This document shows, in pieces, positions 1 through 56,856 of a DNA stretch of 56,856 nt. Under the pieces are notes generated by a model. It made no database searches. It worked only from the letters and a program-made list of their open reading frames with translations, and was not told the origin of the DNA. This DNA comes from Octopus sinensis (taxonomy: Eukaryota). The stretch is from contig NW_021833610.1 of assembly GCF_006345805.1 (NCBI RefSeq), forward strand, positions 1 through 56,856. The letters are read 5' to 3'. Within the stretch, counting starts at the first letter, position 1; every line of letters begins with the position of its first letter. The position numbers and the translations under genes were made by a program.

Positions 1-2440
1 TGCTATCAGCTAACATGAAACAGGAATCACTGGTTTCCTAATTCCACACTCCAAAGCATTAGATGCAACAACAATGTCTATTTCAGGATGAAAATACAGT
101 AGACTCAATATCTGCGATTAGAATTTTATCAAATTTTTCCAATTGTGTTTTGGCATTTAACCGACCAATTCCATTTTACTTCCTTTTTAATAAGTCATTC
201 ATTTGAGCTCTTAATTTGTGCATGTTAAGAATGTAGTTTTGGTAGTAGATTGCCAGCCCAACAAACGCTTATAACGTTGGTATATTTGTCGGAACAGGCA
301 CATTCTTTATTGCATCTGCCCTCGATGGATCAGGCCATCTACCATTTTTATCAATCATTTGCCCTAAGTACATAATTTGAGGCAAAAGGAATTTGCATTT
401 TACTTCACTCAAATTGAACCTGTACTCTTTAATTTTCTTGAACACAGCTTTTATATGCTCAATATGCTGTTCACATGAATTACTTTTAATCAATATTTTG
501 TCTAAATAAGGGACTGTAAATTCACAATCATATAACATAGCATCCATGATTTGCTGAAATATTGCCGGTGTAGCCTTTAATCCAAAATCTAACCAGGTAT
601 GTCCGTACAATCCTCTGTGTACATTTATTTTCAGATACTTTGAGCATTTGTCATTTTCTTTAATATGTAAATAAGAGTCAGACAGATCCAATTTAGAGAA
701 ATTTTTTCCACCATTTAATTTTTGCGAAAATGTCCTCTGGTATCAAGAGTGGATGGTGGCATATCTTTAAGCAGTCTTTTAATCCTGTAGAGAAATTGGC
801 ACACAGTCTAATATTATCATTTTTCTTCTTAATGTACAACATGGGTGCTGCCCACTTAGAGTAATCCACTTTTTAGATGAATCCACTCTCTTCCAGTCTG
901 TCTAACTCTTTATTTATGATTTCAATTGCTGCAGATGGTACTTTTCTGTTAGATTTAAATATAGGCACAGCGTTTTAACTTATTTAAAAGCAGGCATTGG
1001 TCTTTTTATATAGACCTATGTCCACTGATAGTACTTGGGGAAACATCAATTCCTCACACGATTTATTTCTAACAGGACAACCATTTATGTTTTTGCAGTA
1101 GAGACTTATGGGGAGGTACCATAGGTCAAATAACTCCAACCAAACTTTACCAAACTGATTGATTGTATTCTCCACAAAGAATATTTTGGCTTTGCATGTT
1201 TCTCCTTGAAATGTGATGCCTGTACACATTTCACCCATGAAATGTAGTTTATCGCCCGTTTACTCAACCTCAGTTTCCCAATTTTTGCCCATGTATCCGC
1301 ATTAATGATAGAAATATCCCTACCCATATCCAGCTGTTGTTTAATGCTTATTTTTGTTTGTATGAATATTCTTGTTTTTGTGTTGCATTCACTTAAAACA
1401 TTTTGCATCCAACTCTTGTAATCTTGTCCTACAGTGTGAGCTCTTGCGACCAAGTTTCTGACACCTACAGCATTTTTGGTTTTTAAACGGACACGCTTCC
1501 CTGAAGTGTAGGCCTTCACATACGTAACATGGATTGGGGCCTGGCACTGTTTTTTGGTTGTACTTTCCGGGTTGACACATCTGTATTTTTGCAGAATCTT
1601 TTTCTTGAATTATTTTCATGCAGTGCTTCAGGTTTACCATTGTTTGACATTCTTCTGCAATGGTCTGTAGACCATTGCAGTCTTGGTTCGCTTGCTCCAT
1701 TTTAGAAAACCCTTGCCTGAATTTCTCTATCTTCATTTGCCATAAGGCTTTCTATGAAGATAAGCGATTTAAACATATCCTCAGTGAGTTCCTAAAGTTT
1801 AGAATTTTCACACATATGGTTAACTTCTCTGGCATATGTAATAAAGTCATCACTTTTCATTAAGTTCCAACATTCCATTTGAGTGATAAATAATGATCTT
1901 TGATTATTACATGCAACCCTTGTTAAAATTTTCCTTGTACCTTCTATGGTATGCAGAAAACATAATACCCTCCTCTGGATTATAAGTGAATTCAGAAATT
2001 GAGTTTGCCATGATGTCTGCTGTAAACGAACTTACCGAATTTTTAAACTTCCTTCACTGTGACTCAGTTAACCGTTGTTGTTGTTGTAATATTTGCTTCT
2101 GTAACTCCTGTAGTTGTTTTGGTTGCTTCTCTTGAAGCTGTATTACTGCTGCTAATAGCTTCTCCATAATTTAACAATTTGTATGATGCTCAAATTGACA
2201 AATAACCTCTGTGAGCTTTGAAAAATCCTCGTTGTGAGATGTTATATCTTTACGCCTCCAATATTGTTGATGATAGATAAAGACTACACCGTAACAGTGT
2301 TATAACAATACAAAATAGAAACAGCAGCAGTAAAAAAAACACAATGAACCAACAATCAGTATTTCCAACACACCAACTCAAACTCTAAACTGTATCTGGA
2401 CTTCAATGACCAAACTGTGAACTCCCGACTACATCAGACA
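1..2440 (-). mobile_element. Degenerate Ty3/Gypsy LTR retrotransposon (gag knuckles, protease, RT, start of RNase H), possible LTR at about 2265-2440
   Basis: CYVCEGLHFREAC and CCRCQKLGRKSSHC knuckles; LDMGRDISIIN protease relic; RT with GLKATPAIFQQIMD and YLDKILI; many frameshifts. The putative LTR reads TGT...ACA on the minus strand and is followed by a TGG, but no second LTR is present to confirm it. Confidence 0.85.
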
Positions 2441-2612
2441 GATTCTATTTATATGAAGTGGTGCCATCTACTCTCGTCAGGGGTGTCGTACAACAAATAT
2501 ATATATGTACCTTAGGACTCTGGTTGAGACCCAGTTGGAAAATGAAAATAAAATTCAATCAGAAAATGATAACAACAATAATAAGAACCCTGTATTGTTG
2601 TGGACAACTTAC

Positions 2613-2794
2613 TCGAGGTTCTGTCAAGTCCACATCAAATGGTATTTTCTCAGTTGTTAATAGAGAATTGTACTCCTTTTTAACAGTTTCTATAGCATTG
2701 TCAAGATTTTGGTATTTAGCTAAGAATTTCAATGTGACACCAACATCTTTTTGACCAGCAAAGACATTATCTTCTATTTCTTCATCTTCATCAT
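2613..2794 (-). CDS. PARP14: Post-macrodomain linker exon (182 nt, phase 1 to 0)
   Basis: ttcttctatttcag|ATGATG ... CGA|gtaagt; encodes DDEDEEIEDNVFAGQKDVGVTLKFLAKYQNLDNAIETVKKEYNSLLTTEKIPFDVDLTEPR; phase matches exon 8029-8083. Confidence 0.75.
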
Positions 2795-5700
2795 CTGAAA
2801 TAGAAGAAATATTCATTTTGTCAATGAAAAATAACCAAACAAGCAGCAGAAGATTTCTTATGGTGCAGCTTCAAGATTAAATAATAATTGTAGTGTTTCC
2901 TGTTTTTCTGTTCAGTGAAGAGCTATCGGTTCTTGAAATAATGAAGTTAACCTGAAAAAGATTATCACCATATCCCTGTGGGGAGTGATATCAACTGCTC
3001 TTTAATTATTGCTATATATTACTATCTAGTACATGTTTACAATATGACTATTTCAGACCACTGCTACCATCCTGAGACTCTGCGTAGTGAATGATGTCAA
3101 GTGTTGTTAAAATTATTTCTTCTTTTTTTGTATTCAAGTTTAAATTCTCTCTAATTCATCATCATCATCATTCGAAATCCAATGTCCATGCTGGCATGGA
3201 TTAAATAGTTTGACCAGGGATGGTAAGCTGAGGGGCTGCACCAGAATCCAGTCTCATTTGGCATGGTTTCTACAGCTGGATGTCCTTCCTAACGCCAACC
3301 ACTCCGAGAGTATAATGGGTGCCAATTTGCATGACTCTGGTATCTACCACAACTGCAATTTTTCTTGGCTTGATGGGTCTTCTTTTCAATTATGACATAA
3401 TGCCAAAGATCTCAGTCATTGCCTCCGTGAGGCCCAATACTTGAAAGGAGCTTTTCATATGCCTCTGGCCCCAGCCATTTTGTGTCCATAAGGCCCAATG
3501 CTTCAAAGGTGTTTTTTACACCAGAACGGGTGCCAGTTACAACTATGATTTTACTTGGCTTGAAGGGTCTTCTCAAGCAAAGCATATCGTCAAAGGTCTC
3601 AGTCACTAGTCATTGCCTCTGTGAGACCCTACATCTGAAGATCATGCTTCATCACCTTGTCCCATGTCTTCCTGGGTCTACCTCTTCCACAGGTTCCATC
3701 CACAGTTAGAGATCGGCACTTCTTTACACAGCTGTCTTTGTCCACATGCATCACATGACCATACCTGAGCAGGCATATATATGTCATCAACATCATTATC
3801 ATCATTGCCGTTTGATGTCTGCTTTCGGTGCTGGCATGGGTTGGATGGTTTGACTGACAACTGGCAAGCTGGGAGGCTGCACCAGGCACCAATCTGATTT
3901 GGTAAGGATTTTACAGCTGGATGCCCTTCCTAATGCCACCCACTGAGAATGTAGTACATGCTTTTTATGTGCCAGTCAGGTGGCACTGGTATGGGCCACA
4001 TTTGGTTCATGCTTTTTACATGCCACTGGTAGAGGTGGCACTGGTATCGGCCACGCAAAAGCTGATACAAGAATCTTCATTCATCATAATAATCATTTTG
4101 ACCCATCTAGCATCAATCCCTCATGGGTGGGATACTGTACAACTGGTTTAGGTATATCCCTTGGTATAGATGTGTCTAAGGTGTCTGCAAGAGGTATCTC
4201 ATTAAAATAAACTCTGGTTCCATCCTTCTCTAGCAACCAGCACTTCTTTATACAGCTACCCTCATCCATACATTTCACATGTGCATACAACTGCTGCGTT
4301 CTCTCTTGCATGTCATATCTGATGCCTCTTTTGCCAGTCTCTCTCAACATATACTTTGTTCACACATGCACACTGACATTGCACATAAAATGGAGTATAT
4401 TGGCCTTCATTTCCCTCTAGTTTTCACATGTCCTCTGATTCAGGGCTATTGTTTCACTTTCATGTAGCATTACTGTTCACACACAAGCATTATACAATCT
4501 ACCTTTGGTTCTGAGAAGAAGAGGACTTTTGTTACCAACAGAAGTAGAAGGTCTCTGAACATTCTCATGCTGGTTTTTTTTCTAGCAACTATACTTTCAG
4601 TACATCCACCTCCACTGCTAATTAATCTACCTAAAGAGCAGAAGCAATCTGCTACCTCTAGGTACACTGTATGGAATTTCTACATACACCTTTTCTATAT
4701 ATTGAAGCGACTACAGTCCTGTCTGTTTGCCTACTTTGGTCTTTGCTAAGTTGACTCAGAGGCCCTTTCACATTATGCAACAAACACAATAACAATTCAA
4801 CATAAACAAGGAATAATATATAAACATATATGAAACACAATAATTTAAGCAAAATATAATTTAATTCAAAGACCTGGAAAGCATTTAAGGAAAGCAACCC
4901 ATGTAGAGGGAGAAATCAACTTAGCTAAGTCGAACCAGAAAGTTGAACCAGAATATCCCATCAATATTGACTTTCTGCCACTCATTCAAACTGCTATATT
5001 CAAAGGTGCTGGACAAAAAGATAAGGTGGTGTGCTGGCAAAATGCGTAGCCGTATTTCGTCTGCCGTTACATTCTGAGTTCAAATTCAGCCGAGGTCGAC
5101 TTTGCCTGTCATCCTTTCGGGGCTGATAAATTAAGTACCAGTTACACACTGGGGTTGATGTAATCGACTTAAACCATTTGTCTGTCCTTGTTTGTCCTCT
5201 CTGTGTTTAGCCCCTTGTGGTAGTAAAGAAACATATATTCAAAGGTGCAACTGGACAAATTTACTATTATCCCAAGGATGAAATATTCCACATCCTCTAC
5301 AAAATTGCACATTAGTGGTTCATGGATAGCTCATGTGATTCTTTTGCTAGTGTTCTCTTGTATGGGTGTTGCACAAAATCAGAGCAGAGTCCATCTCCTC
5401 TTCATTCAACTTGCGGATGCTTAATTTTGTCTTCTTTTGGTGCACATGATGGTTCCATCAGTTCTTCTTTTGTTTCACAAAGAACTGTGAACTTCAATTG
5501 AGTGAATCTGGGGTGTGAGGGTGGTGGTGGTTGTGGTGGATTCTCCTTATATGTTTCTCTTGTCTGTACTCTGTCTCCTTGTCACATCTCTTCTGGAAAC
5601 TTGGTGCATCCAAAGGCACCCACAAGTATTTCTAAGGTTGTATGTGACATGTCGTACCCCACATCATTTGGGTAATTAGTTTTAAGTTGTCGCAGTTAAT

Positions 5701-8700
5701 TATTGTAGTCTTTACGGTTAAGCGTGACATGAGGCTCTGCCCTGCTGCACTAGAATTACTGCTTTGGGTTCTGAACTCATCGTGGGTCACAGCCCTAGAG
5801 TGGACTTGGGGTTTTCATTGATGGTTAAGATATATAAATCTATAATGACCCTTCCTGAGTAAGGTTACCTTTGTGCTGTCCACTTACCCTATAAAGGTGA
5901 CAACCGACGAGGGACCAATGTCACTGCTGATGGTGTCATTGCTGTCACTTTTGTGTCCCACTTGACAATGCAGTGCATTATGTATAGACCCAGGTGTAGG
6001 ACTTGTGTGAAGAACAAGTTGAACAAAACAGGGTGAGCACACAGCCATGTTTTAGGCCATTGAAGATGTCAAAAGAGTTGGTGCAGTGAGTATTGCACAA
6101 AAACATATCCGGTTATGTTGTCGTGAAAGAGTCTTGTCAGTGGTCCTATCACCTCGCACCTGTCATCAAGGCTGGACTGGAACTACTGCTGGTACTTGGC
6201 TGATAGGAGTCTGGCCATGCTGAAGGCTGGTCTAATGAGCTCTCAGCCATTGTGGTGTTCGGGAACTACGCAGATGTTGAGCTTGGCTCTTATTAGTTTG
6301 TGGTCAGTCGAGCACTCTGTCCCATGCATTCTCCTGGTGATGAGGATGTCACTGCTATCACGCTGTTTTGAATGCAGATGTGTCCGTGATGTTTTATACT
6401 TATCAGCCAGCAGGAAGATGATGTTGGTAATCAGCAGGTTGTGCTCGGCGAATTTGCTCGGCAACTGAAGACCATTGCTATTCATTTACACAACTCCATA
6501 CTTCCATCTAACCCTTCTCCACCACTCTTTATCCTTGCCAACAACAGCATTGAAGTACCCTAGTATTATAAGCTTGTCAGTAGCAGGCATGTGATGTAGC
6601 ACAGTGTCCCAGTCAGCACAGAACTGCTCTTTGATCTCTTCTGAGCATGAGATTGTAGGGTCATACCCACTCATGACAGGGACGAAGTGTTTGTGGCTGA
6701 TAGGGAAGTAGAGTTTCATAGGCTTTTCATTTACACCTGTATGAAGGTTGGGAGACTGTTTCAGGAGACAGGACTTAATGGTTTCTCCAAATACATATAT
6801 TCTCTTCTCATGTACAGTCTTTCCTTTCCAGAAGAAAGTGTAGCTGCTGCCTGATTCTGTCAGGGACCATTCCTCAGCCTAGATTGCTGCTAGGTCGATA
6901 TTGTATCACCACAATTCTTTGGCTAAGAATGATCCTTGTAGCAATGGTTAGGTCTTTCTTTCTCCGTTTGAATTGACTGCAAATGGCTAAGTCTGTCAGC
7001 TGCGAGTAGTTGACCAAATCTGTTCAGGGAAAGCTTTCTTTAAGGCACTTTTTCTAGACCCTTATCTTACTAGGGTGTGCAGTGTGGTCCTAATAACACT
7101 GCTCAGTCACTTAGGTTGCTGTTAAATTTTCTGATGTGTAATGCAATGACAGTGACCACTGGTCTGCTGGTCTCCTATGTGCAGGCTTGTGACTAGAACT
7201 CTGAGCACTCATCTCCACCTGCTGTCTTCACCAATGGTCTATCTCACCACAGGGTATGAGGTTGACTGTTGGAAGGCTGAGAAGCACAGACACCTGTGCA
7301 TGAAATTGTTGTAAGTTTGGAAGCCATTACACAAAGATAATTGCACTCTCTCATCAAGAAAAAAATACTTGAGTCAGTGGCATGGAACATCGCTATGGTT
7401 GGAGACCGTTTCTGCAGCAGGGGATGACCAGAGGCCCATAGTGATTCATCATGCAGCATGCACCCTACAAAACCTGCTGGTACTGTCAGTCCTATGGAAT
7501 GTGATTAACCACCTCCCACAAGAGTTACTAACCCTCCCTGATATAAAGAAATTACACATATGTAAATACAAAAATATACAAATACAAAAATATAACAATA
7601 TAATAGAATATGAAATAAGAATACAAAAATATCAAAAAGAAAAATGCTAAAACTATCAAAATATAAAAGGGGTGCATAAAAATATAAATATAAATGTATA
7701 ATATAGAAATATGAAAAAGAAGTTTTGAAAATACGCAATTCAGATATACTTTCATGCACGTGCACACACACACAAACCAGACATACATATATACACATTA
7801 TTGAATGGCCATTGTCTACTCATGAGATCCTTCACCTTTTCGCAGGTTGAATTTCCCATCCTACAGGGTATCCAACAAATACCCAGCAAGCTCAGTGTAG
7901 TGGCCAGTTTAGTCACTGACCATCCGACCATGTGATACGTTGTACTGCGTTACATGTTACCAGTAGCAATTAAGTGTGACATGACATAATTTGAATATAC
8001 ATTTAAGATAAATAAAAAAAGTATTTACCTGATGATGCAGCTGAACTACCTGTTGTGTTTCCTTGGAAATATTCATCAAATTTCTGTTAGAAGTAAACAA
8101 ATAATTTATCATCACTCAATCAAAAACATAATTTCATAATTAATTTCTGTTAATTTCAATGCAATGCTTTTATTCATTGCTTCTATCATGAATGTTGTTT
8201 TAAATTTACATTTCTATTCACTGTATTATAAAATAAACTCCTACGATGGACAGGGTTTGGAATATTCTGTCGTTCGGTGAGGAATTGTTACTTAAAGAAT
8301 AAGAAAACATTATTCATGGAATTGTAATTGCTTTCGAGACTCCATGTTATGTCCAAGCATCAGCTTAAGTCTTCATTATTTTCAAAACTGATTAAAACCA
8401 AAAGAAGAACATTTCTGTTGAAACAGACTGGCTTTGAGTAAATTCCAGTGAATTACTGGTATGTCAACAGTGCTTTACTTCAATGCTATATATACTGTCC
8501 TACAGAGTATATCTGCAGATGTGTACCCAACACTGGAGAAAGAAGAAAAGGAACTGGTCCAGCCAAACAATCTTTTTCTGTCCCCAACACATATTGTATA
8601 CAGAAAGTGTATGTATGACCCTCAGTTTATACACACCCGTCTTACTATACATACAGAATATAGTTGTATACAAACAACGTACTTACATTAGTCTATATGT

Positions 8701-11700
8701 ACAAATATAGTCTATAGATGTTTACATTAGTCTGTATATACAGATGCTGTATATCAACACTAGACATTTCAAATAACAACTCTGACTATTACACACTTCT
8801 ATGCACAATGAAAAGATATGAGAGATAAACTATTATGATTTGTTTCTTTGCTTTAATTTTTGCATTATTCTATTCATCTCCTGCTTGTGTTTGTATCATG
8901 TTGAAACAAACCCATCTTTAATTTAATTTAATTTAATCCACCATCATCAAAGTTTCTCTCCTAATGCCTCATTTCCTCATTTAATTATTAACGTCAATGT
9001 AAATATATATCTCTGTTATTGTAAATATATCTCACCTCTCCTCTATCTCCATTACTTCATCAGCTGTGGAAATGTGCAAATCCCATCATTTCATCTTTTC
9101 CTTACTCATGATGTGCCCATCCGCTCATGCTCTCATTACCTACATTTCTTCTGTACTGGAACCCCTCCCAACAATCCTTCTTCTGCCCTCCCCACTTCCT
9201 TCCCTTCATAGTTGCCTCTCATCCATATCACTGCAACACTAATGTCGTACTTTCTATACTTTGCACCAAAATGCAGAACCTATCAGTCCGTTAATTGATT
9301 AACTAATTAGTTATTTTCATATGTTCATTACTGTATTAACAATGCTTGTATAGCCCTCACTTCAGGCAGATGCAGCAAGTATAAGATGAATGAATAATGG
9401 CAGATAAAATGCATAGACAATTGATATGGCATGCCTGGTGGGAAACGTTTGCTGAATCCTTCCTCCCAGATGCTGAATGCCATTCTCCTTCTCCCTCTTA
9501 CCCCCTGCCCCAACCTCCTGAAGTTCCCTACAATTGGCTTTGTCAATGTAGACACATTGAAAGCTAGGTCTGTTGAGATGTTCTAACAGAGGTGTTTCGA
9601 TGTGTGCTGCCTTCAAGAAGTAAGGTGGAGAGGAGCTTCGTCCATATACCTCACAGGCAAAATACATATCTATATAATCTTCTGGGAAAGCAACAGCGAT
9701 GGGGTAGGCGGAGTAGTCATACTTCTAGCTAGGAAATGGGTGGGTAATGTAGCTGAGGTAGTCAGAGTGTGTGTTTGGGTACTTGAGCTCAGAGTAGTTT
9801 TGTAGAGTTGTACGGCAACAGTTATTTCTGCCTATGCCATTCAGATTGGTCTGCCAAATGAACAGAAGGATTGCTTTTATGATATTCTTTGGCAGATCAT
9901 CTCAAAAACTTTGAATGATCGGATATTTAGAGATGTCCTAATTGAAACTTAATATGAACCAGGAAGAGATAGAGATATGTAAAATAGAGGACAGCTAGAA
10001 GTTCTTACGAGACAACTGGAAATGAAAGATCCGGACGCTTAACAATTGTAAGGAAGTTCAGGAGGGTGGAGTAGGGTGTAAGATGGAGAAGGAGAATGAC
10101 ATGCAGCATCTGGGAGGAAGGATTCGGCAAGCATTTCCCATCAGGCATGCCATATCAGTTGTCTATGCATTTTCAGTGAAGCATTTAATGAAAAAGAGGG
10201 GAGTTACAGACGTGTAACACAGAAGATACAGGGAAGTTCCCATGAATCAATTTACTGAGATCTGCAGACCAAGTTTTGTGGGTGGTGTTAAATCTGAATC
10301 AGACCTATGGTAGCATGGTGTTGGAACAGTGTAGTAGACAGGGCCATTAGAGTGAAGAAAGAGGCCTGGAAATGTGATGGTAGTAGAGAAATATATGAGC
10401 AGGGAAACTAGGAGACAGGTATACTCAGCAGGAAGTAGTGAGTTTGTCAGTTCTTTCTATTGCGTGAGGACTTGAGGCTTGAGGTGTTTTGTATGTGAGG
10501 AAAAACCGTGATGTTGTAGGAGAGAATTATATTTGGAACAAGGGCAGTAAATGATCAGTTCTATTTCTTTTCTTTATTGTGGAATATTGGTTTTTGGTAA
10601 ATTCCAAGAATATCAACATCAAACAACAAATAAATCAACCAACCTTTACTATTTCTGTGTCTTGAGGATAAACCATGAAGTAAACATCTTTGATCTGGCT
10701 TGAATTTTGGTTTGAGTAGTTTTTCACTGCTTCAGACATTGTTCTGGGTAGATTTTCAATGGGGTACTTCAATGTTCCAGCTCCTAATATAGGAAATGCA
10801 AGGCTTTTTGCTCCCATTCTCTCAGCAGTTTCCAGACAAGTCGTTATTATTTGAGTCAAGTTTGCCAGAATCTAAAAAAAATAATTGTTTAGTAATTGAT
10901 AATGAACATTTTATGGAACTATTTCCAAATTCTTCTTACAGGGAGAAATCATTAAGTTGTAATAAATATATTCTTTGATTAAGAAATTTCCCACATATTC
11001 CGCCGATATGAGCCTCGAAAGGAGAGTAAAAGGACTCGGGGGCAGTTTCTGAAGGACCCGTACGGTTTTACTAAGAAGCTGTTCGCTGAACCGAAGAGTG
11101 GTAATTTATCGTGCACTAAAGAAGAATTGGATGCTCATATTAAGGAAACCTACAGTGATCCGCACCGTAACCAGCCGCTGCCACCTCTACATGGGCTAAA
11201 TCATCTCTCAGGACCTGATATTGAATTCCAGATTGGGGACATCAGGGACAGAGAGGTGAATGACTTCGTAAGAAAGACTAGAGCAAAGAGTGCCCCAGGA
11301 GGTGATGGCTTCTCATATAAAGTCTCACAAGTACTGCAATCGTCTGCGAAAGAAGCTCTTTGTCCTATTCCGACAACTGTGGCATGAGGAGACTATAGTA
11401 GAGGATTGATGTAAGGCAGAAGGTATATACCTGCCGAAAGAGGCCAATGCAAAGACCACAAAACAGTTTAGGCCGATATCCTTATTGAATGTGGAAGGCA
11501 AGACCTTTATGGGAATTCTGTCGAGGAGAACAGTGACATATTTACAGAGTAACGGATATGATGATGAATCTGTTCAAAAGGCTGGAATCCCTGGGATCCC
11601 TGGATGCATTGAACACTGTTTTTCGATTTGGAAAGCAATCCAGGACGCCAAACAGAACAAGAAAAGTCTGAACGTAGTATGGCTCGATCTAGCTAACGCG

Positions 11701-14700
11701 TATGGTTCAGTGCCACACAAATTACTAATAACAGCCATGGACCACGTCCACATTCCTGATAAAGTGATCAAAATAATGAGGATGTAGTATGACAGTTTCG
11801 AAATGAGGTTTACAACTGGAAATTTTACAACAGATTGCCACCAATTGGAGGTTGGCATTGCTGCTGGCTGTACAATATCTGTCACGTGGTTTATCTTAGT
11901 CATGGAGTTGATTTTGAAAGGTGTAGATTTTTCGGAACAAATCGCCCATGTACAATTGCCTAAGAAAGCCTTCATGGATGGCGTGACACTTCTAGCTACA
12001 GATAAACAAATCATGCAGAATGCCCTCTTGAGATTAGATGAACTTGTAAGGTGATCAAGGATGCGATTTAGAGCAAAAAAGTCGCGTAATCTGACATTTG
12101 TTAAGGGAGTGCAGAAAGAATTTAAGTTTCGAATATCTGAAGCAAGCATTCCAACAGTCAAGGAAGAGCCCGTCAAGAGCTTGGGACGAGTATACGCTGG
12201 AACATTGTCAGACAGAAGTCGTGGGATTGAAATTATGAAACAGGCCGAGGCTGGGTTATCAGCGATTGATAATTTGAAGTTACCAGGTAAATATAAAATT
12301 TGGTGCTTGCAGTTCGGCTTGTACCCGCAACTTGCGTGGCCACTTTTAAAATATGAGGTAGCATTGTCACGAGTTGAAATTGTTGAACAAAAATGTAATG
12401 TGTTCATTAGAAAGTGGCTAGGCCTACCTCATATGTTGAACAGTTCAGCTCTTTATCTTAAAAGAGGTTCGTTGCAGCTACCAATAGCATCAATAGTCGA
12501 AATATATAAGCTGGGGAAGATACGGACGGTCATAATGCTGAGAGGATTGAAGGATATGGAAATCAGGCGTAACCCACCAGAGGTGAAAACAGCCAGGAAG
12601 TGGAAAGCAGAGGCAGAAACTGACGACATCTTTTCTTCTCTTATACCCAGAGATATGGTGGGAGCAATACAGAACCATCGGAAAGGATTTGGTTTTGGCG
12701 CAGATCAGTTCAGACTGTTTGCAAGCATGATGCGGAGTGAACGCAGAACTGTTGTTAGCAACAGCGTCAAAACAAGAGAAGCAGAGAGAAGAGAGCTTCA
12801 TTTGATCCGATGTTTTCATCAAGGTCAAATGACGAGATGGGAAGAACATGTTGTTGAGAGGAAGGTAAGTTGGGATGAGATGTGGAAGTGGACAACATCT
12901 CAGCTGAGTTTTCTGTTTCATTCATCTTATGATGCTTTGCCATCAACTACGAATCTAGTAAGATGGAACGTCTCAGAGAATGACATCTGCAAATGTGGAA
13001 AGGTCGGTACACTAAAGACGCAGGCTGGAAAGCGGAACATTTTCCAATCGAAGTCGGTTGTAGAGGGTTTATTGGATACAGCGTGAGGTGACTTGCTATC
13101 ACTAAGCCTTACTCATTGTAAAGTCAATGCCACCATGACTGATATCCAATCTACAGTGGAGAAGGCTAGCCACTGGATTTGGTTTAAAAAGAGACGATGA
13201 GCGATGGCTAGAAGGATATTAAGTTTAACTTTATAACCAGCTGATCTAGCAATCGGTGTGCATTGATGCCGTCGAGAGGTAGGCCCCGAAACAGCGTGCA
13301 TTCTCTCCTGATGACCCCATACACTTGCTGGCTTCCGATATACGGAGCTTTTGACTGGTAGCACTTGCATGTGCAAGTTGTTTGCAAGACATATTTAGTT
13401 GTTGCAAACTGAAATGGTATATGATTTACAGATTAGAATAACATTTAAACAACATCAAGTGATTACTAGATTAATAGACGACGTGATCATTGGATTAACA
13501 TAGATCATGTGACAGAAGGATCAACATAGATCATGTGATAGAAGGAAGCCTGTCTGAATGAACATATGGATGCCATGAATAGAAAGAGAAATGTTGTAAG
13601 ATTAGGTGGATACACAGTGTAATTGAAGTAGGCTCTTGTAATTAATGGAAACAACAACAGGTAATAAGAGAGATTAATGATTCTTTACAAGAGGGAAATC
13701 TGAGTGAGAACACATTGTAAAATGCAGCAATAGAGCCCACAAGGTAGGACAACACAGAGAACCGCCTGGGATGCAGTGTTTGGGATACAACATCCTCTAT
13801 ACTGCACACAAGAGACTGTATTTTAATGTAATAGTTTGTTCAAGGAATATCTACAATACAATGTATATCAATCAATTTCGAACTGGATGTTAGCAAGCAT
13901 TAGGAACAATTAGAATGGTTTGTGAGGACAAAACTGTCTCATGGAATATGCTCCTAACATTGGCTATTTGATTCGTAATCAGTTGCCTATCGTCCATCAC
14001 CATGTGGAGGAAAAGGTCAGTTTTCCTCAATGGTGGCAGTTGCCTATCTTTCCAGTGGCCATTCCGAGAATTCATGATCTGGAAACTATAAGGAATGCTA
14101 CAAGTCCAGACTGTCACACTGTAGCCCATACTGTACATCAGTGGACACCAAAGTACATGCTTCTGTCTTGAAGCAGACGGAAGTGTTGTATGACTGGAAA
14201 AACACATCTGTGGATTGTGCATAGTTTTATGGACAATTCCGTTCATGCCACAGGGATGCTGGATCAATGATAACCTAGGGTTGTACAACAACTCTTTCAA
14301 TAAATCAATATAATATGATTGATACTTACTAAATGTGAGGAGTTTACACCCCAGGGAGGTAATACCAGATGAAATACTTTCTCACATTTGAGGTTATATC
14401 CTTTAGTGATGGCTATTTCAGATGTAGAAATACCTTTAGGATATTTCTGGTTACATTCAACTTGTATCTGTGGACCAGCAGCATTGAGAATAAATTTGGA
14501 GATAGAACCATCATTAAGCTGGAGGTGTTTATTGGTGCTGTTAATGATGACATCAACCTACAAAAGAATTTAATGGTAAACAACTAAGGAACATTCCATG
14601 GAGAGAAGAGAGATACATTGTTGCAGTTGATATTGTTGTTAAGAAAGGCTCTACAGAATGGCTGTAGTAAGTTTGAGGTTGTTAAAGTTAGCAAAAGATA

Positions 14701-15657
14701 TACTCAAGATATCAGATGTGAAGGAAATAAAATGTTTGAGTTTGATTGAGAAAATGTTTTAATTAACTGTAATGATTCCTCATTTGGAAATGAAATAACA
14801 ATTAAATAAATAAGTTACATGAATCTATTTACTCACAGATGCATTAGAAATTGAATCAATCATTAGGTTTATTTTGATACCAGGATTCTTTGTCAGGGCC
14901 ACATTAGTTCTGGGTATCACAGAAGCTGCTTTCTGTTGTGGATGAAGAGGGGATGGGTTTGATAATGAGGTCCCTGAAAAGAAACAAGTATTAATTAACG
15001 TGTGTGTGTGTGTATATATATATATATCTTATTATAAAAGGTAGATTTTATCTGCCTCCCTTTGTCTCTTATAGAAATCTACAATATAGGATTTCTTCAA
15101 TTACAATTTACCTAGCATTTTTAAGAGTAGAATACATCGGGTCGTGCCAGGTCCAGTTTTTCAAATTTCAACCCCATTTAAGCAAAATTTCGAGAAAACT
15201 CACATTGTGGTGTGTAAGTGAAGTGCTTTTCTTAGTGTGGGCTACAGCACACACACACGCACACACACACAAACGGAGCAAACTGCTTCACTGATGCTAT
15301 CACCCTAATTTCTCCTCCTTTCTCTTTGCAAGTGTGCAACGATTAAAGTGAAAGTATTTATATAAAACGAGAGAAGTGTACCTTAAACCACTACTCAAAA
15401 AAAAAACAACACAGCAAACAGAAACAAATAAATACATAACGATTTACTCCTCACACAATTTCTTCAATTAGAGTTTACCTATGATTTTTCAAAGTACTTC
15501 CATTCGGTCATGGCATACAAAATTTCTTTCAATTTCACCTCCATTTCAGAAAAAATTCAAGAAAACTAAATATTTTACCATTTCACTCTTTCACTCTGCA
15601 TTCCCACTTCCTCTTTACACACATAGACACGCAAATATATAAATAAAATTGTAAGCT

Positions 15658-15693
<36 letters not shown>

Positions 15694-18600
15694 CGTGTGT
15701 GTGTGTGTGTGCATGTGTGTGAGTGTGTGACAGGAAAGTTTTTTAGGACGAATATAAGATCTAAAGTATATCCAAGTAGCAGAAAGATCGCCCAAAAGTG
15801 TATATAGATATTTAAATGTATTTATATATTCATCTATGCACACATGTATGTATAACGTGTGTGTATATATTTCCATAGAGGTAACCATTCACTCCATACA
15901 AAGTTTTTTAGGACGAAAATAAGATCTAAAGTTATCTCTAAGAAAAAGAAAGATCACCCAAAAGTGTATATAGATATTTAAATGTATTTATATATTCATC
16001 TATACACACATGTATGTATAATGTGCGTGTATATATTTCCATAGAGGTAACCATTCAATCCATACAAAGTTTTTTAGGACGAAAATCTTTATATTTAAAA
16101 GAAAGGTTGTGTGTCTGTCTACTCCGATTTAGATTCCTAACTACTCCCACATTTTGCGATGCAGTTTAACCAAAACCGGGTATCTTATAGTCGTGATTCA
16201 TATCGAGCCCTTCTGGGTATTAGCGCGCGTCTACAATGAGTCTACGATTTTACAAATAATTTACCATCATTTTTTTCCATTTTAATGCATATTTTTTAAA
16301 TAAAGGGAAGTAACTCTCAAACTTCACACCAATATGCGTGCTCATATGCGACGTAATATCACATCAGCAGCATTTCCTCACACCCTCCTTGCACTTGGTG
16401 AAGGCAAAATACCAGGGGATGAAAGTGGTAATATTGCCATCAATTCCATTTGTACCTTTGTTAAGACGCCTTCTGATCTCAGAGATGCAGTGTTCCCAGA
16501 TCTACAAGCTAATTATCAGAATATGGATTGGATTGGCCAAAAGGCTATACTGGCCCCGAGGAATAAAACTGTTCACCATATTAATGATGAAATGCTAAAA
16601 CTCATTCCTGGGGAAGTCTATGTATATCAGTCTATCGATACAACTCCTGACCCAGAGGACGTCATCAACTATCCAATAGAGGTACTCAATTCCTTTGAGC
16701 ACCCCGGACTACCACCACACTTTCTCAAACTTAAAGTTGGTGCCCCTATAATGCTCATCAGATATTTGGTTCCCCCAAAACAATGCAATGGCACACGTTT
16801 GATCGTTAAGTCCTTATCTCCCACCGTAAACTTATATCAATATTTGCCTGAATAATCATCATAATAATTCAGTGCAATCATTAACAGTACTTTCAAGCAA
16901 TTCAGCCCTGAGCAACGCCGGGCAATTCTGCTAGTATATATATATAAGCAATGTAACATATCTGGAATGGTACAACAATGCAGAGTGGACTATAATAACT
17001 GTTAGAAATAATTGAATTATTCATGGTCTAATATTTTGGATTATAAAAATTCCTACCTCAGAGATTGCTTGGAACTAATGGAGTCCCTATTATAGTTGGT
17101 TTTCTTATTCTTCTAATGGTTACTGAAATCTGTTGGAAGCGTTCTTGTAATAGTTTCATGAAGTTCTTTCTGGAATACCTCAGGAGAAGTGTGTGAGGAT
17201 TGTCATGTCTTGAACTCGTGTGTGTTGGTACATTCATAGCACTGTTTTTCTTGTCAGTTGTTTGACCATAACCAGTTGAGCATGTCCCTTAGTGGCTGAT
17301 GATATGTGCTTCTCTGATCATGAGCAGAAGTAGTGTGGGTGCATCATAGCTATGTGGTGAGAGGGATTCTTTGGGGTTTGAATAATTCACCCCTGGAGAC
17401 AAGGGTGTTTCATTCAACATCCTTTAATAACCTTTATTCAGGGACCTTTTGAGTGTGATGGGCTACTTGACCTGAAGAAAATTCTAACTGGGCCCCACCT
17501 GATAGGCCATGCACTGTTTATCTTGATAAGAGATAACCATGTTGCGCACATATGGTTGTGATGCATGAGCCTGGTGTACCCTTAATAGATGGGTAGAAAT
17601 GATGTGGATACTGCGCTTTGTATATTTGTACCCCATTGTTACTTTGATGGCATTTGCTGCTCTCTCATTCAATAATAATAATGGCAATAAAAATAATTGA
17701 TGATGATGATGAGAAAAAGTGTCACTAGTTTCTTCCTAAATGATATTTAATATAAGAAGAAAAAAAAACAAACGAATTTACCTGATGATACATCTGAACC
17801 ATCTGCTGACATTTGTTGGAAATATTCTTTAAATTTCTGTTAAAAGTAAGCAAATAATTTATCATTACTCAATGAGAAAATAATTAATTTCTGCTAATTA
17901 CAATGCAATGTTTTAACTCATTGTTTCTATCACAAATATTGTTTTAAATTAATATTTTCATTTATTGTATCATAGAATAACTTCCTATGAGGAAGAGGCT
18001 TTTGAATATTCTGTAGTTTGGGGAGGAATTTTTACTTACAGAATAAAAAGAAATGAAATTTGCTTGTTTAAGTGACTGTAAAAAATTATTCATGGAATTG
18101 AAATTGGTATTAAGATTCCATGTTATGCCCAAACACCAGCTTAATAATGACAAAGCTAATTTACTTTATTGTTCGTTACTTTCAAAACTGTTTAAAACAA
18201 AGGAAGAACATTTCTGTTGAAACAGACTGGCTTTGAGTAAATTCCTGTGAATTACTGGTATGTCAACAGTGCTTTACTTCAATGCTATATATACTGTCCT
18301 ACAGAGTATATCTGCAGATGTGTACCCAACACTGGAGAAAGAAGAAAAAGAACTGGTCCAGCCAAACAATCTTTTCCCGTCCCCAACACATATTGTATAC
18401 AGAAAGTGTATATATGACGCTCAGTTTATATACACCCGTCTTGCTTACACCCATCTATGCATAGCCAATATAGTTTATAGAGACACGACGTTTACATTAC
18501 TATAAAAATATATATATACAGATATTGTATATATAGACAAGACATTTACATTAGTCTGTACACACAGATCTTGTACATCTCCCTCTCTCTCTTTCGGAGA

Positions 18601-21600
18601 GGCACAAGCACCTACACGCACATATACACACACGGCAGTAACTTCCGCCTGCCGAATTCAATCACAAAGCTTCGGTCAGCTCGGGGCTATAGCAGAAGAC
18701 ACCTACCCAGAGTGCCACGCAGTGGGACTGAACCCGAAACCATATAGCTAGGAAGCAAGCTCCCTAACCACACAGCCATGCCCGCGATTATATAGATATG
18801 GGTGTATATGGTTCTGTATGTGTGGTTCGCCCTGAAAGTCCCTGAAACGATGTATCCTCAAGAAAAAACGAATTTGATATTCAAAATCTGCATCCCAATG
18901 AATGGTCATCCATAAATAATAATATAAAAATATAATTTGCAACGAGAACTCAACTGCAAATGTCTTTCTCTCTATTTGTTACCATGAATCTCTCTCTATT
19001 ATTTTTCTCTCTGCCCCTCTCTCTCTCTCTCTCCCTATATATATATATACACACACACACACACATGTATTACCTCTCACGCATTGCTTTCATACTGTTT
19101 AAAACAATGTCTTCTAAAGTTTACTTTCGTTGTATCACAGCTTCTATGCACAAACCCTGTTTTTTCATTGCTATTCTGACCTCGTCTGTAGAATTCATAT
19201 TTTTTACATCCAAATCATTTTTGAAGACTGCAGAATGAATGATATAATCAGATGGAGCAATGTCTGACGAATATGGTGGGTGGGGCATCGTTTCCCATTC
19301 AAACTGCTCCAGCCTTTGGAATGTCATTCTTGCTGTATGTGGCCAAACATTATCCTGATGGAAGAACACCTTTCATCTTCAAACCAAAGATGGTCGTCGT
19401 TCTTCTAGTGCTGACTTAAACTGCTCAAGCTGCTCACTGTAGATCTCCTTTGTTATTGTTTGGTTTGGGTTTAAAAGTTCAAAGTGGACTTAACCTTTCA
19501 TATCTCACCAAACTGATAACAACACCTTATATGGATGAAGACCTTCTTTCTCCTGGGGTATCGGTCTTTCTCCTTTCCCTACACACTTCAGTACTTGACA
19601 TTCTTATAGAGAACCCATTTCTTGTCACCAGTCGCCATTCAGTCCAAAAAAGATTCATTCATGAGATGTGACAGCAAAGAAGAGCACACCTTAACTCTCT
19701 GTGCATGATTAGACTCAGAAAGTTAGTGAGGAAATCATTGACACCATTTGCTGTTTGCTGACTTTGTCTGGTGGCATGCAGGTGTCGATGAATGGTTGAA
19801 TGACCAAATACAAGCTTCTCTGTTAGTTCCTTAACAGTATGATGAGATTTTGTTCCACCAGGCTTTGCAGGACATCCTCATAGAGCTCTACAGATCTTCC
19901 AGAATGAGGGTTGTCTTCTAGGCTGTAGTTTCCAACACAGAATTTGTGGAACCACCATTGACACTGGCTTATACTTATTGTCCAATCCTCATATACTGTA
20001 TTAATATTCCTCACACTTTCCATTGTCTTTATGCCGAATATGCTCCTTTGTAACTTCCATTGTAGCTTTGAAAAAATGACTGTTAAAATTGAACTACACT
20101 CTTCAAAATTTGAATTAAGAATAATTCAAAGGTAAAATTACTACCTGCTTTTATAGCAAGTTGATGCAGGTCGTATTTTTTCCCATCCCCCTCCAACTTT
20201 CAGTTCATGCAATGGAAAAAATCACATTATTTATGGAAAAGAAATGTGTCTGCATGGATGATGGCTCAATTGCATTTAATGATGCTGCAAAGAGAGAGAC
20301 TTGGAGATACCACTATGAAAGGTTGTCAAATGAAGAGAATGAATGGGAGAATGAGAGTCTGCCAACAGAGAGACCAACTATCTAAATTTACAGTACCTTG
20401 GTAGATAAAGCAATTAAGGGTATGAAAACAGGGAAAGCCCGGACCCATCAGGAAACACTGCAGAGATGCTTAAAACATCTGGCAGTGTCGGCTATAGCCT
20501 AGTCACCCATATAGTCAATCAGGTGATACATGAAAGAGTCGTACCCAATGACTGGTGTAGCAGCATAATAGTCAACTGCTACAAAGATAAAGGTGACACT
20601 TTAGATACAAATAATTACAAGGGTATCACATTGTTGGATCAGGTAATGAAAGTCACAGAGAGGGTTGTAGCCCAACTAATTAGGGAGAGAGTTAGTTTAG
20701 ACAAGATACAGTTTGGGTTTGTGCCAGGGAAAAGCACCACTGATGCTATATTTCTGGTAAGACTGCTGCTGGAGAAATACCTAGCCAAAAATAAACCTAT
20801 GTACCTGACTTTCGTTGACATGGAGAAAGCCTTTGACAGGGTCCCCTGATCACTTATCTGGTGGTCAATGCGGAAACTGGGGATAGATGAATGGTTAGTG
20901 AAGGCTGTACAAGCCATTTGCAGGGATACTGTCAGTAAGGTGAGGGTTGTCAACAAGTATAGTGAAGAATTCTGAGTAGGGGTCCACCAAGGACCAAGTC
21001 CCTAACTCCATTTTATTCATCATAGTCCTCCAGACAATAACAGAGGAATTCAAGATAGGATGTTCCTGGGAGATACTCTATGCTGATGACCTTGCTCTTA
21101 TAGCTGAGTTACTATCAGAACTAGAGAAGTTTCAGGTGTAGAAGTAATGTCTAGAATCAAAGGGTCTTAGAGAGAATTTCGCAAAAAGCAAGGTCTTAAT
21201 AAGTAGGAAGGCAGACAAATCACAAATCCATTCAGGTAGATGTCCTGCTTGATCTGTAGAAAAGGCATCGGTAGAAATTCCATAAGATGTACCCAGTGCA
21301 AGCTATGGACACACAAGAGGTGCAGCAATATCAAAGAAGGCTAACTGGGAAGATAGTTTTTGTGTGTGCCAAATGCAGAGGGGCGATAAACACTGGAAAC
21401 ACATGCCAGGTGGAGAAACTAGAAGTAGTTCATAGCTTCTGTTACCTAGGTGACCAAGCCAGCATTGGGGGTGGATGCACTGAGAGCAGAACTTCTTGAA
21501 TGAGAATACCCCAGGCAAAGTGCAGAGAGCTCCTACCTCTGCTGGTAACAAAGGTAGACTGTATGACACATGTGTGAGAACAGCTATGCTACATGGCAGT

Positions 21601-24600
21601 GAAACATAGGCTGTGACAGTTGAGGATATGCATAAGGTCACAAGGAATGAAACCAGTATGCTCCACTGGATGTGTAATGTCAGTGTGGATACACAACAGA
21701 GTTTAAGAACCCTGAGAAAAAAGTTGGACATAAGAATCATCAGATGTGGTGTGCAAGAGAGACGACTGCACTGGTATGGTCATGTGGTGCAAATGGATGA
21801 GGATAGCTGTGTGAAAAAGTGTCACACCCTAGCAGTGGAGGGTACTTGTAGAAGAGGTAGACCCAGGAAGACATGGGATGAGGTGGTGAAGCATGACCAT
21901 AAAATGTTGGGCCTCACAGAGGTGATGACAAGCAACAGAAACCTTTGGAGATATGCTGTACTTGAGAAGACCTGGCAAGCCAAGTGAGACGATAACCATG
22001 ACCTATGCCAGTGTAACATAACCAGCCCAATTAAGAGTACCCATCAATCCTTGGCCAATAAACTGCACTTGAGGAGACCTGTTGAGTCAAGTGAAATCAT
22101 TGTTATAGAGGATGCCAATACTGCCTGATTGTTCCCATGCTGGTGGCATGTAAAAAGCACCATTCGAGTGAGGTTGTTGCCAGTGTTGCCTGATTGTTCC
22201 CATGCTGGTGGCATGTAAAAAGCACCATTCGAGTGAGGTTGTTGCCAGTGTTGCCTGATTGTTCCCATGCTGGTGGCATGTAAAAAGCACCATTTGAGCT
22301 TGGTTGTTGCCAGTGCCACATGACTGGCCCCCATGCCAGTGGTACATAAAAAGCATCCACTACAATCTCGGAGTGGCTGGTATTAGGAAGGGCATCCAGC
22401 TTCAGAAACCTTGCCAGATCAGGTTGGAGCCTGGTGCAGACTTCTGGTTTGCCAGTCCTCAGTGGAACCTTCCAACCCATGCCAGCATGGAAATGAGACA
22501 TTAAACAATGATGATGGTGATGATGATGAAGCTGATATTCCACCCATCTCTGCTATTGATGCTCAAACACAGAGTAGGGTTTGCTGACCCCTGTTACTTT
22601 GTTGAACACTTGACCATATCAGATTTTATATTTTGGAGATATCTACACTCCAACAGGGGGTTGAGTTCCACTCAGTTACATTGATGTTCTTGGAAAAGAC
22701 ACAGAACAAGAAGCAGAGTAAAGGGGGAGGAGGCGGACAGAGATTATTGGTGTGGAATTGTGAAATGTGTCTTGATTGTGGCAGCTTGGAAGAGGAGGAG
22801 GAAGGGGAGGAGAAAAGAGTGAAAGGAAGACAGACAGCACTGATTTCAAATCTGCTGAATCAGAACTGACTCGGGGTTAAATAAGAACAGTCAAACTGCA
22901 AAGAAGACCTTCAGTGTTACCAATTCTTGTAGAGTTGGTTTTGAATCCAATAACAACCAACAAGCAAAACATTCTTAGCTTCAAATGTTACAATGGAATA
23001 TTTCAGAAGCAAGAATTTGGTGATGGGAAATGGTATAATGAAAGGATAAAGCACAAGATATAATGAACAGCCTTAAAGGTAGCATGAAGAAAGGTACCCA
23101 GGACATGCTGTGAAGTGGTTGGCATTAGGAATGGCATCCAGCCATAGAAACCATGCCAAAGCAGACACTGGGGTTTAATAAACCCTTCTGGCTCATTGGA
23201 GCCAGTCAAAATGTTGCACCCATGAAAGTATGGAACAAGGGCAGTAAATTATTATGAGGGTCATTTCTATTTTCTTTTCTTTATTGCGGAATATTGGTTT
23301 TTGGTAAATTCCAAGAATATCAACATAAAACAACAAACAACAAATACATCAACCAACCTTTGCTATTTCTCTGTCTTGAGGATAAACCGTAAAGTAAACG
23401 TCTTTGATCTGGCTTGGATTTAGATTTGAGTAGTTTTTCACGGCTTCATACATAGTTCTGGGTAGATTTTCAATGGGGTACTTCAATGTTCCAGCTCCTA
23501 ATATAGGAAATGCAATACTTTTCACTCCCATTCTCTCAGTATTTTTCAGACAAATGGTTATTATTTGAGTCAAGTTTGCCAGAATCTAAAAAAAATAATT
23601 GTTTAGTAATTGATAATGAATATTTTATTAGAGGAAGGAATTGTTAAGTTGTAATTAATATATTCTTTGATTAACAGATTCCACACAGAATTTGTTGTTC
23701 TGAACAGAAATGTTTTACACATTTGAATAACATTAAACAACTTCTAGTGATTATTGGATTAACAGATCATGTGGTCATTGGATTAACATGGATTAACATG
23801 TGACAGAAGGATCAACACAGATCATGTGATAGCAGGAAGTCTGGTCTGAGTGAAGATATGGATGCCGTGAATGGAAAAAGAAATGTTCCAAGATTTGGTG
23901 GTTGCACAGTGTAATTCAGGTGGAATTTTGTAATTAACAAAAAAATAATAGGGAAGAGGAGAGATTAATTATTATTTACAAGAGGGAAATCTGGGTGAGA
24001 ACATACTGCAAGAAGCAACAAAACCACCCACAAGGCAGGGCGCCACAGGCACAAAAGACTCTACACTGCACACAAGAGACTATGGTTGAGTCGAAATGTT
24101 CAGGGAATATCTACAATAGAGTCTACATCAATTTCAAACAACCAGAATCCATGCTTTGGAAATTGTACAGAATACCACAACACCAGACTGTAGCCCATAC
24201 TGTAGCCCATACTGTACGTCACTGGACATCAAAATACATGCTTCTGTCTTGAAGCAGACGGAAGTGTTGTATGACTGGAAAAACACATCTGTGGATTGTG
24301 CATAGTTTTATGGACAATTCCGTACATGCCACAGGGATGCTGGATCAATGATAACCTAGGGTTGTACAACAACTCTTTCAGTAAATCGATATAATATGAT
24401 TGATACTTACTGAATCAGATGAATTTTCATCCCAGGGAGGTAATACCAGGTGAAATACTTTCTTACATTTGAGGTTATATCCTTTAGTGATGGCTAATTC
24501 AGATGTAGAAATACCTTGAGGATATTTCTGGTTACATTCAACTTGTATCTCTGGACCAGCAGCATTGAGAATAGATTTGGAGATAGCACCAATGTTAAGC

Positions 24601-27600
24601 TGGAGGCTTTTATTGGTGCTGTTAATGATGACATCAACCTACAAAAGTAATTAATGGTAAACAACTAAGGAACATTCCGTAGAGAGAAAAGAGATACATT
24701 GTTGCAGTTGATATTGTTGTTAAGTAAGGCTCTACAGAATGGCTGTAGTAAGTTTGCGGTTGTTAAAGTTAGCAAAAGATTTACTCAAGATATCAGATGT
24801 GAAGGAAATAAAATGTTTGAGTTAGATTGAGAAAAGGTTTTAATTAACTGGAAATGATTCCTCATTTGCAAATGAAATAACAATTAAATATAAATATGTT
24901 ACGTGAATCTATTTACTCACAGATGCATTAGAAATTGAACCAATCATTAGTTGTATTTTGATGCCAGCATTTTCTCCGGATGCCACATTAGTTCTGGGTG
25001 TCATAGGGGCTGCTTTCTGTTGTGGACCAAGAAGGGAAGCGTTGAATGATGTGGTTCCTGAAAATAAACAATTAAACATTTTTCTCTCTCTCTTAAAAGA
25101 ACTACTTTATTCCATATAAATAGTAATGATATTCGTTTCTGAAAATAGGATTTAGCAAGAGAATACATGCTAACTTGTAGTCACCCCCCCCCCACACACC
25201 TTTTATATAGCGACAAGGCTATATAACGTTATTTCCATCTATTTCTTCTACCACATGGACTAAAAATACATTGAAGAACATACTTGAAACTTTCAAAGTC
25301 TGAAAACAGTGAAACTGGTTAGTAAAATGTGATCTTCCACCTCTTATGAAACGTTTTTGCTTAAAACATTTATTAAAACAGGCTTCAGATGGTGTAGATT
25401 CCAGTAAGTTGGGAATTTGGTGTGAAAAAAATGTTTTTGAGAGAATGAAGAGAGGAGTTTCAGAAAATTCACATAAACTCAAATTCGTTTCCTCATAACT
25501 TTTGGGAAAATGGTTATTTTTAAATGAAAATTTCCACAAATACCTTTAAGAGTGTGTATATCACGATAATAAAAGAATTTAATATGAAAATAAAAATTGC
25601 AGACATAAATACTGATACATGTCAGATATTTGTTTTGAGACCTTTTTTTATTTTTTACCTCAAATTCCAGTAGAATTGGAATTTATACCATCTGAAGCAT
25701 ATTCATAAAAAATTTCATTAAAAAATATGCTTTTCTTTAAATTTTAAGGAAAGGAATTCATTGCAACACACATGTATAGGCATGGTGCAGGTAATGTTCA
25801 GGCTAGTTGCTATATATCATTGCACATGTGTGACCAGAAGTCCATAATAAACATGTAGTCTTTAAAATTTTAGTGAAGGATATATATATATATATATTTT
25901 TTTTTTCTAGTTTCAGCTCAGAGCTGCGGTCATGCTGATGCACCGCCGTTTTGTGCTACACTGTTATTACGACGAACCTCGTCTAATATGTGGCACTTGG
26001 TGAAGAATGGAGTTTGATATAGCTACTCTCATTTGCACCTCTTGCCGTGAGGTAGGCTCATCTGGGACTCTTGACAGGAAGATGTCCAGCTTTGATTTAA
26101 AAACTGCTACATCTACTTTGTGCAAGTTCCTCAGACTCTTTGGGAGAATATTAAAAAGCTGTGGGCTCTTGAAACCCAGGCTGTTGCAGAAGCTGGTCCT
26201 GAAGCGTGATGACATTGCTGGGATCTTTGGCACTATGCAGTGTCATCCCGTTCTAGCATTGGTGTAGCTTACAATGCCAAAATTTGGTACCATTCCTTCC
26301 AGGATCTTCCAGACATATATTACTGCATACCTGTCCCATCTTCTCTCCAGGGAGTACAGTCTTAGCTGTTTCAACCTTTCCCAGTAGCTGAGCTGTTGCA
26401 AAGAGACGATCTTCTTTGTGAATCTTCTCTGGATTGCTTCAAATTCCGCTGTTAATTTTACACTGGTGGGTGACCATAGCTGTGAGCAGTAATCCAGGCA
26501 GCTGAGGGCGAATGTCCGCCAGAGGACCATCATGGTTTCTTTATCTATGATTCTGAATGTTCTTAGGATCCACCCAGCCAGTTGTCTGCACTTTGTCGCC
26601 ATCCTGGTAATGTGCACTTGGAAAGAGGTATCATCATTCATGTCGATACCCAGGTCCCTCACAGACTTAGGCTCTGGGATTGAAATTCCCTGTGGACCAG
26701 TGTATCCTGTAAGTTTAATATTCAGTTTTGGATGCTGGTAGCGCAGGGCCTGGAAATTTTCAGCATTAAACTGCATATTATTATCCTCAGCCCATCTGTA
26801 GATTGAGTCCAACTCCTGCTGCAGGTGTGCAACATCGCTGGGGTTCTGTATTTTCTGCAAGACTTTCGTATCGTCTGCATAGCCGGGCATTTGAGGGCAT
26901 ATCTGAGAGGGCCACTATAAAAAGCAGTGGTCCCAAGACAGTGCCCTGTGGAACACCGCTCACTATTTGTGTGTTCATAGAGGTGGCTCCATTAACCACT
27001 ACTGCCTGACTCCTATCTTTCAGGAAGTCATGTAACCACACTCCTAGTTTTCCAGCTATGCCGAGGTGATGTAGTTTGTGGCATATCATACCATGATCCA
27101 ACTTGTCAAAAGCTTTTGCAAAATCAAGGTAGATTACGTCTACATTTGATTTGTTGAGTAACTGCCTCAACACCCAGTCATAATGCTGTAAGAGCTGGGT
27201 CAGGCAGCTCCTACCTGGTCGAAAACCATGCTGGGAATCACTCAGCAAGTTATTTTCCTCAAGGAATGCGATTAGTTTCTTTCTGACTATCCTTTCCATG
27301 ACTTTGCTGATGTGTGAAGTCAGAGAGATAGGCCTATAGTTTTTGGCATCTGCTCTACTTCCCCCTTTATGTATTGGGCATATTATTCCCTCCTTCAGCT
27401 TGCTTGGCAGTGTGCCATTCGCAAGAAAGCTCTGGAAAAGAATCTTGAGGGATTTTGCCAGGGCATGCTTACACGCTTTGAGGAGGATGGCTGGGAAACC
27501 ATCTGGACCAGCAGCTGAGTTTGTGTCCACTTCATCTATGGCTAGTAGGACATCTTTTTCGCTAATGTCAATACATTCTATTGTAACCGCCTCGCTGGTT

Positions 27601-27900
27601 ATAGGTGAGGTGGCAAAGAAGTCCCCTGGTTCATTCACTTGTCTGTGTTCCAACGGGGTGGTAAAGACCCTTTTGAACTGGTCATTCAGCATCTCACTGA
27701 TCTTAGTTGGACTGTCTGTGAGGGAGCCATCCTTTTGGAGGAGGGGTCCTATCTTGTAGTGCAGTGAGACTGTTTCTTTCGCGTAATGAAAGAAGGCCTT
27801 TGGGTTTGATTTAATGTTTTTTATAACCCAGGCCTCTTTGTCTGCTTTCTTCTTCACATAGGATTGTTGCAGCCTTTTTTCGATGTCCATCAGTGTTGTT

Positions 27901-27937
<37 letters not shown>

Positions 27938-30900
27938 ATATGGTGCATTTTAAACCTTTTTTGTAATTTTTCTTTCATGTATATATCACTCATATGGCAG
28001 TGTTGTCTGCATCACATGACTCAGGCTGATGGTCATGTGATAAGTAATTTGTAACAGGGTAACCTGTTCAAGGAAAGAAACTTGGTTATTCAGTTGAAGA
28101 AGGCTTCCAGAGCTAAATGGCCTCTCGTAAATACTTTAGAGCCAGCCAACTCTATAACTCTTGGTTCAACATTATTGGACGTAAGAAAATAAAACAGTTA
28201 TTACAAGAAATTTCTCTTTAAAGAATGATTAGTAGAAAATGTAAGTCATCATAATCATCGTCATTTAACATCCACTTTCCATGCTGGCATGGGTTGGACA
28301 GTTTGACTGAAAGTGATAGGCTGGAGAGCTGCACCAGGTTTCAGTCAGATTTGACACAATTTCTACAACTGGATGCCTTTCCATATGCCAACCACTCCAA
28401 GAGTGAAATGGGTGCTTTTTATGTGACACCAGCATCGTCTATGATTTCATTTGGTTTGATGAGTCTTCTCAAGCATGGTAAATTGCCAGAGGTCTCAGCA
28501 ACTTATCATCTCTGTGTGGACCAAAGTTTGTAAGGTACTTTTTGTGTAACACTGGCATAAGCCACAACTACAATTTCACTTGGCTTGATGGCTCTTCTTA
28601 AGCACAGAATATTGCCAAAGATCTTAGTCACTAGTCATAACCTCCATGAAGCTCAATGTTCGAGGATCGTGCTTCACCACCTCATCCCTTGTCTATTTTG
28701 GGTCTATCTCTTCCACATGTCCCCTCCAAAGTGCAGTCTTCTCTCTTGCACACCACATCTGATGCCTCTTGTGCACCATTTTTCTTTCCAGATGCTTACA
28801 CTCTGCCATACATGCACACTGACATTGCACATCCAGTGAAGCAGACTGCCTTTATTTCTTTCAAGCATTTACATGTCCTCTGCAGCCACAGCCCATGTTT
28901 CACTGCCGTATAGCATGGCTGTTTGCAAACAGGTATCATACAGTCTACCTTTCACTCTGAGGGAGAGGCCCATCATTATCAACAACGGTAAAAGCTCTCT
29001 GAACTTTGCCCAACCTAATCTTATTCTTACAGCTATGCACTTGGAGCATCCACTTCCACTACTAATTTGTTCACCTAGATAGCAGAAGCTGTCAACTACT
29101 TCTAGGTCTCCTTCACAGGCATTTGATGGAGTTTATTTTCTGTACATTTCTAGTGCTTATTGTACCTACAAACAACAACAATCTTCCTGGTTAACCTTCC
29201 TTTGATATTGCTGCACCTTTTATGTGTCCATAGCTTGCACTGGGTTCATCTTATGGAGTTTCTACCTACACCTTTTCTGCAGATCAAGCAGGGCAGTCTA
29301 CCTGAAGGGATTTGTGATTTGTCAACTTTCCTACTTGCTAAAACTTTGGTTTTTTCTAGATCAACTCTAACGCCCTTCGATTCTAGACCTTGCTTCAATG
29401 CCTGAAACTTCTTTAGTTCTGGTAGTCAATCAGCTATTAGAGGAAAGTCATCAGCTTAGAGGAGCTCCTGGGGACAGCCTATCTTGATTTCCTCAGTTAC
29501 TGATGAATAAGAGGGGGCTGAGGTGAACCTCTACTTCTACCTGGAATTTTTCACTATACTTGTTGCCAACCTTTAACTTGCTGACAGCATCCCTGTACAT
29601 GGCTTGAACAGCTCTCACCAACTACTCATTTATCCCTAGTTTCTGCAGTGACCTCCAGATAAGGGATTGGGGGACTCTGTCAAAAGCTTTCTTTATGTCA
29701 ATGAAGGCCAAGTACAGAGGTCTACCTTTGGCTAGGTACAGAGGTTTATTTCCCGCAGCTGTCTTACCAGAAATATAACGTCAGTGGTGCTACTCCCTGG
29801 CACAAACCCAAACTGCATCTCGTCTAAACTAACTCTCTCCCTAGTTATTTGGGCTATGACCCTCTCCATGACTTTCATCACCTGATCCAACAATTTGCTA
29901 ACTCTCCAATGTCTGTTTTTTGTGGGGGTGGGGACACTTTATACCTTCATATTAATTAGAATATGAACAATAGTCATGTTTACAATGTATCAGATAAATA
30001 ATTATAATCATCCTTTGTTAAGGAATCACAGAGTGAGACAAGAGTATTTTATCAACAGCTATAAATTAAACATCATCATCATCCTTGTTTTCACATCCAT
30101 TGTTCCCTGCTTGCATGGGTCAGATTAGTTTATTGAGGCAGACTTTCTATAGCTGGATGCTCTTCCTGATGCTGACCCTCGCCTGTTTCCAAGCAAGGTA
30201 ATATTTTCCCCTGGCCAGACGTGGTTTCCACAGAAGACAGGAAACAAACAACCTCACTTGTATGCTGGGGATGCTCGTTTACAGCCATCACATGATGTCA
30301 AGACGAGTACAAACACACACACACACACACAATACATATATGAGGGGCTCTTGTATCAGTTTCTATCTTCTAAACCAGTTGACAAGACTTTGGTCAGCTC
30401 AGGGCCATATTAGAAGATATTTTCTTGAGTTGCCTTACATTGGGAATCAACATGGTTAGAAATGAAGCTTTTTAACCACAAATCCATGGCTGTGTCCATA
30501 AACCAATAATAGGAATCAGATAAAAGTTGACTGAACGAAGAAAAATCTTAATTAACACCTGAAATAAATCAAAATTTTCTCTAAAATATCAAATAAATAA
30601 CAAGTCCTACCTCTGCTTTTACTGATTCCAAACACCATTTCTAGATGAAGCTTAAAAGCTCTGATTACTTCCTTCTGTACATCAATCAAACAAATATGTT
30701 TTATTTTAGAATTTGAGTAAGCATCAAGATAATTCTTTATAGTTGTTACTATACATTCAGTTCCTTCTTCTATGGGTATACCAAAAGTACCTGTAATAAA
30801 TAAAGTATACAACATATTTAATCCAACAAATGTTCTTACTCAAAATATATATAATTAACTTGTGATATAATTTCAGTAATTTATCGGCTGCAATGCCAAG

Positions 30901-32824
30901 AAACAATACAGTTCCATCATTTAGAAGATCCTTTTATAGACAGGGGGGAACTTTCTAGGTGCAATACCATGGCCATTGATGACCGAGGTGGGGTGGGGGT
31001 GGGTCTTTAGCCCCCATTAATATACAATAGTATTTAATAAGAACTAACTTTGTTTCTCCCTTGTTGAACACATTTCTTTTCTTTCTTCTTTGTTCAGTTA
31101 AATAATAATAATAATAATGATAATAATAATAATAACAATAATAATAATAATAATAATAATCGTTTTAATGTTTCCTTTTCCATGTTTCAGGTGGAATTGG
31201 TTGAGGCAAATTTTTCTATGTCTAGGTGACATTCCTATCACCCACCCCTACACCAAGGAAGCTAATATTGCCCCATGGCCAGACATGTTTTTATTGTAGA
31301 CTGGAAACGGATGACACTGCTTGTATGATGGTGATCCTTGTTTACAAATATCATGTGATTAAAAGACAAACAGGTACTAACACAGTCACACACACACACA
31401 CAGCCATATATTTATATATCATCATCATTATCATCATCGTTTAGCGTCCGTTTTCCATGCTAGCATGGGTTGGACGGTTCAACTGGGGTCTGTGAAGCCG
31501 GAAGGCTTCATCAGGCCTAGTCAGATCTGGCAGTGTCTCTACGGCTGGATGCCCTTCCTAACGCCAACCACTCCGTGAGTGTAGTGAGTGATTTTTACGT
31601 GCCACCCACACAGGTGCCAGACAGAGCTGGAAAACGGCCACGAACGGATGGTGCTTTTTATGTGCCACCGGCACGGGGGCCAGGCGAGGCTGGCAACGGA
31701 CACGAATGGATGGTGCTATATATATATATATATACAAAATAAGGAAATGGAGAAATACATCTTAATCAATAATCAACTACCAGATAATACCCAATCAATT
31801 AAGTTATCCTTGACAAATACCTACCGACTATACGTAAGAAGATTAAGCTTAGCCTTTGGAAAAATACTCAGGGTGCATTAGATTGGTTCTCTACCATTAA
31901 GGTTAGTAATAATAGTAGCAATAAATTTATCCAATTGGATATACAAAATTACTACTCCTCCATTAACCCTATTATATTAAATCAGGCTTTAATTTTTGCT
32001 AGGAGACACACCAACTTAAGTATGGGGGAGGTAAAGGTTATCTTAACAGCTAGAAAAACATTAATCGAATTTGACAACAAATTATGGGCTAGAAAAGACA
32101 CTCCTGATTTATTTGACATCACCATGGGTTCGCCGGATTCAGCGGAAGTGATGGATTTGGTAGGGATGTATTTACTCGATAACCTAAATCGGGAATTCCC
32201 TGAATTAAAGGGCGGCCTATATAGAGACAATGCTTTGTTTCTAATTAAAAACACATCTAATAGAAGGCTAGATTTACTGAAAAAACGACTGCATAAAGTT
32301 TTGGCTTATCTATAATTATTGAAAACGAAAATTACTCTGTCAATTATTTAGATGTCAATTGCAACCTTACTAATGGGATACATGAACCTTATATTAAACC
32401 TAATTCTAACTTAGTATATATAAACTACTCTAGCAATCACCCCCGTCAAATTAAAAAGTCACTGGTACATAGCATTAGTCAAAGAATCTCTTATCTATCC
32501 TCAAACTGGGACATATTTAATAAGCATTGTGAAAGATATAATACGGCATTGCTTAATGCAGGCTACACAAGTAAAATTAGGTATATACCCAATAATAATC
32601 TTTCGAATCAAGGTGGATCTATTACTACTAACATAAATGAATTCCAAATTGACAATAGTAACTGTAGAATAAAGAACAATGGCAATAATGCTAGTTTTGG
32701 TACTTTTAGAGCTGTTGACCTTAGTTTAAATAACTTAGCGCACAATATTGATATTAATAATACAAATAATAATATGAACAATAGTCATGATATTATATAT
32801 GATAATAGAAAAATTTATTTACGC

Positions 32825-32873
<49 letters not shown>

Positions 32874-35800
32874 GCAACAATAATGATAAAACTAATTTTA
32901 ACAATAATTTTGGTCATAATCATGGCAATATTAAACAGAGGGCATATGGGATGGAAGAGGAACAGGGTTTTTACCGACAATAAGAATTTGATAGGTAACC
33001 CACATAGTGATAATGATGCACTATGGCTAATAATCCCATATGCAATGCAGATTAAAACAGATATAGTTATAATAATCCATAATTTATTGTATAAGCACTT
33101 TGTGAAGGGTAAGAATAAATTTGGTCAAATAATTAACAATAAAACTATTAGAATAGGGTATAGCCTTACGCACAATTTAGCCACCATCATTTCCTCCTTT
33201 AATAATAGAAAATTAGACCGCTTCTATAGTGATAGAAAGATAAATTTGGGTAGCAGAAATTTGCCTCTCCATAACCGGGGAGGTAAAAAAATCTAATAGT
33301 ACGAACGTGAGCAACCCTCATGTTGGTTATAATAGTACTACCCCTGTAGCGATAAATGTTAATTCAATGGATGATACTACTATTCACAATAGTAATCCTA
33401 ATGATATGAATACCACTAATAATGTTAAACATGGACTCCCATTAAATATAGGATTAAGTAGTGGGAATGTGTGTAACACTATTAATAATAATAGGGATGC
33501 GGTGAATTGTGGCAGGGTTAAATTTCCTCAATCTGATAGGAGCTGCAATTGCAGAAACGGAGATAAATGTGTGTTTAGTAATGAATGCCTGAGGAAAGAG
33601 GTGGTTTATCACTGCATTGTGAATACACAACATGATAGGAGGGTTTACATTGGTGCAAATAAAAATAGTATGAAACAAAGACTAAACTATCATAGACACA
33701 CATTTAGAAATAAAAATAGGATGAATTCTACGGGGTTAAGTACTTATATTTGGGAACTTAAGAGCAAGAATATAGATTTTGACTTAAATTGGAAAATAAG
33801 CACTTCCGCACCAGTATATAGTAATAGAAATAAAAAATGCTCTTTATGTATCAATGAAATTTTCTTCATCATCAAAGCTGGCCTACCCATTATTAATAAT
33901 ATTAATGAGCGAAATTTTTTTGCCTTCACAGACTAGCATATACCTTCTCTAGATTTAAATAACACCTAGTTTTTCTACCAGTAATTTTTTATAACATTTT
34001 TTTATATGGGATTGCGCTCTTGGACATTATAATTTATAATTTTTTATCTCCATATATGTGTTCTGCATTGATTGTTTTTGTCTCGGCACCAAATACTGTG
34101 TTATTTACCGTGAGAGGATGTCTCATATGGATGTCTGGTGCATCAAAGCACTCATATATTGTTGGCAGACAAGACTCGTCTGCTTGGGTGCTAGGACTGC
34201 CACACACTCACACAACAACAACAAATACTGTACTTCTAGAATGTCAGCTGTGCCACAACAGGCCTCTTTTCAATTCCCGTCCACCAAATCCACTGAGAAG
34301 TTTGGGCCGAACCCAGGTCTATAATGAATGACTTGCCCAAAATACCTTGCTAGGGAACTGAACCAGAAATCATGTGGAACGTCAACCTTTTAACCATAAC
34401 CAACCACATCTTCTACAATAATATATATATATAATATCATCATTGTCATCATTTCACCTGTTTTTGATGCTGGCAAGGCCGGAGAGCTGTCCAAGTACCA
34501 ATTTTCTCTTTTGGTATAGTTTCTATGGCTGGATTCCCTTCCTTTCCAGAATGCCAACCACTTTAGAGAATGCACTGGGTGCTTTTTCTGGGACACTGTC
34601 ACAGGAGCTGGTGCCACGTAAAAAGTGGGGTTGCCAAGTTACTTGCAAGACAAAGACTTTTAGTTGAGACGGGGAGTGAAACCAAGGGAAGTGGATGGAT
34701 GCCAGAGGAGATGTTAGAGCATGAGAGAGGGACAGGATAGTTGCCTTGCTATACACTAAATAGTGTAATTACTCTTTCTGTGCCAATTAATTTGAACAGA
34801 AACAAAATGGTAAATTCTTACCTGTACTGAGTGCAGGAATTGCAATTGATGTATAAGACTTTTCTTCAAGACCTGCCAAACAATTTCGAACAGCTCTTGA
34901 AAGGTGAAAAATTTCCTCAGTTTGTCCATCATTCCAAATGGGTCCAACAGCATGAATGATAGCCTTGCATTTGAGTTTACCAGCTTTAGTTGACACTACC
35001 TCTCCAGGTGTTAGTTCACTCTTTCTTTCTTTCATAATTCTGTTAGATTCAGCTTGAATTCCAAACCCACCTGCAAAGATATTTGCATTCTTATGTTCCT
35101 GTTTAATACATGTTAACATATGTTAATATGTGTAATATATTAATATATTATTTCAATACCTCAGTGAAAAAATACGAATCGCAGAAGATGCTCAGATAAG
35201 AAGTTTTGTCTTTTCAACCTCGTCGCTTACTCTTCTATTTCTGCACAAATCATAAACCCCTTGTTAGTTCTTTTCATTATTCTGCCTATTTCATTACCAT
35301 GTAGACATGTAAATATAGTTTCAATAGTTTCGTCTTCCCTGTTTTTGCCTTTAAGATAACCTTAGCTCAAGCAATTCCTTAACCGCAACATATTCATTCA
35401 TTCATCTATGAAAGTCTATCACACAGTCACTATTTCTCTAATTTTGTCTTAGACTGGCTCTCAGATTCTTCAGTTCTATTTTACTCTTATCAACATTTGC
35501 TGTCTCGTTAAATTAACTATGCCACACAAATCCCAAAAGAATATTTTTCTCCCTCGTGTTCTGAACATCTCTACCCACCCTCTCTCTCTGTCTTTGTCTC
35601 ACTCTCACTCTGGCTGTGTGTCTCTCTCTTTTTTGATTACCACTCGCCTCGCCAAGACTTCCTCCTCCTCCCCCAACACCACCACCCTATATATACTAGT
35701 GCACGCACTTGGATTCCCCTACTCGATTTTTTATACCACTGCCGAAAGAATATGTATCCAGAAGATGCTCTCGTCCAAATTTGCTAGTTTGCAAATGGAC

Positions 35801-38800
35801 AGAGATTTAGAGACATATTACTCAAATCCTTTGATGAAATAGAAGGGGATATAGCTCCACACGTTGTAGAAGACAACTGGAGGTTTCTACAGGACAAACT
35901 GCTGAGGGCCACTGACCAGATCTGTGGATGTTGCAAAGTCCCCTCTTGACCCAAAATTACATGGTGGTGGAACAATGTTGTTGACAGGGCTATTAGAGAA
36001 AAGAAACAGGCTTGGAAAGACTGGAAGAACGGTGGTAGCAGGGAAGTGTATCAGACTCCCAGAAGGGAAGATAGGAGGCATGTTTATTTAGTCAGAAGGG
36101 AAGCAGATAAGGAAAAATTTGCCAATGCTCTGCGCCGTGAGGATCAAAGACTTGAGGTATTTCGTGTTGCAAGACAGTGCATGAGAGAGAATCATGATGT
36201 TGTAGGAGAGAAATGTGTTCGCATGGATGATGGTTCTCTTGCACTAAACGAAGCGGCAAAGAGAGAGATTTGTAGATGCCACTATGAAAGGTTGCTGAAT
36301 AAAGAAAATGAATGGGAGAAAGAGGGTCTGCTGAATGTTGACCCCACAGAGCGACCAGATATCCGAGTTGACAGTACCTTGGTAGATAAAGCAATTAAGA
36401 ATATGAAGACCGGGAAAGCCACTGGCCCATCAGGAATCACTGCAGAAACGCTCAAAATATCTGGCAGTGTCAGCTATAGTCTAGTCAACTTTATAGGTAA
36501 CCTGGTGATACACGAAGGAGTCATACCCAATGACTGGTGTAGCAACACTATAGTCAACTGCTACAAAGGTAAAGGTGACGCTTTAGACACAAATAATTAC
36601 AGAGGTATCAAGCTGTTCGATCAGGTAATGAAGGTCATGGAGAGGGTCATAGCCCAACTAATTAGGGAGAAAGTCAGTTTAGATGAGATGCAGTTTGGGT
36701 TCATGCCAGGGAAAAGCACCACTGATGCTATATTTCTGGTAAGACAGCTGCAGAAGAAATACCTAGCCAAAGATAAACCTCTGTACCTGGCTTTTGTTGA
36801 GAAAGCCTTTGACAGGGTCCCCCGACCCCTTATCTGGTGGTCAATGAGTAACCTAGGGATGGATGAATGCTTAGTGAGAGCTGTGCAAGCCATGTACAAG
36901 GACGCTGTCAGTAAGGTGAGGGTTGGCAATGAGTACAGTGAAGAATTCTGGGTGGAGGTAGGGGTCCACCAAGGTTCAGTCCTCAGCCCCCTCCTATCTA
37001 TCATAGTTCCTCAGGCAATAACAGAGGAATTCAAGAGTGGATGCCCCTGGGAGCTCCTCTATGCTGACGACCTTGCTCTAATTGCTGAGTCAGTATCAGA
37101 ATTTGAGAAGTTTCAGGTGTGGAAACAAGGATTAGAATCGATGGGCCTCAGTCAACCTAGCTAAAACCAACGTCCTAATAAGTAGGAAGGCAGGCAAACC
37201 ACAAACCCCTTCAGGTAGATGGCCCTGCTCGATCTGTAGAAATGGCGTAGGTAGAAACTCTATAAGATGTACCCAGCATAAGCTATGGACACATAAGAGG
37301 TGCAACAATATCAAAAGAAGGCTAACTGGGAAGATAGTTTTTGTATGTGGCAGATGCTCAGGAGCAATAAACACTGAAAATGTGCAGAGAAGAACTTCTG
37401 CCACATTCCAGGGAGAAAAACTAGAAGTAGTTGATAGCTTCCATTACCTAGGTGACCAAGTCAGTAGCGGTGGGTAGGTATGCACTGAAAGTGTAGCTGC
37501 TAGAATAAGAATAGCCTGGGCAAAGTTCAGAGAACTCTTACCTCTGCTGGTGAGTAAAAGGTAGACTGTATGACGCATGTGTATCAACAGCCATGCTACT
37601 TGGCAGTGAAACATAGGCTATGACTGCTCACGATATGCGTAGGCTCGCAAGGAATAAAGCCAGTATGATCCGCTGGATGTGTAATGTCAGTGTGCATACT
37701 CGACAAAGTATGAGTACCTTGAGAGAAAAGTTGGACCTAAGAAGCATCAGATTGGGGTGCAAGAGAGATGACATAGTCATGTGGCGAGAATGGATGAGGA
37801 CAGCAGTGTGAAAAAGTGCCACACCCTAGCATTTGAGGGAACCTGTGGAAGAGGTAGACCCAGGAAGACCTGGTTCGAAGTGGTGAAGCATGACCTTCGA
37901 ACATTAGGCATCACCGAGGCAATGACTGGTGACCGAGACTTTTGGAAATATGCTGTGCTTTAGAAGACCTTGCAAGCCAAATGAGACCATAACTTTGCGT
38001 CCTATGCCAGGGGTGTAACCAGCCCACTTATGTGTACCTTTCCTTCTTTGGACACTAAACTCTGATTACAAAGACCTGTTGACGCAAGTGAAATCGAAAT
38101 CAATTTCGATGACTGGCAACCATGCTAGTGGAGCACTATGAGCACCATCCGAGAGTGATCGTTGCCAGAGCAGCTAACTGGCTTCCATGGTGGTGGCACA
38201 TAAAAAGCACCATTCGAGCGTGATTGTTACCAGCGTTGTCTTAATGGCACTTGTGCTGGTGCCATGTGAAAAAACATTTGAGTGAGGTCGTTGCGAGTGC
38301 CACTGGATTGGCACATAACAAACACCATTTGAGCGTGGCTGTTGCCAGTACTGCCTGAAGCTAACTGGGTTCCATGTCGGTGGCATATAAAAGCACCCAC
38401 TACACTCTCAGAGCGGTTGGCGTTAGGAAGGGCATCCAGATGTAGAACCTTTGCAAGATCAAGAATGGAGCCTGGTGCAGCCATCTGGTTTTCCAGTCCT
38501 CAGTCAAATTGTCCAACCCATGCTAGCATGGAAAGCGGATCTTAAACGATGATTATTATTATTTTTATTATAAATATATTTTGTTATATATATCAATATA
38601 TATATTACATTTTAATTCTATTTTACTTGTATACACACACACACACACACACGTATATGTATATATTTTTTTTCTTCACAAACCCTTTTGATTGGAATTC
38701 GACCCACTTCTTTTTTTTCGTTTCTTCTCTTCTTCCTTCCAAAATGAAAAGCTCTACTTTGTATTTTCTCCCTTCTGTATTCAGCCTTATGTGGCCAATA

Positions 38801-41663
38801 AATAAACACATATATACAACAGACTGTTAGTGTATTGAGAGAGAAGTTTGGCAGAAGAAGAATTGGATGCAGTCTGTGAGAGAAGACAGTGCTGGTTTGG
38901 TCATGTGATGTGGATGGATGCTGACAGCTCAACAAAGAAGTGCCGTACATTCAAAGTGGATGGAACTTGTGTAAGAGGGAGACCCAGTAAAACAGAGGAC
39001 GAAGTTCTGAAGGAGAACCTCCGAACGGTGAACCTTGTGGATGAGATGACAAAGGACTGAGATATCTGGTGCCTTGCTGTGCTCAAGAAGACCTGACCTC
39101 CACAGCAGAAATGTATCAACTTTATGCTTAGAGAAAATAGGAAGTGTTTAACATTTTGAGTCTACTCTTTGACAGAAAGAATAGAAGAAGAGAGAGAGAA
39201 GAGAAGAAACCCGTGTCAGAGTGTCACTACAAGCTGAAATGATTGGAGGAGGAAGAGGTTGCTGAAGGTGTCAGTGGCTCTGGCAACCAAGGGAGACATC
39301 TATGAGAGCTGACTTGAGGTACGAGTGACAAGGGAGACAACTATGAACTTGGCACGTGTATGTGAGCACACATGTGTATGAGACTACTGTGTATAAGTAT
39401 CTATGCATGTGTGTATGTATGTCCATGCTTTTGGTTTATGTGTGTGTGTATAAGGCTATGCGATGTAACTGTGTGTGCAAGCAAGTGGATGTATATAAAG
39501 CTCTTGTGTGCATGTATACTGTGTGTGTGTGTTCATGCGTGTTGGTACGTACATGTATATGTATATGTGTGTGTGTGTGTCTGTGCACCATAATTTAGTG
39601 TCCATGGCTGGGTGTCCTTCCTGTAGCCAAGTGCCACATGTTTCCAAATGAGGGAATATTTCTCCATGGTCAGACATGTTTTTCATGGAAGACTGGAAAT
39701 GACACAACATCACTTGTGTGATGGTGATGTTCATTTACAACCATCGTGTGCTGTCAACACCTGGCTACTCACCCTCACACACACACACACACATATATAT
39801 ATGTATGTATTACAAAATATAAAGTTATATCTTGAGTGACAACAACACTCAAGATATACGACGGACTGGAAATAGAAGTGCTCCAATGAGCTGTATACAC
39901 TTTTTATAAAAAAGTATATATGTATGTATAAATGATGAGCTTCTTTCAGTTTCTATCAACGAAATCCACTCCCAAGGCTTTGGCCAACCACTGACCTATA
40001 ACAGAAGACACTTGTCCAAAATGCTGTGAGTGGAATTGAACCTGAAACCACGTGATCAGGAAGTTAGCTTCTCAACCACACTTGGATCTAAAAAGAAACA
40101 TTAACTATAAAAAATGGTATTACTAACCTTTCTGCACAATGGCTGCTGCAACACCTCCCATATGTTCCAATCTACCATTTGCAGCATTAACAATAGCATC
40201 TGTGTCCAGAGTCGTGATGTCACCTTCCCTCAACACGATTTCACAGTTCTTATAATTAACTTTAACTATTTCTTCTGTTTCACTTTCTAAATTTGAATTT
40301 AATGATATTATACTCTCAGATTTCTTCTGCATTTCACACAAGAAAGTGTTTCCTTCTTCACTTTCCAGAAATTCTTGAAATCTAAACATTTCAAAGTTTT
40401 CTTCTTGTGATCTGATATCTTTTATTAAATTTTCTATAAATATTTCCATTTTCTTAAATTGCTCTTGTGTTCCTTCCAGGTGTAACTTATTATCTTTGAG
40501 ACACACATTCTTAATTTTATTTTTCGCACCAAAGTCATTGATTTCTTGTTCTTTGAACTCTTTAAGAAAGAGGAAATGTGCATGAGTCATCGATATATAA
40601 GGTTCATCAGTTAAAGATTGCTTAAAGTTATCAATTTTGCTTTTTATATCATTAACTACAGCATCAACAGCGACAAGAGAATTTTCTCCAATAAAATGGG
40701 AATCTGGAAACTCTTCTTTTAGTTTTTCAACAAATGTCAGCCACTTTCCATAATTTGGAGTATCCTTAATTTTGTGTACAAAATCCAGTGTGTTGGCGAA
40801 AAAAGTTTCTTTCATAATTTCTTCCAAAAGTGAAAGATGTGTTTTATCACTTGCATAAAGTAATACTGAATCACCATCACCCGTTTCCCATGAACCAATA
40901 CATTTCTTGTTTCTCAGTTTGTCATCAAGATATTCTTTCACTGGTTTTTTATTTATGATCATTCCAGTATTTAAAGGCAAACACAATTCAGATTTAACAA
41001 TTGACTGAAGAATTTTATACATATTCTTGAGACAAGTAGCTAATTCGGAATACTGGCCTTCAAAAATAACTTTGTTACCATGAATTCTGACTTGTAGATC
41101 TTCAGATTGTCTTTCTGCCTGCTCAAAAAATCTGAGACCAGATAGAATACGCCTTCCATGAATACTTAAATCATCCTCATATATCGATCTAAGATTATCC
41201 AAAAGTCTGTTTTTCATTTTAATCACATTACTTTTATCAAATCCAAAAATATGAACTTTATGATATTGGATATCAAAATAAAAATATTTCTTATCATCAT
41301 CACTTTTAAATGTTCTAACAACGTCTTCAAAAATATTGGTTGGAACATCAATGATTTCAACAGTAATGGAATTTAATAAGTCTTCCAAACATTGTTCAAT
41401 TTGCTTCAAATTTCCTTCAGAATAACTTAATTTCAGTTTATTAAACTTGGAATCTTTCCATATTACTTCAGCCCATTTCTTTAATTGGTCATTAACTATG
41501 ATTTTATGTCTTTTTAAGAAAGTCAGATGGAACTTGGAAGGTAGTAAATAGTCATGGAATTGCTGTCTTGAAATGGTATTTTCTTCTGATGGTTCCCTCA
41601 ATGGTTGAACATCTGACTTCACATTTTGCAGTATATGATCTCTGCTACAATCGTCCAGCACAA
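2613..41663 (-). CDS. PARP14: PARP14-like macro-PARP, multi-exon, partial at both ends: large exon, macrodomain 1, macrodomain 2A, macrodomain 2B, linker
   Basis: Twelve exons join in one open frame through canonical AG/GT sites: 40128-41663, 34822-35070, 30611-30790, 24921-25057, 24411-24638, 23358-23585, 17782-17836, 14837-14973, 14330-14557, 10644-10871, 8029-8083, 2613-2794. Macro motifs: GDIT..DAIVNAAN..GGVAAAI, HAVGP, IAIPALSTGTFG, VIINST..GAIS, AFPILGAG. WWE and catalytic domains are not in the window, so PARP14 versus PARP9/15-like orthology is inferred from architecture. Confidence 0.85.
3165..4700 (-). mobile_element. Nested 3' fragments of RTE-clade LINEs with (CAT)n-tailed 3' UTR pieces
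   Basis: YGHVMHVDKDSCVKKCRSLTVDGTCGRGRPRKTWDKV and SSGGGCTESIVAR match the longer copies at 20.2-22.5, 35.7-38.5 and 48.9-52.2 kb; boundaries approximate. Confidence 0.85.
5030..5235 (+). mobile_element. SINE-like repeat
   Basis: tRNA-like head (gagttcaaatt) followed by a gtaccagt...ctggggttgatgtaatcgactta core, whose reverse complement recurs in the 41.8-42.4 kb array. Confidence 0.6.
5900..7050 (-). mobile_element. RTE/BovB-like LINE 5' fragment (APE endonuclease), degenerate
   Basis: YNIDLAA, SGSSYTFFWKG, LGYFNAVVG, MNSNGLQL, CSTDHKLIRAKL; similar to 45.6-48.4 kb; boundaries approximate. Confidence 0.8.
7545..7740. repeat. A-rich low-complexity tract with recurring aatacaaaaatat
   Basis: Direct inspection. 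Confidence 0.6.
8029..8083 (-). CDS. PARP14: Cassette B exon 4 (55 nt, phase 0 to 1)
   Basis: ttctaacag|AAATTT ... TCAG|gtaaat; encodes KFDEYFQGNTTGSSAASS. Confidence 0.85.
9540..10520 (+). mobile_element. RTE LINE endonuclease-region fragments
   Basis: CLQEVRWRG...IFWESNSDGVGGV matches ORF 53513-54322; heavily decayed. Confidence 0.75.
10644..10871 (-). CDS. PARP14: Cassette B exon 3 (228 nt)
   Basis: tttttttag|ATTCTG ... AAG|gttggt; encodes ILANLTQIITTCLETAERMGAKSLAFPILGAGTLKYP... Confidence 0.92.
11000..13380 (+). mobile_element. HERO-like (restriction-like endonuclease class) non-LTR retrotransposon, 5' truncated, frameshifted, endonuclease core deleted
   Basis: FRPISLLNVEGK, QKAGIPGIPGCIEH, WLDLANAYGSVPH, GCTISV, AFMDG, YDALPS..NL.RW, and C-terminal FPIEVGCRGF...ASHWIW. 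Absent from the paralogous intron at about 23.7 kb. The clade call is from recalled motif similarity. Confidence 0.85.
14330..14557 (-). CDS. PARP14: Cassette B exon 2: macrodomain 2B core (228 nt)
   Basis: ttttgtag|GTTGAT ... TTA|gtaagt; encodes VDVIINSTNKHLQLNDGSISKFILNAAGPQIQVEC... Confidence 0.92.
14837..14973 (-). CDS. PARP14: Cassette B exon 1 (137 nt, phase 1 to 0)
   Basis: cttttcag|GGACC ... TCT|gtgagt; encodes TSLSNPSPLHPQQKAASVIPRTNVALTKNPGIKINLMIDSISNAS. Confidence 0.9.
15027..16934 (+). mobile_element. Non-autonomous Helitron carrying a PIF1-like helicase fragment
   Basis: 5' A|TC at 15027; 3' GCCC...GGGC hairpin then CTAG|T at 16931-16935; ORF 16334-16855 has AILAPRN, YPIEVLNS..PGLPPH.LKLKVGAPIML and CNGTRL. 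Confidence 0.9.
15736..16085. repeat. About 165-bp tandem repeat, 2.1 copies, inside the Helitron
   Basis: aagttttttaggacgaa starts at 15736, 15901 and 16067. Confidence 0.9.
17782..17836 (-). CDS. PARP14: Cassette A exon 4: last helix and linker (55 nt, phase 0 to 1)
   Basis: ttttaacag|AAATTT ... TCAG|gtaaat; encodes KFKEYFQQMSADGSDVSS; paralogue at 8029-8083. Confidence 0.85.
18630..18785 (-). mobile_element. tRNA-derived SINE; related copies near 30350-30490, 34270-34400, 39940-40082, 45380-45445 and 56500-56608
   Basis: The minus strand reads ggctgtgtggttagggagc...gggttcagtcccactgcgtggcac (A/B-box-like); the shared body is visible between copies. Confidence 0.75.
19100..20150 (-). mobile_element. 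Mariner transposon relic
   Basis: N-terminal QCQWWFHKF..GNYSLEDNPHSGR; C-terminal HQDNVWPHTA and HPPYSSDIAPSDY (mariner YSPDLAP motif); stops and frameshifts; TIRs not resolved. Confidence 0.88.
20161..22530 (+). mobile_element. RTE-clade LINE, 5' truncated (RT to 3' UTR), inserted at the mariner 5' end
   Basis: NYKGITLL, QFGFVPGKSTTDAIF, FVDMEKAFDRVP, YADD relic, GRPRKTW; ends in a (GAT)n tail at about 22509-22528. Confidence 0.92.
22122..22316. repeat. 65-bp tandem repeat, 3 copies, within the RTE 3' UTR
   Basis: tgcctgattgttcccatgc starts at 22122, 22187 and 22252; no unique spacers. Confidence 0.92.
23358..23585 (-). CDS. PARP14: Cassette A exon 3: macrodomain 2A C-terminal half (228 nt, phase 0 to 0)
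   Basis: tttttttag|ATTCTG ... AAG|gttggt; encodes ILANLTQIITICLKNTERMGVKSIAFPILGAGTLKYP...IKDVYFTVYPQD. Confidence 0.92.
24411..24638 (-). CDS. PARP14: Cassette A exon 2: macrodomain 2A core (228 nt, phase 0 to 0)
   Basis: ttttgtag|GTTGAT ... TCA|gtaagt; encodes VDVIINSTNKSLQLNIGAISKSILNAAGPEIQVEC...TKGYNLKCKKVFHLVLPPW. Confidence 0.92.
24921..25057 (-). CDS. PARP14: Cassette A exon 1: linker and first strand of macrodomain 2A (137 nt, phase 1 to 0)
   Basis: ttttcag|GAACC ... TCT|gtgagt; encodes TTSFNASLLGPQQKAAPMTPRTNVASGENAGIKIQLMIGSISNAS. Confidence 0.9.
25898..27892 (-). mobile_element. CR1-like LINE, 5' truncated, one frameshift in RT, poly(A) tail
   Basis: NYRPISLTSHISKVME, QHGFRPGRSC, YLDFAKAFDKLDH, GVPQGTVLGPLLF, YADDTK, DYCSQLWSP; flanked by (TA)n on both sides. 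Confidence 0.92.
27937..30453. repeat. Segmental duplicate, copy 1 (paralogous to 54934-56608)
   Basis: Colinear unique sequence, RTE fragment and SINE are shared with the 55-56.6 kb region. Confidence 0.92.
28250..29900 (-). mobile_element. RTE LINE 3' fragment with internal deletions
   Basis: RT and C-terminal sequence homologous to 49.5-50.8 kb; (CAT)n tail at about 28250. Confidence 0.88.
30611..30790 (-). CDS. PARP14: Macrodomain 1 C-terminal exon (180 nt, phase 1 to 1)
   Basis: ttattacag|GTACTTTTGG ... AGAG|gtagga; encodes TFGIPIEEGTECIVTTIKNYL...IKHICLIDVQKEVIRAF. Confidence 0.92.
31745..33940 (+). mobile_element. Penelope-like element (RT, Asn-rich inserts, Cys-rich linker, C-terminal GIY-YIG endonuclease), frameshifted
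   Basis: DIQNYYSSI, ITMGSP.SAE..DL, GLYRDN, NYLDV, SNHP; LWLIIPY..IKT block; CNCR..C...C..KEVVY..YIG..KQRLNYH..F; W.LK; CSLC..E. Confidence 0.88.
32825..32872 (+). repeat. (AAT)16 microsatellite encoding poly-Asn in the PLE frame
   Basis: Direct inspection. Confidence 0.95.
34822..35070 (-). CDS. PARP14: Macrodomain 1 middle exon (249 nt, phase 1 to 1)
   Basis: tttgcag|GTGGGTTT ... ACAG|gtaag; encodes GFGIQAESNRIMKE...KCKAIIHAVGPIW...IAIPALSTG. Confidence 0.93.
35745..38550 (+). mobile_element. RTE-clade LINE, 5' truncated, RT ORF 36046-37164 largely open
   Basis: GVHQGSVLSPLL, LLYADDLAL, GRGRPRKTW; 3' UTR ends near 38550. Confidence 0.93.
38840..39110 (+). mobile_element. RTE LINE 3' coding fragment
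   Basis: WFGHVMWMDADSSTKKCRTFKVDGTCVRGRPSKT. Confidence 0.8.
40128..41663 (-). CDS. PARP14: Large exon (1536 nt, phase 1 to 1): probable KH-like repeat region plus N-terminal part of macrodomain 1
   Basis: The 512-aa ORF 40123-41661 ends IVLREGDITTLDTDAIVNAANGRLEHMGGVAAAIVQKG. Donor AAG|GTTAGT at 40128/40127; acceptor ttttactttttcataatttag|TT at 41664/41663. The 5' boundary is less certain, and KH-like identity is inferred from PARP14 architecture. Confidence 0.9.
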
Positions 41664-41833
41664 CTAAATTATGAAAAAGTAAAAAGATAAAATCATTTCG
41701 TTGGTGAGGGATTAGGGGTGAGCTGGGGAGTTTAGTGGGTAAAGACAGAAAAGTATTTGAAGACAGAAAAATATAATCAACATTTAACAGACACTAAGTA
41801 AACACTATCTCTATTAATTATAATAAATACTAG

Positions 41834-42371
41834 AAACATCACTGGAATTTTGGTTTTAAATTTTGGCACAAGGCCAGCAATTTCAGGAGAGTGGCTAAGT
41901 CAATTACATCAACCCCAGTGCTCAGCTGGTACTTATTTTATTGACCATAAACATCACTGAAATTTTGGTTTCAAATTTTAGCACAAGACCAGTAATTTCA
42001 GGAGAGAGGCTAAGTCAATTACATCAACCCCAGTGCTCAGCTGGTATTTATTTTATTGACCATAAACATCACTGGAATCTTGATTTCAAATTTTGGCACA
42101 AGGCCAGCAATTTCAGGAGAGTGGCTAAGTCAATTACATCAACCCCACTGCTCAACTGGTACTTATTTTATTGACCATAAACATCACTGAAATTTTGGTT
42201 TCAAATTTTGGCACAAGGCCAGCAATTTCAGGAGAGTGGCTAAGTCAATTACATCCACTCCAGTGCTCAGCTGGTATTTATTTTATTGACCATAAACATC
42301 ACTGGAATCTTGATTTCAAATTTTAGGACAAGGCCAGCAATTGCAGGAGAGTGGCTAAATAGATTACATCG
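41834..42371. repeat. 115-bp tandem array, about 4.7 copies, SINE-derived
   Basis: aaacatcact starts at 41834, 41949, 42064, 42179 and 42294. Confidence 0.95.
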
Positions 42372-42619
42372 ATCACATTGCAAATGCAAGAGGATGAAAG
42401 ACATAGTCATCCCTGTCAGAATTTGAACATTGAGTGTGAAGATGGATGAAATACCGCTAGCCATTTCATCCGACATGCCCGCCCATCACCATTATCACTG
42501 AGATAATAAGAAACATCATCATCATTTAGCGTCTGTTGTCCCTGGTGATATGGGTTGGACAGCTTGACCAGGGCTGGTAATGTGGGAGACTGCAACAAAT
42601 GCCAGTCTGGTTTGGAGTG

Positions 42620-43790
42620 GTTTTCTATGCCTGGATACTTTGCGATCGTCAACCCATGCCATGCTGAGTTTGTATGTCTTCTCTTGCAGTTCCTGATAAT
42701 TAGATTCGCAATAAAGAGCTGATCCTTCGTTTCCTGACTTCTTTTACGGTACCCTTTCTGTTTAATGGGTAGCAGCCCACTTTTTCCCAAGCATCTGTAC
42801 AGTTCAGCAGCCAAATTACCTGACATTAGTTTCCATGTTGCATCCAAGTTGGATGTAACATTTCCCTTTCCAGGATCCTTGGAACGTAACAATGTCTTTC
42901 CCTTTGTCTTCCAGCTGGGTACTGCACCTTCCTGCAAGCACTCATCTAGCTGTTGCACTCTCCTTTGATGGATCCTTCTCAGCTTCTTCATCCAATAATC
43001 TGGGACCCCATCCAGTCCTGGGCTCTTCCAATTTGGGAATTTTCTTAACTGCTTTTTTTTATCATTTCTGTAGTTATTTTTATGTCTTTTTTACCTTCTA
43101 TATTTCTTAACCTATCTTGGATTTCATGCAGCCACTCTGCTTCATTATTATCATCTGCAGATTGGTACCAGATCTCTCTCCAAAATGCCCTACTTTCCTC
43201 TGCTTCTGGTATCATTGTTATGTGTAATTGCCCATCCAGTTCCTGAAACAGTTACTTCTGATATGCTTCTAACAATCTGTTCTGCTTGAATTATTTTCTT
43301 CTATTGTCATATCTTTCTTGTTTTGCTTTGATTGCTCCAACTCTTTGTTTCATTTCTTCCAATATCTCATCATACAATTTATCTCTTATTCCATCTGTCC
43401 TTTCCAGCATCATTCTTATACTTTCATTCTGCAATTCCCCTCTTCTCAATCTATCAACTTGTCCTAAATGCCTTTGTTCCTTACAAATTCCTCTACACCA
43501 GAACGGTTCTTTACGTTCTATTTGTTCTTTCCTTTTCAATCCAATTCTATCTGCAGCAACAGTTGCTGCACCCCAAATAATCTTGTGAGTTTCAGTGATA
43601 TTTCTCGTATGGAACAGCCCAAGAACTGAATCTATCTTTCTGGTTTCAACCTTGATCTTGCATTGGTCAATGTACCTCAGATTATGGGGGGGAAGGGTCT
43701 TGATCCTGGTCTTCTCAAATATATCCTCTCTACGTCTTGTTGGGCATCACCGTATTATTGGGATACAGCTCTTCCTATTACTTCTGCTTA
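42620..43790 (-). mobile_element. R4/Dong-like non-LTR retrotransposon fragment
   Basis: VPSWKTKGKTLL.SKDPGKG..SN, WKLMSG, LLPIKQKG.RK.SQETKDQL.I..LI..NCKRRHTN; EPFWCRGI. Confidence 0.8.
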
Positions 43791-44219
43791 ATTTGTGGAA
43801 GGGCATCAGGCTGTAAAAATCCTGCCAAAACAGACACAGAAGTGCCTGGCTAGCTCCTGTCAAACCGTCCCAACCATTCTAGCATGGAACATGGATGTCA
43901 AACAATGATGATGATTTTATTAGTTTGATCAATATTTCAACTGTTTGCTTCTCTTTGTCAAGTTCTAATGAAAACATGATGAATAGAAATTTAAAAATTG
44001 TAGAAATTCAAATTCAAAACTTGGAACGAGGAGATCCTGCATTCCCAGTTTGACAAAATGATGTCATCAGTCTTCAATTTTCAATTGTATAACTGGCTAA
44101 AAGAAAGAAAAACAACAAGAGAAAAAAGAAAAAGGAGAAGAATATATAGTCAGTTTTGTGTGAATATTATGAAATTCCTCTGTCATTTTATTCATCCCTT
44201 CATGGTGTAGATGTTAATA

Positions 44220-45100
44220 ACTCACAAAACATATCTGTCCCTGTGCATTTTGAGGACTGAAAGTGTAGCAGATTCAGAATATTTTCTGAGAATATGCACT
44301 TTCAATTTTTTTTGAAAATTGCAGCCATTTGATGTAAAATGTTCAGCAAGTTCTGTTGAATTTTTATCATGCCTGACATCATATCTGTGCCCATGAAGTC
44401 TTTTGTTTAATTGTTCTGTTGTACAACCAACATAAATCATGTTGTGTTTCATGTATTCTGCCACATACACCAAATTTGGATCTCTACATGTCCCACCTTC
44501 TGAATAAATCATAACATTTCTGTTATGATTCCTGATGGAATTCACTTGACTCATGTTGTTGCACAATGAACAGGGCTTAACTCTCTTGCGACTGTTTTTC
44601 AAGATATGATGTTCAGAAAGTCCAGTGTTAGAGTTCTTGGAATTAAAGCTAGTGGTTAATATTTATCTTATATTCTTAATACATTTGTTCCTTTCCCAAA
44701 AGGAAAGGATTTTCAATTGCCTGCGTAAACCACAGAAGTCATTCACTTTCTATCACCCACCCAGAAATGGTTTACTCCTAGAAAGATGACTAAAAGTTAT
44801 GAGTTCCTCACATGAACATTCTAAACCATTTTTATCACGGAATAGGTTCCATATTTTAAGTGAAGAATTTGAGCAAAACCCAAAAAGTAGTCACAGATCT
44901 AATGAAAGTGAAACTCTGAAAAGCACTCTCCTAAGAAAATCCATCATACGAGTGAATAAATTTATCTAAACTAAACCTTTCACCAGACGATGTCCCTGAC
45001 TTGGTGCTGGGATTGAGTTTCTGCCCAAAGACTAAGAATTTTGACAAGAATAAAATCCAGCTCAAGGGCTATCCACTGTCACAAGCTGAAGGAATGTTTT
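44220..45100. mobile_element. Penelope-like element fragments in inverted arrangement: GIY-YIG on minus (about 44220-44690), ORF N-terminus on plus (about 44710-45100)
   Basis: Minus: KPCSLC...TCRDPNLVY...IYVGCTTEQLNKRLHGHRYD. Plus: INLSKLNLSPDD...GLSFCP-type motif. Confidence 0.75.
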
Positions 45101-45469
45101 TTTTATAACATACAAGCAGCGATACTTGGTATTGCTCGGGATTAAAATGGCATAGTTTTTGCTGTTTTACTTGTTTCAGTCATGTGAATGGCCGTGCTGT
45201 AGCACCACCTTTAAACAAACAAACAGACCCAAGGATTTATTATTTCTAAGCATAGTACTTATTCTGTTGCTGTCTTTTGCCGAACTGCTAAGTTACAGGG
45301 ACCTGAACACAACAACATCATTTGTCAAGCAATGGTGGGGCTACAAACACAGATATACACACAAATATACATATCTATACGACAGTCTTCTTTCAGTTTC
45401 CATGTGCAAAATCCACTCGCAAGGCTTCGTTGGTCTGAGGCCATGATATATGCAAGCACACACACACAC

Positions 45470-45471
<2 letters not shown>

Positions 45472-45518
<47 letters not shown>
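45472..45518. repeat. (TA)n microsatellite; others include (TG)n 15661-15729, (AAT)n 31101-31160 and (TG)n 27912-27937
   Basis: Direct inspection. Confidence 0.95.
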
Positions 45519-45519
<1 letters not shown>

Positions 45520-45619
45520 CAAACCAAAGAGTCCCCATTCACTACACCAGCAGTACACTTTCAAACAGCATGCTTAAGTTCTTCATGCTGAATACATGCT
45601 CTCTCAAAAGTGTTGACCC

Positions 45620-48420
45620 CCATCCTTAACCTGCTTCCTCCATCCGTGGTGATGACAGTCATTGCTCTCTCAGTCAGTCTCCTATTTATCACAGGTTTTT
45701 AACGAGGACTTTACACAGTCCTTAAATTGTAGCCTTGGTTTCTACCGAGGTCTCTTTCCATTCACAAGTTCCCCATATAGCATCTGCTTAGGGATCCTGC
45801 AATCCTTCATTCTAATAAGGTGTCCAGTCCAACATAACTGCCGCTTGTGTACCATTGCCTCAATACTCAAGATATCAACTGTCCTCATGACCAGTGTGTC
45901 TGTAGTTTTTAAGGTCCAGCCAACATTCAGAATATGTTTGAGATATATCTGATGAAAGTGTTCAAGGACCCTTACATGACATTTGTACAGAGTCCATGTC
46001 TCATGAGTAAAGCAGTGATGTTAGTACACATGCCTTGTAATTCCATGCTGGGACCAGACACAGGACTGAGGAGACCAGAAGGAATCAGTTGTTCTCTGCA
46101 GCCTAAAAGATATTTCAGGCAGACAAATTTATTTACCACGTTCAGAATTGTTCCTTCAACCAATATATCTGGTTCCACACATGGATTACCTGGTGCAGGC
46201 TGCAACATTACAACAACCTTGTCCAGTCTAATACTGAATCCAAGTGCCTTGCAACAAGCAGAATTACGATTCATAAGTATTTGTATGTCATTCACTGTAT
46301 GAGTGACTAAGTCACAGTCATTTGCATAATGGAGGTCATGAATAAGAGACAGGAAAACGTTTCAGTTGGGGCAAGGATGTCACCCTGCTTGACACCATTC
46401 TCTACAGGAAGGGGTCCCACCATGTCAGCACCAACATTGACCCAAGCCTTCATCCCATCATGAAATTATTTAATTATAGATACAAAGTGATCTAGACATC
46501 CAAGTTTGCCAAGTATTTTCAATAGAAAAGCCCTATTCACAGTATCAAAGGCCTTTGTTAAATCAATGGATACCTGGAGAAGATCCATATTCTGCTCATA
46601 GCACTCCTCCTGCATCTGTAGTGCTGTAAAAATCATATCCATTGTCCCTCTACCAGATCAGAAGCCACATTGAGATTCAGATAGGACATCATTTACGAGA
46701 CACCCATTCAGGCGGGTAAGAAGAATATTTGCCAGAACCTTGCCAGCAGCTCATAGCAGAGCAAAACCTCTGTAGTAATCACACATTGTTCTGGTTCCTT
46801 TTACTATATAGAGAGGAAGAATAATCGCATGCCTTCCAGTCCTTAGGCATTGCACCATCCCTCCAGACTGCACTAATAAGTTCATGAAGGGACTGTGTGA
46901 TGTAATCACCACCAAATCGCAAGACCTCAGCACAAATTCCATCCTTTCCAGGTGCCCTACCAAGATTCAGTTTACTTATTGATGTCATTACTTCAACTAT
47001 TGAGGGTGTGGAATTTAAGGAGCCAATGATGGGTCTTTCTTGCATAGTATCAATCACTGTTACATCCACAACTGACTCATGGTTTAGGAGTTCAGAGAAG
47101 TGTTTGATCCAGCAACCTGTGATTTCTGTTGATTTAGTAAATAGAGTGGAAGACTCCTTGGAAAGGAAAGGGGATGATGTGGAGCTCTTAGGCCCATAAA
47201 CATGCTTCATAAGATGGTAAAGCTTCTTGCTGTCATTTGCATCAGCCTGAACATCACGAGCAAGATCCTCCCACCAAGTGTTCTGCATCTTCCTGAGAGA
47301 CTGCTGCAGTAGTGATTTTACACTGCTACAGTGGGCAAGTGCTAGATTTCACTGAACATCTGGAAGTCCTCTGCGTAACAATACACTGTAGGTATGGCAC
47401 TTTACCACCAATAGTCGCTGAACTTCAGCATCATTTTCATGAAACCAGTCTCTGTGTCAGGCAGTAGAATATTCCAGTGTTTCAGCAGCACATTGAAGAA
47501 TATGGTCTCGAAAACCTTCCCATGCTGCAGTATTTTCAATGCTGGAACAAGCGAGTCTGAAGCTCTTTCCTCAACATCACACCATTATATATCTTGTGGA
47601 CATTCAGATGCCAAGGAATGCTGAATGGTCCTCTTCTCTCTTTCACTCTAATCATCATCCAAAACTTTGCTCACACCAGACTGTGATCTGTCAGGCATTC
47701 CATTTCATGAAAGGACGTGGCATTACAAATGTCATTGATGTCACGCTTGCAGGTGATGAAATAATCCTATCGGTGCCAAACTTTAGACCTTGGATGCATC
47801 CACGTTGTTGTGTGATCTCCTTTGTGCAAAAAGTGAGTGCTTGCGATGTAAAGTCCATGTTTATCGCAAAGCTCCAGCAGCATGAGACCATTGCTATTCA
47901 TTTTCCCTACTCCAAAATGCTCTAGAGAGTTCCATGTTTGCCGGTCTGTTCCAACCCTGGCTTTGAAATCTCCCAATAGAATGACTCAGAATTGAGGATT
48001 TTCCTAAGTATGGCTCTCAGCTGGGTATAAAAAATAGCTTTATCTTCATTGCAACTTGTCAAAGCAAGTGCTTAGGCATTTACTAGAGTAGCAAACCACC
48101 CACCTTTCAGGTGCAATCTTACAGTCATTAGACGTTCATTTATAGGAACAGGAAGCACTTCCAACTTCTTCAGGATATCAGATCGAACTGCTAAGCCAAC
48201 ACCAGCCTCTCTGTGCTCCTCCTTCCAAAAAAAGAAGGTGTATCCACTTCCTACTTCCTCAGGTTGACCACCACCTTCCATACAAGCCTCTGAAAGTGCA
48301 GCTATATCAATGTTATAATGGTTCAACTCACGAGCAACAAGTGTAGTGCATATTTTCAGGCCTCCAATCACTCTTGTTATCCAACAGAATGCAAACATTC
48401 CAACATGAAATGTTCAAGTT
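45620..48420 (-). mobile_element. RTE/BovB-like LINE, near full length, degenerate
   Basis: TLVARELNHYNIDIAALSE, GDFKARVG, NSNGLMLLELC, TTWMHPRSKVWH, RAPGKDGICAEVL, QLCWTGHLIRM. Confidence 0.9.
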
Positions 48421-48676
48421 CCAACCAGATTTTGTAAATAAAAGTTTCTTTGTTTTTCGAGCACAGGGTGGACATACAGAATACATTCCCTCACTTTAAT
48501 TCTCCTATTCCTTCCTTCTCCTACCTTGATTCAACCCTTGAACTTTTTCAACGGACAATTTCTCCTGCTTTCATCCAATCCGGCGTCAACCCCTATAAAT
48601 AGACATTATTTATCATTATCTTAATGAGCTCCTAGAGAGCAGTCATCGAAAAACTTGTGCATTTTGTTGGGTAATC

Positions 48677-48787
48677 AAATTCCTGGATTTTCCTGAAGAG
48701 AAAGCTGCATAATGGACTCCTTATTCATTCGGAATTAGGGACTTTGCAGACTTCGAAATATATGTCGAAAATAAAATAAAGGAATTT
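48677..48787 (+). ncRNA. Type I hammerhead ribozyme with minimal palindromic stem III (Penelope type)
   Basis: Core CTGAAGA 48693-48699, GAAA 48755-48758, GTC 48764-48766. Stem I ATTTTC/GAAAAT plus AAATTCC/GGAATTT; stem II closed by G48700-C48754 with CTGCA/TGCAG; ATATATGT is self-complementary with two G-U pairs. Confidence 0.75.
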
Positions 48788-48875
48788 TGTTAAATCTTCG
48801 TTCAGCTCCATTCTTTCCTATACTATGTATATATATATATATGTATATATATATATGTATATGTATATATATGTA

Positions 48876-51800
48876 TCATCATCATCGTTTAACGTCCATT
48901 CTCCATGCTAGCATGGGTTGGATGGTTCAACCTGGGATGTGGGAAGCCAGAAGGCTGCACCAGGCTCCAGTCTTATCTGGCAATGTTTCTACAGCTGGAT
49001 GCCCTTCTTAACGCCAACCACTCCGTGAGTGTAGTGGGTGCTTTTTACGTGCCACCTGCACAGGTGCCAGGCGAGGCTGGCAACGGCCACGGTCGGATTG
49101 GTACACTTTACATGCCACCGGCACAGAAGCCCGTCGAGGTGGCACTGGCATACAGCCACAATTTGGATGGTGCTTTTTATGTGCCACCGGCACGGAAGCA
49201 AGTCGAGGCGGCGCTGGCATCGGCCACGATTCGGATAGTGCTTTTTACATACCACCAGTCCAGAGGTCCTGGCATCTGCCGGGTGCCAGTCATAGGATTG
49301 ATTCAATTTCGATTCCGATTTCGATTTTAATTTCACTTGCCCCAACAGGTCTTCGCAAGCAAAGGGGGGTTGGCATGGGAGCCTGTCGTCGGATGAGGTT
49401 CGATATCAACTTCGATTGCCTCAACAGGTCTTTGTGTGTCGAAGGGAGGAAAGGCATGCATAAGTGGGCTGCACAGCATATTTCCAAAGGTCTCGGTCGC
49501 TGGTCATTTCCTCAGTGAGGCCTAAAGTTCAAAGGTCGTGCTTCACCACCTCGTCCCAGGTTTTCCTGAGTCTACCCCTTCCACGGGTTCCCTCAACTGC
49601 TAGGGATTGACACTTTTTCACACACCTATCTTCATCCATTCTCGGCACATGACCATACCAGCGCAATCGTCTCTCTTGCACACCACAACTGATGCTTCTT
49701 AGGTCCAACATTTCTCTCAAGGTACTAACGCTCTGTCGAGTATGCACACTGACATTACACATCCATCGGAGCATACTGGCTTCATTCCTCGCGAGCTTAC
49801 GCATGTCCTCAGCAGTCACGGCCCATGTTTCATTGCCATGTAGCATGGCTGTTCGTACACATGCATCATACAGTCTGCCTTTTACTCTGAGCGAGAGCCC
49901 TTTAGTCACCAGCAGAGGTAAGAGCTCCCTAAACTTTGCCCAGGCTATTCTTACTCTAGCAGTTACACTTTCAACGCACCCACCCCCACTACTGACATGG
50001 TCACCTAGATAACGGAAGCTATCAACTACTTCTAGGTTTTCCCCCTGGAAAGTAACGGAAGTTGTTTTCTGCAGATTTTCAGAGTTTATTGCTCCTGAGC
50101 ATCTGCCACATACAAAAACTATCTTCCCAGTTAGCCTTCCTTTGACATTGCTGCACCTCTTATGTGTCCATAGCTTACACTGGGTACATCTTATAGAGTT
50201 TCTACCTACACCTTTTCTACAGATTGAGCAGGGCCATCTCCCTGAAGACATTTGTGATTTGTCTACCTTCCTACTTATTAGGACTTTGGTTTTAGCTAGA
50301 TTGACTCTAAGGCCCCTCGATTCTAAACCCTCCTTCCACACCTGGAACTTCTCCAGTTCTGATAGTGACTCAGCAATTAGAGCAAGATCGTCAGCATAGA
50401 AGAGCTTCCAGGGGCAACCTGTCTTGAATTCCTCCGTAATTGCCTGGAGGACTATGATAAATAGGAGGGGGCTGAGTACTGAACCCTGGTGGACCCCAAC
50501 CTCTACTTTGAATTCTTCTGTGTACATGTTGCCAACCCTAACCTTACTTACGGCATCCCTGTACATGGCTTGCACAGCCCTCACCAGCCATTCATCTATC
50601 CCTAGTTTCCTCATTGACCAGCAGATAAGGTATCGGGGGCCCTGTCAAAGGCTTTCTCCATGTCAACGAAAGCCAGGTACAGGGGCTTATCTTTGGCTAG
50701 GTATTTCTCCTGCAGCTGTCTCACCAGAAATATGGCATTAGTGGTGCTTTTCCCTGGCATGAAACCAAACTGCATCTCGTCCAAGTTGACTCTCTCCTTA
50801 ATAAGTTGGGCTATGACCCTCTCTGTAACCTTCCTTACCTGATCCAACAGCTTGATACCTCTGTAATTATTTGTACCTAGGTCGTCTCCTTTACCTTTGT
50901 AGCAGTTGACTAGTATGCTGCTACACCAGTCATTGAGTATGACTCCTTCGTGTATCACCTGGTTAACTATACGGGTGACTAGGTTATAGCCGACACTGCC
51001 TGATATTTGGAGCATCTCTGCAGTAATTCCTGATGGGCCTGGGGCTTTCCCTGTCTTCATGCTTCTAATTGCCTTAACTACCAAAGAATTGTTAACTTGG
51101 ATGGCTAGTCCCTCTGTTGGGTTGACAATCGGCAGACTCTCTTTATCCCATTCATTTTCTTTATTCAGCAACCTTTCATAGTGGCATCTCCAAACCTCTC
51201 TCTTTGCATCCTCATTTAGCGCAAGTGAACCATCATTCATGCAGACACATTTCTCTCCTACCACATCACGATTCTCTCTCACACACTGTCTTGCAACGCG
51301 AAATACCTCAAGTCTTTCATCCTCATGGTGCAGAACATTGGCAAATTTTTTCTTATCCGCTTCCCCTCTGGCTAAATAAACCTGTCTCCTAGCTTCCCTT
51401 CTTGCTGTCTGATACAATTCCCTGATACCACCGTTCTTCCAGTCCCTCCAAGCCTGTTTCTTTTGTCTAATAGCCCTGTCAACCACATTGTTCCACCACC
51501 ACGTTACTCTAGTTCGAGATGGGACTTTGCTCCATCCACAGATCTGGTCAGTGGCTGTCAGCAGATTGTCCCATAGAAATCTCCAGTTGTCTTCCACATT
51601 AAGTGAAAGTATATCCCCTTCTATTTCGTCAAAGGCTTCGAGTAGTATGTCTCTAAATCTCTGTCCATTTGCAGGATCTTTAAGCTCCCAGACCCTTCTC
51701 CTCCATGCTGGTCTTCTTCTGGGCAACCATTTAGCTCTGATCCTGAAGTCGCTAACTATTAATCTATGTTGAGGAGTACATTCTTCGCCTGGAAAGGTTT

Positions 51801-52250
51801 TGGCATTTATAAGCAGCCCTCTTTCCCTCTTTCTGGTGAGGATGTAGTCAATCTGGCTAGTGTCTGCCAGAACGGTAGGTGACTAGGTGAGAGGTGGGTT
51901 TCCTGAAGTTGGTATTGCAAACCATAAGGTCATTTGCATTGCAGAACTCCAGCAGCCTGGTTCCCTCCTCATTTCGAGAGCCAAAACCGTAGCCTCCATG
52001 AACGCCATGGAAGCCCCCGACATGCCGTCCAACATGTCCATTGAAATCACCTGCCACAAAGAGAAGGTCACTGTCATTTGTCAACGAGGTAGTCCGCAAT
52101 AGGGTGTCGTAGAATTGGTCTTTCTGTCCTTCCGGTAGCCCTGGTTGAGGGGCATATGCTGAAATGATGGTAGCTGACCTATGTTGAAGCACTAATCTAA
52201 TCTTAAGTACTCTGTCACTTACTCTGACTACCTCGATTACCTTATCTCCT
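48876..52250 (-). mobile_element. RTE-clade LINE, nearly complete (endonuclease part, RT, 3' UTR, (CAT)n tail)
   Basis: ORFs 51857-52192, 50611-51726 and 49529-50614 with AGDFNGHVG, NYRGIKLL, GVHQGSVLSPLLF, YADDL; few frameshifts. Confidence 0.95.
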
Positions 52251-52259
52251 CGATTATAT

Positions 52260-53280
52260 GTATATGTATATATATGAAAATTCTAAATATACATAATTGA
52301 AAAAGAAAATAATACTTCAATAAATAAATACTATAAAATTAAATAAAAAACACAAAGCTATTACAAGTCATTAAATTGTAACCAAAATAAGAAATGTTTC
52401 AAATATAGACAAACTCCTTACATAAGCTAATATAATAAATATACATGTGTAGTATCTATAGATTTCATGTTACAAACTATAACAAAATAGACTAAATATC
52501 AAATAATATAATACCTAATTAACTTCAATTTAGTATTACAAATACAAATTCCTCTATATATCAATAAATAATATAATATATTGTATAACATATATATATA
52601 TATATTATATATATATATATATAATATATATATATATAATAGCAAGAATAATATGTTAATGGAAAGTAAGAAACCTATCAACCCCAAAGTAAAGAAAGGT
52701 GCTAAAATATTCAAACCAAAGAACAATACCCTATGAAGATGTACAATCACAATCACCAGTCCTCTACCAAACCAGTCAATTACATTAACAATAATAAAAA
52801 CGATCAAAGTCAAAATAATAGCAAAAACTAACTAATATTGATAAGCAAACTAAATTACTAAGTTCAACGATTCTGGTTAATCTATCTAGATTTTAAAAGG
52901 ATAAACATCTAATTAATCAACTCAATTAATTTCATTCATGAAAATACAATCAAAAGTTTGAAAAAGTACAAATACACTAAAATCCATTATATAAACTCGT
53001 TATATTAATATCCATGTATAAAATCTATAGATTTAATATATCACACGATAAAAAGTTAAACATAAATATTATATTAAAATAAAAACTAGTATATTTTAAA
53101 AAATTGTACTAATAGAAAATTAGAATTATATAAAAAGAAACTTTATAATTTCTTCAAAAGAAATGTTTTAAGTACTACTATATATAATGTGAAATATAAT
53201 GTTAATTATTTAGATGTTAACATTAATTTAGTAACGGGTAAAACCCAACCATTCCATAAAATTACTGAAAATCTTAGACT
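52260..53280 (+). pseudogene. Extremely AT-rich Penelope-like RT relic
   Basis: TNRKLELYKKKLYNFF...VNYLDVNINLVTGKTQPFHK at about 53108-53260 aligns by eye to SNRRLDLLKKRLHKV...VNYLDVNCNLTNGIHEPYIK at about 32257-32400. Confidence 0.6.
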
Positions 53281-54360
53281 TTGCACCATCCACAGATCTG
53301 GTTGGTGGCCCTTAGCAGGTTGTCCTGTAGGAACCTCCAGTTGTCTTCTATATCATGTGAAGCTACATCCCCTTCTATTTAGTCAAAGGCTTCGATTAAT
53401 ATGTCTCTAAATCTCTGTCCATCTGCAGGATCTTTAAGTCTCCAGACCCTTCTTCTCCTTGCTGGTTGTCTTCTGGGCATCCATTTAGCCCTGATCCTGA
53501 AGTCACTAACTACTAGTCTATATTGTGGAGTACATTTTCACCTGGGAAGGTTTTGGCATTTATAAGCAGCCATCTTTCCCTTTTTCTGGTGAGGATGTAG
53601 TCAATCTGACTAGTGTGTCTGCCAGAGCGGTAGGTGACTAGGTGGCTGGCAGGTTTTCTGAAGTTAGTATTGCAAACCATAAGATCATTTTCATCACAGA
53701 ACTCCAGCAGCCTGGTTCCCTCCTCATTGCAGGAGCCAAAACCGTAGCCTCCATGTATACCATGGAAGCTCCTGACATGTTGTCCAACATGTCCATTGAA
53801 GTCGCCAGCCACAAAGAGAAGGTTCCTGTCATTCGTCAATGCGGTAATCTGCAAGAGGGTGTCATAAAATCGGTCTTTCTGTCCATCGGGTAGCCCTGGC
53901 TGAGGGGCATAGGCTGAGATAATGGTTGCTAACCCATGATGAAGCATTAATCTAATCTTAAGTATTCTGTCGCATCCTCTGACTACCTCAGTTACTTTAT
54001 CTGCCCATTTATCCACAAGAAGTTTACCCACACCCCCAACCCCGTCAGTGTTCCTTGCCCAGAAAATCTTGTACCTGTGTTCTTTGCCTGTGAGGAACCT
54101 AGCAGAACCTCCTCTCCACCTTACTTCTTGGATGCAGCACATATCGACGCATCTCCATTCAAGCATCTCAACAATCTCACCAGACCTACCTTTCAGTGTG
54201 CAGACGTTGAGAGTGCCAACCCTGAGGGTGTGGGAGGTATGGGCCCTAGAGACCCTGGGACGGGGGTTAGTGGCGTCATGTACCTGAAAAGAGAGCTCGC
54301 ATTTGGCAGAATTCATAAGCAAACAATGATCTTAATAAGTTCAACCTGCTTACACTAAAC
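53280..54360 (-). mobile_element. RTE LINE 5' portion (APE endonuclease, ORF 53513-54322)
   Basis: RVGTLNVCTL, CCIQEVRWRG, ISAYAPQ, AGDFNGHVG, SQIDYIL. Confidence 0.93.
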
Positions 54361-54933
54361 TATCATGTTTTGCACTGTATTATCACTACCTTATATAGTA
54401 GGGGTGGTGTTGGTGTAAGGCCTTTAGGAGTTCATGGGAGACAAGCAAAGGAAGACGAGATAGGGACTTTCGGTACAGGTGGAAAGGGTGGGAGGGCTTA
54501 GGTACCTCCAGGAACTGGCAACCATGGGCTAGGAATTAAGAGACAGAAAAGGCCGACAGGTAGATAGGCAAATAGGGTAGGAATTAAATAGACAGAATGA
54601 TAGCCGATAAGTGAGGGAGAAAGACAAGATGAGCGACAAAATTAAAGACGAAAGACTGTGTGATCGTGTGATAAATTTTCATGAGTGAAAGACTATGTTG
54701 CAAATTACGGAAGTGTGTGACCTAGGGTTTAAGACGAAAAGACATCAACAGTAAGACGGAAAGACAGAATAGGAAGAAAATAATAAGGGTCTATGATGAT
54801 AATACTCGCAAAAATACAATGAAACGAGGAGCAAGTTGAAAGCTTAAAATCTCTTATCTGAAATTTTTCATCCTCTGAGAATCGTGTTTACAGCCAGGGT
54901 TAATCAGTATATATATAAATATGTATGTATGTA

Positions 54934-56608
54934 TATATGGTGCATTTTAAAACGTTTCTTGTAATTTTTCTTTCATGTATATATCACTCATATGGCAGTG
55001 ATGTCTGCTTCACACAGTTTACCTGCTTACCACATCACATGACTGAGGCTGATAATCATGTGATAAGTAATTTCTAACAGGTTAAGCTGTTCAAGGAAAG
55101 AAACTTGGTTATTCAGTTGAAGAAGGCTTCCAGTGCTAAATGGCCTCTCGTAAATACTTTAGAGCCAGCCAACGCTATAACTCTTGGTTCGACATTATTG
55201 GACATAAGAAAATAAAACAGTTATTTCAAGAAATTTCTCTTTAAAGAATGATTAGTAGAAAATGTAAATCATCATCATCATCATCATTTAACATCCACTT
55301 TCCATGCTGGCATGGGTTGGATGGCTTGACTGAAAGTGATAGGCTGGAGAGCTGCACCAGGTTCCAGTCAGATTTGACACAGTTTCTACAGCTGGATGCC
55401 TTTCCATATGCCAACCTCTCCAAGAGTGAAATGGGTGCTTTTTATGTGACACCAGCATCGTCTACGATTTCATTTGGTTTGATGAATCTTCTCAAGCATG
55501 GTAAATTGCCAGAGGTCTCAGCAACTTATCATCTCTGTGTGGATCAAAGTTTGTAAGGTACATTTTGTGTAACACTGGCATAAGCCACAACTACAATTTC
55601 ACTTGGCTTGATGGCTCTTCTTAAGCACAGAATATTGCCAAAGGTCTCAGTCACTAGTCATAGCCTCCATGAAGCTCAATGTTCGAGGATCATGCTTCAC
55701 CACCTCGTCCCTCGTCCCTTGGGTCTATCTCTTCCACATGTCCCCTCCACAGTGAAGTCTTCTCTCTTGCACACCACATCTGATGCCTCTTGTGCACCAT
55801 TCCAGATAAGGGATTGGGGGACTCTGTCAAAAGCTTTCTTTATGTCAATGAAGGCCAAGTACAGAGGTTTATCTTTGGCTAGGTACAGAGGTTTATTTCC
55901 CGCAGCTGTCTTACCAGAAATATAATGTCAGTGGTGCTACTCCCTGGCGCAAACCCAAACTGCATCTCGTCTAAACTAACTCTCTCCCTAATTATTTGGG
56001 CTATGACCCTCTCCATGACTTTCATCACCTGATCCAACTATTTGATAACTCTCCAATGTCTGTTTATTTGTGGGGTGTGGGGACACTTTATACCTTCATA
56101 TTAATTAGAATATGAACAATAGTCATGTTTACAATGTATCAGATAAATAATTATAATTATCCTTTGTTAGGGAATCACAGAGTGAGACAAGAATATTTTA
56201 TCAACAGCCATAAATTAAACATCATCATCATCATCCTTGTTTTCACATTCATTGTTCCCTGCTTGCATGGGTGAGATTAGTTTATTGAGGCAGACTTTCT
56301 ATAGCTTGATGCTCTTCCTGATGCTGACCCTCATCTGTTTCCAAGCAAGGTAATATTCCCCCTGGCCAGACGTGGTTTCCACAGAAGACAGGAAACAAAC
56401 AACCTCACTTGTATGCTGGGGATGCTCGTTTACAGCCATCACATGATGTCAAGACAAGAGTACAAACACACACACACACACACACAGTACATATTTGAGG
56501 GTCCCTTGTATCAGTTTCTATCTCCCAAACCAGTTTACACGGCTTTGGTTGGCTCAGGGCCATACTAGAAGATATTTGCTTGAGTTGCCTTACATTGGGA
56601 TTCAACAT
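54934..56608. repeat. Segmental duplicate, copy 2 (paralogous to 27937-30453), with an internal deletion of about 870 bp
   Basis: Colinear identity; junction gtgcaccat-tccagataag at 55800/55801; the match ends inside a SINE where a LINE is inserted. Confidence 0.92.
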
Positions 56609-56856
56609 ACTTACTTGTACTTGTGACGGCATTCACCCAGGGCGGGTTAAGCCGGCTTCTTCTCTGGTCCTAACGGCATCACGAACCATGGCAGGCCACA
56701 CTTGACAGTCCTGTGCGAGGTCACTGGAAATAGCGAGCCATTCATGGTTCCATCTGCACAGACCGATCACCTGACCTGCGTACCTGACAGTTCAGAGAGG
56801 TCCTCCTTTAACGTGGTTGCCCAGGTCTTCACATGCCCGCTCATGCATTTGTGCCA
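56609..56856 (-). mobile_element. 3' end of a different RTE LINE (SR2-like) with a (caagta)n tail
   Basis: Minus strand GHVKTWATTLKEDL...LAQD..VW.AMVRDAV..EAGLTRPG* followed by caagtacaagtaagt. Confidence 0.75.

What the first reader, a model, noticed from the sequence alone, without database searches (positions are those of the whole stretch)
8029..25057. Macro-PARP that gained an ADP-ribose reader by tandem duplication of a four-exon cassette
Two colinear cassettes (A 25057-17782, B 14973-8029) each have exons of 137, 228, 228 and 55 nt. Both keep every splice site and an open frame, and flanking intron sequence is shared, so the event was a genomic duplication. Each adds one complete 216-aa macrodomain module entered and exited in phase 1. 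Vertebrate PARP14 has three anciently diverged macrodomains (established). Here the three-macro layout appears to have arisen from a recent lineage-specific duplication (inference), a candidate case of modular expansion in an invertebrate ADP-ribosylation immune gene.
Basis: partly seen in the sequence, partly recalled or inferred. Interest (0 to 1): 0.82.

Follow-up and report, generated by a model that had tools for sequence, protein, structure and literature searches.

The report
Duplicated macrodomain cassette in octopus PARP14-like gene
An Octopus vulgaris PARP14-like gene really carries two tandem four-exon copies of its second ADP-ribose-binding (macro2-type) domain, but the duplication is old and family-wide, and its similar introns come from gene conversion, not from youth.

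Summary
On the minus strand there are two colinear cassettes of 137/228/228/55 nt. All have AG..GT splice sites and an open frame in phase 1-1, and each encodes one Pfam Macro domain. The window is Octopus vulgaris. A second assembly has the same intact structure, so this is not an artefact.

Both modules are macro2-type: human PARP14 macro2 scores about 100 bits and macro3 43-52 bits. The layout is therefore macro1-macro2-macro2', not macro1-2-3, which supports that part of the inference.

"Recent" is not supported.
- The O. sinensis orthologous locus carries both A and B.
- At least six other Octopus PARP14-like genes have the tandem pair, and one has 3.5 modules.
- Argonauta has two cassettes with the same exon plan.
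- A does not group with B in module trees.

Unconverted segments (exon 1, exon 4, intron 3) hold 10-22% fixed A/B differences that predate the O. vulgaris/O. sinensis split. Intron 1, exon 2 and the start of intron 2 are homogenised, and a post-speciation A-to-B conversion in O. sinensis is the likeliest source of its A-like exon 2.

RefSeq isoforms in two paralogues splice across cassettes into hybrid single macrodomains. This is a new variant of a known kind, of moderate interest.

The parts
40128..41663 (-). Large upstream coding exon. Its last ~45 codons begin macro1, and it ends in phase 1. The 5' boundary is inferred from an AG and from homologue alignment.
   Evidence: The frame is open. 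tblastn of P0002 gives 97% identity over 528 aa. Pfam finds no family in the N-terminal part.
34822..35070 (-). Macro1 middle exon: 249 nt, phase 1-1.
   Evidence: AG/GT splice sites and frame. Pfam Macro E 4.4e-21. 100% identity to P0002 residues 644-727.
30611..30790 (-). Macro1 last exon: 180 nt, phase 1-1.
   Evidence: The whole macro1 is closest to human PARP14 macro1 (3Q6Z, 116 bits).
24921..25057 (-). Cassette A exon 1: 137 nt, encoding the linker and first strand.
   Evidence: AG/GT. The O. sinensis orthologue is 96.4-97% identical. Identity to B1 is 80.3%. All 23 informative quartet sites support A/B orthology across species.
24411..24638 (-). Cassette A exon 2: 228 nt, the N-terminal half of the macrodomain.
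   Evidence: Identity to B2 is 91.7%.
23358..23585 (-). Cassette A exon 3: 228 nt, the C-terminal half of the macrodomain including the GAG loop.
   Evidence: Identity to B3 is 91.2%, and dN/dS A-B is 0.39. This exon is absent from the O. sinensis orthologue because of a clean 1.9-kb deletion.
17782..17836 (-). Cassette A exon 4: 55 nt, the tail, exiting in phase 1.
   Evidence: Identity to B4 is 78.2%. The A4-to-B1 junction is present in O. sinensis RefSeq model P0043.
14837..14973 (-). Cassette B exon 1: 137 nt.
   Evidence: The O. sinensis orthologue is 97-98% identical.
14330..14557 (-). Cassette B exon 2: 228 nt.
   Evidence: RefSeq model P0002 uses its first 43 codons. The O. sinensis B2 is closer to A2 than to this exon, which indicates conversion.
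10644..10871 (-). Cassette B exon 3: 228 nt.
   Evidence: 99.1% identical to the O. sinensis orthologue.
8029..8083 (-). Cassette B exon 4: 55 nt.
   Evidence: 100% identical to the O. sinensis orthologue.
2613..2795 (-). Next downstream coding exon: 183 nt, phase 1-1, an acidic linker (DDEDEEIEDN...). The rest of the gene, including the PARP catalytic domain, lies beyond window position 1.
   Evidence: 100% identity to P0002 residues 1026-1086. It follows B4 in O. sinensis model P0043.
24191..24920 (-). Homogenised (gene-converted) tract, copy A: intron 1, exon 2 and the first ~220 nt of intron 2.
   Evidence: Intron 1 differs from B by 5.0% and the start of intron 2 by 3.7%, against 20% in exon 1. 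There is no orthology signal in intron 1.
14110..14836 (-). Homogenised tract, copy B.
   Evidence: Same as for copy A.
14974..17781 (-). Inter-cassette intron (A4 to B1), 2808 nt. It shares no sequence with the introns flanking the pair, apart from ~17 nt upstream of exon 1 and ~25 nt downstream of exon 4. It carries a Helitron-type Pif1 fragment (16304-16852, + strand) and local tandem repeats.
19124..22515 (.). Transposable-element insertions that inflate intron 3 of cassette A to 5521 nt, against 2560 nt in B. They comprise a mariner-like element (Mos1 HTH, 19826-20125) and an interspersed repeat (20240-22515); three of its four other copies in the window lie where RT ORFs were found.
   Evidence: Repeat copies. 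Pfam.

Best explanation
The window holds the middle of an Octopus vulgaris PARP14-like mono-ADP-ribosyltransferase gene, on the minus strand. It encodes a macro1 of the hydrolase-type lineage followed by two tandem macro2-type macrodomains, A and B. Each is built from the same four-exon, phase 1-1 cassette.

The pair descends from a tandem genomic duplication of the macro2 cassette. That event happened well before the O. vulgaris/O. sinensis split, before this tandem gene family radiated, and probably in or before the octopod ancestor.

Since then the cassettes have evolved as a mosaic. Exon 1, exon 4 and most intron sequence kept their old divergence, and introns were reshaped by transposon insertions. 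A ~0.7-kb tract (intron 1, exon 2 and the start of intron 2) is repeatedly homogenised by gene conversion between cassettes and between paralogues.

In O. vulgaris both cassettes are intact, and A4 would splice to B1 in frame. The splice itself is modelled only in the O. sinensis orthologue (P0043). The inferred protein therefore has macro1 plus two ADP-ribose reader modules ahead of the ART domain.

The following steps are inferred, not shown:
- The extra reader raises avidity or broadens recognition of mono-ADP-ribosylated targets.
- Because all exon phases match, skipping or cross-cassette splicing can yield one-reader or hybrid-reader isoforms.
For: - **Structure:** exon lengths, splice sites and frame; one Macro domain per cassette.
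- **Identity of the locus:** P0002 is 99% identical, O. vulgaris PARP14-like, with Macro plus PARP domains. The second assembly is colinear, with all eight exons intact.
- **Macro2 type:** 3Q71 scores 102.7 and 99.1 bits, against macro3 (4ABK) at 52.5 and 42.9. Macro1 matches 3Q6Z at 116 bits.
- **Age:**
  - The O. sinensis orthologous locus L003 is 95-97.8% identical and has A1, A2, A4 and B1-B4.
  - Quartet sites supporting A/B orthology versus concerted change are 23:0 in exon 1, 12:0 in exon 4 and 41:0 in the last 405 nt of intron 3.
  - Paralogues P0003, P0004, P0005, P0008, P0013 and P0014 each have two modules, and P0259 has 3.5.
  - First- and second-position modules of the orthologue pair P0004/P0005 are each monophyletic at 100%.
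  - A groups with first-position modules (94% in exon 1), and B with P0008 second position (74%).
  - Argonauta has two cassettes of ~121/228/231/~57 nt.
- **Conversion:**
  - Intron 1 differs by 2.2-5.8% in all 15 pairs, whether orthologous or paralogous.
  - Intron 1 has only 3 orthology sites against 2 concerted sites.
  - O. sinensis B2 is 4.0% from its own A2 but 9.6% from O. vulgaris B2.
  - In exon 2 alone, A pairs with B (77% bootstrap).
- **Use of both cassettes:** O. sinensis model P0043 reads A4-B1-B2-B3-B4-next exon. dN/dS in exon 3 is 0.39, and there are no indels in 648 nt.
- **Isoforms:** P0018 equals P0013 minus exactly 210 aa, joining first-position exon 2 to second-position exon 3. 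P0007 joins first-position exon 1 to second-position exon 2.
- **Domain functions:** MD1 as hydrolase and MD2/MD3 as readers come from PMC13224862 and PMC10221186.
Against: - No transcript data for this gene could be examined.
- The only RefSeq model at this locus (P0002) joins A3 to the first 43 codons of B2 and skips A4, B1, B3 and B4. Production of the full two-reader protein in O. vulgaris is therefore not shown.
- ADP-ribose binding by A or B is untested. The only structural model was of low confidence (pLDDT 55).
- A single old duplication followed by concerted evolution cannot be separated from recurrent duplication in Argonauta and in gastropods, where module pairs cluster by species.
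- The O. sinensis orthologue has lost A3 and shows frameshifts. The two-reader state is therefore dispensable there, unless these are assembly errors.
Confidence: 0.75

Rival explanations
1. One reading: a recent duplication specific to this gene or lineage created the third macrodomain, and intron similarity reflects its youth.
For: Intron 1 is 95% identical between A and B, and the exon 1-intron 2 block is 91% identical. In domain-core trees A and B pair weakly (58%).
Against: - The O. sinensis orthologue has both cassettes.
- 23, 12 and 41 fixed A/B differences predate speciation in exon 1, exon 4 and intron 3, with none supporting within-species grouping.
- The pair is present in at least six paralogues and in Argonauta.
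- Intron 1 is equally similar to cassettes of a different gene in another species.
Confidence: 0.04
2. Recurrent independent duplications: the macro2 cassette, being phase-symmetric, was duplicated separately in different paralogues or lineages (Octopus, Argonauta, caenogastropods) rather than once. Similarity within a species reflects separate young events.
For: - Module pairs cluster by species at 94-100% bootstrap in Argonauta, Littorina, Babylonia and Batillaria.
- The Argonauta cassettes are 97.4-98.6% identical over 2.9 kb including introns.
- Copy number varies from 1 to 3.5 among Octopus paralogues.
- L001 has an extra exon-1 copy.
Against: - Within Octopus, first- and second-position modules of different genes share position-specific features. 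The GNTTGSSAASS tail occurs in B and in the second-position modules of P0003, P0004, P0005 and P0008.
- A groups with first-position modules at 94% in exon 1.
- Gene conversion is directly seen and by itself produces clustering by species.
Confidence: 0.2
3. The cassettes are mainly alternatives rather than additive. Transcripts usually contain one macro2 module (A, B or an A/B hybrid made by cross-cassette splicing), so the protein is normally a two-macro PARP.
For: - All internal junctions are phase 0, so an exon k of A to exon k+1 of B splice is in frame.
- RefSeq isoforms P0018 and P0007 are exactly such hybrids in two O. sinensis paralogues.
- P0002 crosses from A3 into B2.
Against: - Two-module isoforms are modelled for the same genes (P0013, P0004) and for P0003, P0005, P0008 and P0014.
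- P0043 contains the A4-B1 junction.
- These are predicted models whose read support could not be checked.
Confidence: 0.15
4. One cassette is a decaying, unused copy in this gene, and only one macro2 module is functional.
For: - In the O. sinensis orthologue, cassette A has lost exon 3 and has two 1-nt deletions.
- dN/dS is about 1 in exon 1 and 0.77 in exon 2 between A and B.
- P0002 omits most of B.
Against: - In O. vulgaris both cassettes keep 216 open codons, all eight splice-site pairs and no indels, in two assemblies.
- Exon 3 has dN/dS 0.39.
- Conserved macro2 motifs (DVIINS, AAGP.IQ, FPILGAG) are kept in both cassettes.
Confidence: 0.1
5. Assembly artefact, or two haplotypes laid in tandem.
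For: None beyond the general risk in repeat-rich cephalopod assemblies.
Against: - A and B differ by 12% in exons and by more than 20% in most intron sequence, with different transposon insertions.
- The same structure is in a second O. vulgaris assembly and in O. sinensis.
Confidence: 0.01

Closest known systems
Vertebrate PARP14 (RRM/KH - MD1-MD2-MD3 - WWE - ART)
   Same: - A macro-PARP with an MD1-type first macrodomain, a macro2-type reader module and a C-terminal PARP catalytic domain.
- Paralogues carry PARP14-type RRMs.
- The best PDB matches are PARP14 MD1 and MD2.
   Different: - The third macrodomain is a copy of macro2, not a macro3-type domain.
- Pfam detects no WWE domain in the octopus proteins.
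- No RRM exon was found for this gene within the window or L002.
PARP9 (MD1-MD2) and PARP15 (MD2-MD3): partial duplicates of PARP14
   Same: They show that macro-PARP macrodomain number changes by duplication or truncation (PMC10221186). PARP9 MD2 is the second-best solved relative of A and B (59-69 bits).
   Different: Those arose by partial gene duplication that gave new genes. Here a domain cassette was duplicated inside the gene.
PARP14-like proteins of other molluscs with paired macro2-type modules (Argonauta hians GAB1599116.1; Littorina saxatilis, Babylonia areolata, Batillaria attramentaria)
   Same: - Two adjacent macro2-type modules cluster by species (94-100% bootstrap).
- Argonauta has the same four-exon cassette plan in tandem.
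   Different: The Argonauta copies are 97-98.6% identical including introns, whereas the Octopus copies are a mosaic of 2-25% divergence. Some of these proteins keep a macro3-type domain as well (Littorina d3, Pecten d4).
Concerted evolution with introns more alike than exons, as in the primate red/green opsin genes (recalled from memory, not tested here)
   Same: Introns are homogenised by gene conversion while adjacent exons stay more different.
   Different: Selection maintaining the exon differences is not demonstrated here. An edge effect and patchy conversion from other paralogues are equally possible.
Tandem alternative exon arrays (for example arthropod Dscam1): a 'works like' comparison only
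   Same: Tandem homologous exons with matching phases can be combined by splicing. Hybrid isoforms are annotated in two paralogues.
   Different: There are only two to four cassettes. Both are included in several models, and neither a mutually exclusive mechanism nor regulated choice is shown.

Membership tests
PARP14-like macro-PARP | C-terminal PARP/ART catalytic domain in the same gene | tested here: met
   P0002, the RefSeq product of this locus at 99% identity, has PF00644 with E 1.8e-17. Its exons map to L002 72569-76019, outside the window.
PARP14-like macro-PARP | [quoted passage not shown] | tested here: met
   Three Macro domains are encoded in the window.
PARP14-like macro-PARP | First macrodomain of the MD1 (MacroD/hydrolase-type) lineage | tested here: met
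   The best PDB hit is PARP14 MD1 (3Q6Z, 116 bits), then PARP9 MD1. The macro1 clade has 80-93% bootstrap. The NAAN...GGV motif is present. Hydrolase activity was not tested.
PARP14-like macro-PARP | Second macrodomain of the MD2 lineage | tested here: met
   A scores 102.7 bits and B 99.1 bits against 3Q71.
PARP14-like macro-PARP | Third macrodomain of the MD3 lineage (canonical three-macro architecture, PMC10221186) | tested here: not met
   B scores 42.9 bits against MD3 (4ABK) and 99.1 against MD2. Octopod second and third macros form one clade, separate from the MD3 clade.
PARP14-like macro-PARP | WWE domain and N-terminal RRM/KH domains | tested here: inconclusive
   No WWE hit at E<=0.001 in P0002, P0003, P0005, P0008 or P0013. 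RRM_PARP14 is found in paralogues P0003, P0005 and P0008 but not in P0002. No RRM exon was found in the window or L002.
Tandem exon-cassette (intragenic domain) duplication | Colinear exon sets of equal length and phase, with intact splice sites and homologous flanking intron DNA | tested here: met
   The orthologue L003 has both cassettes. Quartet sites are 23:0, 12:0 and 41:0 for cross-species A/A and B/B grouping. Paralogues share the pair. A and B are not sisters in the whole-module tree.
Concerted evolution by gene conversion | A tract where paralogous copies are as similar as orthologues, flanked by segments with a clear orthology signal, with lineage-specific replacement of one copy by the other | tested here: met
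   Intron 1 differs by 2.2-5.8% in all pairs, whereas exon 1 differs by 3% between orthologues and 16-23% between paralogues. O. sinensis B2 resembles A2.
ADP-ribose reader macrodomain | Binds (mono-)ADP-ribose and lacks hydrolase activity | not testable with these tools
   Only sequence conservation with PARP14 MD2 was seen: DV[IV][IV]NS, AGP.[IL]Q and FP.[IL]G[AT]G are aligned. The AlphaFold model had pLDDT 55 and was not used.

The most novel reading that the evidence does not exclude
The macro2 cassette array of octopod PARP14-like genes acts as a diversity generator for ADP-ribose readers. Three processes would contribute:
- copy-number change (1 to about 4 cassettes per gene);
- inter-cassette and inter-paralogue gene conversion;
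- in-frame cross-cassette splicing that assembles hybrid macrodomains.

Selection would keep the coding exons different while the introns are homogenised. In all six paralogous pairs, exons 1 and 2 are 2-10 times more diverged than intron 1. This would be an invertebrate antiviral arms-race device.
Probability: 0.15. Interest if true: 0.75.

Novelty: new variant of a known kind. Interest (0 to 1): 0.42.

Why it matters
PARP14 is a central antiviral and immune ADP-ribosyltransferase. Its three macrodomains have been taken as the ancestral macro-PARP layout (PMC10221186).

In octopods the third macrodomain is a duplicated macro2 rather than a macro3. In several mollusc lineages, macro2-type modules also occur as pairs that cluster by species. 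Domain counts alone therefore mislead about homology.

The locus is also a clean worked example of how gene conversion can make an old intragenic duplication look young. If hybrid splicing is real, the cassette could be a tractable system for asking what extra or chimeric ADP-ribose readers do.

Tried and rejected
- **Assembly artefact or alleles:** rejected. A second assembly and a sister species have the same structure.
- **B as a disguised macro3:** rejected by PDB scores and trees.
- **Conserved RNA element in intron 1:** there is no Rfam hit in 7500-25600. The intron 1 fold has z = -1.44, which is unremarkable. Between orthologues, intron 1 evolves at the neutral rate, so constraint does not explain its similarity.
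- **Simple positive selection as the reason exons are more diverged than introns:**
  - dN/dS A-B is 0.65 overall, about 1.0 in exon 1, 0.77 in exon 2 and 0.39 in exon 3.
  - True orthologues show ordinary exon divergence of 1-3.6%, except the converted B2.
  - The pattern is therefore attributed mainly to a conversion tract plus an edge effect. A residual excess in exon 2 remains unexplained.
- **Structure prediction of module A from an 11-sequence alignment:** it gave pLDDT 55, so no fold search was run.
- **Genomic DNA of most paralogues:** not retrievable. Gene ranges exceed 100 kb for P0003, P0005, P0008, P0010 and P0013, and P0004 is not on record.
- **The search for homologous proteins:** it returned mainly proteins close to the query in length, so module counts in squids, cuttlefish and Nautilus could not be obtained. 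No decapodiform appeared among the 20 top-ranked representatives that were named.
- **Literature:** searches found no description of this cassette duplication in cephalopods.

Full report
**1. The observation**

A self-comparison of the window shows four colinear direct-repeat blocks between 8.0-15.0 kb and 17.8-25.1 kb, at 76-91% identity.
- A1 25057-24921, A2 24638-24411, A3 23585-23358, A4 17836-17782.
- B1 14973-14837, B2 14557-14330, B3 10871-10644, B4 8083-8029.

All are flanked by AG and GT. Each set sums to 648 nt and is open only in the frame that starts with two bases completing a codon, so each is phase 1 in and phase 1 out.

Each cassette is a complete Pfam Macro domain, with E 1.4e-21 and 5.1e-21. 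Joined to the upstream exons (41663-40128, 35070-34822, 30790-30611, all phase 1), they give a continuous 1086-aa frame. No other cassette fragments occur in the window.

**2. What the locus is**

The translated exon chain is 99% identical to an Octopus vulgaris RefSeq protein, P0002 ("protein mono-ADP-ribosyltransferase PARP14-like", 1402 aa), which has Macro and PARP catalytic domains.

The public chromosome segment that encodes it is L002 (GCA_951406725.2, OX597814.1, 215.81-215.89 Mb). It is colinear with the window at 98.6-99.8% identity with small indels, so the window comes from a different assembly or haplotype of the same species. All eight cassette exons are intact there, with AG/GT, and differ by 11 substitutions in total. 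That excludes an assembly artefact or collapsed alleles.

The PARP catalytic exons lie outside the window (L002 72569-76019; window position 1 corresponds to L002 61715). The next exon after B4 inside the window is 2795-2613.

The RefSeq model itself is odd. Its first ~116 residues come from a reverse-transcriptase fragment. It joins A3 to the first 43 codons of B2 and then to exon 2795-2613, skipping A4, B1, B3 and B4.

**3. Which macrodomains these are**

- A profile of octopus modules, and A and B singly, hit human PARP14 macrodomain 2 best (3Q71: 113, 102.7 and 99.1 bits).
- PARP9 macrodomain 2 comes next (59-78 bits).
- PARP14 macro1 scores 51-60 bits and macro3 (4ABK) 43-56 bits.
- The first macrodomain of the window gene hits PARP14 macro1 best (3Q6Z, 116 bits).

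In neighbour-joining trees, macro1-type domains form a clade (80-93% bootstrap) and vertebrate macro3 domains form another. All octopus second and third macros form a single clade at 100%, or 99% with Argonauta included.

The octopus layout is therefore macro1-macro2-macro2'. The literature treats macro1-2-3 as the ancestral macro-PARP layout, and assigns hydrolysis to MD1 and reading to MD2/MD3 (PMC10221186; PMC13224862).

**4. How old the duplication is**

Four lines of evidence say it is not recent and not specific to this gene.

*(a) The orthologue has both cassettes.* The true O. sinensis orthologous locus, L003, is colinear with the window at 95-97.8%. It carries A1, A2, A4, B1, B2, B3, B4 and the next exon. 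In a quartet of O. vulgaris A, O. sinensis A, O. vulgaris B and O. sinensis B, the informative sites supporting (A,A | B,B) against (Ov,Ov | Os,Os) are:

| Segment | A,A / B,B sites | Within-species sites |
|---|---|---|
| Exon 1 | 23 | 0 |
| Exon 4 | 12 | 0 |
| Last 405 nt of intron 3 | 41 | 0 |

That is 10-22% of fixed A/B difference already present at speciation. Lineage-specific change since then is about 1-3%.

*(b) Paralogues share the pair.* The tandem pair of macro2-type modules is present in at least six other PARP14-like genes: O. sinensis P0003, P0004, P0008, P0013 and P0014, and O. vulgaris P0005. One O. sinensis protein (XP_029633869.1, P0259) has macro1 plus 3.5 such modules. In the clear orthologue pair P0004/P0005, first-position and second-position modules are each monophyletic at 100%.

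*(c) A and B are not sisters.* In the whole-module tree, A joins the first-position modules of P0004/P0005 (58% overall, 94% for exon 1). B joins the second-position module of P0008 (74%). B also shares the tail GNTTGSSAASS with the second-position modules of four other genes.

*(d) Argonauta has the same plan.* Argonauta hians, a distant octopod, has two tandem cassettes with exons of about 121, 228, 231 and 57 nt. Its copies are 97.4-98.6% identical over 2.9 kb.

Macro2-type module pairs that cluster by species also occur in Littorina, Babylonia and Batillaria. Multiples occur in Haliotis, Saccostrea, a starfish and a hemichordate.

**5. Why the introns look young**

Divergence along the cassette is a mosaic. 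A-versus-B identities are:

| Segment | A vs B identity |
|---|---|
| Exon 1 | 80.3% |
| Intron 1 | 95.0% |
| Exon 2 | 91.7% |
| First 220 nt of intron 2 | 96.3% |
| Exon 3 | 91.2% (flanks about 78%) |
| Exon 4 and upstream intron | 77-78% |

I compared six sequences: O. vulgaris A and B, O. sinensis A and B, and both modules of a different O. sinensis gene, L001. Exon 1 shows clean orthology, at 2.9-3.6% against 16-23%. Intron 1 differs by only 2.2-5.8% in every one of the 15 pairs, whether orthologous or paralogous.

Orthologous intron 1 evolves at the ordinary neutral rate of the locus, so constraint is not the cause. The tract has been homogenised by gene conversion among cassettes and paralogues.

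A conversion after speciation is the likeliest reading of exon 2. O. sinensis B2 is 4.0% from its own A2 and 5.3% from O. vulgaris A2, but 9.6% from its orthologue O. vulgaris B2. In addition, 14 exon-2 sites are unique to O. vulgaris B. A patch copied into O. vulgaris B2 from another paralogue would give the same pattern.

**6. A residual puzzle**

In all six paralogous comparisons, exons 1 and 2 are significantly more diverged than the adjoining introns. Fisher p values are 1e-3 to 6e-13 for exon 1 and 0.049 to 2e-5 for exon 2.

For exon 1, an edge effect is a sufficient explanation. Homology starts only 17 nt upstream of it, and divergence falls from its 5' half (21-29%) to its 3' half (9-17%).

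For exon 2, which is flanked by homogenised intron on both sides, A/B differences cluster at nt 31-65 and nt 209-227. Two readings remain possible:
- selection keeping module-specific residues;
- patchy conversion from other paralogues.

dN/dS values are not decisive: 0.65 overall, 0.99 in exon 1, 0.77 in exon 2 and 0.39 in exon 3, with single pairs reaching 5.45 on 18 non-synonymous against 1 synonymous change. I leave this unexplained.

**7. Are both cassettes used?**

In favour:
- Both are open, free of indels and correctly spliceable in two O. vulgaris assemblies.
- Exon 3 is under purifying selection.
- Macro2 motifs are kept in both cassettes.
- The O. sinensis RefSeq model P0043 reads A4(part)-B1-B2-B3-B4-next exon, and so includes the A4-B1 junction.

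Against, or uncertain:
- P0002 skips most of B.
- The O. sinensis orthologue has a clean 1.9-kb deletion removing A3. It also has single-base deletions in A2 and in the next exon, in short homopolymer runs that could be long-read errors.
- No RNA data could be examined.

All internal junctions are phase 0 and the cassette is phase 1-1, so skipping and cross-cassette splicing are in frame. RefSeq isoforms of two O. sinensis paralogues are exactly such hybrids:
- P0018 equals P0013 minus 210 residues, joining first-position exon 2 to second-position exon 3.
- P0007 joins first-position exon 1 to second-position exon 2.

**8. Mechanism and confidence**

Shown:
- a tandem duplicated, phase-symmetric macro2 cassette;
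- its age relative to speciation and to the family radiation;
- gene conversion;
- transposon-driven differences in intron size (Pif1/Helitron, mariner-like and RT-associated repeat fragments).

Inferred:
- The protein carries a macro1 hydrolase-type domain plus two ADP-ribose readers in front of a mono-ART domain.
- The added reader changes avidity or specificity for MARylated targets.
- Splicing can vary reader number.

The original breakpoints cannot be reconstructed. Homology ends 17 nt upstream of exon 1 and 25 nt downstream of exon 4. The 2.8-kb inter-cassette intron shares nothing with the outer introns.

**9. Novelty**

Frequent tandem duplication of PARP14-like genes, and variable macrodomain number in invertebrates, are known (PMC4245714; PMC13224862). 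Rapid evolution of macro-PARPs is also known (PMC4038475).

I found no description of the octopod macro1-macro2-macro2' architecture, of its cassette basis or of its concerted evolution. I rate it a new variant of a known kind, of moderate interest.

Noticed in passing
window 3608-4453: About 0.85 kb present in the window is absent from the other O. vulgaris assembly (L002 58109-58113). This looks like a transposable-element insertion polymorphism. Conversely, L002 has about 1 kb extra at window 43797-43799.
   Followed up: no
window 46836-47015 (minus strand) and RefSeq P0002 residues 1-116: The annotated N-terminus of the RefSeq protein for this locus derives from a reverse-transcriptase-like fragment. 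The model also skips A4, B1, B3 and B4 and truncates B2. The public gene model is probably wrong.
   Followed up: partly
window 54922-56608 versus 27925-30453: These segments are 92-95% identical. The right end of the window is the tail of the upstream tandem paralogue (P0009, a gene with macro1 only), so the window sits inside a tandem array of PARP14-like genes.
   Followed up: partly
window 41834-42381: A tandem repeat of about 115 nt (4-5 copies, 85-93% identical) sits just upstream of the large exon. A related copy lies in the A4-to-B1 intron of the O. sinensis orthologue (L003 10830-11472).
   Followed up: no
L003 5290-5611 and 26071-26252 (O. sinensis orthologue): A clean 1.9-kb deletion removes exon A3. 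A2 has two 1-nt deletions and the exon after B4 has one, all in short homopolymer runs. The orthologue is either decaying or carries long-read assembly errors.
   Followed up: partly
L001 about 24265-24394 (O. sinensis P0014 locus): An extra exon-1-like copy lies about 95 nt upstream of the first module's exon 1. This is a further local duplication inside the family.
   Followed up: no
P0259 (O. sinensis XP_029633869.1): This paralogue has macro1 plus 3.5 macro2-type modules, and one unit lacks exon 3. Cassette copy number therefore varies among family members.
   Followed up: partly
L005 5397-7474 / 18593-20649 and 9567-10396 / 20642-21471 (Argonauta hians): Two tandem macro2 cassettes are 97.4-98.6% identical including introns, 13 kb apart, next to a separate gene model holding the PARP domain. 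This reflects either a very recent duplication or strong conversion.
   Followed up: partly
window 26790-27899 (-), 49532-51882 (-), 53516-54331 (-), 16304-16852 (+), 19826-20125 (-): Introns and flanks are packed with transposon remnants: RVT_1 reverse transcriptases, an endonuclease domain, a Pif1/Helitron-like fragment and a Mos1-type HTH. These account for most of the intron length differences between the cassettes.
   Followed up: partly
window 24411-24638 versus 14330-14557 (exon 2): A/B differences in exon 2 cluster at nt 31-65 and nt 209-227, while both flanking introns are homogenised. Possible causes are selection on those two coding stretches (their structural position was not mapped) or patchy conversion from other paralogues. 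This is unresolved.
   Followed up: partly

Follow-up and report, generated by a model that had tools for sequence, protein, structure and literature searches.

In primates, the macro-PARP genes PARP9, PARP14 and PARP15 have been under recurrent positive selection, their macrodomains evolve rapidly and the family gains and loses genes, and the selected macrodomain sites map to surfaces off the ADP-ribose site (Daugherty et al., 2014; PMC4038475). Clusters of PARP14-like paralogues are found in lancelet and sponges (PMC13224862). The best solved relative of the octopus cassettes described here is human PARP14 macrodomain 2 (3Q71/3VFQ; E 1e-27, 97–99 bits, residues 2–173), with weaker matches to macrodomain 1 (2e-12), macrodomain 3 (1e-12) and PARP9 (2e-17). 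The human domain (PDB 3Q71, 3VFQ, 5O2D) and the octopus domain are about 35% identical and share the non-canonical loop 1 L-x-L-x-x-G-x-[LI]-S-K-S and the AFP-x-x-G-x-G loop 2, and both are without Asp at the 'GDI' position. Unlike the human domain, the octopus domain occurs as a tandem pair in one gene and in many genomic copies.

The window, that is, the whole stretch of 56,856 nucleotides of octopus DNA that was analysed, carries on its minus strand a PARP14-like gene (the name is a database annotation) in which a first macrodomain, macro1, is followed by two tandem cassettes, A and B, each of 4 exons, 648 nt and phase 1-1 (Table 1). All eight exons match the lengths and coordinates implied by a preliminary description of the window, with AG/GT sites intact; the span given there, 14330–25057, omits exons 3 and 4 of cassette B. 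Both cassettes match Pfam Macro (PF01661) over residues 51–162 (A, 77 bits; B, 75.2 bits; cut-off 22), and by sequence they classify as the PARP14 macrodomain-2 subtype. The loop-1 Gly and the loop-2 'AFPILGAG' show no variation in A, B or the rest of the family, and A and B are putative ADP-ribose readers. Database matches at 69–83% identity come from O. sinensis, O. vulgaris and O. bimaculoides. No ADP-ribosyltransferase (PARP catalytic) domain was seen in the window, from which the gene runs off after the exon at 2613–2794, and related octopus models (205–378 aa) contain macro domains only, one with a sub-threshold PARP14 RRM match (E 0.004).

Table 1. Coordinates of the PARP14-like gene, its macrodomain-2 cassettes and associated elements in the window.
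Feature	Position	Strand	Remarks
macro1 exon with canonical GDIT and NAAN...MGGV motifs	40128..40290	-	5' boundary provisional
macro1 middle exon	34822..35070	-	249 nt, phase 1-1
macro1 last exon	30611..30790	-	180 nt, phase 1-1; in frame into A exon 1 (tblastn, translation)
A exon 1	24921..25057	-	137 nt, enters in phase 1; linker and first strand with 'GSIS'
A intron 1	24639..24920	-	282 nt; homogenised throughout the family of cassettes
A exon 2	24411..24638	-	228 nt; loop 1 'NKSLQLNIGAISKS'
A intron 2, proximal 200 nt	24211..24410	-	near-identical to B
A exon 3	23358..23585	-	228 nt; loop 2 'AFPILGAGTLKYP'
Conserved block in A intron 3	18191..18445	-	96% identical to 8392–8646 in B
A exon 4	17782..17836	-	55 nt, leaves in phase 1
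B exon 1	14837..14973	-	137 nt; 'DSIS'
B intron 1	14558..14836	-	279 nt, homogenised; 4 differences from paralogue S3
B exon 2	14330..14557	-	228 nt; loop 1 'NKHLQLNDGSISKF'
Retrotransposon (reverse transcriptase) insertion	11053..13083	+	enlarges B intron 2; Pfam RVT_1
B exon 3	10644..10871	-	228 nt; 2/228 differences from the O. sinensis copy (SB exon 3)
B exon 4	8029..8083	-	55 nt
Exon after B exon 4, acidic linker 'DDEDEEIEDN...'	2613..2794	-	gene extends past the start of the window

Copies are denoted here by W for the window and S for O. sinensis (WA, WB, SA and SB, with paralogues S2a, S2b, S3 and S5). A and B are probably spliced in series: NCBI models of O. sinensis start in A4 or B1, model P0002 begins in A4 and joins it to B1, and P0001 carries two cassettes in series. 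Since the cassettes are frame-neutral, either could be skipped, and a Dscam-like mutually exclusive choice was considered on the basis of gene models. The conserved block of intron 3 is found in every cassette that has exon 4 and gave no Rfam match; in the exon-4 region B is only 74% identical to A, which is 89–92% identical to paralogues. Reverse-transcriptase elements are abundant at the cassette locus.

The hand counts of A/B differences in the preliminary description were reproduced exactly: 27 of 137 nt in exon 1 (15 amino-acid changes, 4 synonymous codons), 19 of 228 nt in exon 2 (12 and 5), 20 of 228 nt in exon 3 (12 and 7) and 12 of 55 nt in exon 4 (9 and 0), giving 48 differing residues in 216. 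The same is true of the 16 substitutions in intron 1 (279 aligned nt), the 3 differences in the 176 nt downstream of exon 2, the position of loop 2 within an identical run of about 60 nt, and the presence of GSI in A, DSI in B and two versions of loop 1. The greater divergence of the exons than of their neighbouring introns is beyond chance, both for exon 1 against intron 1 (OR 4.0, p = 2.5e-5) and for all exons (78/648) against exon-proximal introns (28/614; OR 2.9, p = 1.3e-6); exon 2 differs from the 176 nt that follow it (p = 0.003), and its comparison with intron 1 and 200 nt of intron 2 taken together gives only p = 0.09. Synonymous divergence between A and B (14.1%) equals that of the deep introns (14.6%; p = 1.0), and the proximal introns have diverged by only a third as much (4.6%; p = 9e-5), which means that the proximal introns are unusually similar, not that the exons are unusually fast.

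Young introns beside old exon variants are a property of the whole octopus family, which comprises at least 10 cassettes at several loci; the excess of exon over intron divergence holds across at least nine cassettes and three species. Mean p is 0.05 in intron 1, 0.10 in exon 2 and 0.20 in the exon-1 linker, and pS in exons 2 and 3 is 0.10–0.22 versus 0.004–0.07 in the intron (Fisher tests down to 2e-9). S2a and S5, for example, differ at 15/860 intron positions (1.7%) and 54/456 exon positions (12%), and in codons for invariant amino acids 30–35% of synonymous sites vary, versus 5–14% in intron 1. Intron 1 has 1–20 differences per approximately 280 nt among all W and S cassettes and 19–31 against O. 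bimaculoides; introns 1 and 2 are 0.4–4% apart among O. sinensis and window copies and 7–9% from O. bimaculoides, and the whole 825 nt of A intron 2 has 96% identity to intron 2 of S2b (34/810) and of S3 (35/813). Paralogues are closer than orthologues in the introns, which does not hold for the exons. The family is mosaic, with 224 of 561 site pairs incompatible and Rm of at least 13, and S5 combines S2a-type introns with S2b-type exons. Shared polymorphisms reach into the introns, by about 55 nt in intron 1 and about 30 nt in intron 2, and differences fade within tens of nucleotides of exon ends. The three codon positions contribute evenly to the variable sites, and the substitution spectrum is unbiased and alike in exons and introns; A-to-G changes are not in excess. 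The likeness of paralogues and the mosaicism are both as expected of concerted evolution by gene conversion, and conversion is probably the mechanism.

Comparison with the orthologous O. sinensis locus, an unplaced 91-kb contig that is 1.2–3.5% diverged from the window in bulk, is a comparison of fragments. In exon 1, 23 of the 27 A/B differences are common to the orthologues and predate the O. sinensis split; intron 1 has only 3 such old differences, none of them more than 55 nt from exon 1. Orthologous exons differ by 1.9% and introns by 4.0% (intron 1, 2.5–5.4%), so that exons are no faster. WB and SB differ at 22 of 228 positions in exon 2 and at just 7 of 275 in intron 1, and SB exon 2 has A-type states at 14 clustered sites, an exchange that was either a transfer from A to B in O. 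sinensis or one into B from a paralogue in the species of the window. Only WA, SA and SB carry the A-type loop 1, the B-type loop-1 patch is common nucleotide for nucleotide to other paralogues, and about 10 of the 14 states of B exon 2 that are unique among the four W and S orthologues occur in other paralogues. In its 5' linker part, B exon 1 has a type that is restricted to the B cassettes of W and S. Cassette A of O. sinensis has lost exon A3 by deletion and has two 1-nt deletions (frameshifts) in A2, whereas cassette B has no such gaps in 648 nt and non-coding DNA has 4–10 gap openings per kb; because A is broken in this contig, relaxed constraint explains part of its divergence.

Codon models point to probable diversifying selection within the family. 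M0 gives an omega of 0.87 for nine cassettes, and M2a is favoured over M1a (2dlnL 23.0, p = 1e-5) with 20.6% of codons at omega 3.2, in our own implementation applied to nine sequences with NJ trees, 36 null replicates with eight fixed breakpoints, where finer recombination and conversion-borne multi-nucleotide changes can still inflate omega. With four partitions 2dlnL is 12.9 (p = 0.0016), the signal halving on the finer split, and in 36 mosaic null simulations the statistic always stays below that observed (null maximum 5.8). Among the best-supported sites with omega > 1, 7 of 11 differ between A and B, and three of these best-supported sites are loop-1 positions that differ between the two. 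The candidate selected codons include these three positions, beside the invariant glycine, and a helix ahead of loop 2. Across the family, the pocket and the remainder are equal in mean variability, and loop 1 alone has 4 of 14 hypervariable sites (p = 0.019, post hoc). Selection, with about one-fifth of codons diversifying, is most likely the reason for the exon diversity.

The exon–intron contrast is best explained, with a probability of roughly 0.6, by concerted evolution of the introns together with older exon variants that are probably under diversifying selection. The short introns adjoining exons 1–3 are young and would have been homogenised again and again by gene conversion, which probably starts in the invariant ends of the flanking exons, and the exon interiors hold much older variants, shuffled among copies in short patches, that would escape homogenisation and are kept most likely by diversifying selection. 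The contrast would thus arise mainly because conversion erases differences in short introns while older exon variants persist; with introns young and exons old, it would not reflect an accelerated substitution rate in either cassette.

The preliminary description had proposed that recurrent, pathogen-driven positive selection since the duplication altered the ADP-ribose loops of A and B, the exons outrunning neutral introns. Such an account is in keeping with exons that exceed proximal introns, with loop-1 residues that differ between A and B, with a family omega > 1 class that includes loop-1 codons and with the fast evolution of macro-PARPs in primates (PMC4038475); that site class preserves it in a wider, family sense. 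For the A/B pair it is unlikely, and a host–pathogen cause of their divergence would be conjecture. The dN/dS of A versus B, 0.79 overall (exon 1, 0.85; exon 2, 0.77; exon 3, 0.39), does not show positive selection; in exon 4 all 12 changes are non-synonymous, but synonymous sites number just 11. Synonymous sites have diverged as much as non-synonymous ones, matching deep introns, most A/B differences are older than the O. sinensis split or common to paralogues, and since that split exons 1 and 2 of WA have gained 3 changes in 365 nt versus 6 in the 280-nt intron. The expected concentration of changes at the ligand loops is absent (GSI, loop 1 and loop 2, 5/30; elsewhere, 21/137; p = 0.79), and selected sites in primates lie off the ADP-ribose site (PMC4038475). 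The adenine-pocket change, GSI to DSI, is real but falls one residue before the canonical Asp ('GDI') position, which is Ser in both A and B and Gly in human PARP14 macrodomain 2. Drift of one cassette, which the preliminary description named as evidence that would count against it, is what the O. sinensis contig presents, and A might be redundant and drifting to loss, its amino-acid differences from B being neutral decay and the similar introns a relic of past conversion. The A3 deletion and A2 frameshifts beside a gap-free B, the NCBI models that begin at A4 or B1, the nine WA–SA exon differences, all or nearly all non-synonymous (alignment read by eye, untallied), and WA exon 3 as the longest terminal branch fit such decay. 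It is nevertheless improbable as the explanation of the contrast: the four A exons of the window all keep an open frame, their splice sites and the invariant motifs, many unbroken cassettes have the same exon–intron pattern, and the O. sinensis frameshifts could be errors of assembly, the contig being unplaced.

The preferred reading, young introns beside older exon variants, must also be weighed against other sources of intron similarity or exon divergence. Purifying selection on exon-adjoining introns (splicing enhancers, RNA structures or editing-complementary sequences) would account for an intron 1 that is near-identical in nine cassettes and for the conserved blocks beside exons 2 and 3 and in intron 3. 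It is very improbable, given that orthologous intron 1 differs by 2.5–5.4% versus 1.2–3.5% for bulk DNA, at or above the neutral rate, that intron 1 of O. bimaculoides differs by 7% with a 16-nt deletion, akin to its neutral intron 2 (8.5–9%), and that no Rfam family matches. Mutagenesis aimed at exons, or sequence exchange by way of spliced cDNA, would lift exon divergence at all codon positions, in line with the even spread of variable sites, the drop in differences within tens of nucleotides of exon ends and the plentiful reverse-transcriptase elements; orthologous exons no faster than introns, one spectrum in both without A-to-G excess, shared polymorphisms running into introns 1 and 2 and no intron losses make it extremely unlikely. 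As to what keeps the exon variants, a purely mechanical process, in which identity of the conserved exon ends promotes conversion of the short intron between them and mismatches prevent it inside the exons, may suffice in place of selection.

Primate macro-PARPs and the octopus cassettes have in common macrodomains that evolve rapidly within a family that gains and loses genes. The primate signal is among orthologues and away from the ADP-ribose site, whereas the octopus signal is among paralogous cassettes that exchange sequence and takes in loop-1 positions, with pairwise dN/dS below 1. MHC genes such as HLA-DRB1 reportedly combine young, homogenised introns with an old, mosaic exon 2. Both systems show recent intron coalescence beside older exon variants (trans-species in the MHC), elevated synonymous exon sites and mosaics made by short-tract conversion; however, in the MHC the pattern is among alleles and loci of genes for antigen presentation, whose binding groove has dN > dS, and in the octopus family it is among paralogous domain cassettes with omega of about 0.9 overall, known from sequence. 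Duplicates of the RHD/RHCE type are said to be shaped by conversion together with selection for divergence. Models of such duplicates and the octopus family share islands of divergence over selected exon segments, homogenised flanks and decay within tens of nucleotides into introns, but Innan-type models treat two copies, whereas the octopus has many at several loci and a mismatch barrier could act without selection. Conotoxin and snake-venom PLA2 genes are likewise reported to have conserved introns and hypervariable exons. They resemble the cassettes, one such case being in a mollusc, in having exons far more diverged than introns in a young family; exon substitution there is accelerated, with dN/dS > 1, whereas orthologous octopus exons are no faster and the excess is older, reshuffled variation. 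Any role of the cassettes in immunity would be conjectural, and we raise only tentatively, as a rather unlikely extension, a germ-line repertoire of ADP-ribose reader cassettes, tandem within genes and dispersed between genes, whose specificity-determining loop-1 and helix residues would be diversified by cassette-to-cassette conversion under pathogen-driven selection. If true, octopuses would possess an innate-immune 'reader repertoire' with a mode of evolution like that of MHC or snail FREP genes.

The minus strand of the window, which carries the motifs quoted in the preliminary description, contains part of a PARP14-like gene in eukaryotic DNA with abundant transposon remnants. A unit of ~10 kb occurs twice, and self-comparison shows that its copies are still alignable in four blocks only (see Table). 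Each unit has four exons (137, 228, 228, and 55 nt) flanked by intact AG/GT sites, forming two tandem macrodomain-2 cassettes (A upstream of B in the gene) of 648 nt each, with entry and exit in phase 1. The two translations match the Pfam macro domain at 77 (A) and 75 bits (B), and over the whole domain the nearest solved structure is that of human PARP14 macrodomain 2 (E 1e-27), whereas human PARP14 macrodomains 1 and 3 reach about 1e-12. Among protein matches, 'PARP14-like' models from Octopus sinensis, O. vulgaris, and O. bimaculoides rank first (69–83% identity), with bacterial proteins next (34% identity). No PARP catalytic domain is visible in the part of the gene inside the window, and thus the 'macro-PARP' label rests on database names only; a protein search for this domain using the C-terminal region gave zero matches. 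In the region 2613-40290 (minus strand), phase 1 is shared by the three macro1 exons (ends mapped or inferred), each cassette as a whole, and the start of the linker exon, an arrangement that permits duplication or skipping of domain cassettes without frameshift, and the exon junctions internal to the cassettes are in phase 0. Collinearity with the window, at 1.2–3.5% substitutions, marks the unplaced O. sinensis contig L001 as the orthologue of this locus.

Features of the window and of compared O. sinensis and related loci (L001, orthologous contig; L002 to L006, further loci compared; window coordinates unless a locus is named)
Feature	Location	Strand	Remarks
A/B alignable block 1	25074-24144 vs 14990-14067		90.8% (self-comparison)
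A/B alignable block 2	24132-23710 vs 13872-13421		75.7% (self-comparison)
A/B alignable block 3	23687-23231 vs 10995-10534		84.6% (self-comparison)
A/B alignable block 4	18579-17757 vs 8755-8005		76.9% (self-comparison)
macro1 exons upstream of cassettes	40128-, 34822-35070, 30611-30790	minus	canonical macro1, GDIT; phase 1-1
Acidic-linker exon downstream of cassettes	2613-2794	minus	gene then exits window
CA/TA/TG repeat	14974-15030; L001 about 13740-13787; L003 and L005 upstream of exon 1		
Intron 2, one version	L002 10576-11154; L005 9268-9847; L006 10590-11195; L004 1680-2258		
Intron 2, other version	23586-24410; L002 33127-33947; L003 12600-13424		
L001 counterpart of A2 region	L001 5290-5611		orthologue of window 24638-24315
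1.9-kb segment including exon A3	22438-24315		absent from L001
Pif1-type helicase fragment (Helitron-like)	16304-16852	plus	between A4 and B1
Mos1/mariner HTH and reverse transcriptase	19826-20125; 20418-20846	minus; plus	A intron 3
Reverse transcriptase	11410-11784	plus	B intron 2
Another reverse transcriptase	26790-27899	minus	upstream of A1

The large introns are full of transposon remnants, to which the two cassettes owe their difference in size. Amid the transposon-derived sequence of A intron 3, 65-nt units also form a short tandem array (22091-22326), with a related copy at 38141-38246. Upstream of macro1 lies a 115-nt satellite (41815-42389) of 4–5 copies that are 85–92% alike; in O. 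sinensis, a copy of this satellite is inverted in the intron between A and B (L001 11121-11472), where the window sequence is different.

The hand counts of the preliminary description, according to which the duplicated exons are more diverged than the neighboring introns, are all reproduced. Exons 1–4 of A and B differ at 27, 19, 20, and 12 nt and at 15, 12, 12, and 9 amino-acid residues (48/216 in total), with 4, 5, 7, and 0 purely synonymous codons; intron 1 differs at 16/279 positions, and the 176 nt past exon 2 at three. The contrast is significant for exon 1 versus intron 1 (p=2.5e-5) and for all exons (78/648) versus exon-proximal introns (28/614; p=1.3e-6). Synonymous divergence (20.7/146, 14%) equals that of the alignable deep intron (169/1157, 15%; p=1.0), whereas the proximal introns show only a third as much (p=9e-5), which indicates that the exons are at the old neutral level and that the adjoining introns are anomalously similar. 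The greater divergence of exons than introns is real, and is one case of a stronger family-wide pattern.

The age of these differences is resolved by a four-way alignment of cassettes A and B from the window (WA, WB) and from the O. sinensis copy (SA, SB). Of the 27 A/B differences in exon 1, 23 are common to both species and are thus old, whereas intron 1 retains only three sites of old shared A/B type, none farther than 55 nt from exon 1, with lineage-specific singletons making up the remainder. Exon 2 has a cluster of 14 sites at which WB stands alone and SB has the A states, so that WB and SB differ at 22/228 positions in this exon versus 7/275 in intron 1 (p=8e-4); this exchange postdates the divergence of the two species. 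Two paralogues located on an O. sinensis chromosome carry the B-type loop-1 patch (AAT GAT GGT TCT ... TTT) without a single nucleotide difference, and A-type loop 1 (NIGAISKS) is confined to WA, SA, and SB.

Cassette B is itself heterogeneous, both its ends being much older than its middle. The B exon-4 region is only 74% identical to that of A (8005-8368 vs 17757-18160), the A exon-4 region has 89–92% identity to the O. sinensis paralogue cassettes S5 and S2b, and the 5′ part of exon B1 is of a type found in B alone. A/B homology begins only about 17 nt upstream of exon 1, and a CA/TA/TG dinucleotide repeat abuts the exon-1 polypyrimidine tract in B and several paralogues, but not in A.

The family-wide pattern was obtained from six loci in three species, which yielded nine cassettes together with their introns. 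Intron 1 is almost identical across the window and O. sinensis copies (e.g., 1/281 between the paralogue cassettes S2a and S5, and 4/279 between WB and S3), and the same copies differ by 5–14% in exon 2 and by about 20% in the exon-1 linker. S2a and S5 differ at 15/860 nt in introns 1 and 2, versus 54/456 nt in exons 2 and 3. Synonymous divergence in exons 2 and 3 of the family is 0.10–0.22, far above intron divergence (Fisher down to 2e-9), and in codons for invariant amino acids 30–35% of synonymous positions are variable, versus 5–14% of intron-1 positions. Introns group by lineage (0.4–4% within O. sinensis and the window, 7–9% to O. bimaculoides), whereas exons do not, O. bimaculoides exon 3 being closest to S2a. 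The introns are under concerted evolution, and the exon lineages are older and trans-species. The exons are also mosaic: the four-gamete test is violated by 224/561 informative site pairs, the 456 nt of exons require a minimum of 13 exchanges, and S5 combines S2b-type exons with introns of S2a type, among them a non-homologous 'type II' intron 2.

Family intron 2 exists in two unrelated versions that have only the first ~35 nt in common; S5 has type II despite its S2b-like exons, and S2b itself has type I. Intron 2 of cassette A in the window has 96% identity over 825 nt to paralogue introns at other O. sinensis loci. In S2b, exon 3 (L002 33948-34176) is frameshifted close to its end by a 1-nt insertion, through which the NCBI model P0001 continues to read (C-terminus ...SSQDQRCLLCGLSSRHRNSKEI); either the copy is decaying or the assembly is wrong here.

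Constraint on the introns is excluded, as orthologous intron 1 changes no more slowly than the neutral or bulk rate and has a 16-nt deletion in O. bimaculoides, with no Rfam match; a scan of the whole window found no Rfam family, so that none of the conserved intron blocks corresponds to a known RNA. The 255-nt block in intron 3 is likewise no special element, since it belongs to every cassette (90–94% identity). Hypermutation of the exons or an RNA-editing footprint is excluded by an unbiased spectrum that is alike in exons and introns, with transitions about equal to transversions and no A/G excess. Moreover, orthologous exons (B exon 2 excluded) differ by 1.9% versus 4.0% for intron 1, and thus exons neither mutate nor substitute faster. 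An assembly or polishing artefact is unlikely, because three assemblies repeat the pattern and the A-specific intron variants are common to the window and O. sinensis. The main cause of the exon/intron contrast is probably gene conversion, which would keep the short introns young while exon interiors would hold older, reshuffled variants.

The proposal that A and B diverged by positive selection at the ligand-binding loops is not borne out for this pair: pairwise dN/dS is 0.79 overall (Nei-Gojobori), and pocket residues show no excess of changes (5/30 vs 21/137, p=0.79). The GSI/DSI difference reported for the adenine pocket is present, but lies one residue before the canonical Asp position, which is occupied by Ser in A and B and by Gly in human PARP14 macrodomain 2; GSI is a single change in WA, and SA and most paralogues have DSI. 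Despite this Gly, human PARP14 macrodomain 2 is reported to bind ADP-ribosylated peptide, with a quoted KD of 6.8 uM (PMC6008491). At the level of the family, variable sites are evenly distributed over codon positions and M0 omega is 0.87. In our own implementation of site models, adding a class under positive selection improves the fit both with two partitions (2dlnL 23.0, 20.6% of codons at omega 3.2) and with four (2dlnL 12.9, p=0.0016, omega 2.4), a result limited by the few sequences, the incomplete treatment of recombination, and multi-nucleotide changes carried by conversion. In thirty-six simulations without positive selection, run through the same pipeline on eight segment-specific trees derived from the data, the maximum statistic was 5.8, versus 22.5 observed. 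Sites with posterior >0.95 include three in loop 1 (NK-x, N-x-G, and SK-x), four in the helix that precedes loop 2, and IL-x, IQ-x-EC, and LP-x-W; A and B differ at 7 of the 11 such sites. Diversifying selection on a subset of codons, including loop 1, is the likeliest, although not proven, means by which exon diversity is kept; a pathogen as the cause of any A/B selection is conjecture.

Cassette A is intact in the window, but is broken in L001, in which the segment holding exon A3 is missing and exon A2 has two 1-nt deletions. Cassette A thus looks like a pseudo-cassette in L001, dispensable or decaying in the O. sinensis lineage, unless this unplaced contig is misassembled. Cassette B has zero indels in 648 nt, versus 4–10 gap openings per kb in non-coding DNA, and the NCBI O. 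sinensis models begin in A4 or B1.

A literature search for octopus PARP14 or macro expansions found nothing relevant, and none of the papers searched describes this octopus family. The locus offers a clean non-vertebrate case of exons older than introns, and a caution that exons more diverged than introns need not mean accelerated protein evolution where paralogues exchange sequence. Comparable patterns occur in MHC genes, RHD/RHCE, and venom gene families. The vertebrate ADP-ribosylation system is a front line of virus–host conflict and, if the family-level signal is true, cephalopods would have expanded and diversified the reader part of this system. Primate macro-PARPs evolve rapidly, with selected sites that avoid the ADP-ribose pocket (PMC4038475). 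In contrast to this primate variation, which is on distant surfaces, the octopus variation adjoins the ligand-binding glycine.

Follow-up and report, generated by a model that had tools for sequence, protein, structure and literature searches.

Near the right end of a 56,856-nt stretch of Octopus sinensis DNA (hereafter the window), a segment of an intron of a PARP14-like gene occurs for a second time, about 27 kb from its counterpart within that gene. This raises the question of whether the macrodomain exons that adjoin the intron segment were duplicated together with it, beyond the end of the window, and if so, whether the two sets of exons serve one gene or two.

The PARP14-like gene of the window and its repeated intron segment

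The gene lies on the minus strand and is an octopus PARP14-like gene of the antiviral type. The protein of its 1536-nt open reading frame (40128-41663, minus strand) matched only octopus 'PARP14-like' proteins, the best match being the O. vulgaris protein P0001 at 87%. The exons in the window were mapped by tblastn using family members as queries, and all of them were found on the minus strand. The large exon L(2), which is the 1536-nt reading frame at 40128-41663, the macro1 middle exon M1mid(2) (34822-35070, 249 nt) and the macro1 C-terminal exon M1C(2) (30611-30790, 180 nt) all have AG/GT boundaries and are all of phase 1-1. They are followed by a macro2-type domain copy a (25058-24915, 24635-24408 and 23585-23358), a linker exon (17839-17780), a macro2-type domain copy b (14974-14831, 14557-14336 and 10871-10644) and a pre-WWE exon (2780-2589). 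The WWE and ART parts are located outside the window, to its left, and were seen via the O. vulgaris model P0135, which has 94-100% identity to the window exons, is assigned Pfam PARP in the locus table and runs into the predicted PARP catalytic region. The octopus PARP14-like family comprises many paralogues in two clusters on one chromosome, and these genes are a large lineage-specific expansion. A literature search on PARP14 in octopus found nothing relevant, and the macro2 region of the window, used as a query for an O. sinensis orthologue with a RefSeq model, gave no match of at least 95% identity.

The domains encoded by the first three of these exons were assigned through sequence and structure comparisons. 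By phmmer, the best PDB match of macro1 was human PARP14 macrodomain 1 (3Q6Z, E = 1.5e-32); it also matched 3VFQ, which covers MD1-MD2 (E = 2.3e-48), followed by PARP9 MD1 and bacterial deacetylases of the MacroD/YmdB type, and Pfam Macro was matched in the paralogues at 1e-29. Both macro1 copies, namely that of the window and the upstream one described below, retain the ADP-ribose-binding motifs NAAN, GGV and STG-x-[FY]-G. In human PARP14, MD1 is a hydrolase ('eraser') whereas MD2 and MD3 are readers (PMC10499325, PMC10470015), and octopus macro1 is, judged by its sequence, a predicted MD1-type hydrolase. The product of the L exon had no match in Pfam. The AlphaFold2 model of L(2) (pLDDT 84) displays six beta-alpha-alpha-beta-beta-alpha units in residues 33-414, followed by a two-helix segment, and the Foldseek matches of L were Dim2/Pno1/Krr1, FMRP KH1-KH2, FBP KH3-KH4 and GLD-3 KH. 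The whole-chain Foldseek TM scores are low, and the usable part of this comparison is the KH-type identity of the matches together with the secondary-structure pattern. As modelled, the large exon encodes six predicted KH-like units, and the complete L(2) product (40128-41663, minus strand) would consist of these units, the two-helix tail and the N-terminal part of macro1. This agrees with human PARP14, for which six in-line KH domains and a split KH enclosing the macro domains are described (PMC10450202).

The repeat was measured by comparing the window with itself using blastn. Two direct and collinear matches were obtained: 54922-55801 matched 27925-28780 with 92.3% identity including gaps and 95.2% over aligned bases (E = 0), and 55801-56608 matched 29654-30453 with 95.1% (E = 0), so that a repetition of the intron segment 3' of the M1C exon about 27 kb away, as reported in the initial annotation, is confirmed at 92-95% identity. 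Over aligned bases, the two copies are 95.2-95.6% identical. The offset of 26,997 that had been given for the whole repeat is found in the left part, but that of the right part is 26,155, because one copy carries 873 extra bases (28781-29653). This copy, copy A (27902-30453, minus strand), is the intron segment downstream of M1C(2), referred to as the 'Y' intron, and it includes an old LINE fragment (28730-29905, minus strand) that is 77% identical to the LINE at 49660-50862. Copy B (54902-56608, minus strand), which matched 27902-30453 in blastn at 92-95%, is the 5' part of the 'Y' intron after an upstream M1C exon, M1C(1). The 873 bp limited to copy A (minus strand) form an internal part of the old LINE fragment, of which copy B retains only 55802-56052; therefore, copy B has an internal deletion. 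The left end of the homology is marked in both copies by a (TA)n(TG)n microsatellite (27903-27940, with its counterpart at 54907-54938), which is likely the distal breakpoint region. Other copies of the same repeat families within the window match at only 75-83%, and the A/B pair is collinear across several different repeat fragments as well as unique sequence, which argues for a segmental duplication and not for unrelated transposon nests.

An upstream module in the Octopus vulgaris locus

Window positions 49962-56856 correspond to positions 85122-78220, in reverse orientation, of L001, the 85-kb locus of P0001 on O. vulgaris chromosome OX597814.1 (215.88-215.97 Mb). The identity is ~99.2%, with 38 mismatches and seven small indels in 6.9 kb, and this overlap allows the sequence to the right of window position 56856 to be read in O. 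vulgaris. The window sequence lies directly downstream of P0001, in O. vulgaris itself or a very close relative of it, and the counterpart of copy B is L001 78468-80176. The upstream module is known from this O. vulgaris assembly, which is 0.55% divergent from the window.

The initial annotation had attributed the end of the match at 56609 to an inserted LINE, and the evidence from both assemblies agrees with this. The 3' end of the LINE in the window (56609-56856, minus strand, gene-sense) translates into the C-terminus of a reverse-transcriptase ORF, and the complete insert in O. vulgaris (L001 75153-78467, 3,315 bp) contains frame-shifted APE-like endonuclease and RT ORFs in gene-sense orientation. 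A 12-bp target-site duplication, ATGTTGAATCCC, is present at window 56597-56608 (minus strand), with its second copy at L001 75141-75152, and past the LINE the homology to copy A restarts (window 30442-31133 vs L001 75152-74456, 89.5%). The insertion point is 172 bp downstream of the upstream M1C(1) exon. It had also been described as lying in the middle of a SINE, which the comparison did not substantiate: within ~290 kb of octopus sequence, the site matched paralogous introns alone, and the only multicopy sequence is a (TG)n run (30309-30341).

Beyond the LINE, intact copies of all three exons were found in L001, in the same orientation as the window module. These are M1C(1) at 74801-74980 (180 nt), M1mid(1) at 64060-64308 (249 nt) and L(1) at 56602-58128 (1527 nt), each with AG/GT boundaries and no stop; in extended window coordinates, they would be placed at ~60.1 kb, ~70.8 kb and 76.9-78.5 kb, respectively. 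The macro1 module that had been predicted beyond the LINE, to be sought to the right of 56856 with the L, M1mid and M1C exons, is thus present at the DNA level in O. vulgaris. RRM exons (L001 5219-5389 and ~9890-10123), with 76-90% identity to the paralogue P0005, were confined to the region 5' of module 1, at a distance of 46 kb from L(1), and none was found in the window; the paralogues match Pfam RRM_PARP14_1 and RRM_PARP14_3. The locus reads, in the direction of the gene, as RRM exons, 46 kb of sequence, a first L-M1mid-M1C module, ~18 kb of retroelements and a second L-M1mid-M1C module, 3' of which macro2a, macro2b, WWE and ART follow.

The extent of the duplicated unit was delimited by eight collinear blocks that join L001 54835-80176 to window 43799-27902 and comprise exons as well as flanking introns. 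The unit starts ~2.1 kb upstream of L and ends ~2.7 kb downstream of the M1C exon. The downstream copy measures 15.9 kb; the upstream one, into which transposons were later inserted, measures 25.3 kb. On its 5' side, the duplicated 3' part of the intron preceding L, the 'X' intron (41664-43799, minus strand, located 5' of the L(2) acceptor), has its counterpart in front of L(1) at L001 54835-56601, with 91% identity beside the acceptor and 98% for 42697-43799. This part holds a retroelement fragment and a minisatellite with a 115-bp period (41834-42370, 4.7 units, ~170 bp upstream of the L acceptor), and the 115-bp minisatellite was found 5' of every L exon examined.

From the end of copy B to the duplicated sequence before L(2), the spacer (43800-54901, minus strand) consists of retroelement fragments, all in gene-sense orientation, with ORF fragments of RVT_1 (RT), Exo_endo_phos (APE endonuclease) and GIY-YIG. 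LINEs lying in sense orientation within the spacer are a possible source of promoters or polyadenylation signals. No RRM, macro, WWE or ART exon was detected in 41.6-56.9 kb, where tblastn up to E = 20 returned noise only. The absence of macro2, WWE and catalytic exons previously noted for 41.7-54.9 kb accordingly extends to 56.8 kb, and the exclusion of a complete upstream paralogous gene stands, there being no RRM, macro2, WWE or catalytic exon between the modules. Distant paralogues conserve the end of the 'Y' intron next to its acceptor (25059-25886) at 92-94%, whereas the spacer lacks it, which places the distal breakpoint inside the M1C-to-macro2 intron; the proximal breakpoint lies inside the RRM3-to-L intron. 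The junction of the duplication is somewhere in the 11 kb of retroelements at 43800-54901, its exact point being buried in them. Collectively, a tandem duplication at the DNA level is close to certain. On this reading, a tandem segmental duplication took place inside one PARP14-like gene, and the repeat is its distal end; both breakpoints are in introns of that same gene, and the duplicated block is made up of three phase-1 exons.

One transcription unit or two genes

The reading that we favour, by a modest degree of confidence, is a tandem KH-macro1 duplication in a PARP14-like gene with both modules in one transcription unit, of which they would most likely be exons that are either included in tandem or used alternatively. 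The single unit is suggested by the lack of a promoter, a start-codon exon or an RRM exon between the modules and by the fact that both modules are kept open. The donor of M1C(1) and the acceptor of L(2) are both of phase 1, and the codon at their junction would be GTT (Val), which is also the codon made at the normal junction of RRM3 to L. The RRM3 exon (L001 ~9890-10123, ~234 nt) has a phase-1 donor and is likewise of phase 1-1. The phase-1 end of M1C and the phase-1 start of L are thus as initially annotated, but the specific splicing that had been read from them gains no support: because all module exons and RRM3 are of phase 1-1, frame compatibility is automatic and favours no splice partner, and it was dropped as evidence for tandem splicing. 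Whether by duplication, skipping or alternative choice, every combination of modules stays in frame. The data are equally compatible with alternative use of the modules or with termination after the first of them.

Within the favoured reading, a single gene that actually uses both cassettes, in tandem or by splice choice, can be put forward only tentatively. A peptide spanning the junction of macro1(1) to L(2) was searched against 5.8 billion proteins and gave no match with >50% query coverage, in a search of poor recall that missed P0001 as well. Searching L(2) against a representative protein library returned P0135 (1402 aa) and no protein with two full L stretches. If both cassettes are used in tandem, ~twelve KH-like domains and two macrodomain-1 'eraser' units would precede the two reader macrodomains, and if octopus shares the split KH of the human protein, a product containing both modules in tandem would be left with one unpaired half-KH (by extension from PMC10450202). 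If the cassettes are alternatives, two versions of the enzyme, differing in nucleic-acid or ADP-ribose specificity, would be produced from one promoter. Should one gene express both cassettes, its product would be the first enzyme of the PARP14 type in which a KH-macro1 unit is repeated.

It is possible, though not probable, that the locus instead contains two genes, a truncated RRM-KH-macro1 gene upstream that ends in the spacer, and downstream an L2-M1-macro2a/b-WWE-ART gene with a new or LINE-derived promoter and first exon. The O. vulgaris annotation indeed has two models here, P0001 and P0135 (1402 aa), and the second opens with 131 residues encoded by a LINE, from which it splices to the L(2) acceptor; however, both models are artefactual, P0001 having an out-of-frame start in the RRM3 exon, a spurious exon and a tiny last exon after a 67-bp intron, and P0135 having its start inside a frame-shifted LINE. 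RefSeq models of other paralogues (P0009 and P0012) likewise end after L or macro1, and vertebrate PARP9 and PARP15 are partial duplications of PARP14 (PMC13224862), which would provide a precedent for two genes, but at this locus both breakpoints are intronic, so neither a promoter nor a terminator was created, and the first in-frame Met of L(2) occurs only at ~residue 150. Several sense-oriented LINEs in the spacer would suit a separate downstream gene, but the genuine RRM3-to-L(1) intron is just as rich in them. Transposon orientation was for this reason set aside as a clue to intronic or intergenic status, the spacer being all sense and the RRM3-to-L(1) intron having five sense elements and one antisense. 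A comparison of the L acceptor regions (module 1, module 2 and a paralogue) likewise did not discriminate, all of them being intact. If the modules do not belong to one gene, the locus would record the birth of an ART-less RRM-KH-macro1 protein. At this locus, the ends of the present octopus gene models are incorrect, and the models need revision.

Divergence of the modules and comparison with known systems

The openness of both modules, on which the single transcription unit partly relies, was evaluated from their divergence. Modules 1 and 2 have 86.5% protein identity, differing at 13.5% of residues, and 93.6% identity in coding nucleotides, the difference over 1953 nt including one in-frame 9-nt indel. 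By the Nei-Gojobori method, dS is 0.061 and dN is 0.068 between the modules (dN/dS = 1.13). When polarised by paralogous outgroups, the changes amounted to 8 synonymous and 30 non-synonymous in the upstream lineage and 7 and 35, respectively, in the downstream lineage; substitutions are thus symmetric between the module lineages. Despite 125 substitutions, neither module has a stop codon in 1953 nt, whereas a simulation with 125 random substitutions gave a mean of 5.2 stops and a probability of 0.005 for no stop under neutrality. Along ~2.5 kb, the introns flanking the modules have accumulated 14 indels, a rate from which ~13 would be expected in the coding sequence, compared with the one in-frame indel observed. 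All six splice sites over both modules are intact. The absence of stops and the single in-frame indel indicate that both modules were kept translatable while their amino-acid sequence diverged fast. Such rapid divergence is the pattern reported for vertebrate PARP14 macrodomains (PMC13224862), and the dN/dS measured here, near-neutral to elevated, is in keeping with their known fast evolution, which is probably driven by pathogens.

A dN/dS of ~1.1 and the failure to find a database protein with both modules could also indicate that one module no longer functions and is decaying, being skipped or left untranslated, but this is improbable given that neither module has a stop or frameshift, that the six splice sites are intact, that the numbers of stops and indels depart from neutral expectation as described above, that synonymous and non-synonymous changes are symmetric between the lineages, and that the ADP-ribose-binding motifs of macro1 are kept in both. 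Transposon fragments make up most of the repeated segment, but an assembly artefact in the form of an uncollapsed haplotype, or a coincidence of transposon nests, is scarcely credible, since the copies differ by 5-8%, compared with 0.55% between the window and L001, both assemblies agree in the arrangement over 6.9 kb, and the collinearity of the pair covers unique as well as repeat sequence and reaches into exons, other copies of the families being only 75-83% identical.

The duplication is young (~6% divergence), and its history appears mixed. L(1) and L(2) share 94.2% identity, versus ~90% with a paralogue, and the old LINE fragment is common only to the two 'Y' intron copies and absent at the collinear place in the paralogous loci L002 and L003, which favours sister status for the two copies. 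In contrast to the L exon and the 'Y' intron segment, the macro1 exons do not show this sister status: M1C(1) is 95.0% identical to a paralogue versus 91.1% to module 2, and M1mid(1) is 94.4% identical to a paralogue versus 92.4% to module 2. The paralogue that is closer to the macro1 exons of module 1 is located at 8.7 Mb on the same chromosome, 207 Mb away. In addition, the block at 42697-43799 reaches 98% between the modules. Gene conversion among paralogues is the simplest reading of these mixed affinities; otherwise, the history is more complex than one clean event.

PARP14 combines writer, readers and eraser of mono-ADP-ribosylation in one fast-evolving protein. The vertebrate protein is arranged as three RRMs, KH1-6, a split KH7 enclosing macro1-3, KH8, WWE and a mono-ART, and the octopus locus resembles it in its order of RRM, six KH-like units, an MD1-type macro1, macro2-type domains, WWE and ART. 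Unlike in vertebrate PARP14, the block of KH array and macro1 occurs twice in tandem, the macro2-type domain is duplicated too, and three distinct macrodomains MD1, MD2 and MD3 are not present. The novelty of the locus is a young duplication of the KH array plus macro1 inside its parent gene, beside an independent duplication of the reader macrodomain.

In classical exon shuffling, symmetric phase 1-1 modules were moved, mostly as single-domain exons of extracellular proteins. The exons of the octopus unit and RRM3 are likewise symmetric and of phase 1-1, but the octopus unit differs from the classical modules in being a 16-kb block of three exons that encodes ~650 residues of an intracellular enzyme.

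The closest parallels are found among the relatives of PARP14 itself. PARP9 and PARP15 originated from partial PARP14 duplications, and tandem PARP14-like clusters occur in amphioxus and sponges, as far as summarised from Daugherty 2014 and Perina 2014 in PMC13224862. Similarly, the octopus locus has partial tandem copies that would have arisen by segmental duplication with breakpoints inside the gene, and its macro domains change quickly (dN/dS ~1), as do those of the PARP14 relatives. In the second octopus cluster (L003), RRM-RRM-L comes immediately after M1C-macro2, and no intervening ART exon was detected. The present locus offers a natural experiment on domain gain versus truncated paralogues in PARP14-type enzymes. 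Unlike PARP9 and PARP15, which stand as genes of their own and retain an ART domain, the duplicated octopus block lacks both a 5' end and an ART, lies inside its parent gene and may act as an internal domain repeat and not as a new gene.

Mosaic similarity and age of the family

The two macro1 exons of the upstream module, carried by the O. vulgaris locus overlapping the right end of the window (L001 64060-64308 and 74801-74980), were compared with the corresponding exons of a paralogue locus in the second family cluster (L002 9963-10213 and 30378-30559). The upstream-module macro1 exons were 94-95% identical to the paralogue, which lies 207 Mb off, but only 91-92% identical to those of the adjacent downstream module. 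Reciprocally, the large exons showed the reverse pattern, the two modules being closer to each other than to the paralogue. Such a mosaic, with opposite similarity patterns in the macro1 exons and the large exons, is suggestive of gene conversion between the two family clusters. Furthermore, a retroelement-derived block upstream of both large exons was 98% identical between the modules (window 42697-43799 and L001 54835-55934), and the rest of the duplicated unit was clearly below this level, at 91-95%; the 98% block may represent a recent conversion tract. Over its initial ~550 bp (window 30071-30620), the intron following the macro1 C-terminal exon was 91-93% identical in distant paralogues, and as this stretch is conserved about as well as the exons, the whole family is young at the nucleotide level, with ~10% divergence.

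Transposon fragments and public gene models

Several transposon-derived segments were found in introns of the PARP14-like gene. One of them, at window 31935-33936 on the plus strand, is an AT-rich element (GC ~31%) whose ORFs include long stretches of Asn as well as a GIY-YIG-like segment; it probably represents a Penelope-like retroelement lying antisense in the macro1 intron. The others are a PIF1/Helitron-like helicase ORF fragment (window 16334-16855, plus strand) and a gag/pol fragment of an LTR retrotransposon that carries a CCHC knuckle (window 269-1736, minus strand). The public O. vulgaris models at the locus are faulty: P0001 (L001 10001-75122) has an out-of-frame start in the RRM3 exon, a spurious exon (L001 67979-68125) and a tiny terminal exon, and P0135 (L001 76676 onward) takes its first 131 residues from a degenerate LINE and only partly includes the second macro2 copy.

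Partial-unit duplications and the 115-bp minisatellite

The macro2-type domain is present in tandem duplicate with a period of ~10 kb (window 10644-14974 and 23358-25058). The flanking DNA of the copies is 80-95% identical (8005-8651 compared with 17757-18449), the exon proteins are ~69-89% identical, and the donor of the middle exon of the second copy is apparently shifted by 6 nt. In the second family cluster, L003 14409-77721 (O. vulgaris OX597814.1:8913092-9000818) has a macro1 C-terminal exon followed by macro2 exons, after which come RRM exons and a large exon; neither a WWE nor an ART exon was detected between its macro2 and RRM exons. This is a further partial-unit tandem arrangement, with breakpoints unlike those of the window locus. 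All paralogues examined have a minisatellite of 115-bp period lying ~170 bp upstream of the acceptor of the large exon (window 41834-42370, L001 55936-56464 and L003 68834-76049). It comprises 4.7 units in the window and ~62 units, over 7.2 kb, in the 8.9 Mb paralogue (L003), and could favour unequal exchange among members of the family.
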